From Candidatus Sodaliphilus limicaballi (GTDB lineage: Bacteria; Bacteroidota; Bacteroidia; Bacteroidales; Muribaculaceae), in assembly GCA_018065815.1 (NCBI GenBank), contig JAGHSP010000256.1, positions 1 to 50,082 on the forward strand: DNA of 50,082 nucleotides, written 5' to 3'. Below are positions 1-50,082 of the stretch, piece after piece. Numbering within the stretch: position 1 is the first letter of the stretch; each line of letters begins with the position of its first letter. The position numbers and the translations under genes are program-made. The notes under the pieces are model-generated. The model was not told the origin of the DNA and searched no databases. It worked only from the letters and a program-made list of their open reading frames with translations.

Positions 1-29
1 TTCATAAGTAACGCTACTGCCTGTTCCAT
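1..29 (-). CDS. 5' end of a gene running off the window (MEQAVALLM...), possibly ArgE-like M20 deacylase
   Basis: ATG at 29 on the minus strand downstream of argB; only about 9 codons visible, so the product is inferred from operon position. Confidence 0.3.
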
Positions 30-48
30 AATTCAAATTATTAAATTT

Positions 49-161
49 CTATAATCAGCGGAAATTGGGTGAAAAATTGCAGTTTCCGCTGATTATAGGT
101 CGGTTTTTGTGCTATAATCAGCGGAAATTGGGTAAAATTATGTGGTTTCCGCTGATTATAG
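49..161. repeat. Two tandem 50-bp palindromic units (REP-like)
   Basis: Units 49-98 and 112-161, each CTATAATCAGCGGAAA-N18-TTTCCGCTGATTATAG with perfect 16-bp arms. Confidence 0.85.
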
Positions 162-181
162 ATTTCTTTACTAACCTCCTG

Positions 182-949
182 TTACCTTATTGTGGTGCCT
201 CGGTTGTTGCTTATGTTAGCCGAGTTCTTGATTACTACCTCGGTGACGCCTTGGGACACTGCATTGAGGGCGCCGGTGACCTTGGGGAGCATGCCCGCGG
301 CGATGATGCCGTCGGCTTTGAGTTGCTCAAACGAGGTTTTGTCGATGGTCTCGATGAGCGACGAGGGGTCGTTGATGTCAACGAGCACGCCGTCTTTCTC
401 AAAGCAGAATACTAACTGGGTGGGGGCAAACCGTGCGCAAGCTATTGCCACTCTTGATGCCACGCTGTCGGCGTTGGTGTTGAGCATGTTGCCCTTGCTG
501 TCGTGGGTGAGGGCGCAAAACACAGGAGTGACGCCTATTTCAAGCAGATGCTGCATGAACTTGTGGTCCACCTTGTCACCGTCGATGTCGCCCACCCAGC
601 CGAAGTCGATGGGCTCGGGGGTGCGCTTGTGGGCAGGGATGACGCCGGCATCAGCGCCCGATAGCCCCAGTGCCTTGCAGCCGCGGGCATTGAGTGCCGC
701 CACGATGCGCTTGTTGATGAGGCCGGCATAGACCATGGTGCACACGTCGAGCGTGTCGCGGTCGGTCACGCGACGGCCTTCTATCATCATGGTCTCGATG
801 CCCAGTTGCTGGGCGAGGCGTGTGGCGAGCTTGCCACCGCCGTGGATGAGAACCTTGTCGCCCTCAATGGCCGCAAAGTCATCGAGGAACTTGCCCAGCG
901 CCTCGTCATTGTCAACGACATTGCCTCCTATCTTGAATACTTTAATCAT
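182..949 (-). CDS. argB: Acetylglutamate kinase
   Basis: KIGGN start, HGGG, GRRVTD, NTNAD and GMLPK motifs; arg operon context. Confidence 0.95.
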   Translation of the reverse strand: MIKVFKIGGNVVDNDEALGKFLDDFAAIEGDKVLIHGGGKLATRLAQQLGIETMMIEGRRVTDRDTLDVCTMVYAGLINKRIVAALNARGCKALGLSGADAGVIPAHKRTPEPIDFGWVGDIDGDKVDHKFMQHLLEIGVTPVFCALTHDSKGNMLNTNADSVASRVAIACARFAPTQLVFCFEKDGVLVDINDPSSLIETIDKTSFEQLKADGIIAAGMLPKVTGALNAVSQGVTEVVIKNSANISNNRGTTIR

Positions 950-955
950 ATTATT

Positions 956-1074
956 TTTAAAGGTTTAAGGGTTTAAAAGTTTAAAGGTTTAATAGGTTAG
1001 GGGAAATCGAAAAACCAAGTCGTTCATTAAGCGATTAATATTTAAACCTTTAAACGATTAAACTGTTAAACTTT
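956..1074. repeat. Intergenic inverted repeat built from ~8-nt AAGGTTTA/TAAACCTT units
   Basis: Left arm tttaaaggtttaagggtttaaaagtttaaaggttta, right arm tttaaacctttaaacgattaaactgttaaac; sister copy at 4296-4434. Confidence 0.7.
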
Positions 1075-2033
1075 TACTTCTCCAGTGCTTCGAGCATGCG
1101 CTTGATGACCACTGTGGCCGAGATCTCGCGGTTGGCTGCCTCGGGGATAACCAGGCTGCGGGGGCCTTCGATGACCTCGTCGGTGACGATCATGCCGCGG
1201 CGCACGGGCAGGCAGTGCATGAAGAAGGCGTTGTCGGTCAATGCCATCTTCTGGGCGCTGACGGTCCAGTTCATGTCCTTGCTCAATATTTTGCCGTAGT
1301 TGGGATCCTCGTATGCCGACCAGTTTTTGGCATAGACGAAGTGCGCGCCTTTGAGGGCTTCGTCCTGGTCGTGGGTGATGGTTGCTCCGGCGGTGAACTT
1401 GGGGTCAAGGTCATATCCTTCAGGGTTGGCAACCACTACCTCGTATCCGGCAGCGACCATCCACTGTGCGAAAGAGTTGGGCACAGCCTGCGGCAGAGCC
1501 TTGGGGTGAGGAGCCCATGTGAGCACCACCTTGGGACGCTCGACGGTCTTGTGCTCCTCGATAGTGATATAGTCGGCAAAGGCTTGCAAGGGGTGTACCG
1601 TGGCGCTCTCCATGCTGAAAACGGGGCGGCCGCTATACTGGATGAACTGCTGGATGATAGCCTCGCTATAGTCTTTCTCCTTGCTGTCGAAGGTGGCAAA
1701 CGAGCGCACACCGATGAGGTCGCAGTAGCTGCCCATAACGGGGATAGCCTCGAGCAGGTGCTCGCTCTTGTCGCCGTCCATGATGACGCCGCGTTCGGTC
1801 TCGAGCTTCCATGCGCCCTGGTTCACGTCGAGCACGATGCAGTTCATACCCAGGTTCATGGCAGCCTTTTGTGTTGACAAGCGTGTGCGCAGGCTGCTGT
1901 TGAAGAAAATCATCAGCAAGGTCTTGTTGCGGCCCAGTTCCACGTGACCGTAGCGGTCGTTCTTTATCTCGATTGCCTCTTGAAACGCCTTGCGCAGGTC
2001 GCCCAAGTCGGCGGGTGAAAGGAATTGCTTCAT
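1074..2033 (-). CDS. argF: N-acyl (acetyl/succinyl)-ornithine carbamoyltransferase, ArgF' type
   Basis: SSLRTR carbamoyl-phosphate motif, HPLQ, HPKALP and HCLP; matches the Bacteroidetes ArgF' pattern. Confidence 0.9.
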   Translation of the reverse strand: MKQFLSPADLGDLRKAFQEAIEIKNDRYGHVELGRNKTLLMIFFNSSLRTRLSTQKAAMNLGMNCIVLDVNQGAWKLETERGVIMDGDKSEHLLEAIPVMGSYCDLIGVRSFATFDSKEKDYSEAIIQQFIQYSGRPVFSMESATVHPLQAFADYITIEEHKTVERPKVVLTWAPHPKALPQAVPNSFAQWMVAAGYEVVVANPEGYDLDPKFTAGATITHDQDEALKGAHFVYAKNWSAYEDPNYGKILSKDMNWTVSAQKMALTDNAFFMHCLPVRRGMIVTDEVIEGPRSLVIPEAANREISATVVIKRMLEALEK

Positions 2034-2120
2034 TTGTATCTAAACTGAAAGAAAATAAACTGAAAGAAATTAAAATAATTAAAATTATTTCCCCGAGTTC
2101 CCCGAGTTCCCCGAGAGGAA

Positions 2121-3242
2121 TTACAATACTTCTTCAAATGCTTTGAGGAACTTGTCGGCATGTTCGGTGGTGATGCCCAGTGCGGGAAGCAGGCGCACGG
2201 TGTGCTGGCCGGCGCCGCCGGTGAAGATGTGCTTGTCAAAGACAAGTTTCTTCCTCAACTCGGGAGCAGAGCCTTCAATCTCGATGCCTATCATCAGGCC
2301 GCGGCCACGCACCTCCTTGATGCCGGGCATCGCTTTAAGTTTTTCAATTAGGTAGTTGCCCACCTTCTCGGCATTGGCAACGAGGTTTTCCTCCTTGATG
2401 ACGTCGAGCACTGCGATTGCCGCAGCACATGCCAGATGGTTGCCGCCGAACGTGGTGCCCAGCATGCCGCCCCAAGCCTCGAAGGGTGGAGCGATCAACA
2501 CGCCGCCCACGGGGAATCCGTTGCCCATGCCCTTTGCCATAGAAATGAGGTCGGGCTTGATGCCGCTGTACTGGTGGGCGAAGAAGCGACCGGTGCGGCC
2601 ATAGCCACTCTGCACCTCGTCGAGAATGAGACACACACCGTGGCGTGTGGTAGCTTCGCGCAACTGACGCAAGAAGTCGTCGCCTGGCATCTGGATGCCA
2701 GCCACGCCCTGTATGCCCTCGATGATGGCAGCGCAGTATTCGCCGGTAGCAAGTTCGCGCTCAACGGCCTCGATGTCGCCCAGGGGGACGAATGTCACCT
2801 TGTCGGTCTCGTTGAAGGGCGAGTTGATCTTGGGATTGTCGGTCATCTCCACAGCGCCCGATGTGCGGCCGTGGAATGCGCCCTTGAAGGCGAGCACGCG
2901 GCTCTTGCCGGTGTGGAACGAAGCCACCTTGATGGCATTCTCGTTGGCCTCGGCGCCGCTGTTCACCATGAACAGGCTGTAATCCTTTAAGCCAGAGATC
3001 TCGCCCAGTTTCTTGGCAAGTTTCTCTTGCAGCGTGTTGATAACGCTGTTAGAGTAGAACCCCAACGTAGCCACCTGCTTGCTGATCATCTCCACATAGT
3101 GGGGATGAGCGTGACCGATGCTGATAACGGCGTGGCCGCCATAGAGGTCGAGGTATTCTGTGCCCTCGGCGTCATAGATGTAACTGCCGCAGCCCTTCAC
3201 CGGCTCGACATCATATAGCGAATATACTGGAAATAAATTCAT
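2121..3242 (-). CDS. argD: Acetylornithine aminotransferase (class III PLP)
   Basis: NSGAEANE, FHGRT, DEVQSGYGRTG, AKGMGNG and GTTFGGN motifs. Confidence 0.93.
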   Translation of the reverse strand: MNLFPVYSLYDVEPVKGCGSYIYDAEGTEYLDLYGGHAVISIGHAHPHYVEMISKQVATLGFYSNSVINTLQEKLAKKLGEISGLKDYSLFMVNSGAEANENAIKVASFHTGKSRVLAFKGAFHGRTSGAVEMTDNPKINSPFNETDKVTFVPLGDIEAVERELATGEYCAAIIEGIQGVAGIQMPGDDFLRQLREATTRHGVCLILDEVQSGYGRTGRFFAHQYSGIKPDLISMAKGMGNGFPVGGVLIAPPFEAWGGMLGTTFGGNHLACAAAIAVLDVIKEENLVANAEKVGNYLIEKLKAMPGIKEVRGRGLMIGIEIEGSAPELRKKLVFDKHIFTGGAGQHTVRLLPALGITTEHADKFLKAFEEVL

Positions 3243-3319
3243 AGTTTCTTGTTTTTTAAGTTTAAGACCCGGAGATTCCGGAAACTCCGGATTGTCCGGA
3301 TTAACCTTTTAACCTTTTA

Positions 3320-4282
3320 TCAGAACGCATTCGGCTTCAAGCGCAGGCCCATATCCTCTGGCAGCCCCATGGCGATGTTCATGTTCTGCACAGCCTGGCC
3401 GCTTGCGCCCTTCAAGAGGTTGTCGATGCAGCTGGTGATGAGCAGCTGGTCGCCGTGCTTCTCTACGTGGAGAAGCGCTTTGTTGGTGTTGGTCACCTGT
3501 TTGAGGTCTAGCGGACGGTCGCTCACGTGGGTGAACACTGCATCTTTATAGAAGTCCTTATAGAGTGCAACGGCCTCTTCCTCGCAGAGAGTGCAACGGG
3601 TATATACGCTGGCAAAGATGCCGCGGGCAAAGTCGCCGCGCATGGGCACGAACAGGATGGGAGCCACCTCACTGCCTTGCAGCGTGGTGAGTGTTCGGCG
3701 TATCTCATGCAGGTGCTGGTGAGTGAATGCCTTATAGACGCTCAAATTGTCGTTGCGCCAGCTGAAGTGGGTCGTAGCACCCGGTTTCACGCCTGCGCCA
3801 GTGCTGCCGGTAATAGCAGTCACGTTGATGTCTTGGTGAAGCAAACCTGCCTTGGCAAGCGGGAGCAGTGACATCTGTATAGCAGTGGCAAAGCAACCGG
3901 GATTAGCGATGAGCTTGCTGCCAGCAATGCGTTCGCGCTGGAACTCGGGCAGGGCATATACATATCCGCACGACTCGTCGCGGTAGTCCTGTGCGAGGTC
4001 AATCACCACGAGTTTCTCGGGACGATCGTTAGCAGCCCAGAACTCGGCACTCTTGCCGTGTCCCATGCACAGGAACACCACATCGACTGCATTGAGGTCG
4101 TGGGTGTCGCTGAAGGTGAGGTCGGTCTCGCCGATGAGGCCGCCGTGCACCTGGGTGATGGGCAGTCCTGTCTGACTGCTGCTGTGTATCCACACAATCT
4201 CCACCCCGGGGTGGTTGAGCAGGATGCGGATAAGTTCGCCGGCGGTATATCCCGCACCGCCTATAATGCCTGTTTTGATCAT
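3320..4282 (-). CDS. argC: N-acetyl-gamma-glutamyl-phosphate reductase
   Basis: GGAGYTAGEL, IANPGCF, DNLLKGASGQAVQNMN. Confidence 0.96.
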   Translation of the reverse strand: MIKTGIIGGAGYTAGELIRILLNHPGVEIVWIHSSSQTGLPITQVHGGLIGETDLTFSDTHDLNAVDVVFLCMGHGKSAEFWAANDRPEKLVVIDLAQDYRDESCGYVYALPEFQRERIAGSKLIANPGCFATAIQMSLLPLAKAGLLHQDINVTAITGSTGAGVKPGATTHFSWRNDNLSVYKAFTHQHLHEIRRTLTTLQGSEVAPILFVPMRGDFARGIFASVYTRCTLCEEEAVALYKDFYKDAVFTHVSDRPLDLKQVTNTNKALLHVEKHGDQLLITSCIDNLLKGASGQAVQNMNIAMGLPEDMGLRLKPNAF

Positions 4283-4295
4283 AGTTTTTTATTGT

Positions 4296-4434
4296 AAAGG
4301 TTTAAGGGTTTAAAGGTTTAACGGTTTAAAAGGGAAGGAGGCAATCGAATTATCGAATTATCGAATTATCGATTTTTCGATTAATCGAGCCAATTAAACC
4401 TTTAAACTCTTAAACCTTTAAACTTTTAAACTTT
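4296..4434. repeat. Second AAGGTTTA-unit inverted repeat with an internal (ATCGAATT)x3 run
   Basis: aaaggtttaagggtttaaaggtttaacggtttaaaa ... ttaaacctttaaactcttaaaccttttaaacttttaaac. Confidence 0.7.
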
Positions 4435-4437
4435 TAT

Positions 4438-5637
4438 TTATCTTTTCTCGTCGGGGTGGGTGCCGTAGTAAACGCGCAGGGGGGTCGAGAGCACCTTGAT
4501 GAAGCCCTTGGCCTCGTCGGCGGTCCAGCCGTGCTGCATCTCGCCATACTCGCCCAGTTTACTCTTGCTCAGGTCGTTGTCGCTGTCCACGCCCACAGTC
4601 TCAAAGCCGTAAGGACGGAGTTTGAGGATAGCGGTGCCGGTGACGTTGCGCTGTGACGATGTGAGCATAGCCTCCATGTCGGGCATCACGGGTTCCAGAT
4701 ACTGGCTCTCGTGCAGGAACATGCCATACCAGTTGGCCACCTGGTCCTTCCAGTACTGCTGCCACTTGCTCAATGTGGATTTCTCGAGCAGGCGGTGAGC
4801 CTCGATGATGAGCTTGGGAGCGGCTGCCTCAAATCCCACGCGGCCCTTGATGCCGATGATAGTGTCGCCCACGTTGGCGTCGCGGCCTATGGCGTAGCTT
4901 GCACCTATCTCCTCAATCTTCTGGATAGCTGCAACCTTGTCGGTGAACTCCTCGTCGTTCACTGCCACGATTTCGCCCTTCTCGAAGCGGATTTTGAGCA
5001 GTGACTCCTCGGTGCGTGTCACGTGTTTGAGATAAGCCTCCTCGGGCAGACCTTGTGCGGGGTCGAGCAGTTCGCCGCCGCACACGCTGGTGCCCCAGAT
5101 GCCAACGTTGTAGCTATATTTAAGCTTGGTGAAGTCGGCAAAGAAACCGTGCTCGTTGAGGTAGTCAACCTCCTCCTGGCGTGACAAAGCGTGGTCACGG
5201 GTGAGGGTGATGATCTCAATGCCAGGAGCCAGCACGAGGAAAGTCATGTCGAAGCGAATCTGGTCGTTGCCAGCGCCAGTGCTGCCGTGGGCGATGGCGT
5301 CGGCGCCTATCTCGCGTGCATAGCGTGCAATGGCGATGGCTTGGAAGATGCGCTCGCTTGATACCGAGATGGGGTAGCAGTTGTTGCGCATCACGTTGCC
5401 GAATATCATGTATTTGAGCGATTTCTCGTAGTACTCTTGTGTAACGTCGAGGGTCACATACTGCACTGCGCCCAGCTTGTAGGCATTCTCCTCGTTCTTC
5501 TTCAGCTGCTCGGGGCTGAAACCGCCGGTGTTGGCACACGCTGCATATACTTCATAACCATCCTGTGTGAGTTTCATCACAGTGTACGACGTGTCAAGGC
5601 CTCCGCTGAAGGCAACTACTACTTTCTTCTTACTCAT
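4438..5637 (-). CDS. argG: Argininosuccinate synthase
   Basis: AFSGGLDTS, AHGSTGAGNDQIRF, IGIKGRVGFEA. Confidence 0.97.
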   Translation of the reverse strand: MSKKKVVVAFSGGLDTSYTVMKLTQDGYEVYAACANTGGFSPEQLKKNEENAYKLGAVQYVTLDVTQEYYEKSLKYMIFGNVMRNNCYPISVSSERIFQAIAIARYAREIGADAIAHGSTGAGNDQIRFDMTFLVLAPGIEIITLTRDHALSRQEEVDYLNEHGFFADFTKLKYSYNVGIWGTSVCGGELLDPAQGLPEEAYLKHVTRTEESLLKIRFEKGEIVAVNDEEFTDKVAAIQKIEEIGASYAIGRDANVGDTIIGIKGRVGFEAAAPKLIIEAHRLLEKSTLSKWQQYWKDQVANWYGMFLHESQYLEPVMPDMEAMLTSSQRNVTGTAILKLRPYGFETVGVDSDNDLSKSKLGEYGEMQHGWTADEAKGFIKVLSTPLRVYYGTHPDEKR

Positions 5638-5740
5638 AATTATATTGTATTTTTTGTGTTTCTAAATAAAACTTGTTTTTGTTTTTCGTAGCCCGCTTGC
5701 GGGCGTTTCGTAGCGAAGCGTTTCGTTTTTCGTTAACGTT

Positions 5741-6334
5741 TTACTTCAAGTGCAGGAGGCTTGCAATCTTCTCCTTGGTGCTCTTCTTTTTCTGCTCCCA
5801 CTTGGGGTCGAAGATCATGGCGTTGCACAGGCAGCGCTCACGGTTGTTGCGCGTGAGCACGTCATAGTTGATGCACTCCTCGCAGCCTTTCCAGAACTCG
5901 TCGTCCTGTGTGAGCTCGGTGAGCGTGGTGGGCACGTAGCCCAGGCGCGTGTTGAGCTTCATCACCGCAAGTGATGTGGTGAGAGAGAAAATCTTGGCAT
6001 AGGGGAAACGCTCGCGTGCCAGCAGGAAGGTCTTGTCCTTGATAGCCTTGGCAAGGCCCAGGTGGCGATACTCGGGGTCAACGATGAGACCGCTGGTAGC
6101 CACATAGTCGCCGTGGCTCCAACACTCGATGTAACTGAATCCTACAATGCGGTCGCCGTCGAGGGCAACAACAGCCTTTCCACCCTTCATCTTGTCGGCG
6201 ACATACTCGGGTCGTCGTCGGGCAATGCCAGTTCCGCGCTGGAGCGCCGATTCGTAGATGAGTTTACAGATGGTCTCAGCATACTTTACATGCTCCTCGG
6301 TGGCATATTGCACCGTGATGTTATTACCGTTCAT
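5741..6334 (-). CDS. GNAT N-acyltransferase (Bacteroidetes ArgA-like, first step of arginine synthesis)
   Basis: GNAT motif SGLIVDPEYRHLGLA, FWKGCxxC cluster, first gene of the arg operon. Confidence 0.8.
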   Translation of the reverse strand: MNGNNITVQYATEEHVKYAETICKLIYESALQRGTGIARRRPEYVADKMKGGKAVVALDGDRIVGFSYIECWSHGDYVATSGLIVDPEYRHLGLAKAIKDKTFLLARERFPYAKIFSLTTSLAVMKLNTRLGYVPTTLTELTQDDEFWKGCEECINYDVLTRNNRERCLCNAMIFDPKWEQKKKSTKEKIASLLHLK

Positions 6335-6603
6335 TTCCTTTAATTAGTCTAAATGACTGTAAATGAGTTTAATAATATAATTACTTCACACTGCAAGAAC
6401 CCTATCTTGCGCACGCACACGCGTGAAAAGACAGGGTTTTACTAAAAAATCATGTAAAATTCGCAAAAATACTTGATATCTGCAAGTGTTTTAACACAAA
6501 ATTCGCCTATTTATAAAAAATAAAAGTTTTTCTATGACATCTTAAAATCTACAATATCATCTGATACAAACCCTCTTGTGTGTATTATCTTGTGATTATG
6601 TTA

Positions 6604-7347
6604 TTAATGCATCCAAGAAGATGTAACACGCGACGGTCCCTCAGCGGGGATAGACCTGTTTTCGCCAGCAAAATGACATTCATGGTACATCATATAATGA
6701 CCATCGGTTACCGATATTATTTTATCGACACAGGGCAGCGACTCCTCAACAAGATAACACCAACCGCGATGATGTCTTGCAACGTTGATAAACTTGCCTA
6801 TTTTCCAGTTGTCCATGGGCGTTCCGCCGGCATCCAACTTATCAAGATAAGCATAGATCACCTTTCTTATTTCGCCTGTCATATACAGCACTTTCTTGCT
6901 GCTGGTAATGTGCGGAACGAAGAATGAAACCGATGTGATTGTTGAATTTATTTTATCATTATATACATGATTTTCAATCTTTTCCATCTCAGAGAGCGAC
7001 ATGTTAGATTGAAATACAGGAATCTGGCACGGCAATACTTCGTAGTCAACTGTATCTCCGATACTCCAGCCCTTCGAGAGGCGTTCGGCTCTCACCTCAT
7101 TGAAGCAGCGCTGATACAGAGTGTCAAAGTTATTGTCGATTTTACTCGCTCCATAGGTTGCCGACCATTGCTCCCAGTCGGCAAAGAACTGGTCGAGGTT
7201 TTCATTGGTGATTTCGCTATATTTTTCCACAAAATCAGCCTTAACCTCGGGCAATTTATATTTGTTGATGTCAATGCCCCATGCAGGCAGCATCACAAGT
7301 GCTAATAATAGGGATAACTGCTTCATAATTGAATCATGTTTTAACAT
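6604..7347 (-). CDS. Hypothetical exported protein
   Basis: 247-aa ORF; signal-peptide-like MKQLSLLLALVMLPAWG (likely start 7326); TACCTTTG -7 box at 7356-7363. Confidence 0.6.
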   Translation of the reverse strand: MLKHDSIMKQLSLLLALVMLPAWGIDINKYKLPEVKADFVEKYSEITNENLDQFFADWEQWSATYGASKIDNNFDTLYQRCFNEVRAERLSKGWSIGDTVDYEVLPCQIPVFQSNMSLSEMEKIENHVYNDKINSTITSVSFFVPHITSSKKVLYMTGEIRKVIYAYLDKLDAGGTPMDNWKIGKFINVARHHRGWCYLVEESLPCVDKIISVTDGHYMMYHECHFAGENRSIPAEGPSRVTSSWMH

Positions 7348-7903
7348 TTAGGCTACAAAGGTAGTCTTTTTTCAAAAAAAAGAACTTTAAAAATTAAAAA
7401 TTGCAGTTAAAATTAACATAGTTACAATTTTGCGTAACTATTCAGCAATAGAACTCCCCGCGCGGATCTCACTGATCTCACTGATTTTTTTTCATTGAAA
7501 ATATATAGAGTGGATTTTTTAGACCTCAGGGAGGTCGTAACTTTGGTTAACCGCTGGTCGCAGACCTGCGGACTGCCGGTGGGGGGTGTGAAGTGTGTCA
7601 AAATGCTCTTTGGTAGAGTACAATGCAAAAGCAAGAGCAGGTAGGGACGATACTCCTGTATCGTCCGCAGCGTTCTTAGAACGCTTATATTCAGATAATT
7701 GTGTAATGTCTTACGCTCATTCCGAGCGTGCGGACGACACGGGAGTGTCGTCCCTACCTCAACTTGATTTCGCATTTTGACACACCCTCTATTCAGGTAT
7801 TGTCCTGCCGGACAATAAATTAGCAACAATTGCTATAAAAGCAAAAGTTGAGTTATTCTATACCAAGCCCTGGTTATACCCTAGTAGCAGCATTGCGCTG
7901 CGA

Positions 7904-9946
7904 TCACTTCCCAAGCACGAGGTTGAGGGTGGTGTTCACGTCGGTGATGTCAACCTCACCGTTGCCGTCAACATCGGCGCCAGCATACTTGCTTGCACTG
8001 TCCTTGCCCAGCACGATGTTGATGAGGATGTTCACATCGGTGATGTCAACCACGCCATTGCCATCCACGTCGCCACGCACACCAGGTGTGGGAGTGTCGC
8101 CGTAAACGACCTTGACATATGTGCCCGAGGTGGTTGTGACGCGGGTTTTGTCGAGTGCCATATAGGCATAACCTGGCTTGATGTAGTAAGCATTGCTCGG
8201 GTGGTTGAATGTCTCGTTGTTGGGCACTCCGTTGATGTCAGGGTTGTATTTATATCCAACGTTCCACACACCTATGGGAGCGATGTCAAGTGGCTCGCTT
8301 ACACCAGTAAGCACTGTTGCGGGTGCTGCGGGTGTTGACTGCGGGCGATACAACTTCTGTACACTTCCAGAATTTAGGTCATACCAGTCAACGAGCACGC
8401 CATGGTTGGCAGGTGTGGCGGTTATGGGAGTAGCCTGAACTGTGAGAGAGCTCTCGTCATAGTCGCTCACGTTCCATGCCTTGAGTCCGCTCTTTTCCCA
8501 GTCAACGGGATGATCGACGGCGAGGCAAGCCTTGTGGCCCGACATAGTTGAGTAGAGATAAGCATTGAGTTGCTCGCGCGGAGCCTTCTCGCTGGGACGG
8601 CTTGAGCCCGCAGGCAGTTTTGAGCGATAGAAATCGTAGTATTCCCAGGGAACAAAGCAGTAGAACTGTCCGCCGTTGTTGCCATAGAATCTGTTGCCTA
8701 ACTCCCACTCGGTGTTCTTGGTGTTGAAAATGAGTTCGGTAAGGCTCTTGCAGCCATACACTGCCTTCTCGCCAAAGTAAGTGACCCCTTCAGGGACGGT
8801 GAGACTTGTGATGCCCGAGCCAGCAAATGCCTGGTTGCCTATTCTATTAAGATAAGTCATATCCTGCAGAGTTACCGAAGTGATATTGCTCGCTCCATAG
8901 AGGCAATTGTCGCCCATTTCGACCATCAAGTATTTTTTACCCGAATTATTGGTTTGGTCAGTTTCGCTTTTTGAACAATAGAAAGACTTGGGAGAACTTA
9001 TTGTCACAAAGGGATTGTAAACATACTTCGCCTTGCCGTCATAGGTTATACCATCAGACGCAGTTACCTGTGAGTGCGAAATAACAGTCATGTGATAAGG
9101 GGTGGCATCGTTTAGGTGTTTGTAACTAAAGTCGTAAGCACCTGGCATAATTTTTATATTCTTGAACTTTCCGTTTGCCTTATATGCATCCAGATCCTCG
9201 ACACGAACATATACCGTACAGTTGCTATTGATATCGTTTCCATCCAATACTCCACTTAATTTTGCCGTAGAAGGCACATTAAAGATGATATCAGTAAGAT
9301 TCTTACAATTGTCAAAAATTGATAAAGACAATTCATAACACGAACTGGGAATAAGAATGCGCTTAAAATCATTTCCTCTAAAGGAATACAACTCGATTTC
9401 TTTCAGGGTCAACGGCAAATACAGGTCGTTAGAAATTTTACAACCATCAAAGGCATGCCCATCGATATGTATAAGGTTAGAATTAAGTTTTAGATTCACC
9501 AATTTGCTTTCGCCCTCAAAGGCATTGTAATAAATAGCAGCAACATTCTTACCCAGTTCTAAACTGAACTCGAATGGTTGCTTGTCAGAACTCTTTTCGC
9601 CAAACACACTATACATTTGGCTATAACCAATTGACCAACCCCTATATGGCATACCCAAGGCAAGGACAGCATATTTACGTCCGCAAGCAGTCACTTGGTC
9701 AGGTATCCTAAGTGTGCCACCAGCAACATAAAGTTGGTCTTGATGTCTCAAGGTCACCGCTCCATTGTATGCTGTTTGGTCATATTTATCGACTGTTGTT
9801 CCTTCTATCAAATCATAATAGGAATATGCCGATAGTTTGCCGTCGGCGCTGACGAAATTTAGTTCACGTATATCATAGGGTTTGTCGTCAACAACTATCG
9901 TCCAACTTCCCCACTGATTGTTTTCAGCAAAACAATCACCATAACC
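7904..9946 (-). pseudogene. BspA-type leucine-rich-repeat surface protein with C-terminal dockerin, 5'-truncated by the prophage
   Basis: LRR_5-like repeats (IGNQAFAGSGITSLTVPEGVTYFGEKAVYGCKSL); duplicated dockerin GDVDGNGVVDITDVN / ADVDGNGEVDITDVN; frame stays open with no ATG start or signal peptide up to the prophage end at 9946. Confidence 0.8.
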
Positions 9947-10029
9947 TGTATAATCCGCAAAACGAATCGTGCGCGGTCTCTAAAACGAAACGGTCTGCGG
10001 TCGGGGCTTTTCCAAAAAACGAAATGGTC
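9947..10029 (+). repeat. Prophage end with three putative transposase-binding sites
   Basis: TGTA at 9947, then AAAACGAATCG (9959), AAAACGAAACGGTC (9982), AAAACGAAATGGTC (10016). Confidence 0.75.
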
Positions 10030-10068
10030 GCCAATCGCATAATTTGAATGACATTATAACGCTATTAT

Positions 10069-10107
10069 AAAGGCGGATGTGACATCTTCATCACATCCGC
10101 CTTTTTT
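10069..10107. terminator. Bidirectional intrinsic terminator after the tail operon
   Basis: AAAGGCGGATGTGA-N8-TCACATCCGCCTTT followed by a T run. Confidence 0.75.
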
Positions 10108-10161
10108 GCTACGTGCGCGGCTGGCGCCGCGCTTTCGTTGTCGCTCCTCGTTGCGGTCACC

Positions 10162-10187
10162 GGCTTGGGGCGTCGAAGCCCCAAGCC
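10162..10187 (-). promoter_or_regulatory. GC-rich hairpin downstream of the VR (DGR target-recognition element)
   Basis: Perfect 10-bp stem GGCTTGGGGC/GCCCCAAGCC with a 6-nt loop, 7 nt after the target stop codon. Confidence 0.8.
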
Positions 10188-10194
10188 TCCAATC

Positions 10195-13100
10195 TTAAAA
10201 CGCGACCACCGCTCGCACACCGTAGGAATTGCCCTTATTGTTGTAGTTGTAGACGGCGCCGCTCCCTGCATTAATGTTGTACGCGTAGGAAGCACTGAAT
10301 TCGGTGGTTGACCACTGCCAATCGGTCGGCTTCACCCATAAGCCCAGAGCGAATGCCTTGGCAAATATGGCCTTTTCGTTGGCTGTATCATAGCCCTGCA
10401 GGTGCCACCACACCATGCGGGCCAGCTCTCCAGCACTCGGCAGCCACCAGCGGTGAGCCTTGAACTTGTCACTCAACACCTCGCCGGCCTTCACCTTGGG
10501 CTCATACGCATAGCAGCGGCTCGCTGCAGGGAAATAGAACTCACGGTAATTATTGCCCTTAGCGGCCACTATCGCATCAATACGCGCCTGCAGCACCTCG
10601 GTCTCGCTCTGCATCGCGTTGGCTTCAATCGGAGCACTCAGGTCATAACCGTCAAGGGTTACGCCGTTCAGAATCTTGTTCCTATGGCGGATGATGTGCA
10701 GCGTCTTGAACTGACCCACATGGATGAAGTCGCCGGCTTTATAGGGACCGAGGTTCTCTTCCAACTGCACCATACCCATGTCACCCACGGCAGTCGTGCG
10801 CGAGAATATCTTGAAGCCCTGGGCATCGCCGGCGGCCTCGTCGCGGTAGTTAGCATCGTTGATGGTATTCGTGCCGACTGCGGTGATATTGCTGATGGCT
10901 GGCACATCATAGCAGTTATAGTCCTCGCCACTGTCCAGCGTCACGCCACTCACCCTGTCGGGATGAAGGCCCCACTGGTCACTGACAAGGTTTGCAAGGC
11001 CATAAGCCAGGCGGTCAGTAGGATCATCGGGGTTGATGTACATGCACACGCCCACAACGGTCTTGCCTGGCAGATATTCGTCACTGAACGAGCCGTCGGC
11101 ATACACAAGGTCGCCCTCCTTGCAACTGTGCTCATGGAAATGCAACTCTTTGCTGGCTGTAACTGTGCTTCCGTCATGCAGCGTCAAGGTGACGGTCACC
11201 AGGGCAATGGGCGGGTTGGCTTCTGTACCCACGCGGTTCACGGTCACTACTCCGGTCTGGGCATTCACGCTCGCCCACTCATTGCTCGGCATGCTCCACG
11301 TGATGGCGGTGAAGTTGTTGCCCTCGCTGGTAATCTCAAGCGGGTAATCGCCCACCGTGGGCATATACTTGCTCGTGGTGATGGCCACATTCTCGACGGT
11401 CTGGCGGTTATATACGATGGTCAGTCCCTGACTGCCGTGGTCAACGTCACCCCACGTCACTACCCATCTGCGCTTGCGCTCAAAGCTCACACTGGCACCG
11501 GTCAGGGTGATGGTGCCGCTCAGGCGGCAGTTGCTCCCGAGGGCAGCGAGCGCGTCAAGCAGACCGAGGCCATCCGAACCATTCAGTCGCCAGTTCACGT
11601 TGTCAATCCTCACCTCGCGCAACTGACCGGGTGCGCTGGCATGCACACCACGCACGACCGCGAGGGTGTCAACAATCGGGGTGTTCTGCACGATGATGCT
11701 CTCCAGTGAGCCGTAACCCTCCATCTCCAGGGTTGAGACGCTGGTACAGTCTATCAGGCGCAAGGTCTTGAGGTGTCTGCCGAACACAAGCGTGGTCAAC
11801 GTCGTGGTCTTGGGCAATGTAACACCGGTCACACCGCTTCCCCACAAGTACAACTCGCGCAGTTGCTCCTGCTTGCTCAAGTCAAGGGTGAACACGCCGT
11901 TGCTCTTGCTGCCCAAGCCCTCGCAGTTGGTCAAGTCAATCACCTCAAGGCTCACGGCATTGGTGACATTGAGTTCCGTGAGTTTGGTGTTCACCCACTG
12001 GCGCGTCTGCCGGTCGGTGTTGCTGCCCAGTCGCAGCGAGCGTAGTTTCACGGCTACGCCAAGGTCGATGTCGCCGATGTCGCCATATTTGTACAGGTCG
12101 CCGATGTCGGTCAGCAGGTCGCCGTCAAACAGATATGTCACATTGTCGTTGCGCTCTATGACCATGCCATGCTGCACCTCGCTATTGACCACTGTCACAC
12201 CCTGCTCGGGGTCAAGGCAGCGGTAGCGAACTGTGTCACTATACTGGTAGTTGCCAAGTCCCAGGCACACCCACATCGGCATATAGGGCTTAATCACCAG
12301 GTCGCAACCGTAGCCCCAGGTGCGCCACGTAATACGGCGACCCTCACTGCCCAGCGCCCAGCGGCTGCCCCAGTACCTGAACGAGTTGCCCAACCAGTAG
12401 CGGCGCTGGTTCTTCTTGTCGCCAAGGCCACTCTCGATCCAGCGGCTGTAGGGGGTGCCGCCTTGGTACTGCTTCATGCCGTAGTTATAGAGTGCCTCGC
12501 ACCATGCACCCTGGTGACGCTCAAACCAGGCTATTAAATCCGGGCCGCTGAAACCGCTCTCCTTGCTCTTGTCATACAGCATCTTGGCAATCGCCTGAAT
12601 GCGGTCGTCATAGCCATCCTTGAGATTGACCCAGATGGCGCCGCGCTGGCCGTTGAACACGGTGCTCGAGCCTGCAGGCTGGCTCGGTTGGTCATATACG
12701 AACCTACCGTTCACAATGTAATCTGACAAACCAAGCCAGAATGGGAACTCGATGCGGCCCGTGTTGCCGATGCCCAGGCCACTGTCTGTGTCACGCGCCA
12801 ACGGACGCCACAGGCTGCCGTTATAGGTGCACAAGCCCAGGTTCTTACTCCCGTTGTCCATCATGTGGTTCACAAGCATCCATATCAGATACACGCACCA
12901 GTGGTCAACACTGATATAGTCACTGGCCTCGCTGATAAACTTAGCAAGGCGGTAGGCTGCTGTGTCGTAGGCATAGGTCACACCCTTGCTGTCAGTGTAA
13001 GGGGTGGCAAGCAAGCCGCCGGTGGCGAGTTTCTGGTTGGTGCTCACCAGCCAGTTGTGAAGACGCAACAGTCCGGCAGTCTCGGCTTGAACGGTCTCGG

Positions 13101-15810
13101 TCTGACCCGCGTTCTCAGCATGGCCAAAGTCGCGCTTCGCGCCGTTCTCTTTTATAATCTTCGGGTAGCGGGCCTCATAGTAGTTGTAGATGTCATTGAC
13201 CTCGGCATTTCGCTCGCTGTCCCAGCTCATGGCGTTGAACACGGTGTCCCACATCACGTTGTTGTCGCGGATTTCCCACGCCTGGGCACCGCTGCGCTCC
13301 CAGGTATATGCGCCCTCAAATCCCAGCACCTTCTCGTTGTTCTTGCTTGTGATCAGGTTGAACATCCCAATCGGGTAATAGGTGTTGTCCCAGTAGCGGA
13401 ACACGAATATCGGCACGGCCATAAGGCTCTGGCGGTAGGTCACGTCGCTCAACTGCTGGCGCACCTGGTATTGGACCCGCTGAGCCTCGGTCAGCGTGTC
13501 CAAGTCTGCACCCAGCGCAACGCACATCTTGTTGTACAGCATCGACATGATCGCGTTATTGGCCATTTCGCTGCTGGCATAGTCTTTCTTAGCGGTCCAG
13601 TCGTTGCTCAACGGTTCGCCGGCATACATGCGCCAGCCGGCACGGCTCGCACCGCCGACGGTAACGTTGTTAAAACTCATGTCGAGGTTCCTGAATGGAA
13701 CCGGGTAGTTCATCGAACTAGTGCCTTGGCATTTGAAGGTGTCACCGCTGGACGTGAACGAGGCGTTGCCGGCTTCAAAGTCATCGGGATTCAGGGGGTT
13801 GGTGTAGTTGCTGGTCTGCAGCGGGATGGCGGTCTTGCTCGTCGGCATGGCCTCGGCCTGCAGCACAAGCACTGGAAGTTCGGGACGGGCGGCGATCAGT
13901 TTGGGATAGCTCACCTCGAGGTTGCTGTCGAGCACGTCATTGCGCTTGGCGATGGCTATCTTGTCGGCCACTTTGGGCGTGTCGTAGGCATAGTTCTGCA
14001 CGATGCCTCTGCGGTCAAGGGTGCTGCGGTACATGCGCACGCAGTACAGGTCAACGTCACACTCGGCACTGCCCACAGTGATGGGCTGGGCCACTCCCTG
14101 CTTGAATGAGGTGCTGGGAGTGATCAGACGCATGGCTTGATACACGCCGTCGATATATACAAGCATCAGCGCCTCGAGACTGTGCTGCTCTGCGCCTTGG
14201 TCATCGGTCCAGGTATATTCGGTCTGCGTCCCTTCTATCACCATGTCGATGCGCACACGGGTATCTTCTTTATAGTCACAACTCAGGCTCTCGGAGTCAC
14301 TCGAAAATGTCATGCCGTTGGCCTTGAACTGGAAGCCGATGCCGCTGTACATGCACTCGGCAACAACGGCGTCGGCACGCACACAGTTACGCGTCGCAAG
14401 CTCAATGCTCACCGTCAAGCCCCTGCGGGTGCCGGCCACATCGCTTCCGTTACCCATCGCGGGGTTCTCGTCGAAGGGGGTCACGGGAATGGTCAGGTAC
14501 TGGCCTTTCTTCAGGTGCAGGGCGACGTTGCCGTCACTATCGGCAGCCCAGCCACTTCCGCCGGCGGTGAAGTCGAGGGCGCTAAGGTCCACGCTCACGC
14601 CGCCGCCGTTCCACACGGCGCGGTCCTGGTCGTTGTTGCTCTTGCCGGAACTGCGCAGCACCACATCGGCACCGGCCACCTCGCTCAGCACGACTTCGCC
14701 GGCAACAATGGTCACGGCAATGTTGCGACGCACGCCACCGCACTCAATGCGCACGGTGCGGTCGCCGGGCATTGTCTCGCCAAAGAGTGCCACGCTCCAG
14801 GTCTGCAAGCTGCTCAGCCCGTCCTCCAGCGTCACGGTCTGCACGCTGCCGGCAAGCACGGCATTGTTCTCGCCGATGATGGAAAGGCTCACCTCCACCT
14901 CGCCACTCGCACCGGGGTTCACAATCCAGTAGCCCAGCGTCAGGGTGTTGTACATGGCAAGGCGCGTCCCCGCTTTCAGGTCGCAGCCTATGACCACACC
15001 GCTCGCACCGGCTGGCTGATAGATATATTCCTTCTCTATCACGTCGGTGCGGATGTCCGCGTCTTCGGCATATTCCGCCCAGACCGTGACGCGGTGAATG
15101 CCGTAACTCTTGCCGGTCGTGATGGGGTAACTCTTCACCGATCCCGCACTCTGCGTTCCGCTCACCACCTCCTCGCCGTCGATGGCAACATGGACATTGC
15201 CTGTCACGGAACCGCTCAGGCGCACATCGACAGCCCAGTCACCGCTCATCACGGCGGCATCCGCCCAGTACGGCAACGACACGCCGATGTTCACGGCGGT
15301 CACCTCATAGGCCAGTGTCTGCTTCCTAACGCCATAGCCGTTGTCAACCTCAATGTAAAAGCGGTTGGTTCCCTCGCTCAGGTAACGACCCACATCTATG
15401 TCGTAGGTGTTGCCGTCATACACATCGAGGGTCTCAACCTCCACGTCATTCACAAGCACGCGGGCCGTGCAGCGGGTGGTCACGCTGATCTGCTCGTCGC
15501 CGTTCTGGTACTTGTTGCTCACGCCCAGCGACACCATGAATGAGGTGCCGAGCGCAATCCTGTAGGGCGCACTGCCCGCCACCGTGGTCGTGAGGTTGAG
15601 CAGGTAGTTGCTCTCGCTCACCACCAGGTCTATCATGCCGTTCTCATCGGGCATGAAGGTGCTGCCGTTCAGCCGCACACTCTTCACACCACCCTGATTG
15701 CCTATTATCGCGGCAATCAGGCGGTTCCACTCTTCGGCGGCAACCCGCCCTTGAGGGGTCTTGCCCTCGTTCTCGACCTTGCCGGCAAGGTCACTGATGT
15801 CTATAGCCAT
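10195..15810 (-). CDS. Large tail/receptor-binding protein, DGR target (LamG-like, CotH-like, LRR, Ig-like and C-terminal CLec-type domain with VR)
   Basis: Last gene of the tail operon; C-terminus WWLPSAGEL...WSTTE...GVRAVVAF is typical of CLec-fold DGR targets; contains the VR. Confidence 0.85.
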   Translation of the reverse strand: MAIDISDLAGKVENEGKTPQGRVAAEEWNRLIAAIIGNQGGVKSVRLNGSTFMPDENGMIDLVVSESNYLLNLTTTVAGSAPYRIALGTSFMVSLGVSNKYQNGDEQISVTTRCTARVLVNDVEVETLDVYDGNTYDIDVGRYLSEGTNRFYIEVDNGYGVRKQTLAYEVTAVNIGVSLPYWADAAVMSGDWAVDVRLSGSVTGNVHVAIDGEEVVSGTQSAGSVKSYPITTGKSYGIHRVTVWAEYAEDADIRTDVIEKEYIYQPAGASGVVIGCDLKAGTRLAMYNTLTLGYWIVNPGASGEVEVSLSIIGENNAVLAGSVQTVTLEDGLSSLQTWSVALFGETMPGDRTVRIECGGVRRNIAVTIVAGEVVLSEVAGADVVLRSSGKSNNDQDRAVWNGGGVSVDLSALDFTAGGSGWAADSDGNVALHLKKGQYLTIPVTPFDENPAMGNGSDVAGTRRGLTVSIELATRNCVRADAVVAECMYSGIGFQFKANGMTFSSDSESLSCDYKEDTRVRIDMVIEGTQTEYTWTDDQGAEQHSLEALMLVYIDGVYQAMRLITPSTSFKQGVAQPITVGSAECDVDLYCVRMYRSTLDRRGIVQNYAYDTPKVADKIAIAKRNDVLDSNLEVSYPKLIAARPELPVLVLQAEAMPTSKTAIPLQTSNYTNPLNPDDFEAGNASFTSSGDTFKCQGTSSMNYPVPFRNLDMSFNNVTVGGASRAGWRMYAGEPLSNDWTAKKDYASSEMANNAIMSMLYNKMCVALGADLDTLTEAQRVQYQVRQQLSDVTYRQSLMAVPIFVFRYWDNTYYPIGMFNLITSKNNEKVLGFEGAYTWERSGAQAWEIRDNNVMWDTVFNAMSWDSERNAEVNDIYNYYEARYPKIIKENGAKRDFGHAENAGQTETVQAETAGLLRLHNWLVSTNQKLATGGLLATPYTDSKGVTYAYDTAAYRLAKFISEASDYISVDHWCVYLIWMLVNHMMDNGSKNLGLCTYNGSLWRPLARDTDSGLGIGNTGRIEFPFWLGLSDYIVNGRFVYDQPSQPAGSSTVFNGQRGAIWVNLKDGYDDRIQAIAKMLYDKSKESGFSGPDLIAWFERHQGAWCEALYNYGMKQYQGGTPYSRWIESGLGDKKNQRRYWLGNSFRYWGSRWALGSEGRRITWRTWGYGCDLVIKPYMPMWVCLGLGNYQYSDTVRYRCLDPEQGVTVVNSEVQHGMVIERNDNVTYLFDGDLLTDIGDLYKYGDIGDIDLGVAVKLRSLRLGSNTDRQTRQWVNTKLTELNVTNAVSLEVIDLTNCEGLGSKSNGVFTLDLSKQEQLRELYLWGSGVTGVTLPKTTTLTTLVFGRHLKTLRLIDCTSVSTLEMEGYGSLESIIVQNTPIVDTLAVVRGVHASAPGQLREVRIDNVNWRLNGSDGLGLLDALAALGSNCRLSGTITLTGASVSFERKRRWVVTWGDVDHGSQGLTIVYNRQTVENVAITTSKYMPTVGDYPLEITSEGNNFTAITWSMPSNEWASVNAQTGVVTVNRVGTEANPPIALVTVTLTLHDGSTVTASKELHFHEHSCKEGDLVYADGSFSDEYLPGKTVVGVCMYINPDDPTDRLAYGLANLVSDQWGLHPDRVSGVTLDSGEDYNCYDVPAISNITAVGTNTINDANYRDEAAGDAQGFKIFSRTTAVGDMGMVQLEENLGPYKAGDFIHVGQFKTLHIIRHRNKILNGVTLDGYDLSAPIEANAMQSETEVLQARIDAIVAAKGNNYREFYFPAASRCYAYEPKVKAGEVLSDKFKAHRWWLPSAGELARMVWWHLQGYDTANEKAIFAKAFALGLWVKPTDWQWSTTEFSASYAYNINAGSGAVYNYNNKGNSYGVRAVVAF
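10202..10298 (-). repeat. DGR variable repeat (VR)
   Basis: 91/97 identical to 40521-40617; all 6 mismatches lie opposite TR adenines. Confidence 0.97.
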
Positions 15811-15842
15811 TGCTTTATCGTTTTAATGCTGTTATAATGTCA

Positions 15843-16208
15843 TTAGAAAATGATGGGGAAGGTCAGTGGGAAGCCCTTGATCAAGGGCGTGCCCTCCCTG
15901 CTTGCCACGGTGAACAGACCCAGATTCAGGCTCTGGATCTCACCGTCATCGATGCACACGTACCACACCCGCGTGTCCCATGAGCCCAGTGCCAGGTACT
16001 CGGCGGTGCTCATCGGTCGCACATTGTTCAAGGTGGTCAATGCCGCGCTGATCTGCTGCTTGGTTTCCTCGGGGATGCCGTTGAGGCGGTCAACAATCTC
16101 GTTTATTTTCTCGGGAAGACTGTTGAACTCGCCGGCTGTAACCCGCTCGCCGGTCTGCTTCTCGGCGATATACAAGCGGTCAATATTCCGGTTCTCGTTC
16201 TGTGCCAT
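15843..16208 (-). CDS. Hypothetical tail-module protein
   Basis: 121 aa; KQTGERVTAGEFN resembles the N-terminus of the next gene (GRVAAEEWN); ends FPLTFPIIF. Confidence 0.65.
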   Translation of the reverse strand: MAQNENRNIDRLYIAEKQTGERVTAGEFNSLPEKINEIVDRLNGIPEETKQQISAALTTLNNVRPMSTAEYLALGSWDTRVWYVCIDDGEIQSLNLGLFTVASREGTPLIKGFPLTFPIIF

Positions 16209-16212
16209 GTCG

Positions 16213-16419
16213 CTATGATAGTTTGAAAGGTAAGGTATAGGTGAAACACTCGTCGGTAACGGGACCGATCATCGTCAACGCATGGGCGACTATCTCGGGA
16301 ATGTACTTGCTGTAAGCTCCGTCCTGCACGGCACTGCCGCCCACCACTCGCACGCGCACCGAGCCACCGTTACTGCGATTGTCGGCACTCAACCTTATCT
16401 TGATGTTCTTTACACTCAT
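16213..16419 (-). CDS. Small tail-module protein
   Basis: 68 aa, coupled to its neighbours, ends FTYTLPFKLS. Confidence 0.55.
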   Translation of the reverse strand: MSVKNIKIRLSADNRSNGGSVRVRVVGGSAVQDGAYSKYIPEIVAHALTMIGPVTDECFTYTLPFKLS

Positions 16420-18926
16420 TTCTCAACTTCTATGTTTTGCCAGAATTGTGTCACTTGCGCAGTAAGGCAGCCATTCGTGAATGACCAGTATATCTGCCAA
16501 TATATTGGGTGTTTCATGGTCATCACTGCCGCTGTTTCATCCAACGACCAGTCGAAAGCATCTATCTCTGCTTGCGTAAGACCATAGTTTTGACGCAACT
16601 CGTCCTTGGCTTCGTCGATTGTGCCGAATTTCTCTATATTGTCGAATGTGGTTATCCTGCTGGCAACAGGTCGATAAAGCCCGTTCACAAGTTGGGTCGT
16701 GTCAAGCTCTCCGTTGTTGACTATGCTCTGGCTAATGAAATACAAGCCGTTCGCGGCAGATGCGAGACTGGCATCGTGGTTGCTGTAAGAACCGCCGGAT
16801 ATCACGCCGTTGATGCTTTTCGCTTGATAGCGGTATATATTGACCGCGTTTGTCGTGGCCTCACTATGGTCTCCGTCTGACGTTGTGTCAAGTGAAATGA
16901 ACACCACACTACTTGAGTCAAACCGCTCTTCGGTCACATTGTTCCAGTTCATGCCATTAGGGCCAAGGTCATAGAGCATCTGCCCATTGTTGTTGAAATA
17001 CTTGAGCACAGCATAGCCATTGGCATCAACACCGAACTGAATGTTGCGCTGACCGCCCTGACCGTAAACGTCCATCGTACTGCCGGCTATCACGACACGA
17101 GCCTGTCCTTCGGTAGGACGGGTCTCAAGCCTTTTGACCACAAGATCATCGCTCACCTCGGTAGTCGCGGCACTAAGCAGGATTTTGTCGTCCTCGCCGT
17201 TAATATAGATGCCAATCTTGCGCAAGCCGGCAAGCACGTTTGTATTGATAACCTCAAGGGCGATGCTGTTGGCCGTCTGCGTGATCTTGCTCGTGGTCAT
17301 CTCCTGCACCGGTTCCCAGTCCCACACGCTGAACGACGACCCGCTGGCCTTGGCGGTCTTGCAACGCACAATATCGTTGTTGAATATCTCGCCACCGCTA
17401 TAGGCTTTGTCGGTGACGGTGTCATACCACTGCGTTTGTATGCTGTCATTGCCGGTGTCAACAATGGCGGGATAGGTGGCATTCACCCACAGGTCACCCT
17501 CATCATACGGGGCGCGGGGCTGCCCGACGAACACCCTCCGCTTGCCGTCGGCGGTGTCCTGCGCTCTGGCTGCCGCTTCCAGCGAGGCAAGCACGTCGCG
17601 GTCGGTAAGTTCATTCCAGGTCCAGACATTCTCCACCTGCTGCCACACCCACGCTCTGCCACCACCGCTCGACAGGGCTCCACGATTGTAGTACAGGTCG
17701 CCTTCATGCAAGGCCTTGGTGTCAGCATCTGTCCAGTCCACGGCTGGAGCGTTCTGCAACGTGGGGGCAACGTCGCCGAACCACATCTCTATCATCTGGT
17801 CGGCCTGGTCTTGGGCTGCGGTGACCATGCCCTCAAGGCTGCTCACCAGTTCATCAAGGCGCACCCTATTGCCGTTGCGGTCGGTCACTGTGATCCAGGA
17901 GCCATAAGGGCTTAACTGGGCCTCGGCAGTGGGTAGTGTGAAACTGTTGATGCCGGTATATATGCGCACATAGGGATTGCCCGTTCCGGCACCGGCTATC
18001 ACAATGGCGTTCTGGCGGCTGCTGTCGTTCTCATTGCCAAGCAGCACCACATGGTCACCGGCTTCGGGCCAGTCGCTCTCACTGGCATACTCTCCAGGCA
18101 GATTGCCCAGCGACACCCAGTCGTCACCAACGGCAACCACCTTGCGCCAGTAGTATTTGTTCTGCGTGTTCTTGCTCTGACGGTAATGAAACGTCTGGCA
18201 ACGGGCAAGGTCGCCAACCTCAAAGGTGCGCACCACCTGATTGCCGGCAGCGTCCTCGCGGTTGAAGTAGCATTTGTACCAGGGAACGACGCTCACGCCG
18301 TCCACAAGCACACCTTCTCCTGGCTCCACACGGCTCACGACCATCGATGCGGCACTGGCAACAATCACACCGCCCACATGGCTCATCTTCTGGATCTCTA
18401 GTTCCACGGCACTCAACTTCTGCCGCACATGCAACTGGTCAACCTCCAGCTGCCAGTTGCCATCAGCGTCTTTCGTGAGACCGAAGCCGGTACCGCCGGC
18501 CTCATAGTCGCCGCTGTCGATGCCCTCGGGGAGGTGTACCCTGGCTTGTGCCGTGTCTTCTACGTCCTTGCGCAGGAATTTGTCCCACGCATCGCTGTCG
18601 GCACTCAACGACTTGGCCTCATCGGCCACGCCGGCCTCGTCGGCATAGCCGGCCTTGACCTTGCCCTGCTCGCTCTCATCGGCATCCTCGGCTTTCTGGC
18701 GCAGCAGCAGGTAGCCATCCACTTCGCTCAGCGAGTCAAGCAGGGGCTTGTTGGCATGGCTGTGCGCTTGGGCCGCAAGTTCGGCACTCTCTGTTGCGCT
18801 GCTCTCACTTTGGCCGCCAACGGTCACACTGCCGCCACCGCCGGAACCGGATGTCCCCTGACGGCGTTTGCTTCTCGGTTGGGCTGTGCGCTCAACGGTT
18901 GTAACTGTATATTGTTTCTTGCTCAT
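16416..18926 (-). CDS. Tail tip/fibre-associated structural protein
   Basis: 836 aa in the tail operon; LEVDQLHVRQKL, KYYWRKVVAVG and ADGKRRVFV motifs seen in Bacteroidetes phage tail proteins. Confidence 0.7.
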   Translation of the reverse strand: MSKKQYTVTTVERTAQPRSKRRQGTSGSGGGGSVTVGGQSESSATESAELAAQAHSHANKPLLDSLSEVDGYLLLRQKAEDADESEQGKVKAGYADEAGVADEAKSLSADSDAWDKFLRKDVEDTAQARVHLPEGIDSGDYEAGGTGFGLTKDADGNWQLEVDQLHVRQKLSAVELEIQKMSHVGGVIVASAASMVVSRVEPGEGVLVDGVSVVPWYKCYFNREDAAGNQVVRTFEVGDLARCQTFHYRQSKNTQNKYYWRKVVAVGDDWVSLGNLPGEYASESDWPEAGDHVVLLGNENDSSRQNAIVIAGAGTGNPYVRIYTGINSFTLPTAEAQLSPYGSWITVTDRNGNRVRLDELVSSLEGMVTAAQDQADQMIEMWFGDVAPTLQNAPAVDWTDADTKALHEGDLYYNRGALSSGGGRAWVWQQVENVWTWNELTDRDVLASLEAAARAQDTADGKRRVFVGQPRAPYDEGDLWVNATYPAIVDTGNDSIQTQWYDTVTDKAYSGGEIFNNDIVRCKTAKASGSSFSVWDWEPVQEMTTSKITQTANSIALEVINTNVLAGLRKIGIYINGEDDKILLSAATTEVSDDLVVKRLETRPTEGQARVVIAGSTMDVYGQGGQRNIQFGVDANGYAVLKYFNNNGQMLYDLGPNGMNWNNVTEERFDSSSVVFISLDTTSDGDHSEATTNAVNIYRYQAKSINGVISGGSYSNHDASLASAANGLYFISQSIVNNGELDTTQLVNGLYRPVASRITTFDNIEKFGTIDEAKDELRQNYGLTQAEIDAFDWSLDETAAVMTMKHPIYWQIYWSFTNGCLTAQVTQFWQNIEVEK

Positions 18927-18938
18927 TGTCCCTTGTCG

Positions 18939-21080
18939 TTAGTTGTTTTCCCATTCTATGCCCTCGTAGTTGTCCTCGCTCACCTCACACAGCAGCACCT
19001 CGCTCTTGTCCTCCACAAGGGTCTGAACCTCGCTAAGCACCATGTAGCGACCCTCACTGGTGGCATCGGTCAAGGCGCGCATCTCATGCAGCAGACGCAC
19101 ACTGCCGCCCAGAGTCTGGTGTCGGCTGCCGTACTGGCTGTAGGCGGTCCCTATCAGCAGACGCTCCACGCGGTCGTTCACTCCGGCACGGCCCAGGGTG
19201 CGCACAGGTGAGGCGTTGCTGTCAAGCAGCACGCCCTTGCAGTTGGGCAGGAAACGGCGGGTTCCTGTAGTGCCCACGCTGGTGTCAATCTCGAGGGTCT
19301 CCTGAGCGGCACGCAACAGCCATGCGCTGTCCTCCACATCGTTCTGCTCGGTCTTGGTGCCGTCGGCTTTCACAATCTCGATGGTCGGGGCTTTATACAT
19401 CAGCCAGCGCAGACGCGAGTAGATGTCCTTCTCCTCACGCTTGTAGTCGAACTGGTACAGACCGCGGCCCACCTCAAGTTCAAGCCAGCCGGCCACAGGC
19501 GGCAGTTTGATGTACTCGCCCTCGCCCATCGCGGTGAACCGTTTGGGCAGGCCACCACGATAGTAGCCGATAATCGGGCGGTTCTTTTTCCAGCCGCCCA
19601 GGCCGCTCGCGCTCTTGCGGTCTTCCTGGTCATAGTAGCATAGCCACATGCAGCCCCAAGCGCCGTCACCGGCAACCCAGCCGCTGTTCTGTGCCGTATG
19701 CTCCCAGCCGTTGCTCTCCTGCACGCCGTTGTTCTCGTAGTGGTAAAGCACCGTGCCGTTGGCGTCACGAAGGCGGAGCATCACGGGGACGTAGGCGAAG
19801 TTCACCCAGTCTTTCAGGCGCTGCCAGTTGCCTTCCTCGTTCTCCTTGGCCTCGCTCTCGAAGGGGTTGTATCTCACGTCGGCGAGGACGCTCAGCGTCA
19901 CCTTCAACTGATGATAGATGCTGTTGCCTTGACCCACCCACACTCTGCCGCTGGTGATGATTGGCACGGCCACACATTGGCCGTTCTGCATCGCCCTGGG
20001 CATGCTGTTGTTGCAGTGCAGCGTGTTATAGCCATAGGCTGTGCTGCCGCGGTACGCCCACAACACACCAGCCTCGTCGCTGCCGCTCCACACGCTGTCT
20101 ATCCTGTACCACTTGGCGCCGTTCTGCAGGGTAAGGCCAAGGCCGTCCTGCTCGCCGTAGGTCAGCTTGAAACCCTCGGCGGCCTCATTCCAGTTGTTGC
20201 CGGTCATGAATGTAGTGGAGGCTACGCGGCCTTTCAGCACATCGTCATGGTCCACGCTGCCGTCGATCAGCTTGCTGTCACCGTATGGCGAGAAGGTCAC
20301 CTTCATATTGTTATATACTTTGTCAACGCCAAGCACGCCGTCATCGGCAAGCCACTCGACCTGGCGGGTGGGTGCCTTGGTGGCCAATGAGTGGAGGTCC
20401 TGGAGCCACAGCCTGCCGCCTTTCTGGGTAATCCGCAAGGCGAGAGGTTGAAGCACGGCTTCAAGAACCTCGCGCAAGGTCATCGCCTCGCCGTCCTCGT
20501 CATAGAAGTTGGCGGCATTGACTTTCAGGGTGGAGAGGTCTATCGGGGTGTCATCGTTGCCACTGCTGTAGGAGCACAGGGAGTGCTGCAGCTGCAAGCC
20601 GCTCACGTTCACACCGCACTCACTGATGCAGTGGTCTATCACACCTCGCACGGTCCACAGGCCCTCGCCGCTCCATTTCAAGCGGTCAAGCACAGCGAGG
20701 TCGCTGAAGGTCACGGCAACCTCATAGTCGCTCACCCAGGTGTAAGGCTCCTCATAGAGCTCGGTGTCAAGCACGCCGCTCCAGTACAACGAGCCGTTGC
20801 GGTACACGTCACAGCGCACCGTCCCCACCTCCACCTGCCACAGCCACAGGAACTCCCTGTCCCTCTCGCTCAGCAGGGTCAAAGTCAAGGAACTGCCAGC
20901 AACCGGGTCGAGCTTGCCCACCTCACCCCATTCTATCACCGCGGCACCATCGCGAAGCAGGGCCACGTCGCGGCGTTTGTCCAGCATGTCACCGAGGCTG
21001 CTCTTCACATGGATGTCCCACACGGTCTCGCGCTCGCTCCTGATCCTGGCGCTGTATATCGTTTGCATTGCTCTTGCCAT
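18939..21080 (-). CDS. Tail protein (distal tail/hub-like)
   Basis: 713 aa directly after the tape measure; YWSGVLDTELYEEPY. Confidence 0.65.
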   Translation of the reverse strand: MARAMQTIYSARIRSERETVWDIHVKSSLGDMLDKRRDVALLRDGAAVIEWGEVGKLDPVAGSSLTLTLLSERDREFLWLWQVEVGTVRCDVYRNGSLYWSGVLDTELYEEPYTWVSDYEVAVTFSDLAVLDRLKWSGEGLWTVRGVIDHCISECGVNVSGLQLQHSLCSYSSGNDDTPIDLSTLKVNAANFYDEDGEAMTLREVLEAVLQPLALRITQKGGRLWLQDLHSLATKAPTRQVEWLADDGVLGVDKVYNNMKVTFSPYGDSKLIDGSVDHDDVLKGRVASTTFMTGNNWNEAAEGFKLTYGEQDGLGLTLQNGAKWYRIDSVWSGSDEAGVLWAYRGSTAYGYNTLHCNNSMPRAMQNGQCVAVPIITSGRVWVGQGNSIYHQLKVTLSVLADVRYNPFESEAKENEEGNWQRLKDWVNFAYVPVMLRLRDANGTVLYHYENNGVQESNGWEHTAQNSGWVAGDGAWGCMWLCYYDQEDRKSASGLGGWKKNRPIIGYYRGGLPKRFTAMGEGEYIKLPPVAGWLELEVGRGLYQFDYKREEKDIYSRLRWLMYKAPTIEIVKADGTKTEQNDVEDSAWLLRAAQETLEIDTSVGTTGTRRFLPNCKGVLLDSNASPVRTLGRAGVNDRVERLLIGTAYSQYGSRHQTLGGSVRLLHEMRALTDATSEGRYMVLSEVQTLVEDKSEVLLCEVSEDNYEGIEWENN

Positions 21081-21098
21081 GGTCTCTCTGTTTAGTTG

Positions 21099-24000
21099 TT
21101 ATTTGGTGCGGGCTTGATGGGTGGTCTCTTTCTTCAAGATGCCCACCAGGGTGCGCCCCTCAATCTTGAACACAACGCGGCCTCCACCTAAACCGCCCAC
21201 ATCGGCAAGCATTCCTTTCAACTTGCTCAACGGGGCAACTACCTCGGGGTTATTGCTCGCTCCGGCATACTCACCGAACAAACCCAAAGTCGGACCGTAG
21301 GCCAGACAGCCGTCGGCAAACTTCGGCAAGGCGAAAAGCAGACCAAGCATCGTGGCCACCATGCCGGCACCGATGGCGATACCCACCCATGGTATGCTTG
21401 CATGGGCTTTCATGGTCTCGGCGGCAGCGGCGGCAACAGCACTGTTGGCTTCAACGATGTTGGCTTCGGCTACACTGGTGGTGGCACCCACCTCCATGGC
21501 CGCCCCTTCAGTGACAGTTGCTGCCTCAACAGCCTTAGCGGCTGTGTGGCCTTGTGTTGCCATGGTCAGCATCTGGATTATCTCGATGATGCCGGAAAAG
21601 GAGTCATACAACTGCAGCACACCGTCTATCACAGCCGTCACCTTCTGCCAGGCATCGCCGTTGCCTTTCAATGCGTCTGTGATGCCTTCAACGCTGTCTC
21701 CCACGCCTTTCAGACTCGACCAGCCTTTCTTCACTGTGTCCATCGACTTCACGCTCTCTTTGCGCCACTTCTCATATATCTTGATCAGTTCCTCGATGTC
21801 CTTCCGCTGAGCACCGGTCACGGGGTTCTCGGTGTCGCTCAACATCATCTGCAGGTCACGGATCTTCTCCGTCAAAGCGTCGAAGCCCATGCCGCTAACC
21901 TTCACACGATACTCGCGACCGCTCAAAGCATTCGTCGCATTGGCATCGCGCAACTGTTCCTGCAGGTCAGTTCCTCGCAGCATTGCCGCACGCTTGCGCT
22001 CTAATGCCGCAATCGTCTTGCCTATGTTGTCAACCTCCTCGCCAGTGGCTTTTTTCTGCTTGGCCTGATAGTAAGTGACGGCTTCATCAAGTTTCTCCAT
22101 CGTATCAAGCGTGGCAATCTCGCCTGGCTTCTTCAACTCGGCAAGAGCCTCATCCCAAGTCTGGCGCAACTCATTCAGCGCATTGATGCGTTGCTGTATG
22201 CTGGCACGGTCTTTCTCACTCGAGGTGTTGAGCAGGTCAGTATAATATGCGAGTTCCTTGTCAAGTTGCTCGTAGGTTGCAATCTCTTTTATGGCCAACT
22301 CCTTATGGCCAGAACGCTCCAAGGTCTTACGCAATCTTTCCAGCCTCTCAATCTCGGCATCTATTCCGCCTATCGTCTCGGCGGTGGCACGTTTGCGTAG
22401 GCTCTGCTGGTAAGTGATCTCAGCGTCGATGTCCTCCAATGATTTGAGTTGGGCGGGACGCTGCATCTCGGCGCGTTGCTGTTCCAGCTTGTCAATCTCG
22501 GCATCAATGCCGGCAATATTCTCTTTGTTGGCGTGCTTGCGCAGGGCTTGCTGGTATGCGAGGGCATCGTCGATGTCCTGGATGGTTTTCAGTTCCTCGG
22601 GAACCATCGCCTTCTTCTGCAGGGTCTCTATCAGGTCGAGTTCGGCACGGTAAGCGACAATCTTCTTGGCTATCTCTGCACGCTCGGTCTCGCTGGCATC
22701 GACATACTCGTTCTGCGCATCACTGATGAGCTTGTTGAGTTCCTGCTGGCGCGTCTTCTCCTTATCGGTGTTGGTGTTGTTTTTGTTCTTATCGCCCTTG
22801 GAGCTACCGCCTGATCCTGCGCCGCCACCTGTCGGCGGAGCCGGACGATTAGGGTTGCCCATGACTGGCATCTTAATGTTGCCACTCTCCTTAACAAGGG
22901 CTTGCATCTGACCTTTGAGGTTGTTAATGCGCTTGATATTGGCGTTATATGCCTCTTGGGCCTTCTGTTGGTCTGATTTATCGTACACCGTTTTAGAACC
23001 AGGATACCACTTGCCATCAGCATCGGTGTAACCATTATCCCAATCAACCTCTGTGTGGCTTTTTCTGGTGGTGCTATAATACCGCGTGGAGCCATCCTCA
23101 TTATGGGTGATGTCATAGTTTGCCTGCTCAGCTTGTGCAATCTGATTGGCGAGCATTCGGGTGCGAGCCTCGATGATCATCTGCTTGCAGTAAGCCTCAC
23201 TGTTGGCGACAAGAGCCTTGTACCAATCGGCAACACTGGAGAAATAGCCCATGGTTGCGCCATAGGTGTTGTTCAGTTCATCGACAATCTTCTTCTCGTC
23301 GGCTTTAGAACCTTTGAAGTCCTTGGTCTTGGCTATATTCATCTCCAGTTCTGCGCGGAGGTTCTCGAGGGTCTTCTTCTCTTGATCGCGCATTTGGTCG
23401 GCGGCCTCACTCTCACGCTTGGCTCGTTCCTCGGCATCTATGAGGCTGCGGGTCTTGTCATCCAGTTCGTCCGTCTCATCGCCAAGGCTGGAGAATAACG
23501 CCACCAAGCCGGTGATAACTGCCGAGAGTCCCATGGTGAGGGCGGCATAGAGTGCTATGGTGGCCACGGTCAACGCTGTGGTAGATACGGTAGCGGAACC
23601 TGTGGCAGCGGTCAGCATGTTACGGGCAACGGTGGAGATGCGCTCATGCAGGGTTGCCAAGGCGGTAGCCGCTGCACCTGAACGTTGAGCCACTGCAAAG
23701 GATCTAATAGCTGCCGTCGCGGTTCCGAGGGCTTTGCCGAGCAACATGATGCCGGTTATTGCCTGCCCACCGATGGCTATAAATGTAAGGTACGGCTGTA
23801 TGGTGCTGGCAATACTACCCGCCCAGTCAAACATCGTGCTGAGCTGGTTACGCAGCATCTGGGTGACGCTCTCACCACTGCCAGCCATATTCTCGAAGGC
23901 TTGCTCAATGGTGCCCTCGCTGCCAGCCATCGCGTCAACGTTCTCGCTGAACTTGCTGGCGAGCTCACCGGTCAACGGGGTGAGAGCACGCAACGACTCA

Positions 24001-24923
24001 GCACTACCGAACAACTTGCCGTATATTTCCTCCTTGAGCATGTTGTGGGCACTGGCATACTTGGTGATGTCGGCATCCAACTGGGTCAAGAAGTTGCGCA
24101 TACCACCTTGTGCACGGATGGCGGCTGCATCAAACTGGATGCCCATCTCCTGCGCCATCTTGGTCGCTTCACTCGATGGTTTGACAAGAGCGGTGAAAAC
24201 AGCGGCAAGTTGGGTGCTGACTTCGGCGGTGTTACCAGATACACCGGTAAGGGTTGCAAAAGTGGCCATCAATTCATCGATACTCACGCCAAGCGTGGCA
24301 GCGTTACCGCTCACACGAGGCAAGGCAGCCGCCAACTGCTCGAAACTGGTCACACCGTTCTTGGCGGTCATCTGTATCTTATCCTGAATCTCTCCTGCTT
24401 TATCCCACTCGAGACCATAGTTCTTAATGATGGTGCTGGTGACGGTAACAGTTTGACCAAGGTCGGCGATACCACCCACACTGGCTTTAGCACTCTGCTC
24501 AAGAAATGCTATCCAGTTATTTTCAGGGACTCCGTTACTGATGACCTGGTACAAACCGGCAGACAACTCCTCTTTGGTCTTGGGTATCTCATTGCCAAGT
24601 GCGGCAACCTGGTCTTTAAGTTTGCCCAAGTCCTCAGCATTCTTGCCGGCCATCGTGTTCACGGCTCGCATTCCTTTGTCAAATGAGTTCCAGTCATCGG
24701 CAAGGCCATTTACGGACGAGCATAGACGATCGACCACATTGGTAAGCGCATCAACCATCATGCTGGTAGATGCCAATGAGGTCATCTTCTCCGCACTCAG
24801 CTTCGCCTCTTTGCCAACCTCAACAAGCGCGTCACGAAGTTCACCTGTACTTACAGTCACATCATGAAGCACCTTCTGACCATTGGTTTCAAGTTCAATC
24901 TTGAATTTTACCGTCTTGTCCAT
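21099..24923 (-). CDS. Tail tape measure protein (TP901-type core)
   Basis: 1274 aa, Ala-rich and helical; GVTSFEQLAAALPRV core; C-terminal helical repeats; follows the tail chaperones. Confidence 0.92.
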   Translation of the reverse strand: MDKTVKFKIELETNGQKVLHDVTVSTGELRDALVEVGKEAKLSAEKMTSLASTSMMVDALTNVVDRLCSSVNGLADDWNSFDKGMRAVNTMAGKNAEDLGKLKDQVAALGNEIPKTKEELSAGLYQVISNGVPENNWIAFLEQSAKASVGGIADLGQTVTVTSTIIKNYGLEWDKAGEIQDKIQMTAKNGVTSFEQLAAALPRVSGNAATLGVSIDELMATFATLTGVSGNTAEVSTQLAAVFTALVKPSSEATKMAQEMGIQFDAAAIRAQGGMRNFLTQLDADITKYASAHNMLKEEIYGKLFGSAESLRALTPLTGELASKFSENVDAMAGSEGTIEQAFENMAGSGESVTQMLRNQLSTMFDWAGSIASTIQPYLTFIAIGGQAITGIMLLGKALGTATAAIRSFAVAQRSGAAATALATLHERISTVARNMLTAATGSATVSTTALTVATIALYAALTMGLSAVITGLVALFSSLGDETDELDDKTRSLIDAEERAKRESEAADQMRDQEKKTLENLRAELEMNIAKTKDFKGSKADEKKIVDELNNTYGATMGYFSSVADWYKALVANSEAYCKQMIIEARTRMLANQIAQAEQANYDITHNEDGSTRYYSTTRKSHTEVDWDNGYTDADGKWYPGSKTVYDKSDQQKAQEAYNANIKRINNLKGQMQALVKESGNIKMPVMGNPNRPAPPTGGGAGSGGSSKGDKNKNNTNTDKEKTRQQELNKLISDAQNEYVDASETERAEIAKKIVAYRAELDLIETLQKKAMVPEELKTIQDIDDALAYQQALRKHANKENIAGIDAEIDKLEQQRAEMQRPAQLKSLEDIDAEITYQQSLRKRATAETIGGIDAEIERLERLRKTLERSGHKELAIKEIATYEQLDKELAYYTDLLNTSSEKDRASIQQRINALNELRQTWDEALAELKKPGEIATLDTMEKLDEAVTYYQAKQKKATGEEVDNIGKTIAALERKRAAMLRGTDLQEQLRDANATNALSGREYRVKVSGMGFDALTEKIRDLQMMLSDTENPVTGAQRKDIEELIKIYEKWRKESVKSMDTVKKGWSSLKGVGDSVEGITDALKGNGDAWQKVTAVIDGVLQLYDSFSGIIEIIQMLTMATQGHTAAKAVEAATVTEGAAMEVGATTSVAEANIVEANSAVAAAAAETMKAHASIPWVGIAIGAGMVATMLGLLFALPKFADGCLAYGPTLGLFGEYAGASNNPEVVAPLSKLKGMLADVGGLGGGRVVFKIEGRTLVGILKKETTHQARTK

Positions 24924-24954
24924 TTTGTCATTTCAATTAAACTTTGTATATTTG
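24924..24954 (+). promoter_or_regulatory. Bacteroidetes primary-sigma promoter
   Basis: TTTG (24924)-N19-TATATTTG (24947-24954), full consensus. Confidence 0.75.
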
Positions 24955-24986
24955 CACCAGTCAAAACAATGTAAAGCATTATCGAC

Positions 24987-25106
24987 ATGGGTCCATATAT
25001 TGCCATATTATGTATGATTGTTGGCGGTATCCTTGGCTATTTCATTTTCAAAGGCCAATGGGATGAGGCTGAACACGGGAAACGTCACGGCAAAGAGCAC
25101 CGTTAA
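24987..25106 (+). CDS. 39-aa single-pass membrane peptide (moron), not in the ORF track
   Basis: MGPYIAILCMIVGGILGYFIFKGQWDEAEHGKRHGKEHR*, with its own consensus promoter, antisense to the tail operon. Confidence 0.65.
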   Translation: MGPYIAILCMIVGGILGYFIFKGQWDEAEHGKRHGKEHR

Positions 25107-25384
25107 CCGATGCCGTATCGCCTCTTCGCTGCCTCATAACGCGCACGCTGCTCCTCGGCACTCAGTTGCCGCTCGGGCGGCGTTTCTTGTTTCTTCTCCC
25201 ATGGGAACACGCACACGTCCTCTGCCTTGAGTTGTTTCTTGCTCCACGGCTGCAACATGCACACCGCCAACCAGCGGCTGCGCTCCCACTCGCCGCGCTC
25301 GACAGTCTCAGCACGCTTGCGCCACTGCTCGGCCACCTGCCAAAACTCAGCCGGGGTGCACCGGGCAAAGTCATCAATGCTCAT
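25103..25384 (-). CDS. Tail assembly chaperone, frameshifted C-terminal part (gpT-like)
   Basis: Frame is open back to the A9 slippery run at 25452-25460; lies just before the tape measure. Confidence 0.75.
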   Translation of the reverse strand: MSIDDFARCTPAEFWQVAEQWRKRAETVERGEWERSRWLAVCMLQPWSKKQLKAEDVCVFPWEKKQETPPERQLSAEEQRARYEAAKRRYGIG

Positions 25385-25428
25385 CCCGATGCACCCCAGC
25401 GCAAGTCCTAACAGTTCCTCGATGTCGG

Positions 25429-25734
25429 CTACTTCGCCGCCTTCTTCACCGTTTTTTTTTCAGCGCCCGAAGCCATGCTGGCATAGAAGGAGTTCATCTC
25501 CTGGGCATCCAGCGAGTCGGCAAACTCCTCAAGAGTCAGCCCAAACTCCACACCGTCGGCCTTGCATGCGCTCAGCACGCACAGGTACAGCAGCGTCAGC
25601 AGTTCCTCCATGTCACCCTCGTTCAGGGCACTCACGTCATGTCCGGTCTCGCGCTTGAAGCGGAGCAGCGCACCCATGGTCACGCGGCACGGATATTCCT
25701 TGCCTCCTATGATAATCTTGGTCTTCATAGTCAT
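25429..25734 (-). CDS. Tail assembly chaperone (lambda gpG-like)
   Basis: 101 aa between tail tube and tape measure, ends in the EKKT slippery region. Confidence 0.8.
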   Translation of the reverse strand: MTMKTKIIIGGKEYPCRVTMGALLRFKRETGHDVSALNEGDMEELLTLLYLCVLSACKADGVEFGLTLEEFADSLDAQEMNSFYASMASGAEKKTVKKAAK

Positions 25735-26180
25735 TAACCGTTACTGCCAGCGGGCACATGAGGCGTGATGGCGCCACTGTTCTCGAGTGTGATGCTGTAC
25801 TTCTCGTCGTCGCCGGCCTGGCCGTCGTTCTCCAATGAGGTGATGACATAGTCGCCCTCGTAATACTTGGTGTTCTCCTCGCCGCGGTACGCGTAGCGGG
25901 CCTTGACGGGCTTGGCGGCAAGCCAGGCCTCTTTCAGGGTGGGCAAGCCCACCTTCTGCGCTGCATCGTCACCATCGTACACAAAGCCGTCGGCCTGGAT
26001 GCTCTCGGCAAGGCTCTTGATATATTTCTCTTTCCACTTGCCGCTTGACGCTTCTTTAGTCACGCGCTCGCCAGTCTCGCTCGAGTCGCTGATCTTGCAA
26101 CCGGTAGAGTGGCCTAAGGGCAAGAACGTCTCGTCAATGACAAAGCCCAAAATCAGGTCGGTTCCATCTCTGTATGCCAT
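25734..26180 (-). CDS. Major tail tube protein
   Basis: 148 aa, TP901-like tube pattern (YEGDYVITSLE...YSITLENSG). Confidence 0.8.
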   Translation of the reverse strand: MAYRDGTDLILGFVIDETFLPLGHSTGCKISDSSETGERVTKEASSGKWKEKYIKSLAESIQADGFVYDGDDAAQKVGLPTLKEAWLAAKPVKARYAYRGEENTKYYEGDYVITSLENDGQAGDDEKYSITLENSGAITPHVPAGSNG

Positions 26181-26186
26181 AATTAT

Positions 26187-26756
26187 TTACTGTTTTATTC
26201 GTTTAACAAATTTGATTATCGCTTTGATGCGGCCCAGCAACAGGCCGATTATAATACCGGTGAAAAGCCATTTTAACGCCGTTTTAATGCCGTTGGGAGA
26301 CTTCTCTTTCACTTCCTCGCTCTGCTCGGCATAAAGCCGGTAGCCGGCATCGGCCAGTGCGTCAATCGCTCGCTGCTGGGTCGCAATGGTCTGCTCATAA
26401 CGCTCGCACTGCAGCTGAAGGCTGTCACACGTAGCCTCCACGACTATCACCTCTGGCTTGCCGTCGGTGGCAGCCCTGCGCTGCACGTTCACGTTGGCTT
26501 GACCGCTGCGGCCCGTCCAACTCGCGCCCTCGGGCAACCGCAGGAGGCTGTCCTTCACTATCGTCACCGTCACCTTGCTCTCGGGAACGGTCACGGCTTG
26601 CTGACGCACCACGGTCACCTCCCTTGTGCTGTCCATCACCGTGCGTTCCACCTTTTGGCGGGTCTCTACGGTCTGGCTTGCGCTCTGGGCCTTTTTGCTG
26701 GTACTGCATGCGCCTAAGCACAGGGCAGTTATCACTATACTTGCAACAGTTGGCAT
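26187..26756 (-). CDS. Lipoprotein, putative o-spanin
   Basis: Start MPTVASIVITALCLGAC with a lipobox; overlaps the upstream gene in another frame; C-terminal hydrophobic helix. Confidence 0.6.
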   Translation of the reverse strand: MPTVASIVITALCLGACSTSKKAQSASQTVETRQKVERTVMDSTREVTVVRQQAVTVPESKVTVTIVKDSLLRLPEGASWTGRSGQANVNVQRRAATDGKPEVIVVEATCDSLQLQCERYEQTIATQQRAIDALADAGYRLYAEQSEEVKEKSPNGIKTALKWLFTGIIIGLLLGRIKAIIKFVKRIKQ

Positions 26757-27033
26757 CGTCAATCGCCTTGCGAAGACGCGCCATTTCGCGCTTCGTCGCG
26801 CCGAGGTCTCTGCGGGTCGCATCTAATTCTTGTCTTAATGGTTCAACAATATTCTTCACCAATATGCTCGTGGCCTGCTCGGTGTTGGTGATGTTCACCG
26901 TGTTGGCCTCAGCCTTGGCTTTCTCGGCCTCAGCATTGGCCTTGCGCAGGGTGCTGCGCAGGGTCACGATGGCGATGATGGTGGCGGCAAGACCGCCCCC
27001 AAGAATGACATTCAACACTTCGCTCCAGTCCAT
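26425..27033 (-). CDS. N-terminal TM plus coiled-coil lysis protein (holin or i-spanin-like)
   Basis: TM segment VLNVILGGGLAATIIAIVTL then coiled coil; follows the endolysin. Confidence 0.6.
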   Translation of the reverse strand: MDWSEVLNVILGGGLAATIIAIVTLRSTLRKANAEAEKAKAEANTVNITNTEQATSILVKNIVEPLRQELDATRRDLGATKREMARLRKAIDDANCCKYSDNCPVLRRMQYQQKGPERKPDRRDPPKGGTHGDGQHKGGDRGASASRDRSREQGDGDDSEGQPPAVARGRELDGPQRSSQRERAAQGCHRRQARGDSRGGYV

Positions 27034-27056
27034 CGTTTATCGGTTTTTATTCGGTT

Positions 27057-27530
27057 TCACTTCTGGTCGATGCCTATCTCTTTGAGCCACTTGGGCACAT
27101 CGAAACTCGGACACGCCTTGTTGGCCACCTGGTAGTGGCCGATGATCTTCACTTGCGGGAACTTCTTGTGGAAGTCCAGCACATACTTCTTGAGGGCCTC
27201 CTTTTGGGCTGCAGTGCGGGTGTCCTTGGCTTTCTTTCTGTTATTGGCATCCACACCGCCCACATACACCACATGGCGGCTCACCGCATTGTAGCCTTTG
27301 GCTCCGTTGGTGATCTCCCATGGGTCAACCCAGGCATCCTCGTTGTTGTTCACCAGGCGCTCAACCTTGCCGTCAAGGTGAATCATGTCGGTGTAACCTA
27401 CCTGCTTCCACCCCCGCCCCTTGGGCTCGGGGTCAGTGTGCCAGTGACGGATCTCACTGGAAGTGACCTCGCGCCCTTCGGGAGTGGCGGTGCAATGAAG
27501 CACAAGGTATAGCAACTGTTTACGTGGCAT
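27057..27530 (-). CDS. Endolysin, N-acetylmuramoyl-L-alanine amidase (Amidase_2)
   Basis: LVLHCTAT, GWKQVGY, IIGH and KACPSFDV zinc ligands. Confidence 0.92.
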   Translation of the reverse strand: MPRKQLLYLVLHCTATPEGREVTSSEIRHWHTDPEPKGRGWKQVGYTDMIHLDGKVERLVNNNEDAWVDPWEITNGAKGYNAVSRHVVYVGGVDANNRKKAKDTRTAAQKEALKKYVLDFHKKFPQVKIIGHYQVANKACPSFDVPKWLKEIGIDQK

Positions 27531-27532
27531 GA

Positions 27533-28600
27533 TTAGGAGGCTTGGTAACCGCTGCACATCACCACACCGGCATCGGCCTTTTTGGGCATGCAGATGAAGT
27601 AGTGGCGGAAGTTAATCTTGTTACGCTGGTACTCGGGATCGGTCGAGGCCTCGCTGTAGTACATCTTGGTCGAGCCGGTGCACTTGAACACGCGGGGGGT
27701 GTAGAAGGCAAACGAGCACTGGAACTCGCCGGTACTGGCGGCGGCACCCACATCTTTCTTTGTGCCTGCAGTGGTGTACAGCGGGTTATTGGCAAACTCG
27801 TAGATGTCGAAACCGAACAGACGGCCAACAGTGCCGTCGGCGCGGTTGATGTTGTATTGCTCCTTGAATGCCTGGCTGGTCTCGAGTAAGTCATTCACAT
27901 GGTCGGTACACAGCACCAGACGGCGGTTCTGCGAGGGCACCTTCAACTTGTCGAGCGAGCGTTTCATGTTGATGACATCCTGGACGGTGAGTTTCAGGCG
28001 ACCGGTGTCGGCATCACGCTCGCCAGTGGTCACGAGCACGGGAGTTGTCGCACTGTTCTGTGTGGCACACAGCGCATGGGCGGCCTTGGCAAACTTGGCA
28101 TCATTGATGGCGTTGCCGTGACTCTCCTTGACACGGGCCATCTTGTCATAACTCAGGGCATATAACTCATCGTCGGTGATGGGGGTCACCTTGCTCTGGA
28201 ACTTGTCGAGGCTGATGGTGATGTCAGTGTCGTTGAGTGCCTGCAAGGGGATGGGATAGGTGGTATTGTTAACCAGCACATCGGGGTCAACGCCCACATC
28301 AACGAGATGGATAACATCGTTCTCGGCAAGCGACGAGGCATCGGGGATGCCGTCAAGGAAGGTGGCCTCAAGGCCACGGCGCAGGTACTTGACCAGTTCA
28401 CCGGTCCACACCTCGGTCAGCACACCGGCACGCAAGGCTCCGGCAGGAGCCAGATTGAACAGGCCGCACACTGCGGCAACACCATTGGCGCCAATCGCGC
28501 CGGTCACGGGATCAATGCCCACGGCACCGCCCATGGTGGCTCCCATCACGCTGTTGAACACCAGCGACATCAGGAGCATGAAAATCATTTTCAACTTCAT
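27533..28600 (-). CDS. Major capsid protein
   Basis: 355 aa right after protease/scaffold; VGRLFGFDIYE. Confidence 0.75.
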   Translation of the reverse strand: MKLKMIFMLLMSLVFNSVMGATMGGAVGIDPVTGAIGANGVAAVCGLFNLAPAGALRAGVLTEVWTGELVKYLRRGLEATFLDGIPDASSLAENDVIHLVDVGVDPDVLVNNTTYPIPLQALNDTDITISLDKFQSKVTPITDDELYALSYDKMARVKESHGNAINDAKFAKAAHALCATQNSATTPVLVTTGERDADTGRLKLTVQDVINMKRSLDKLKVPSQNRRLVLCTDHVNDLLETSQAFKEQYNINRADGTVGRLFGFDIYEFANNPLYTTAGTKKDVGAAASTGEFQCSFAFYTPRVFKCTGSTKMYYSEASTDPEYQRNKINFRHYFICMPKKADAGVVMCSGYQAS

Positions 28601-28628
28601 GTTTCAATATTCTTAAATGGTTTGTAAC

Positions 28629-29573
28629 TTAGTCCTCAATCTCACATTCGTAGCCGTACTCGGCCTTGAACAGGCGCTTGTACTCATCGGGCTGGTTCTT
28701 GCGCAGATCCATGATCTTGTCGCTGGGCACTTCGCTCAGTTTCTGCCAGGTCTGTCCCTGGGGTGCTGCACCCTGGTGTCCTACCACCTGGCTCAACTTC
28801 ACCTGGGCACTCATGGCATCAAAGGTGGCGTTCAGGCTCTCAATGCCGACCTTTTTCCCGAGCTCAATAAAATGGGCCTTCTTGTCGGCGCTGATCTTCT
28901 TCTCGGCGATGGCACCTTCCACAGCGGACTCGATGCGCGACAACTGCAGCGCGTCATTCTCCTTGGCCAGTGTCTCGCGCTCGGCGGCAGCGGCCTTCAA
29001 CTCGGCGACCTTGGCCTTGATGGCCTCCTCGCTCGCGTCTGCCGGCAGACCCAGCAGCAGGGCAAATTCTTCTTTGTTCATCTTCTTGTCTTGTTTTTTA
29101 TTATGGTTCAACTTCGGCAGGGGGCTTTCGCCGTCCTTGCCCATCTCTAATCGCTTGCCGTCTCGCATCAGCACAATGGCGTCATCGTTGGCACCAATGT
29201 CAACGACACTGACCTCAAACAGTTTGCTCCGGGTGATGGTCGGGCTTGTCTGCCCCTCGACGAGGTGCTTCTTGTCCTCGCTCAACTCAAGCACGTCGAT
29301 GCCCACACTCACCATCTTCAAGGAGCCGAACTCCCATTGCTTTTTGCAACGCTGGCTCAACTCGCTGGCCTCGTCAAACATCAGTTCGCCGGTCACTTCG
29401 TCACCCTCGACTTTCAGGTCTTTCACATAGCCTATGACCTGGCCACGCTCGTGCATGTAGAGCAGCACCGGGTTCCGCTCATACTGCGACACGTCCATGC
29501 CGGCGGTCAGCACACGTGTACCGTAACTGTTCAACCGCTCGTTGGTGATTCTTACTCTCTTGTTTTTTGCCAT
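28629..29573 (-). CDS. Prohead protease with C-terminal scaffold
   Basis: NPVLLYMH, MVSVG and LFEVSVVDIGANDDA, then a helical scaffold region. Confidence 0.85.
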   Translation of the reverse strand: MAKNKRVRITNERLNSYGTRVLTAGMDVSQYERNPVLLYMHERGQVIGYVKDLKVEGDEVTGELMFDEASELSQRCKKQWEFGSLKMVSVGIDVLELSEDKKHLVEGQTSPTITRSKLFEVSVVDIGANDDAIVLMRDGKRLEMGKDGESPLPKLNHNKKQDKKMNKEEFALLLGLPADASEEAIKAKVAELKAAAAERETLAKENDALQLSRIESAVEGAIAEKKISADKKAHFIELGKKVGIESLNATFDAMSAQVKLSQVVGHQGAAPQGQTWQKLSEVPSDKIMDLRKNQPDEYKRLFKAEYGYECEIED

Positions 29574-29627
29574 TGTCTTCGTGTTCTTTGTCGCGATTGC
29601 ATCGCGACTGTATGATTAAAATGCACC

Positions 29628-29739
29628 GCAAAATTGGGTGTTTCAAACCAACCGAACAAATAAGTGTGAAACGCTTGCACACTTCTATGAAACCGCTTCA
29701 CACTTCTTTTGCAGTCGCCCCCATTTTGCCCAATTTTGC
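29628..29739. promoter_or_regulatory. Divergent late-gene control region
   Basis: Mirror CCCAATTTTGC boxes (29628-29638 minus, 29729-29739 plus) flank two 20-bp direct repeats at 29667 and 29688. Confidence 0.6.
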
Positions 29740-29783
29740 ACCGTGTTTTAAGACATTTTATTAACGCTAACGACTTTCGCGAA

Positions 29784-30266
29784 ATGAATAAGGCAGAATT
29801 AGAAAACAAGAAGGCACTGGGGCGAACCCTGTTCCTCTCTGGCATGGAACTGACCGAAATTGCCGAGCGCATATCGGTCAGCCGTCAGACGGTCTCGAAG
29901 TGGGCCAATGGCGAGGGATGGAAGGAGGCACGCGCCGCCAAGAACATCACACGTCCGGAACTGGTGAACAAACTCCTCCTGACGATTGACAAACTCATCA
30001 CTTCGGTCAACGAGTCCGACGACCCGACACTCATTGCGGGACTCGGCGACCGTCTGGCAAAACTCTCATCGGTCATCGAGAAACTCGACAAGAAGGCCAA
30101 CGTCGTTGACGCCATCGAGGTATTCATGGCTTTCAACCGCTGGATACAAGACCAGGCTTGCTATGATCCGGAGATAACACCGGAACTCATCAAGGCCATC
30201 AACAAGTACCAGAACTTGTTCCTCAAGGAGAAGATGACCAGCATGACCACCGCCAACGAGCTCTAA
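29784..30266 (+). CDS. Terminase small subunit (HTH)
   Basis: HTH LTEIAERISVSRQTVSKW directly upstream of TerL. Confidence 0.75.
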   Translation: MNKAELENKKALGRTLFLSGMELTEIAERISVSRQTVSKWANGEGWKEARAAKNITRPELVNKLLLTIDKLITSVNESDDPTLIAGLGDRLAKLSSVIEKLDKKANVVDAIEVFMAFNRWIQDQACYDPEITPELIKAINKYQNLFLKEKMTSMTTANEL

Positions 30267-30269
30267 ACC

Positions 30270-31835
30270 ATGGCTGCCATCACCGAGATAAAACGGGCTC
30301 AGGAACGCTGGGAGGAACACTGCCGCCAAATCCAGAGCATGACCGACACGGCAAGCCTGGTGCGCGAGGACGCCACACAGAAGGAGCAGCGCATTCGCCG
30401 CCTCCTGCGTGACTATGCGGCGTTCTGCGAGTATTACTTCCCGCACTTCCTCATCCTCCGGGACAAGTCCACAGGTAAGGCGATACGTACCATCCACAAT
30501 GCGCCGTTCCACAACCAGGCGGCACGCAAGGTGAAAAGCACGCAGAACCTCAAGGCGGTCTTCATGTGGCCGCGTGGACACGCCAAGTCAACCCATTTCG
30601 ACATTTTCATGCCATTATGGCTCATGTTCCAGCCGCAACGGCTCATCAACTTCATGGTGATTGTCGGCAAGTCCGAGGACAGCGCCGACCGGCTCCTGGG
30701 TGACATTCAGGCGGAGCTCCAGTACAACAAGCGCATCATCACCGACTTCGGCGAGCAGATGTCGCTCGGCAACTGGATGGAGGGAGAGTTCTCGACAAAG
30801 CAGGGCGTGAAGTTCCTGGCTGTGGGGCGGGGTCAGTCGCCGCGAGGCCTGCGCGAGCGTGAGGCACGACCCGACTACATCGTGATCGATGACCTGGACG
30901 ACGACGAACTGTGCCGCAACGAGCGCCGTGTCCGCGAACTCACCCAGTGGGTCAAGGAGGCTCTTTTCGGTGCTCTTGACGTTGGTCGTGGCCGCTTCAT
31001 CATGGTGGGCAACCTCATCAGCAAGACTTCTGTACTGGCCAACATCGCCGCCACACGTGGGGTGCATGTCTCAAAGATCTGCGCCGTCGATGCCAAGGGC
31101 AATCCGGTGTGGAAGGAGAAATGGACCAAGCAGGAGGCACAGGAGTATGCCGACTTCGTGGGCTACCGCGCCTGGCAGAAGGAGATGATGCACAACCCCA
31201 TCAGCACAGGGGGCATCTTCAAGCATGAGTGGATTAGATATAAAAAGGTGGCACCGCTGCGCAAGTATGAGCAACTCATCTGCTACACCGACCCGTCGTT
31301 CAAATCGACCACTGCCAACGACTACAAGGCATGCCGCCTGTGGGGCAAACTCGGCAATGAACTTCATCTGATTGACACCTACGTCCGGCAGGACACGGTC
31401 TCGGGAATGGTGCGGTGGCTCTATGACCTGCACGAGCGCATCACCGAGGCGGGAGCGGCGGCATTGTTCTACATGGAGGCCAACTTCATGCAGGACATCA
31501 TCCTTGACGAGTTCACCACCGAGGGCGAGATACGCGGCTACCAGTTGCCCATCATGCCCGACACGCGCAAGAAACCGGAGAAGGTGCAGCGCATCGAGGC
31601 GGTCAGCCCGCTATGGGAGCGAGGCTTCGTGTTCTATAACGAGGCACTCAAGGACAGCCCCGACATGCAGGTGGGCATAGAGCAGACACTGGCACTGGAA
31701 CGGGGCAGCCGTGTCCATGACGATGCGCCTGATGCCGACGAGGGAGCCATCTGGTTCCTCCAGCGAAACACAAGACAACAGATTTATCAACCCAGGCTGA
31801 CTCCGCGCAGCCACATTCCTAAAAACTCCTGGTAA
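30270..31835 (+). CDS. terL: Terminase large subunit
   Basis: PRGHAKST Walker A, IVIDD Walker B, YTDPS and HDDAPDA nuclease motifs. Confidence 0.92.
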   Translation: MAAITEIKRAQERWEEHCRQIQSMTDTASLVREDATQKEQRIRRLLRDYAAFCEYYFPHFLILRDKSTGKAIRTIHNAPFHNQAARKVKSTQNLKAVFMWPRGHAKSTHFDIFMPLWLMFQPQRLINFMVIVGKSEDSADRLLGDIQAELQYNKRIITDFGEQMSLGNWMEGEFSTKQGVKFLAVGRGQSPRGLREREARPDYIVIDDLDDDELCRNERRVRELTQWVKEALFGALDVGRGRFIMVGNLISKTSVLANIAATRGVHVSKICAVDAKGNPVWKEKWTKQEAQEYADFVGYRAWQKEMMHNPISTGGIFKHEWIRYKKVAPLRKYEQLICYTDPSFKSTTANDYKACRLWGKLGNELHLIDTYVRQDTVSGMVRWLYDLHERITEAGAAALFYMEANFMQDIILDEFTTEGEIRGYQLPIMPDTRKKPEKVQRIEAVSPLWERGFVFYNEALKDSPDMQVGIEQTLALERGSRVHDDAPDADEGAIWFLQRNTRQQIYQPRLTPRSHIPKNSW

Positions 31836-31836
31836 T

Positions 31837-32067
31837 ATGTTCAATCTCATCAAGCGACTCATATTCGCATTCAAGTACAAGAGGGCGGTGAAGCGGGCCG
31901 ACTACTTCCGTCACATCACCCACCGCAAGCACATGGTCATCCTCCTGGGCGGCAAGTTGCACGTCATCGCCAAGCAGGACATCAAAACCTTCATCCGCAA
32001 ACGCCTCCTCAAGAAAGGGACCACCGTTGCCGATGTCGAGAAGATTGCACTTTACACAACCATTTAA
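31837..32067 (+). CDS. Small basic hypothetical protein
   Basis: 76 aa, tightly packed in the head operon. Confidence 0.6.
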   Translation: MFNLIKRLIFAFKYKRAVKRADYFRHITHRKHMVILLGGKLHVIAKQDIKTFIRKRLLKKGTTVADVEKIALYTTI

Positions 32068-32079
32068 CAACGACTCGCC

Positions 32080-32499
32080 ATGTTTATAACCGATGAAGAC
32101 TACCGCGTGGTCATCGGCGAGAATGCGCTGAAGACCATCTCACAGGTGAGCGAGACCAACCGCCGGCAGGCCGAGGATGAAGCCGCCGAGGAAATCGCTT
32201 CTTACCTGCGACCGAAATATGACGCCGTGGCCATCTTCAACGCCATCGGCGAGCAGCGCAACTCCTACATTGTGATGATTGCCTGCGACATCGCGCTCTA
32301 CCACCTCTCGGCATCGCTGCCGCAGAAGATGGGTACCGAGGTGCGCAAGGAGCGGTACGACCGCGCCATCAAGTGGCTCGAGGGGGTGCAGGCAGGCAAG
32401 ATTGTGCCCGACCTGCCTCTGGCCACCGACGAGGAAACCGGCGACACGCTCCAGGGTTTCTCCTTTCATAGCGAACCGAAACTGACTAATAACTGGTAA
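32080..32499 (+). CDS. Mu gp36-like head-tail adaptor (DUF1320)
   Basis: IASYLRPKYD, CDIALYHL, RYDRAIKWLEGVQAG. Confidence 0.85.
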   Translation: MFITDEDYRVVIGENALKTISQVSETNRRQAEDEAAEEIASYLRPKYDAVAIFNAIGEQRNSYIVMIACDIALYHLSASLPQKMGTEVRKERYDRAIKWLEGVQAGKIVPDLPLATDEETGDTLQGFSFHSEPKLTNNW

Positions 32500-32503
32500 G
32501 ATC

Positions 32504-33847
32504 ATGGGACTTTTTCAAGACATCATAGACCGCCTCAGCGGCAAGTATGTGCTGCACACGCCGCACGGTGATTTTAACCTGGCACGAAACTCCGACCGCA
32601 AGAAGTTGCACAAGATCATGGTGGACATTCAGCGAACCACCGACAGCCTCACGCGCCAGGATCTGGGCGACTGGCGCAGGGCCTGGCAGATGGCCATCAA
32701 TGTGGACAGCCCCGACCGACTGCGCCTCTATCAGGTGTACCGCGACGTGGAGATTGACGCGCACCTCTCGGGCTGCGTAGAGCAGCGCAAGGGCTTCGTG
32801 CTCTCGCGCTCGTTCAAACTGGTTACACCCGACGGCGACGAGAACGAGGAGGCAATGGACTACTTCGACCAGGCCTGGTTCAAGCAACTCATGCGTTTCG
32901 CCCTCGACAGTATCTACTGGGGACACTCACTCATCGAACTGGGCGATGTGGTCAGCACCGAGAACGGGCTGCTCTCTCTCGACGGCGTGACGCTCATCGA
33001 CCGCCGCCACGTGATTCCCGAATACCACCGTGTGGTCCGCAACATGGGCGATGACTGGAAGTCGGGCATCGACTACCATGAGGCACCGTTTGCCAACCAG
33101 GTCATCGAAGCCGGGCAACCGCACGACCTCGGCCTCTACCTCAAGGCGGCACAGCAGACCATCCCCAAAAAGAACGCCATGGGCTTCTGGGACACGTTCA
33201 CCGAGATCTTCGGCATGCCCATGCGCATCGCAAAGACCACCTCGCGCGACGAGAAAGACATCAGCCGGCTCCAGAAGGTGCTCGACCTCATGGGTAGCAC
33301 CCAGTCGGGCGTGATGCCCGAGGGAACCGAGATTGAGATTGTCGAGTCCTCCAAGGGCGACGCATTCAATGTCTATGACCGACGAATCGACCGAGCCAAC
33401 TCGGAACTGTCGAAACTCATCATCGGGCAGACAATGACCATCGAGGACGGTTCAAGCCTCAGCCAGTCCGAAACACACCTCAAGGTGTTCGAGAACCTGG
33501 TGGAGGCTGACTGCGACCTGATCCGTGACTTAGTGAACACACAACTCATACCACGACTCATCACCATAGGCTTCCCGCTCAAGGGGCTGCGCTTCGACTG
33601 GGACTACTCCATCGACTACACACCCGAGCAGCAAGTGGCCTACGAGACGATGGTGCTGAACAACTACGAGGTTGACCCCTCATACTTCGAGGAGAAGTAC
33701 GGCATGCCGGTGGGCGAGCGCCGGAGCAATGCCCCCGTCGCGCCCACAGAGCCGCCACAGGACGATAAAAAAACCGAAAGCGAGGAAACGCCCACCGAAG
33801 AGAACACAAGCCGCCAGGCGGCGACTGTTCGCCCTTTTTTCGACTGA
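32504..33847 (+). CDS. Portal protein (Mu gp29/DUF935-like)
   Basis: DAHLSGCVEQRK, FTEIFGMPMRIAK, ELSKLIIGQTMT. Confidence 0.88.
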   Translation: MGLFQDIIDRLSGKYVLHTPHGDFNLARNSDRKKLHKIMVDIQRTTDSLTRQDLGDWRRAWQMAINVDSPDRLRLYQVYRDVEIDAHLSGCVEQRKGFVLSRSFKLVTPDGDENEEAMDYFDQAWFKQLMRFALDSIYWGHSLIELGDVVSTENGLLSLDGVTLIDRRHVIPEYHRVVRNMGDDWKSGIDYHEAPFANQVIEAGQPHDLGLYLKAAQQTIPKKNAMGFWDTFTEIFGMPMRIAKTTSRDEKDISRLQKVLDLMGSTQSGVMPEGTEIEIVESSKGDAFNVYDRRIDRANSELSKLIIGQTMTIEDGSSLSQSETHLKVFENLVEADCDLIRDLVNTQLIPRLITIGFPLKGLRFDWDYSIDYTPEQQVAYETMVLNNYEVDPSYFEEKYGMPVGERRSNAPVAPTEPPQDDKKTESEETPTEENTSRQAATVRPFFD

Positions 33848-33852
33848 GCCCC

Positions 33853-35208
33853 GTGGACTACGCGGGGCTGCACCAGCGTTACGCCGAAATCCTGGGTACC
33901 GCCACCTTCGCCTCACCTCGCGAGGAAATTGAGAAGCGCATCCGTGACCGGGTGGGCAAGGCTTTCGAGGGGATGATGCACGCGCTCTACCGCCAGGAGG
34001 GGGCGATGCTGCGGGTCGAGGTGATGGCCGAGCCGGAGGTGACCGACTTCATCAGCACACACGCCGACGCGCTCAACTCGTCGATGCGGCAGGTGGCGAT
34101 GTCAGATGCCATGCGCCAACGGTTGGAGCGGTCTAATTTCATCTTCTCGGGCTTCAAGGCGTTTCACGAACTGAACGAGGCGTTTCCGTCGCTCATCGGT
34201 GAGAACGGCGAGCGCAAGCCGTTCGACACATTCCTCAACGAGGTGCATGCCATCGACGAGACTTACAACGTCAACTATCTGCGTGCCGAGTACAACTTCG
34301 TCAATGCCTCGGCCGACATGGCTGCCAAGTGGGAGCAGATTGAGGCGGACGGCGACCGATATAATCTCCAGTACCGCACACAGCATGATGACAAGGTGAG
34401 ACCGGAACACGCGGCCCTTGATGGGGTCACGCTGCCGCCCAGCGACCCGTTCTGGGAGTCTTACTACCCACCCAATGGATGGAACTGCCGCTGCACAGTC
34501 GCACAGGTCCGCAAGACCAAGTACCCGACAACCGATCCTGCAGAGGCTTATGCCCGTGGCGAGGAGGCACTGCAGCGTGACACGCGCGGCATCTTCCGAT
34601 TCAATCCTGGCAAGCAAGGCAAGGCGATTCCCGACTACAATCCCTACACCATCAAGCGCTGCCGAGACTGCGACATCGCCCAGGGCAAGACCAACCTGGC
34701 TCACATCCCCGACAACGACCTTTGTGCAGCCTGCCGTCTCATTCGTTCTCTTCGTGAAGAAATTCATGGCTATGATCCTCAAGTATGGGTTCACAATTAT
34801 ACCGGGAAAAATAATGACGGTTATGTGATGACAGAGCGGGATAGAATACCAGACGAATCAGCAGACAACAATGATATAGCCAAATACAACAAAGAGTTTG
34901 GCATGTGTAAGGTTGCGGCTGATAATGGTCATAAGGTTGAGTTTTTGAGCGAAAACAACCGAGCAGAGGGACAAACTTTCGATATTCGATTTGATGGAAT
35001 ACCTACAGAATTAAAAGCCACTATTGGCACAGGTAACATCGTCGGTTATTATAGTTATGCAAGGAAGCATCAAGGTGCAGAAGCTGTTTTCTTCCGTTTT
35101 CCGCATGGCTCAACGGAATTATTCAAGCGATTATCAGAAGCCAAAAGAAAATATGGTGGCAGAATATTCTATTACTATGAAAATGAGAATATAGTGATGG
35201 AATTCTAA
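33853..35208 (+). CDS. MuF (Mu gpF-like) head protein with a C-terminal nuclease-like extension
   Basis: DDKVRPEHAALDG...YYPPNGWNCRC MuF motif; low-GC C-terminus with FDIRFDGIPTELK. Confidence 0.82.
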   Translation: MDYAGLHQRYAEILGTATFASPREEIEKRIRDRVGKAFEGMMHALYRQEGAMLRVEVMAEPEVTDFISTHADALNSSMRQVAMSDAMRQRLERSNFIFSGFKAFHELNEAFPSLIGENGERKPFDTFLNEVHAIDETYNVNYLRAEYNFVNASADMAAKWEQIEADGDRYNLQYRTQHDDKVRPEHAALDGVTLPPSDPFWESYYPPNGWNCRCTVAQVRKTKYPTTDPAEAYARGEEALQRDTRGIFRFNPGKQGKAIPDYNPYTIKRCRDCDIAQGKTNLAHIPDNDLCAACRLIRSLREEIHGYDPQVWVHNYTGKNNDGYVMTERDRIPDESADNNDIAKYNKEFGMCKVAADNGHKVEFLSENNRAEGQTFDIRFDGIPTELKATIGTGNIVGYYSYARKHQGAEAVFFRFPHGSTELFKRLSEAKRKYGGRIFYYYENENIVMEF

Positions 35209-35285
35209 AAAGAAAGGCCGATAAATCGGCCTCAGGCGGTACAACAGCCTTGCGGCCTTGTCCCTATCTTCATCGCTGAAGACAT
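35207..35285 (-). ncRNA. Candidate ~75-80 nt small RNA
   Basis: TACCTTTG -7 box (35288-35295), two GNRA hairpins, terminator hairpin plus U tract; no ORF. Confidence 0.5.
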
Positions 35286-35322
35286 TACAAAGGTAATACT
35301 TATTTTTCAATTAGCAACTATC

Positions 35323-35496
35323 ATGGACAAAAAAAATAAAAAACGCTACTGCATTGACGAGAAAATCAACCGGCAGGTACGCCGCGCCAGGATGAGGACT
35401 AAGACAGGCATCATCCTTTTCCTATCTGCCACCTTGGTTGCCGCAGTCTGTTTTCTCGTGTTTATCATCAGCTCAATTTTCTGTATCACTAAATAA
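35323..35496 (+). CDS. 57-aa basic protein with a C-terminal TM helix, not in the ORF track
   Basis: MDKKNKKRYC...GIILFLSATLVAAVCFLVFIISSIFCITK*. Confidence 0.5.
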   Translation: MDKKNKKRYCIDEKINRQVRRARMRTKTGIILFLSATLVAAVCFLVFIISSIFCITK

Positions 35497-35505
35497 TCAA
35501 TAATC

Positions 35506-35712
35506 ATGGACAAGTTAACCGTCAACATCGAATTTACCCGCGACCAGGTGGCAACAGTGGCAACTCTCGCAGGTGTAGAACTGGACCAGGAAGTATGGGA
35601 CAAGGTCACAGAGAAACCTGTAAACCTCAGCATGGGTGATATTGATGACAAAGAAGCCCGACTCGGTCTGTTAATCGCAATTGTAGGCATTGCCATGGAC
35701 AAAGCCCTCTGA
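35506..35712 (+). CDS. Small hypothetical protein
   Basis: 68-aa ORF with an AT-rich leader. Confidence 0.55.
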   Translation: MDKLTVNIEFTRDQVATVATLAGVELDQEVWDKVTEKPVNLSMGDIDDKEARLGLLIAIVGIAMDKAL

Positions 35713-35737
35713 CATCACTCAATAAAAAGCAACAACT

Positions 35738-36490
35738 ATGGCATCATTATTTCAAGATTACGACGAATTTGTTGAGAAGTTCAAACCGAAAAAGACCACC
35801 GACGATTGCTATACACCCAAAGCGGTCTATGATGTCGTACTCGAGTACGTCAATGGCATCACATCGCTTGATGGGCGACACATCGTCCGCCCATTTTGGC
35901 CAGGTGCCGACTTCACTGAGTGCGATTATCCAGACGGTTGCATTGTCATTGACAACCCTCCGTTCTCAATATACAGCAAGATTGTGCGCTGGTTCCTTGC
36001 ACATGATATAGACTTCTTTATATTCGCACCGGGACTTACCCAGCGCGTCGCAGGTGCGGACGTGTGCTATGTTGCCACGATGGCAGACGTCACCTATGAC
36101 AATGGTGCACTGGTGCGCACCTCATTCACGACTAACATCATTAAAGACTATCGCCTGATGACTGCGCCCAAGTTGGCCGAGGACATCCGCAAGGCATCAA
36201 AAAAACCGACACGAGGCCAGCCTATCATATATGAATATCCCGATAACCTTATCACTCTTGCGCTGCTGGGCAAACTCAATCAGCGAGGCATCGACTTCTC
36301 AGTGCGTAAAGACGAGTGCGCAGAGGTGACCAATATCGATGCGCTCCGCCGTGTCAAGAAATCATTATTTGGTGGCGGTTTCTTGCTCAGCGAACGCGCT
36401 GCCGCGGAACGCGCTGCCGCGGAACGCGCTGCCGCGCGTGAGCGTCTTAAACTGACGCTCACGCGCGACGAGCTCGCCATGATCCCATAG
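35738..36490 (+). CDS. Putative DNA amino-methyltransferase (NPPF type)
   Basis: DDCYTP and IVIDNPPFS motifs. Confidence 0.7.
   Translation: MASLFQDYDEFVEKFKPKKTTDDCYTPKAVYDVVLEYVNGITSLDGRHIVRPFWPGADFTECDYPDGCIVIDNPPFSIYSKIVRWFLAHDIDFFIFAPGLTQRVAGADVCYVATMADVTYDNGALVRTSFTTNIIKDYRLMTAPKLAEDIRKASKKPTRGQPIIYEYPDNLITLALLGKLNQRGIDFSVRKDECAEVTNIDALRRVKKSLFGGGFLLSERAAAERAAAERAAARERLKLTLTRDELAMIP
36392..36436 (+). repeat. In-frame 15-bp tandem repeat x3 (ERAAA)
   Basis: GAACGCGCTGCCGCG x3. Confidence 0.9.
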
Positions 36491-36492
36491 TC

Positions 36493-37131
36493 TCACACAT
36501 TCAAGTCGAACCGCACGTCCTCGTTGCCGGCAAGCAGCTCGCGCGTCCGATCGATGTTGTTCTCATAGATGTGAACATTGCCCAGAAACAGCGTGATCGA
36601 CTTCAACGGCAGCTCTATCTGACGCGCCATCAGGTACAGGTGGTATATGTCAGCCGGAAGCCCCAGGTTGGCGTCGCTGCTGCGCTGGTAGGCGCTCAGC
36701 ACCAATTCACCGTCATCAATCTGGAACTGCACCAGGCTCAGGCATGGTGCCTGGTTGCTCTCGGCATTGGTCTCGCCCAGGAACAGGACGTAGTTCTTGC
36801 TGTTGCGCTTCTCGCGGTTGATTCTGGCGAGCAGAGGCGGCAACTTCTCCAGATAGGTCGGGTAACTGTTGACCAGGATTGATCCGCAGTAGTCCCACCA
36901 GTTGATGCCAACATCTCGGTATTTTTCCACCTGACGCTCGCCCTGCATGAACAGGCGCAACTCGCTCTTCAACTTCTTGCGGGCGATGCCATGGCTCTCA
37001 AATATATCGAGCAGGTCGGCGGGTGTTAGGTGCAGCGGCTCATTCAACAGGTAGCGGATGTTGCCCTTTTTGTTGGTCTGGGTCTTGCCCTGGTCCAATA
37101 CTTTGCTAAGGATTTGGTGATACTTATTCAT
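36493..37131 (-). CDS. Short thymidylate-synthase-family protein
   Basis: Catalytic PC, VQF, YQRSSDANLGLPAD, GNVHIYENN. Confidence 0.88.
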   Translation of the reverse strand: MNKYHQILSKVLDQGKTQTNKKGNIRYLLNEPLHLTPADLLDIFESHGIARKKLKSELRLFMQGERQVEKYRDVGINWWDYCGSILVNSYPTYLEKLPPLLARINREKRNSKNYVLFLGETNAESNQAPCLSLVQFQIDDGELVLSAYQRSSDANLGLPADIYHLYLMARQIELPLKSITLFLGNVHIYENNIDRTRELLAGNEDVRFDLNV

Positions 37132-37156
37132 GGCTCTAATGTGGTTTTAATGCCGT

Positions 37157-37993
37157 TCAAGCGGCGTTATAAATCATCATGTCAGTATAACTCGAGTTGT
37201 AGTTCATCTGGGCATGGAACTTCACCACATGACAGCCGGCAAAGGGATTGCCCTGGTCACGGTTCTTGCCCAGCCAGGAGCATAACTCAACGATGCTCGA
37301 CTTGTTGCTGGTGAAGTAGATGAAGCGGTGGTCACGCAGCACGTTCAGCACATCAAGGTAGTCACTCAGTCTCCAATACATCTTGTAGGTTCCGGCTTCG
37401 GTACTCAGGTAGGGAGGGTCAACCAGGAACACCACACCGGGCTCGTCCTTGTATCGCTCAAACACCTCATGATAGTCGGCACTGGTGATGGTCAGCCCGT
37501 CCAGATAATCACCTGCAGGGGCAAAGTCGGTGGTGCGAATTTTGTTATAAAACACCTCTTTTTTCAGTTCCTCGAGGCTCAGTTTGTATTTCATTGAGAA
37601 CAGGATAGAGGGCGACAGGCTGATGTAGTCCACACTGCCATATCTCGCCTCATGAGCGGCGATGGCATCTATCACGCGCAATCGCGCCTCGTCCTTGATG
37701 GGCGACCTCCTCTCAATGCCGGCTGTAATGTCACGCAGCCGGGCAAGCAACTCATTGGTCTCGGGAATACGCTCCAGACGCTCGCGGTAGTTATCGTAGT
37801 CGTTATATACGACCTTGCTGTTGGGTTTCTGGTGCTTGACGATGTGCGACAGCAAGCCGCTGCCGCCGAACAGGTCAACAAAGGTGGTGCCGTCAGGGTA
37901 CTGCTCGAGCACCTGCATAAACGGCTTGGCGAAGTTCCGCTTCTGGCCCACGAAAGGAAGCGGAGCCGAAAGGTATAGTTTTTTCGTTTCCAT
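37157..37993 (-). CDS. Dam-like DNA adenine methyltransferase
   Basis: PLPFVGQK, VDLFGGSG (SAM binding), VDPPY (catalytic). Confidence 0.85.
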   Translation of the reverse strand: METKKLYLSAPLPFVGQKRNFAKPFMQVLEQYPDGTTFVDLFGGSGLLSHIVKHQKPNSKVVYNDYDNYRERLERIPETNELLARLRDITAGIERRSPIKDEARLRVIDAIAAHEARYGSVDYISLSPSILFSMKYKLSLEELKKEVFYNKIRTTDFAPAGDYLDGLTITSADYHEVFERYKDEPGVVFLVDPPYLSTEAGTYKMYWRLSDYLDVLNVLRDHRFIYFTSNKSSIVELCSWLGKNRDQGNPFAGCHVVKFHAQMNYNSSYTDMMIYNAA

Positions 37994-38043
37994 GCAGCAA
38001 AGGTCGGTTTTTCTTGCCAACCGTGCCACACAGAAAAAAGCAA

Positions 38044-38286
38044 TCACACTGCACCCAGCGTGCAGTGCTGGCCGAAGCGCTTCACCAGGCTATAGACCTT
38101 GCGCTCACTCACATGATACCGCTCACTCAGCACGGTGACGATATAGGTCACTTTCTCCCCCCCCTCGCGCATCGACTGATAGTCGCGGTAGAGGTCGATG
38201 TATCGGCAATCATCAGGCTTGGCTCCAAACTCATGCAGCCGGTTGAGCATCTCTTTGTTGATTGATAGTGCTTCAAATAGTGTCAT
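38044..38286 (-). CDS. Small HTH protein heading the methylase/ThyA-like cluster
   Basis: LSERYHVSERKVYSLVKRF HTH-like motif. Confidence 0.7.
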   Translation of the reverse strand: MTLFEALSINKEMLNRLHEFGAKPDDCRYIDLYRDYQSMREGGEKVTYIVTVLSERYHVSERKVYSLVKRFGQHCTLGAV

Positions 38287-38311
38287 GTCAAAAATATTTT
38301 GTACCTTTGCG

Positions 38312-38441
38312 GTGCGTTACTTATTTATAAACAGAACAACCCACGTAAGGTGGCAGAAGGTATATGCCTCCAGCCTCACCTTGCGTGGGTATCTGTTATT
38401 AAGTAAGTAACGCGACTTTTGACAGGGCTGGGGGCTTTTTA
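38312..38441 (+). ncRNA. Candidate structured ncRNA (long stem plus pseudoknot)
   Basis: TACCTTTG at 38302-38309; arms 38314-38352 and 38377-38413; loop 38366-38375 pairs with 38426-38435; T run follows. Confidence 0.55.
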
Positions 38442-38457
38442 TTTGCCCCCTCCTTTG

Positions 38458-39288
38458 CTATTCTATAACCTGCACATATAGCCCAACCAGGGCACTCAGG
38501 TCATGGTACACGGGATTGCCGGTGTCTCTGATGCACAGGTAGGTCACCCCGCCCTGTGAGTAATACTTGCCCTGCTCAAGGGCCATGTTGCCACTGTAAG
38601 GAATGGGATTGTCAAGCGTGCCAAGCTCGGGCTCGCCTTCGCCCTGGGCAACGACCTCGGTAAATAATGCGGCTGCTGCCGTCGGTGTCCAGTCGGCTTG
38701 CACGGTGTGAGCCTGCAGCACTTTCCATAACCTACCGTCATAATAGAGGCGCTCGTCCACAGCAACCGTCTGACCCATCTTGCTCGCCCATGTAGGGAAC
38801 AATGCGGGAACCTCGATGGCTTGCTCATCGGGCAGGGCTGCAGTCTGACCTTTCAGCAGCTTCACAGCCTGCTGTAGCATCAACATACCGTCGGGCGTGA
38901 GCTCGCCATTGTCATGGGAGCCTTCTTCATCAGGCAAGCCGACAGGCTCAATGCCTTGCTCGGCTGCCCAAGTCATAGCCTCACGGGCGTACTGCTTGGC
39001 GGTCTTGCGCCATTCTTGTAATGCCTGGTACTCCGACAGGTGCTCAGGGTCAAAGAAGTTGTTAAGGCAGTTGTTGATCACCGCCTGCATCCGGTCCGGC
39101 GGGTAGCACTCGGTCACCAGTGCATCGACTATCGCGCTGTAACTCCACACTGCCGGAGGCAGGGTCACGCTGATCCACTCCCAGCCATCGGCGGTCGCGA
39201 TTGCGCCCACGTTTACGGTTCTTATGTTTTGCCCCATCTCTCTCCGGGTTTCCACCAACGGGGGGCAGGTCTCTCCTTGACTTCTCAT
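38458..39288 (-). CDS. Phage protein with C-terminal carbohydrate-binding-like modules (CBM5/12-like)
   Basis: YYDGRLWKVLQAHTVQADWTP and GKYYSQGGVTYLCIRD aromatic modules. Confidence 0.65.
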   Translation of the reverse strand: MRSQGETCPPLVETRREMGQNIRTVNVGAIATADGWEWISVTLPPAVWSYSAIVDALVTECYPPDRMQAVINNCLNNFFDPEHLSEYQALQEWRKTAKQYAREAMTWAAEQGIEPVGLPDEEGSHDNGELTPDGMLMLQQAVKLLKGQTAALPDEQAIEVPALFPTWASKMGQTVAVDERLYYDGRLWKVLQAHTVQADWTPTAAAALFTEVVAQGEGEPELGTLDNPIPYSGNMALEQGKYYSQGGVTYLCIRDTGNPVYHDLSALVGLYVQVIE

Positions 39289-40696
39289 ATTCTTCTAAGT
39301 CTTTTTTGATTAAATATCGTTCATAACTGTATCTCTTGCGAATCTTCACCAACGTAAAACGGCGTTTGACGTAGCAACATTGCCAGAAGTTGGGCACGTT
39401 GCGGAACATCTTCCGACGTTGGCGGTAACTATAGGCGTGCACGCAGAAACCCATGTAGGAGTTTAGGCTGCACACATGGTGCTTCAGCGCGGCAAGCGAC
39501 TCAGTGGTGGGACCCTCCTCCAGGATGTGCTTGCACAAGCGCTCGGCGCGTGCGACCTCATTGGTCATGTTGCCGATGGTGCGATTGCTGGTGTATAACC
39601 GACCGGGCTTGATCACGCTGCCAACAAACTTCACACCCTTACGCACTTCCTGCAGGTAGAACTTGTCTTTGTGCAGGGTCAGCCTCAGGTGCTTCTTGAG
39701 CCACATGGTGGCCTTCTTGCGAAGGTCAAGGATGAACTGCTTGTCGTGGCAGATGACTACGGCGTCATCGACGAAACGCACATAGCCGGCATCCTTCCAT
39801 GCACACTCCTCGAGCATGAAGCCATCAAAATACGAGAGATAGAAATTGGCGAGCAACTGGCTGGTGATGTTGCCGATGGGCATGCCCACATTGGGAGGCA
39901 TGTTGAACAGGCTCTTGCTGGCCGGCAGGGCTTCCCATAGCCGCTCGCTCGAGCGACGCTCACACAGCAGTTGGGGCTGGTGCCTGACTGTGACCTCGGT
40001 GAGCCACAGCAGGGTCTCGAGATCATCACCTTTGTAGTTCTCGCGCAGCCATGGCAGCAGAAGACGCAGCAGCACCTCTTTGTCGATGCTCATGAAGAAA
40101 CTGCTGATGTCTATCTTGCCAACCCACGCCTCACGCGTGTAACGCTCGCTCACGCGCTCGATGTGGGATTTGGCGGTCTGCACCGCACGCAGTGTGCCAT
40201 AGCCTTTTCGACAGTTGAACGATACATCGCCTTGGCTGCGGAACCGCCACTCGAGCAGCGGTTCCAGCCGCAGCGTTATCCAATGTTGCACAATGCGGTC
40301 ACGGAACGAGGCGGCGAAAATCTCGCGAAGTTTGGGCCTCGTCACCACGAAACAGAACGACTCGCTGGGCTTGTAGGTGCGCTCATGCACCTCCAGCACC
40401 AACCGCCACAGGTCGCGCTCGAACTCTATGCGGTACTCGTTGCACTGCTTCGCTGTCAGCTTGTGCCTGATACAGTCAAAATAGGCATCTATCCACCCCG
40501 ATTTCTCTTCATTACCAAGTGCGACCACCGCTCGCACACCGTTGGAATTGTTCTTATTGTTGTTGTTGTTGACGGCGCCGCTCCCTGCATTAATGTTGTA
40601 CGCGTTGGAAGCACTGAGCGATGATGCGTGCGTTACTCGTTTCCTAACTACGCCTTGCGCAGTAGCACGCCCGTTTAATAATGAAAGAGGATTCAT
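39062..40696 (-). CDS. DGR reverse transcriptase
   Basis: KLREIFAASFRDRIVQH, IDISSFFMSID, GMPIGNITSQLLANFYL (DGR-type SQ), YVRFVDD; adjacent to the TR and Avd. Confidence 0.95.
   Translation of the reverse strand: MNPLSLLNGRATAQGVVRKRVTHASSLSASNAYNINAGSGAVNNNNNKNNSNGVRAVVALGNEEKSGWIDAYFDCIRHKLTAKQCNEYRIEFERDLWRLVLEVHERTYKPSESFCFVVTRPKLREIFAASFRDRIVQHWITLRLEPLLEWRFRSQGDVSFNCRKGYGTLRAVQTAKSHIERVSERYTREAWVGKIDISSFFMSIDKEVLLRLLLPWLRENYKGDDLETLLWLTEVTVRHQPQLLCERRSSERLWEALPASKSLFNMPPNVGMPIGNITSQLLANFYLSYFDGFMLEECAWKDAGYVRFVDDAVVICHDKQFILDLRKKATMWLKKHLRLTLHKDKFYLQEVRKGVKFVGSVIKPGRLYTSNRTIGNMTNEVARAERLCKHILEEGPTTESLAALKHHVCSLNSYMGFCVHAYSYRQRRKMFRNVPNFWQCCYVKRRFTLVKIRKRYSYERYLIKKDLEEYEKSRRDLPPVGGNPERDGAKHKNRKRGRNRDRRWLGVDQRDPASGSVELQRDSRCTGDRVLPAGPDAGGDQQLP
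40521..40617 (-). repeat. DGR template repeat (TR)
   Basis: AAC-rich (11 AAY codons, 30 adenines); matches VR 10202-10298 except at adenines. Confidence 0.97.
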
Positions 40697-40723
40697 AACA
40701 ACCGTAATCGCTATGAATGTCTG

Positions 40724-41209
40724 TTACCGCGACCCTTCCACATCGTCAAAGAGGGTGCGCTGCCTGGGCTCGGCCTGAGCCTGGGGCTCCGGCTTTTGCT
40801 CGGGCAACACGGCAGCCGGTTGCTCGGCAGCCTGGCGCTCCTCGGCGATGAGGTACTTGGTCTTGCGAAGCCATTTTCCAGCCTGGTCAGATATGGAATT
40901 CATCATGTCCAGCATCTGGGCATGCTGGCCGTGGCTCAAAATGTCACGACGGACACGGTGCATGAGCCTGAACGTGGTCTTGACCGACGTCATGCGCATC
41001 ACCAGACCGTTGAGACACTCGAGACGCTCCAGCCTGTCCTCAGTCTGGAAGGCGAGAACAACAAAATCCAGCGACTCTTTCAAGTCGCGGACAAGCAGCC
41101 CGCCAAGCTCCCTCCACGATACGGACTTGGGCAAACGGTCGGCCACCGGAATGGTCCACTCCAGCAACCGCTCGATTTCCCTGTAAATAGATGCCTGGTT
41201 TGGTTTCAT
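40724..41209 (-). CDS. avd: Avd-like accessory variability determinant (four-helix bundle)
   Basis: 161-aa helical protein (IYREIERL...RLPKS...ISDQAGKW) directly upstream of TR-RT. Confidence 0.8.
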   Translation of the reverse strand: MKPNQASIYREIERLLEWTIPVADRLPKSVSWRELGGLLVRDLKESLDFVVLAFQTEDRLERLECLNGLVMRMTSVKTTFRLMHRVRRDILSHGQHAQMLDMMNSISDQAGKWLRKTKYLIAEERQAAEQPAAVLPEQKPEPQAQAEPRQRTLFDDVEGSR

Positions 41210-41214
41210 GGCTG

Positions 41215-41245
41215 CAAAGTTACGGATTTTATCGCTAACTGCAAA
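41215..41245 (-). promoter_or_regulatory. Consensus primary-sigma promoter for avd-TR-RT
   Basis: TTTG-N19-TAACTTTG, ending 5 nt before the avd ATG. Confidence 0.75.
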
Positions 41246-41247
41246 CT

Positions 41248-41667
41248 TCACACACTCCACTCGCCACTGTAGGCGAAGTGCTCGATGCTCTCAACGATGT
41301 CCTCGTGGTTGTGGTTGGTGTCACTGCCCACAAGGCGCAACGCGCCGAAGTGCTCACCGCTCAAGCCGACCACAGCGCGGCACACGGTCTCGCACAGGTC
41401 AAACACGTCAAGCGACTCGTCGCCCTGGCTCAGCGGTCCCACCCAATCGGTGACAATGTGCAGCCGGAGCGTCCCCTGGGTGTGATACCCGCCTTTGTCG
41501 GCACGCCACTCAATGGGGGCGAACTCGACAAACACAGCCGGGCGGTCCCAGGCCTCTTCCTGCTCGATGAACTCGACATTGTGGTTCCATAGGTCAACAT
41601 GCTTGACCGGGGCGCCGTCGATGCCCAGCAACGCGGCGCAGATGGCTCTGTAAATCTCTTTTCTCAT
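41248..41667 (-). CDS. Tail completion/terminator-like protein (Mu gp37-like)
   Basis: HVDLWN, PAVFVEF and LRLHIVTD pattern; follows the gpG-like gene. Confidence 0.55.
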   Translation of the reverse strand: MRKEIYRAICAALLGIDGAPVKHVDLWNHNVEFIEQEEAWDRPAVFVEFAPIEWRADKGGYHTQGTLRLHIVTDWVGPLSQGDESLDVFDLCETVCRAVVGLSGEHFGALRLVGSDTNHNHEDIVESIEHFAYSGEWSV

Positions 41668-42215
41668 TGTAAATTGTATTCGTGCTCGAAATATTCTGTC
41701 AGGTTCTCTTCGATGATGTCACGCACGGCTTTCTCGACCTCGGGACTGGCACCCAGGAACTGGCGCTTGGGGATCTTGATGCTCTTGCCTTCTTTCATCA
41801 GGGCCATCCACTTCCAGAACTCGGCCTCGGTGCTCAGTTGAACGGTTCGCTTGTCATTGCGGCGCTGGCCGTTTTTCTTGCGGCCGAAAGAGCCGGTGGC
41901 CTCGTAGTATTTGTGCCAGAAGTAACGCTTCATCTTGCGGGTCACCTTGATCTCTCCGCCCTCGTTATGGATGGCAGCGTATGGCAGCGTGCTCTGGAAC
42001 ACGATGCCGGTGCTGTCGGCCTTGCTGCTGATGCTGCGGCGCAAGCCGCCGGTGTCAACCAGGATGTGACCGCCTGGACGGGTCGGTGACTTGCGGCGCT
42101 GCCACGACTGCGAAAAGAAGCCCTGCCGCTCGAAGTTCTTGTCAAACTCGTCGCCAAGTTCAACCTGGATGTCACGCAGGATGCGCTTGATGATGATGTC
42201 AATACCGCCGCTCAT
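41664..42215 (-). CDS. Virion morphogenesis protein (Mu gpG-like)
   Basis: ILVDTGGLRRSI, YAAIHNEGG, IPKRQFLG. Confidence 0.85.
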   Translation of the reverse strand: MSGGIDIIIKRILRDIQVELGDEFDKNFERQGFFSQSWQRRKSPTRPGGHILVDTGGLRRSISSKADSTGIVFQSTLPYAAIHNEGGEIKVTRKMKRYFWHKYYEATGSFGRKKNGQRRNDKRTVQLSTEAEFWKWMALMKEGKSIKIPKRQFLGASPEVEKAVRDIIEENLTEYFEHEYNLQ

Positions 42216-42217
42216 GG

Positions 42218-42442
42218 CTATTCAAATTGAATATATAACTGGGTGTCCTCGGGCAAGTCGTTCTTGGGGTCGGCACTCGCCTTGAGCAGATTGTAGAAGG
42301 TGCGCTCGCTGATGGCGTAGATGGGATAGATGAAACGCCGCCAGATCTCCCTGTTGGGCAACCCGTCCTTGACGTGCTCATCATATATCCGGTTGATGTC
42401 CGCCACGCGCTTCTGATAACTCACACCTCGTCTCACTGCCAT
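42218..42442 (-). CDS. Small HTH protein, candidate late-gene activator
   Basis: IYAISERTFYNLLK; TATCTTTG -7 box at 42447-42454. Confidence 0.6.
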   Translation of the reverse strand: MAVRRGVSYQKRVADINRIYDEHVKDGLPNREIWRRFIYPIYAISERTFYNLLKASADPKNDLPEDTQLYIQFE

Positions 42443-42541
42443 ACTGCAAAGATAATGTTTTTTGACGTAACCACAATGAAAAATGGGTGGCAAACTGCTG
42501 ATTTACCGCCCATTACTTAACACAGTTAAAGGTTTACGCCC

Positions 42542-43060
42542 TTATTCGGTCTCTTCCTTCTTGGGATCAACATAGAAGGTCTCGTCCTGGACTACCTGGA
42601 TGCCACACTTGGCCATCTTCTCCGTCATGCCTTCCTCGTCACGGTCAGCGAGCAGTTTGTCCTTGGCGACCTCCTCGCTGGTACGGATGAACGAGGGCAG
42701 GAACTCCTTCACCAGGTTTACCGCGCTGGCCCACGTGAAGCCTTTAAGGGTCTTCAACTTGGGGGTGCCGGTGCGGAAACCGATGGTGCCGTGGGTCATG
42801 TCGAGGCTCTTCTTCTTGGTGAACAGTTCTGCCTGGTTCTCGGTGGCGAACGCCTGAAGGGTGTCAAAGGCCTGGTCTCGTTCCTCGGCGAGACTGGAGA
42901 GACGGTCGGCGTGCTTCTCGCGGATCTTGGCACATGCCAACTCAATCTCGGCGTTAATCTTGTTGATCTGGGCATCGGCCTTGGCATACTGGCCAAAGGC
43001 TGACTCGGCGGCCTCACGGGTCACGCCGCTGATGATGGTCTTTTTCTTTCTTGTTGCCAT
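42542..43060 (-). CDS. gam: Mu Gam-like host-nuclease inhibitor
   Basis: Coiled coil followed by KKSLDMTHGTIGFRTGTPKL and VVQDETFY. Confidence 0.8.
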   Translation of the reverse strand: MATRKKKTIISGVTREAAESAFGQYAKADAQINKINAEIELACAKIREKHADRLSSLAEERDQAFDTLQAFATENQAELFTKKKSLDMTHGTIGFRTGTPKLKTLKGFTWASAVNLVKEFLPSFIRTSEEVAKDKLLADRDEEGMTEKMAKCGIQVVQDETFYVDPKKEETE

Positions 43061-43084
43061 TGTAATTGATAATTAAGTTTGTTA

Positions 43085-43243
43085 CTAATCTTCAAGGGGG
43101 TTGGGGCCATAGCCTTGCATCCATTCCAAGGCTGCTTTGACGCCTTGCTCAAATGTCATGCCGGGCCATCGGCTGGCTCCCTCTTCCTCGCTCTCTACGC
43201 ACTGGTTGAGCACGTTGTCGATTTCTTCATCTGTTGGTCTCAT
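43085..43243 (-). CDS. 52-aa acidic protein, not in the ORF track
   Basis: MRPTDEEIDNVLNQ...WPGMTFEQGVKAALEWMQGYGPNPLED* fills the gap in the early operon. Confidence 0.6.
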   Translation of the reverse strand: MRPTDEEIDNVLNQCVESEEEGASRWPGMTFEQGVKAALEWMQGYGPNPLED

Positions 43244-43260
43244 TTCGTTGTGTTTGATGT

Positions 43261-43668
43261 TTAACTTTCGTTCTCGCGCTTGTGGTTGATGGCTCGCATC
43301 TTGCGCGTCAATGCGGCCAATTCTTCAAAGTCAAGGTCGCGGAAAGGCTTGCCTGCTATGCGAGGATCTTGGCAAAACTGGTTCACACGGTTCCAGTCAG
43401 TGGTATCAACACCATACTTCTGCAACTGGTGCAGGGCACTCGATCGCAGGCGTTTCTGCTCGGATTGCCACTTCTCTCGACCTCGTGGGTCAACGATGCG
43501 CTCAAGGGCCTCGCACATCTCAACATACTCTCGCTCGGTCATCTCGTGCAGGTGCTCAGTCCTGCCCCATGTCCATTGGCTCACGAGTTGGCACTTGTGG
43601 CCATCGGGATCGCTACCGTGGTGCATCTTGTTGAACACGGCATAAAACCGTCGGAACCCTCTGCTCAT
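43261..43668 (-). CDS. GemA/gp16-like early protein
   Basis: GRTEHLHEMTEREY motif; position in the early operon. Confidence 0.5.
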   Translation of the reverse strand: MSRGFRRFYAVFNKMHHGSDPDGHKCQLVSQWTWGRTEHLHEMTEREYVEMCEALERIVDPRGREKWQSEQKRLRSSALHQLQKYGVDTTDWNRVNQFCQDPRIAGKPFRDLDFEELAALTRKMRAINHKRENES

Positions 43669-43931
43669 AACTGCGCGCGATGCTGGTTGGTGCAATAATC
43701 GCGGTAAACCTCGCGGCAGTCCTCAAGGGTTTCAAGGATGGTAGCGCCGTCGCTGTACACGAGGGGCACTCCGTTGTAGGTCACATACAGGCCACCATTG
43801 TACTCGGCCACCTGAACCTTGCGCTCGGCATCTGCATCGATCTCCCGCCCGAGGCGTTCAAGACGCGCACGTTTGCGAGCCAGCCATCGGTCGCTCAGCC
43901 ATTGCTTCAGTTGTAGGATCATTGTTCTCAT
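43665..43931 (-). CDS. Hypothetical early protein
   Basis: Coupled ORF in the early operon. Confidence 0.5.
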   Translation of the reverse strand: MRTMILQLKQWLSDRWLARKRARLERLGREIDADAERKVQVAEYNGGLYVTYNGVPLVYSDGATILETLEDCREVYRDYCTNQHRAQL

Positions 43932-44094
43932 TGTTCTTGTTGTTTCTGGTTTCACTTAATCTGATTCTTGCCGGGACCACACCCCCCATGTCACATACCA
44001 GGCAGCACTCGCCGCTGGCTTTGACCGGCCACGGGTTGTTACCCCGGCCGCTTACCTTCTGGCCGCAGATGCAGCACCGGAACTCATGCACCAT
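43858..44094 (-). CDS. Small zinc-finger protein
   Basis: CCICG...GNNPWP...CCLVC. Confidence 0.55.
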   Translation of the reverse strand: MVHEFRCCICGQKVSGRGNNPWPVKASGECCLVCDMGGVVPARIRLSETRNNKNNENNDPTTEAMAERPMAGSQTCAS

Positions 44095-44332
44095 CGCTGC
44101 CCTCCCTCTTGCTAGGTTTCCACTCGATGGTCACGAAGGCATCGACCTCGCCGCTGCCTTTGCACAGGGGGCACTCGCACTTGGTGCGGCGTCCATACTG
44201 GTCACTACCCCAAAAGAAACCATTACCGCTGCAGTAGTTGCACAAGTGGCCACGACTGGCGAGGGTCTCTTTGCTGCCGGGACGGAAATGGTCGGGGTGA
44301 CGCAGTTCAATCATTCTTGTCGTTTTGCTCAT
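44084..44332 (-). CDS. Small DnaJ-type zinc-finger protein
   Basis: CNYCSGNG and CPLCKGSG motifs. Confidence 0.7.
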   Translation of the reverse strand: MSKTTRMIELRHPDHFRPGSKETLASRGHLCNYCSGNGFFWGSDQYGRRTKCECPLCKGSGEVDAFVTIEWKPSKREGSDGA

Positions 44333-44990
44333 TGTTCTCTGTTTTTTGTTGGTGAATATCTGTGTTCTCTTTGCCAAGCCAATATTTGGCGGCACCTTCT
44401 TCCCACACGGTGAACGGGACACCGGGACGGTCCATGTAGCGGCTCTTGCAGGAGGCGCGGAAGCCCTCGACCAGGATCTTGATATCGGCATCATACTCGA
44501 CCTTCTTGGCGGCACGGCCTGCCGGACGCATGCCCTCGGCATGGCTCACAAAGATGAGCAGTTTGCCGGGCAGGGCTTCTTTCAAGGACTGGTACCCCTT
44601 GTAAGTGAGACCGCTGTACTGGAAACTGTCGATAATGGCGATGCCGGCGCTCTTGCGCTTGCGCAACCGCTCTATCAACTGCTCCACGCTCTCACGGTCC
44701 AGAACCTGGAAGCGGCGGTTGACCTCTTCCATGCGGTGACGGCGCATCGACATCTGCACACTCAGGCTGGTGCTCTCCTCCAGGCTGTCATAGACCACCT
44801 TGTCAAACTGGCACAGGTACTTGGCAAGCTGCATCACAAAACTGGTCTTGCCGTTGCCGGGGTTGCCCCAAATCAACCACGTACCACTCTTGGCGGGCTT
44901 GCCCATCGACGCCTCCCAGGCTCCGTCAAACTCAAGCCTGGGTATTCGCATGTTCAATATCTCGGTGGGACTGTAGGCGCGTTTCTTCAT
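44307..44990 (-). CDS. RecA/RadA-like P-loop ATPase
   Basis: GNPGNGKT Walker A, IIDSFQ Walker B. Confidence 0.8.
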   Translation of the reverse strand: MKKRAYSPTEILNMRIPRLEFDGAWEASMGKPAKSGTWLIWGNPGNGKTSFVMQLAKYLCQFDKVVYDSLEESTSLSVQMSMRRHRMEEVNRRFQVLDRESVEQLIERLRKRKSAGIAIIDSFQYSGLTYKGYQSLKEALPGKLLIFVSHAEGMRPAGRAAKKVEYDADIKILVEGFRASCKSRYMDRPGVPFTVWEEGAAKYWLGKENTDIHQQKTENNEQNDKND

Positions 44991-45232
44991 TTTCTGCTCT
45001 TTTTAAGTTCGGCTATCAGGGCATCGGCATAACGCACGGCCGACTCACACACCAACTGGCAAACTTTGCCGTCGGTGAGCAAGGTGCTGCCGTCGATATT
45101 CTCAAACAGGGTGGGCAACATCCGCATGGCGACATCAAGACGGCAACGGTCGTTTGCAAGGTCATTGGCGTCGCGCATCTCATGGTGGATGCCGATAAGG
45201 GCATTCATGGCCTGCATCTCAATCTGGGTCAT
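44987..45232 (-). CDS. Hypothetical early protein
   Basis: 81 aa ending AVRYADALIAELKK; overlaps both neighbours by 4 nt. Confidence 0.65.
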   Translation of the reverse strand: MTQIEMQAMNALIGIHHEMRDANDLANDRCRLDVAMRMLPTLFENIDGSTLLTDGKVCQLVCESAVRYADALIAELKKSRK

Positions 45233-46113
45233 GACGCACCTCCTTTCCTGATCTTCTCAATCTCGGTATAAATGCGGCGCAAACCGCCACCACTCAACGT
45301 CACGAGCTGGGCGATGTTAACGCCCTCGGGGGCGTTGACCTGGGCCACCATGGCGGCCTGGGCCTTGAGGAACTTCTGGCGCTCTTTCGCATCGGCAGGG
45401 GTGACTTTGCTGAATGTGTCACCGAAGCGGCTCAGCATCTCGGTATAGCCCACTTTCTTGCCCTCTATGGCACGGACTATCTTCTCCTGCAGGCCATCTG
45501 CTCCCATCATGTACCAACCGCAAGCGTGCTCGGTGGCATTCCACAAGGCTTTCAATTCAAGGAAGGCCTCATACTGCAGGTCGCCGGCCTCGTCCAGTAT
45601 CACTATCGGGGTGTCAATGGTGCGAAGGTAGGCGACAAGGTCTTCATACACGTCACCATACCGACCATTGCTGCTCACGCCGAACTCCTTGGCAATCTTG
45701 CGCACGAGTTTGAGTTTGGTCTTGACCTGGCTGCAGTCGATATACACGGCGTGCCTGTGGGTCTTGACGTATGCGCGGGCGGTGAAGGTCTTGCCGATGT
45801 TGGGAATGTCGCACATGATCGCGCTCAGGCTTCCCTGCTGGCAGGTCTCGAGTTGGGTGGTGATGAATACCCAGGTAGGGGTCTGTGCGGCGGCCCACGC
45901 CATTTCCTGACGCAACACCACACCGAGGCGGCGGGCTATGCCCACCCAGTTGGCGTCACTCACTTGTCTCTCGTAGTTGCCCTTCTTGATGGCGTTGTAA
46001 ACGCTGGGGGCAATGCCCAGGGCGACGGCATGCTTCGCGTCGCTGGGGTAATTCTCGCGGTCGGCGGCTATGGCCGACGCTATACGGCTTTTGATTTCTA
46101 CGGTTATCTCCAT
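45229..46113 (-). CDS. MuB-like AAA+ transposition ATPase
   Basis: N-terminal HTH, PNIGKT, ILDEAGDL; follows the transposase. Confidence 0.85.
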   Translation of the reverse strand: MEITVEIKSRIASAIAADRENYPSDAKHAVALGIAPSVYNAIKKGNYERQVSDANWVGIARRLGVVLRQEMAWAAAQTPTWVFITTQLETCQQGSLSAIMCDIPNIGKTFTARAYVKTHRHAVYIDCSQVKTKLKLVRKIAKEFGVSSNGRYGDVYEDLVAYLRTIDTPIVILDEAGDLQYEAFLELKALWNATEHACGWYMMGADGLQEKIVRAIEGKKVGYTEMLSRFGDTFSKVTPADAKERQKFLKAQAAMVAQVNAPEGVNIAQLVTLSGGGLRRIYTEIEKIRKGGAS

Positions 46114-46150
46114 TGTTCTAATCTGTTTTGAATGTCGTTATAATTTTGTT

Positions 46151-48265
46151 CTATACGCTGGCCACAGCGGCTTGCGCCACGGCGGCGGTGTTCATGTATT
46201 CGCTGTAGTCCTCGTCTTCGGGCTGCTCGATGGTCATTGGCACGGCCATGGCATTCGCGGCGGCCTGGGCGATGGCAGCGGTGGTCTCAGAGGGCAGCAC
46301 TGCCACACGGTCAATCTTCTCCTCGCGCATCATCTTGTCGAACTGGCTGACATACTTCGACTGCTCGGTGTAGGCATCACGGTCGGCCTGTGTCTGCTCG
46401 GCTGTGGCCTCGTTGTACCGCTCCAGCAATTTGCAGGTGGCGATATACTTTTCACCCTGCCACAGGTACACCTCGCCGATATTGCCGGCGGCATCGGCAA
46501 GCCAGTAGGCCTCTACCTTGTTGTTCCTCGGCTCAAGTTTCTCAATGTCGCGGGGACTGGGCAAGCGGAACTGCTGGTATTGCACAGTGCAGAACATGTT
46601 TTGCTTGATGGTCGTGGCCGTGCAGTTGCCAATATAGCGGTACAGGTAGGGCTTGTCCCAAGGCTTCAGGTCGGGGTTCTGGCGGCTGGCCAGCACGTCC
46701 CAGCGGCTCATGCCGGGGTACATCTTCTGGTTGGGGTGCAACTGATGGTTGAAGGCATCAATGGCGGCGAGATCGTCGGCAACGAGTTGCTCAAAGGTAT
46801 AGGTGGCCTCCTTGTAGGTGTTGTTAAGTTCGTCATACACCTTCTCGACCTTGGGGCGGTTGGCCTCCAGCGAGGCGTACCACCGGCCTATGCCCACCTG
46901 CATCCTTTTCTCCACACCGTATTTTTTGGCGCGGTTCAGGTGCTCGGCACGTTTCTCGCGCGAGTTGCCGGGGTTGCACCATCTGATCAGGGGGAACACC
47001 ACACCGGCTTTCATAAGGCCGTCGGCGAAGTTCTGCACCAGGTGGTGCTCGACCTCGAGCTCGGCGGGCATATACCAGCCGTTGCGGTCAAGGGTCTGGA
47101 ACATGTCACGCATGCAGTCCAGGAATAGGTCGGTGGTCTTGAGCCGGCTGTATGCGCGACCTACCACGCAGCCACTCACCACATCATAGGCATAGTAAGC
47201 CTTCACGCGCTGGCCGTTGCTCATGGGGCGAGGCAGGTCACGGTCGTCAAGCGAGATCTTGCTGAGGGCATACACGCCATTGCGGCGCACATGGTAGGGA
47301 CGGTAGCGGTTGTTGAAGTCCCACTGGGTGTCGTGTAACTTGCTGCGCAGTGCTTTGTTCTTGGCGGTGTTGAGATAGTTGGCGATGGTGGCCTCACTCA
47401 GCACCAGCGGGTCACCGTTCTTGTCGGTGTAATTGGCGGGGTCATACCACTCGCCGGTCTCAGGGTCGGCGACGGTGAGCTCACCGCGCACAAACATGTT
47501 GTACATCTCGGCGACCGTCGTGTTATAGGGACGCTCAGGCAGACTGTCAAGGCTCAGGATCAGCCGCTCAATGCCATAGTTGACCTTGCGCGCGCTCTGG
47601 TTCTTGAACTTCTTGCTGATGAGAGACTCGTAGCCCTGTTTTTGGAATGTGGTGACACGTTCACGGAAACGGTGAGGCGACAGGGGCAACGTGTGGCCGA
47701 ACTCGGCCTGGAAGTAACTGATAACACCCGTCATCTCACCCCAGTTGATGGTGGCGCCCTGCATGGCCTTGCGCATGATGTTGGTGTCGGCCATCACAGC
47801 CACCACAGCCTGCAGCACCGAGGCATTGACGGTGTACTCGTTGATCTTGTCGGGTGGCAAAGGGCTGCCGTCGGCAAAACGAAACCGGGTGAACCATGAC
47901 CTGGCCTCGGCATCAACTCGGTAGTGACGCTCAAACCAGTCACGCAGCACGTTCTGCTCCATCTCACCATACTTGGCGGTGACGCGCTCACGGAAGCGGC
48001 GGGGTAAGGTGGCGACCTCGATAAGGGCATACTCGCCCATGCCGCCGCCACGGCGCACGACGTTGATCTTCTTGCGCGCGCTCAACTGTTTGTAATTGGG
48101 TACACTCATAATAGGTGCGAGGGTCTCAACCGGCAAGTCCTGGGGGGCACGCCCATTCAGCACGCGACTGTGACTCCAGTCGGCGACACCGTCCACGACA
48201 ACCGGACGGTCGTCATAGGTCAGGTCATTGACCGATATACACAATATCTTGCCGTAATACTCCAT
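46151..48265 (-). CDS. MuA-like DDE transposase
   Basis: 704 aa; ISLDDRD, YYAYDVVSGCVVG, PGNSREKRAE integrase core. Confidence 0.85.
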   Translation of the reverse strand: MEYYGKILCISVNDLTYDDRPVVVDGVADWSHSRVLNGRAPQDLPVETLAPIMSVPNYKQLSARKKINVVRRGGGMGEYALIEVATLPRRFRERVTAKYGEMEQNVLRDWFERHYRVDAEARSWFTRFRFADGSPLPPDKINEYTVNASVLQAVVAVMADTNIMRKAMQGATINWGEMTGVISYFQAEFGHTLPLSPHRFRERVTTFQKQGYESLISKKFKNQSARKVNYGIERLILSLDSLPERPYNTTVAEMYNMFVRGELTVADPETGEWYDPANYTDKNGDPLVLSEATIANYLNTAKNKALRSKLHDTQWDFNNRYRPYHVRRNGVYALSKISLDDRDLPRPMSNGQRVKAYYAYDVVSGCVVGRAYSRLKTTDLFLDCMRDMFQTLDRNGWYMPAELEVEHHLVQNFADGLMKAGVVFPLIRWCNPGNSREKRAEHLNRAKKYGVEKRMQVGIGRWYASLEANRPKVEKVYDELNNTYKEATYTFEQLVADDLAAIDAFNHQLHPNQKMYPGMSRWDVLASRQNPDLKPWDKPYLYRYIGNCTATTIKQNMFCTVQYQQFRLPSPRDIEKLEPRNNKVEAYWLADAAGNIGEVYLWQGEKYIATCKLLERYNEATAEQTQADRDAYTEQSKYVSQFDKMMREEKIDRVAVLPSETTAAIAQAAANAMAVPMTIEQPEDEDYSEYMNTAAVAQAAVASV

Positions 48266-48266
48266 G

Positions 48267-48644
48267 TCACAAACTCATTGCCATGCTGCTCACACGCGAC
48301 TGCAGACGCATGAGGTCGGGAATAGTGTTAACTCGCTCCTGGGTGTGCTGAGCACCGTCAACATACACCGTAGCAAGACCGCCATGGAGACTCACCACCA
48401 GCTTCACACGCTTGCCGAAGGTCTGAGTCATGGTGCCGTCTGAGGTCTCATGGGTGGTCTCCATTTCTTCTCCCTGCCAGTTGGCTACACCGTGCAACTG
48501 GGTCAAGGCAACATAACGGATCTTGCGGGCACGGTCACTGTTGAACTTGAACGTCAATGCGTTCCAAACGGTCACACGGCTGCACTTGAACAGCTTGCAC
48601 AAGTGCTTCTTGGCATCCTCGGTCACATAAATTCGCTTATCCAT
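48267..48644 (-). CDS. Ner/Cro-like HTH early regulator
   Basis: LCKLFKCSRVTVWNAL HTH; divergent from the repressor and upstream of the transposase. Confidence 0.65.
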   Translation of the reverse strand: MDKRIYVTEDAKKHLCKLFKCSRVTVWNALTFKFNSDRARKIRYVALTQLHGVANWQGEEMETTHETSDGTMTQTFGKRVKLVVSLHGGLATVYVDGAQHTQERVNTIPDLMRLQSRVSSMAMSL

Positions 48645-48885
48645 TGTTCTCTTCTTTTGGTTGGTTGATAATCTTGTCTTGAAGGGCGTCGATGCGGGCA
48701 AGCAGCACACACGCACCGGTGTAGTAAGGGTCAACAGTCGCCTCGTAGTCGTTCAATACCACGTCGGCGATGTCAAGGTACTGTTCAATCTCGTGACGAG
48801 CCGACTGGATGGCGGCGGTCATCTTCAAACCCTGGGAAGCAAGGGTGTCCTTGTCCAGGAAGTTGATAATTTTTTTCTCGCTCAT
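48637..48885 (-). CDS. First early gene, hypothetical
   Basis: 82-aa ORF after the early promoter. Confidence 0.55.
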   Translation of the reverse strand: MSEKKIINFLDKDTLASQGLKMTAAIQSARHEIEQYLDIADVVLNDYEATVDPYYTGACVLLARIDALQDKIINQPKEENNG

Positions 48886-48943
48886 ATTCTCGTTATTTAA
48901 TTACTTTTAATCGTCAATATTCGCTTATATCGCCAAATTTTCG

Positions 48944-49008
48944 TACCTTTGGCCGCTCTTAACATCGTTAAGACGCTGCAAAGATAGGTCATTTTTCTGA
49001 CCTACAAA
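48944..49008. promoter_or_regulatory. Face-to-face lysis/lysogeny promoters with a palindromic operator
   Basis: TACCTTTG plus (48944-48951); TATCTTTG minus (48979-48986); TAGGTCA-N6-TGACCTA (48985-49004). Confidence 0.65.
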
Positions 49009-49027
49009 AATTTTATAAGACATTTTT

Positions 49028-49420
49028 ATGACCACAAAGCAAAAAATTCTTCAATTTCTCGAATTTAAGGGCATTCCAAAAGCCCAATTTTATAGAGAAG
49101 CCAATGTCGCACCTTCGAACTTCAAAGGTGAGGCTCTCTATAGTCGTGACCTCAATGTTGCCCAGGTGGTCATAGTTTTGACCATGTACCCCGAATTATC
49201 ACCTGATTGGTTGCTCCTTGACAAGGGAGATATGCTACGACCAATTAATGAGAATGGTGTTGTTGTAAAAGGCAATAGTGAACTCATTGATATAATTCGA
49301 GAGCAAGCGGAAGAAATAGGGCAACTCAAGGAGCGGATTGCGCAACTTGAAAGGGAAAAGGCTGCCGATGGCTCAAGTGCGCTCGATGTGGACACCGCTC
49401 GTTCTGCCCATGCAGGGTGA
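49028..49420 (+). CDS. Phage repressor (HTH)
   Basis: N-terminal HTH with LSPDWLLLDKGDM, C-terminal coiled coil; divergent from the early operon. Confidence 0.78.
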   Translation: MTTKQKILQFLEFKGIPKAQFYREANVAPSNFKGEALYSRDLNVAQVVIVLTMYPELSPDWLLLDKGDMLRPINENGVVVKGNSELIDIIREQAEEIGQLKERIAQLEREKAADGSSALDVDTARSAHAG

Positions 49421-49674
49421 TGCCTGAAATGCGAACCACACGGACGCACCCGTGACCCACACGCACCCACAAACTGGCCGCACGCACACATTTTAGAGCG
49501 ACAATCCAGCTGCCAACACCCGCAAATGCTTGAAAATAGGGCAGTCACATACTATATAAATAAGGTGTAAGGCAGTTATTTGGTGGCTTTTTCCTCGCTC
49601 AATATTGCCAAAATCGCAAAATTTAGGGGGTCGCTCGGCTTGTTTCCCATTTTTTAAGGTCGTTTATTTTCTCG

Positions 49675-49752
49675 AAAATGTAACCCCAAGTGTAACCCCT
49701 CTCTTGCCAAAAATGTAACCCCAAGTTGTAACCCCAAGTGTAACCCCTCTCT
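49675..49752. repeat. Cluster of five TGTAACCCC repeats
   Basis: Copies at 49679, 49691, 49714, 49727 and 49739. Confidence 0.9.
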
Positions 49753-49855
49753 GAAAATCGACCCATTTGGGCACAAAAATGGGGAAGCCTCTCAACCTCC
49801 CCGAACGGCATTCAAAACAACGCCGCCAGAATCGCCTTCTAACGGCGTTATATCC

Positions 49856-50080
49856 TCATTCTAAACCTCGGCCACGCCTCGGACTTGATATAAGCGTAGA
49901 CTGCTTTATGATGGCCTTACGCGTTATTACTGTGCCGTTTCCGCTCAAGCCGGCATGCAGCAGATAGTTCTTAGTTGCACCAACTTGCTCAGCCGTTAAG
50001 CGTGTGTAAACGGTTGTAATACTGGAAAAATAGGAGTCGCGGCGCTTGCCAATCAAATGTACATGGATAACTTTTGCCAT
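49856..50080 (-). CDS. Small basic hypothetical protein near the prophage end
   Basis: 74-aa ORF MAKVIHVHLIG. Confidence 0.6.
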   Translation of the reverse strand: MAKVIHVHLIGKRRDSYFSSITTVYTRLTAEQVGATKNYLLHAGLSGNGTVITRKAIIKQSTLISSPRRGRGLE

Positions 50081-50082
50081 AG

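Follow-up and report, generated by a model that had tools for sequence, protein, structure and literature searches.

Hypervariation of the tail tip by DGRs is well known in Bacteroidales prophages. To our knowledge, DGR priming is understood from one element, that of phage BPP-1, whose mechanism has been suggested to apply across taxa. The BPP-1 element is arranged as mtd-avd-TR-Sp-brt, and a 144-nt non-coding spacer between the template repeat (TR) and the reverse transcriptase (RT) gene brt holds the primer, SpA56, which pairs with TR118 so that copying begins at TR117 (bioRxiv 2023.10.23.563531). In Hankyphage (Bacteroides phage p00, jmh43_hp), a Mu-like Bacteroidales prophage with an active DGR (PMC12135933), target, hp41, TR, RT and avd lie together at the right end, and about 200 nt separate the TR from the downstream RT gene, which is a distinct reading frame. 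Wu et al. (2018) described category f1 phage DGRs with targets of about 2000 aa and two phage DGRs whose only target is 20 kb off (PMC5758913), while overlap between TR and RT gene was already catalogued by DiGReF in 2012 (PMC3521204), whose section on group 3 DGRs carries neither a frame test nor an RNA model. Set beside these systems, the locus described here is on balance best read as an active phage DGR with a tail target 30 kb distant, an RT that is likely translated through the TR, and a predicted priming adenosine upstream of the TR.

The window analysed, a stretch of 50,082 nt, contains a Mu-like (transposable) prophage of a Bacteroidales host at nt 9943–49,864, approximate ends at which matches to sister phages stop; the host arginine operon (nt 182–6334) lies outside. 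Its gene set includes MuA, MuB, Gam, Mu portal, gp36, Mu F, TerL and tape measure. It is related to Hankyphage, with which it has in common MuA/B, the Mu head genes, ThyA, a DNA methylase and a homologous long target (PMC12135933). The two targets share 23.5% identity over aa 135–1109 (E 2e-30), and judged by this identity and by the cassette order the prophage falls outside the Hankyphage group, which is defined by more than 95% nucleotide identity and a cassette adjacent to the target; the two RTs are also distant from each other.

The TR (nt 40,521–40,617, minus strand), delimited by repeat comparison and identical in three related loci (L001, L002 and G006), and the variable repeat (VR; nt 10,202–10,298, minus strand) are 97 nt each and 94% identical. 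The initial annotation had proposed a complete DGR with adenine-specific mutagenesis, and the repeats bear this out: the 6 differences (10224, 10232, 10233, 10245, 10251 and 10287) each fall on an A of the TR coding (minus) strand, for which the chance is 6e-4 given that A makes up 30 of the 97 bases. The four N>Y and one N>G changes in the peptide were likewise found, and the figure of 15^11 (about 8.6e12) protein variants from 11 AAY codons is arithmetically right, rising to 2.9e13 when every A-containing codon is counted. The VR supplies the codons for the last 33 residues of the target bar the final Phe. A GC-rich 10-bp hairpin, likely the target-recognition element, lies 7 nt past the target stop codon (nt 10,162–10,187, minus strand; DNA fold -12.8 kcal/mol, z -4.9) and is kept with changed pairs in 6 relatives; a GC-rich 3′-end and an IMH differing from IMH* are also present. 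No second TR-like copy, second VR or other RT was detected in the 448-contig assembly (89% complete), the next best adenine-blind repeat match being only 41/67.

The RT reading frame (nt 39,062–40,696, minus strand), recognized by profile matches and by tree, encodes 544 aa with the motifs GNITSQ and FVDD, and its best PDB match was 8ub7 (E 1e-13). In a quick tree it grouped with the RTs of BPP-1 and Hankyphage (support 95, both long branches), apart from those of group II introns and retrons. A retron-type RT was further contradicted by NF038233 (45 vs 235 bits), and a group II intron maturase by TIGR04416 (95.7 vs 300 bits) and by a motif other than PQG..SP. The gene upstream (nt 40,724–41,209, minus strand; 161 aa) encodes an Avd-like accessory protein (PHROG 3206, E 2.9e-9) that scored under the cut-offs of Pfam (20.3 vs 40 bits) and NCBIfam (29.1 vs 80 bits); it has a basic core (pI 9.5), and the gene position is that expected for avd. 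A companion gene (nt 38,458–39,288, minus strand), probably encoding about 209 aa with a CBM5/12-like C-terminus (Pfam PF02839, E 1e-5), is located after the RT in 41 of the 45 RT loci closest to this one, irrespective of the distance to the target. The element resembles that of BPP-1 in its adenine-specific changes from TR to VR, the order avd-TR-RT, the clade and SQ motif of the RT, the hairpin past the VR and a probably lectin-like C-terminus of the target, and differs in an RT frame that runs through the TR, structured RNA upstream of it and a target 30 kb off. The earlier statement that Avd and an SQ-motif RT flank the TR holds for the SQ motif but not for the flanking RT, since the TR lies in frame inside the RT reading frame.

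The leader and TR constitute the first 59 codons of the RT frame, the TR being codons 27–59, and RT codons continue directly after it. In 31 of 42 RT clusters (30 by script, L045 by eye) the frame stays open from an ATG ahead of the TR to beyond it, and with a TR-free query 21 of the 23 loci at 40% identity or more had the TR inside the RT frame; RTs with an in-frame TR form a single clade (support 99). Leader frames were counted in 28 of 34 clusters, the other 6 lacking a located TR or motif, and in 3 of the 28 the first motif had been wrong. The leader was free of stops in the RT frame in 26 of the 28, versus 0 and 5 in the other frames (4.7 expected), and 25 had an in-frame ATG 21–42 nt ahead of the AAYGG motif. 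These features, all read from sequence, make it likely that translation of the RT runs through the TR. A competing explanation places the RT start at a GTG in the constant 3′-end of the TR, the variable part being untranslated and the open leader a by-product of RNA constraint. The GTG codons 40539 and 40530 share the RT frame, the database record P0138 starts there, and in most clusters the TR 3′-end contains a GTG from which an RT of BPP-1 length would result, fitting the N-terminus of that RT in the alignment; Wu et al. also state the TR to be untranslated (PMC5758913). This start appears rather unlikely, however, in view of the leaders that are stop-free solely in the RT frame, the in-frame ATGs ahead of AAYGG and the clusters, although only 4 of 30, that have no ATG, GTG or TTG past the Asn run.

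Upstream of the TR, covariation outlines an RNA of three helices. P1 (nt 40,691–40,718, minus strand), a hairpin with a UACG loop, begins 5 nt past the avd stop and covers the RT ATG (87% of cells paired, 26 loci). The 5′ strand of P2 (nt 40,685–40,675) is followed by the invariant AAYGG motif (together nt 40,671–40,685, minus strand), and A40675 (or A40674) is the predicted priming adenosine; the 3′ strand (nt 40,508–40,518, minus strand), directly after the TR in an IMH*-like position, is the predicted primer-binding site. The two-part stem P3 (nt 40,626–40,670, minus strand) ends 9 nt ahead of the TR, and shows double changes in 13 of 15 pairs (98% and 94% of cells paired); its predicted role is that of an RT/Avd-binding element and cDNA stop. 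Overall, 86.9% of cells pair against 69.5% in shuffled alignments (0 of 500 as high; slid controls 33–44%), a significance that the shuffles overstate as the structure was derived from the same related sequences. Conservation acts at the nucleotide level (synonymous differences 0.13 vs 0.47), whereas as a local fold the leader is not unusually stable (mean z -0.7). An "LNG" leader peptide was rejected as a protein motif, its nearly fixed codons reading as an RNA motif. Rfam gave no match at E 5 or better in nt 38,000–42,000 and none at gathering score in 20 related loci. A model built from 13 leaders recovered 13 of 13 held-out leaders, which had been in alignment A3, and missed L039, L147, L148 and the L047/L058 cluster, all with in-frame TRs; it matched nothing in BPP-1, in Hankyphage, where the leader RNA is absent from the locus, or in loci whose RT has a start of its own. 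With strict filters it was found in 0 of 150 other genomes across the order, so that the leader RNA is not general.

P2 is the weakest helix (74.5% of cells paired), with many G-U pairs. L106 (wrong motif picked) and L087 (a duplicate of L086) were dropped from the set of 32 rows, and L011, L096 and L058 were left out for want of an anchor. In register, 76% of cells paired versus 39–53% when shifted, and partner permutation gave 0 of 5000; non-cognate partners already pair at 65%, and in only 8 of 32 rows did the cognate partner outscore all others. The A:U pair was present in 27 of 30 clusters, and the following A and GG in 30 of 30. The cognate z was -10.4 versus -1.6 for the best of 16 downstream windows, values not strictly comparable as the downstream windows are wider. 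Pairing of the TR 3′-end with the TR 5′-end or the leader end, at z only -1.6, is not claimed. As far as sequence comparison goes, the leader is a covarying RNA that pairs with the bases right after the TR.

An ordinary BPP-1-type DGR could also be envisaged, primed from downstream within the RT coding sequence, with P2 serving as the known upstream:downstream "cPRT Stop" duplex or as a translation-control stem. Handa et al. (bioRxiv 2023.10.23.563531) predicted upstream:downstream duplexes in 207 of 278 Avd-bearing DGRs, and the first 78 nt past the TR show raised synonymous conservation (0.31), which leaves room for a downstream element. On the other hand, the P2 3′ strand begins 2 nt past the TR homology, where BPP-1 has its primer-binding site, and P3 stands between the TR and the P2 5′ strand, which at a distance of about 60 nt cannot set the TR boundary. 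The BPP-1-type spacer with primer and Avd-binding stem-loop is absent, no room is left for such a stem-loop after the TR, and neither a covarying helix downstream of the TR nor a cognate-specific partner in any of the 16 downstream windows was found. Downstream priming is accordingly held to be doubtful. Because the leader pairs just past the TR and no such downstream partner was found, upstream, retron-like priming is predicted, of which there was no description in the literature searched, where Handa et al. were covered by the main text of the preprint; for an in-frame TR or an upstream primer, this literature yielded only the overlap class of DiGReF.

In the mechanism favoured here, the RT, likely helped by Avd, would copy the TR with errors at adenines and write the copy into the VR. 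As in BPP-1, RT and Avd would produce mutagenised cDNA and the hairpin past the VR would mark the target, so that a distance of 30 kb would not matter; with the TR/VR pair, the adenine-restricted variation and several alleles within one sample, this part is almost certainly correct. A single transcript probably carries avd, leader, TR and RT; as the RT ATG is buried in P1 just past the avd stop, RT synthesis is probably coupled to avd translation, and untranslated copies may fold into the template. P2 would set A40675 against U40518, and the 2′-OH of this adenosine would prime copying from about nt 40,519 back through the TR until stem P3 stops it, a step for which the chances seem evenly balanced. 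The duplex would end, as in BPP-1, in an A:U pair beside the predicted first templated base, and the geometry would be that of the BPP-1 template:primer with its primer strand relocated to the upstream side, giving the topology of a retron RNA. In the retron msr-msd RNA (PMC8632793), as predicted here, the RNA is closed by pairing of its 5′ and 3′ ends, the 2′-OH of a conserved purine next to the 5′ arm acts as primer, and stems between primer and template stop the RT; unlike in retrons, the RT here is of DGR type, the predicted primer is A rather than G, and the cDNA, a mutagenised copy of the TR, becomes integrated. Tentatively, and with somewhat less assurance, a large clade of Bacteroidales-phage DGRs may possess a circularly permuted retron-like RNA with primer and RT/Avd stems within the RT coding sequence upstream of the TR, each RNA acting either as RT messenger or as mutagenic template. 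The DGR function is ordinary, and the RNA layout is probably new. If upstream priming holds for the clade, DGRs would prime in two layouts, a relation between their RNAs and those of retrons could be put to the test, and a template without downstream spacer would become available to mutagenesis tools based on DGRs; a messenger-or-template RNA would also be a natural switch limiting mutagenesis.

The sole target is 30.3 kb away from the avd-TR-RT module, whereas in deeper relatives the two are adjacent; the separation is a derived layout. The phage DGRs of Wu et al. (PMC5758913) likewise include very long targets and, in two cases, a sole target at a distance; they differ in that the distance here is greater and the split is common to a group of Mu-like phages, being found also in G006, G001, G009:C53 and the records with L002/L084 and L001/L085. 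One common origin of the split was unsupported; on the RT tree, loci with the split are interspersed among those with adjacent target, which suggests cassette exchange. Scanners such as myDGR and DiGReF, with settings of 10 kb around the RT and at least 7 adenine changes, would likely miss the element because it exceeds this distance and has only 6 changes. The initial annotation had overlooked the derived separation, the TR within the RT frame and the structured leader.

That the element is or was recently active, as had been proposed from the repeats, is supported by VRs that vary almost solely at TR adenines across sister phages and by three alleles in one sample. Although the TR is identical, the VRs of L084, L085 and G006 have departed from it at 9, 8 and 9 adenines, respectively, plus the boundary site 10298, to which non-adenine variation among them is confined. 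Among the sites listed for 8 runs, 24 of the 28 variable VR sites are TR adenines, and the other four are the boundary site and three beside a 3-nt gap in one contig. The VR is far from invariant: 14 near-identical target proteins carry 13 distinct peptides, run X13 yielded three different VR contigs (depths 2–3; contigs only), and the last 33 target residues show 51 extra states versus at most 18 in any other window along 13 proteins. All three outcomes that the initial annotation named as refuting (an RT among group II intron or retron RTs, VR variation without adenine bias, an invariant VR) were looked for, and each comparison came out in favour of the proposal. An assembly artefact behind the split or the VR diversity, conceivable as the repeat, at 97 bp, does not reach the length of a read and the assembled TRs of L007 and L017 carry VR-like bases, is highly improbable given the same split in the records named above and VR alleles with bases found in neither the TR nor the VR of this window.

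The target gene (nt 10,195–15,810, minus strand; 1871 aa), the last of the tail module, likely encodes a tail or receptor-binding protein with a C-type-lectin-like C-terminal domain, as far as profiles and models indicate. PF07603 is present on many target homologues, and the C-terminal profile matches the Lcl C-terminal domain 8q4e (E 8e-6). A single-sequence AlphaFold model of the C-terminus (pLDDT 35) was discarded. Foldseek gave no PDB match at E 1e-3 or better for the lectin-like domain, the model of which had a pLDDT of 84.5 and aligned in VIA-align, at low scores, with 4eps (Z 5.7, rmsd 4.0, 134 aligned) and 8q4e (Z 4.4, rmsd 2.7, 84 aligned).

The 97-nt template repeat (TR, nt 40521-40617) and variable repeat (VR, nt 10202-10298), both on the minus strand, were located where the initial annotation had placed them, and its TR and VR peptides were correct, as was its figure of 11 AAY codons. 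As it had also noted, all six differences between the repeats fell on adenines of the TR coding strand (chance 6e-4, given 30 A per 97). A scan of the whole assembly ignoring adenines returned two TR/VR copies only, identical at 67 of 67 non-A positions (runner-up, 41), and a single RT was counted in the assembly. A quick tree built for 58 RTs placed this one with those of BPP-1 and Hankyphage (support 95) and kept the 3 group II and the 6 retron RTs separate; the closest solved structure to this RT was 8ub7.

The TR was the same in two sister phages and the related genome G006, and their VRs departed from it at 9, 8, and 9 adenines. In the contigs of eight sequencing runs, 24 of the 28 variable sites listed were TR adenines; of the other four, three lay beside a 3-nt gap of one contig and one was site 10298. 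At this site, the 5′ boundary of the VR, the window had the TR base (codon Phe) and every other allele had A (Tyr), possibly owing to a homing event that reached one base further. Run X13 contained three distinct VR contigs at a depth of 2-3. The 14 target proteins having a C-terminus carried 13 distinct VR peptides, some with codon indels, and the final 33 residues of the target showed 51 extra states versus at most 18 in any other stretch. This diversity among sister phages, runs, and proteins upheld the earlier interpretation of an adenine-specific DGR that is, or recently was, active. VR length changes were observed at nt 10230-10275, with 30 nt lacking in run X1, 3 nt lacking in one X13 contig, and 2 nt gained in X10, the last of which would be a frameshift if real. 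A-to-N changes were seen within TRs themselves, in protein records P0139, P0145, and P0146 and at RT loci L007/L038, L017, L046, and L028/L079; in 3 of 13 near-identical RT proteins, the TR-encoded peptide carried N>Y substitutions (P0139 occurred on 12 contigs), and the 5′ half of the L007 TR was identical to its own VR. Self-homing could account for them, as could gene conversion from VR to TR or chimeric assemblies.

The RT reading frame (nt 40696-39062) ran from the ATG at nt 40696 through 26 leader codons and the TR, read in the frame of the VR, into the RT with no intervening ATG. Overlap of TR and RT has been catalogued by DiGReF as group 3 (PMC3521204). When 114 loci were grouped into 42 RT clusters at 75% identity, this layout was found in 30 by script, plus L045 by eye. 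Because the query of the first RT search contained the TR and could have biased the result, the search was rerun with the RT core only; the layout was present in 21 of the 23 loci of 40% identity or more (exceptions L100 and L107), and more distant RTs mostly had their own ATG downstream of the TR. RTs with an in-frame TR formed one clade (support 99). Alternatively, RT translation could start at a GTG in the TR end, which would be usable in most clusters, any later start being absent in only 4 of 30; conservation of the leader was at the nucleotide level, and Wu et al. (PMC5758913) describe the TR as not translated. Against such a start, frame-blind anchors showed that 26 of 28 clusters had no stop in the leader when it was read in the RT frame; the other two frames were open in 0 and 5 clusters, and 4.7 would be expected. 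In L107 (HF996019.1), target and RT were fused in one open frame of >2400 codons, with avd and leader missing, the outcome of recombination between VR and TR or else of a collapsed assembly.

When 26 loci were aligned, a two-part leader stem, P3, emerged in which 13 of 15 pairs showed double changes; no covarying helix emerged downstream of the TR. Two other helices were predicted, namely P1, a hairpin over the RT ATG, 5 nt past the stop of avd (nt 40724-41209), and P2, a long-range duplex of nt 40685-40675 with nt 40518-40508. Together, 86.9% of the P1, P2, and P3 cells were paired, versus 69.5% when shuffled (0 of 500 shuffles as high) and 33-44% when slid; individually, P1 reached 87%, P2 74.5%, and the two parts of P3 98% and 94%. 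Over 30 clusters, the P2 register was 76% paired versus 39-53% when shifted, its terminal pair being A:U in 27 of them, followed by an invariant A and GG. None of 5000 partner permutations matched the cognate P2 pairing, although non-cognate partners still paired at 65%; the cognate z was -10.4 and the best of 16 downstream windows, which differed in size, gave -1.6. A leader RNA model trained on 13 leaders recovered 13 of 13 held-out leaders and gave six further matches with E of 2.5e-4 or below, one of them L145, absent from model building, plus two weak ones. It had no match in BPP-1, Hankyphage, L107, or RTs with their own start, and it failed to recover L039, L147, L148, and the L047/L058 cluster, although in L148 the P2 register was visible by hand; Rfam yielded no match.

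In BPP-1, according to bioRxiv 2023.10.23.563531, the primer lies within the downstream spacer, SpA56 pairing with TR118 and copying starting from TR117, and an avd:spacer duplex halts the RT. Here, in contrast, RT codons start immediately past the TR, and the nucleotides that occupy the place of the primer-binding site pair with the leader, ending with an A:U two bases beyond the TR homology. In the proposed model, P2 would be the template:primer duplex and P3, ending 9 nt before the TR, a stop for the RT; P1, burying the ATG 5 nt past the avd stop, would suggest coupled, low-level RT synthesis, and each transcript would serve as either messenger or template. The main rival, that P2 is the already known stop duplex, is disfavoured by the position of P2. 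The predicted template:primer arrangement has the RNA topology described for a retron (PMC8632793), but the enzyme here is a DGR RT. DGRs in Mu-like Bacteroidales phages are published (PMC12135933); the literature searched, which included the preprint of Handa et al., contained no description of an upstream DGR primer, and one supplement of Wu et al. had no relevant passage.

The neck genes were followed by the avd-TR-RT module together with a companion gene (nt 38458-39288), at a distance of 30.3 kb from the VR. Mis-assembly is dismissed because G006, G001, contig C53 of G009, and two viral records share this order. Since target, avd, TR, and RT are adjacent in G003, G008, contig C86 of G009, and G010 (RT identity 66-72%) and in deeper relatives, the split is likely derived; split and adjacent layouts interleave on the RT tree, suggesting cassette exchange. 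Remote DGR targets are published, Wu et al. (PMC5758913) including two phage DGRs whose one target lies 20 kb off. The companion gene, a candidate accessory gene with a CBM5/12-like end, came after the RT in 41 of the 45 closest loci, where it overlapped the RT frame, and it travelled with the RT, not with the target. Within the clade, multi-target forms exist: in L032 / G005 and G004 the long tail target is accompanied by a short (237-aa) or second one whose end is VR-like. A thymidylate-synthase-like gene and an adenine methylase (nt 36493-38047) adjoin the DGR module, and both genes likewise follow the RT in Hankyphage, at the right end.

The window, a single contig from a Bacteroidales assembly, contained host arginine genes (nt 182-6334) and a Mu-like prophage (about nt 9943 to 49864) with MuA, MuB, Gam, Mu head genes, tail tube, and tape measure. 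The target (1871 aa, nt 10195-15810), last gene of the tail module, is a homologue of the DGR target in Hankyphage (23.5% identity across aa 135-1109). A profile from 52 homologues matched the Lcl C-terminal domain (E 8e-6), and the C-terminal domain looks lectin-like; its predicted model was good (pLDDT 84.5) but had modest structural scores (Z 5.7 and 4.4) and no Foldseek matches at E 1e-3 or better. Beyond the VR, a 10-bp GC hairpin was retained in 6 relatives despite altered pairs. On the host side, AT-rich long inverted repeats of 8-nt units lay among the arginine genes (nt 939-1086 and 4276-4438), and a gene adjoining the prophage end (nt 7904-9811) encoded BspA-type leucine-rich repeats and a dockerin domain. 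A non-coding repeat family (nt 7427-7857), of which a 48-nt inverted repeat is part, recurs dozens of times across the host assembly and is likely a small mobile element.
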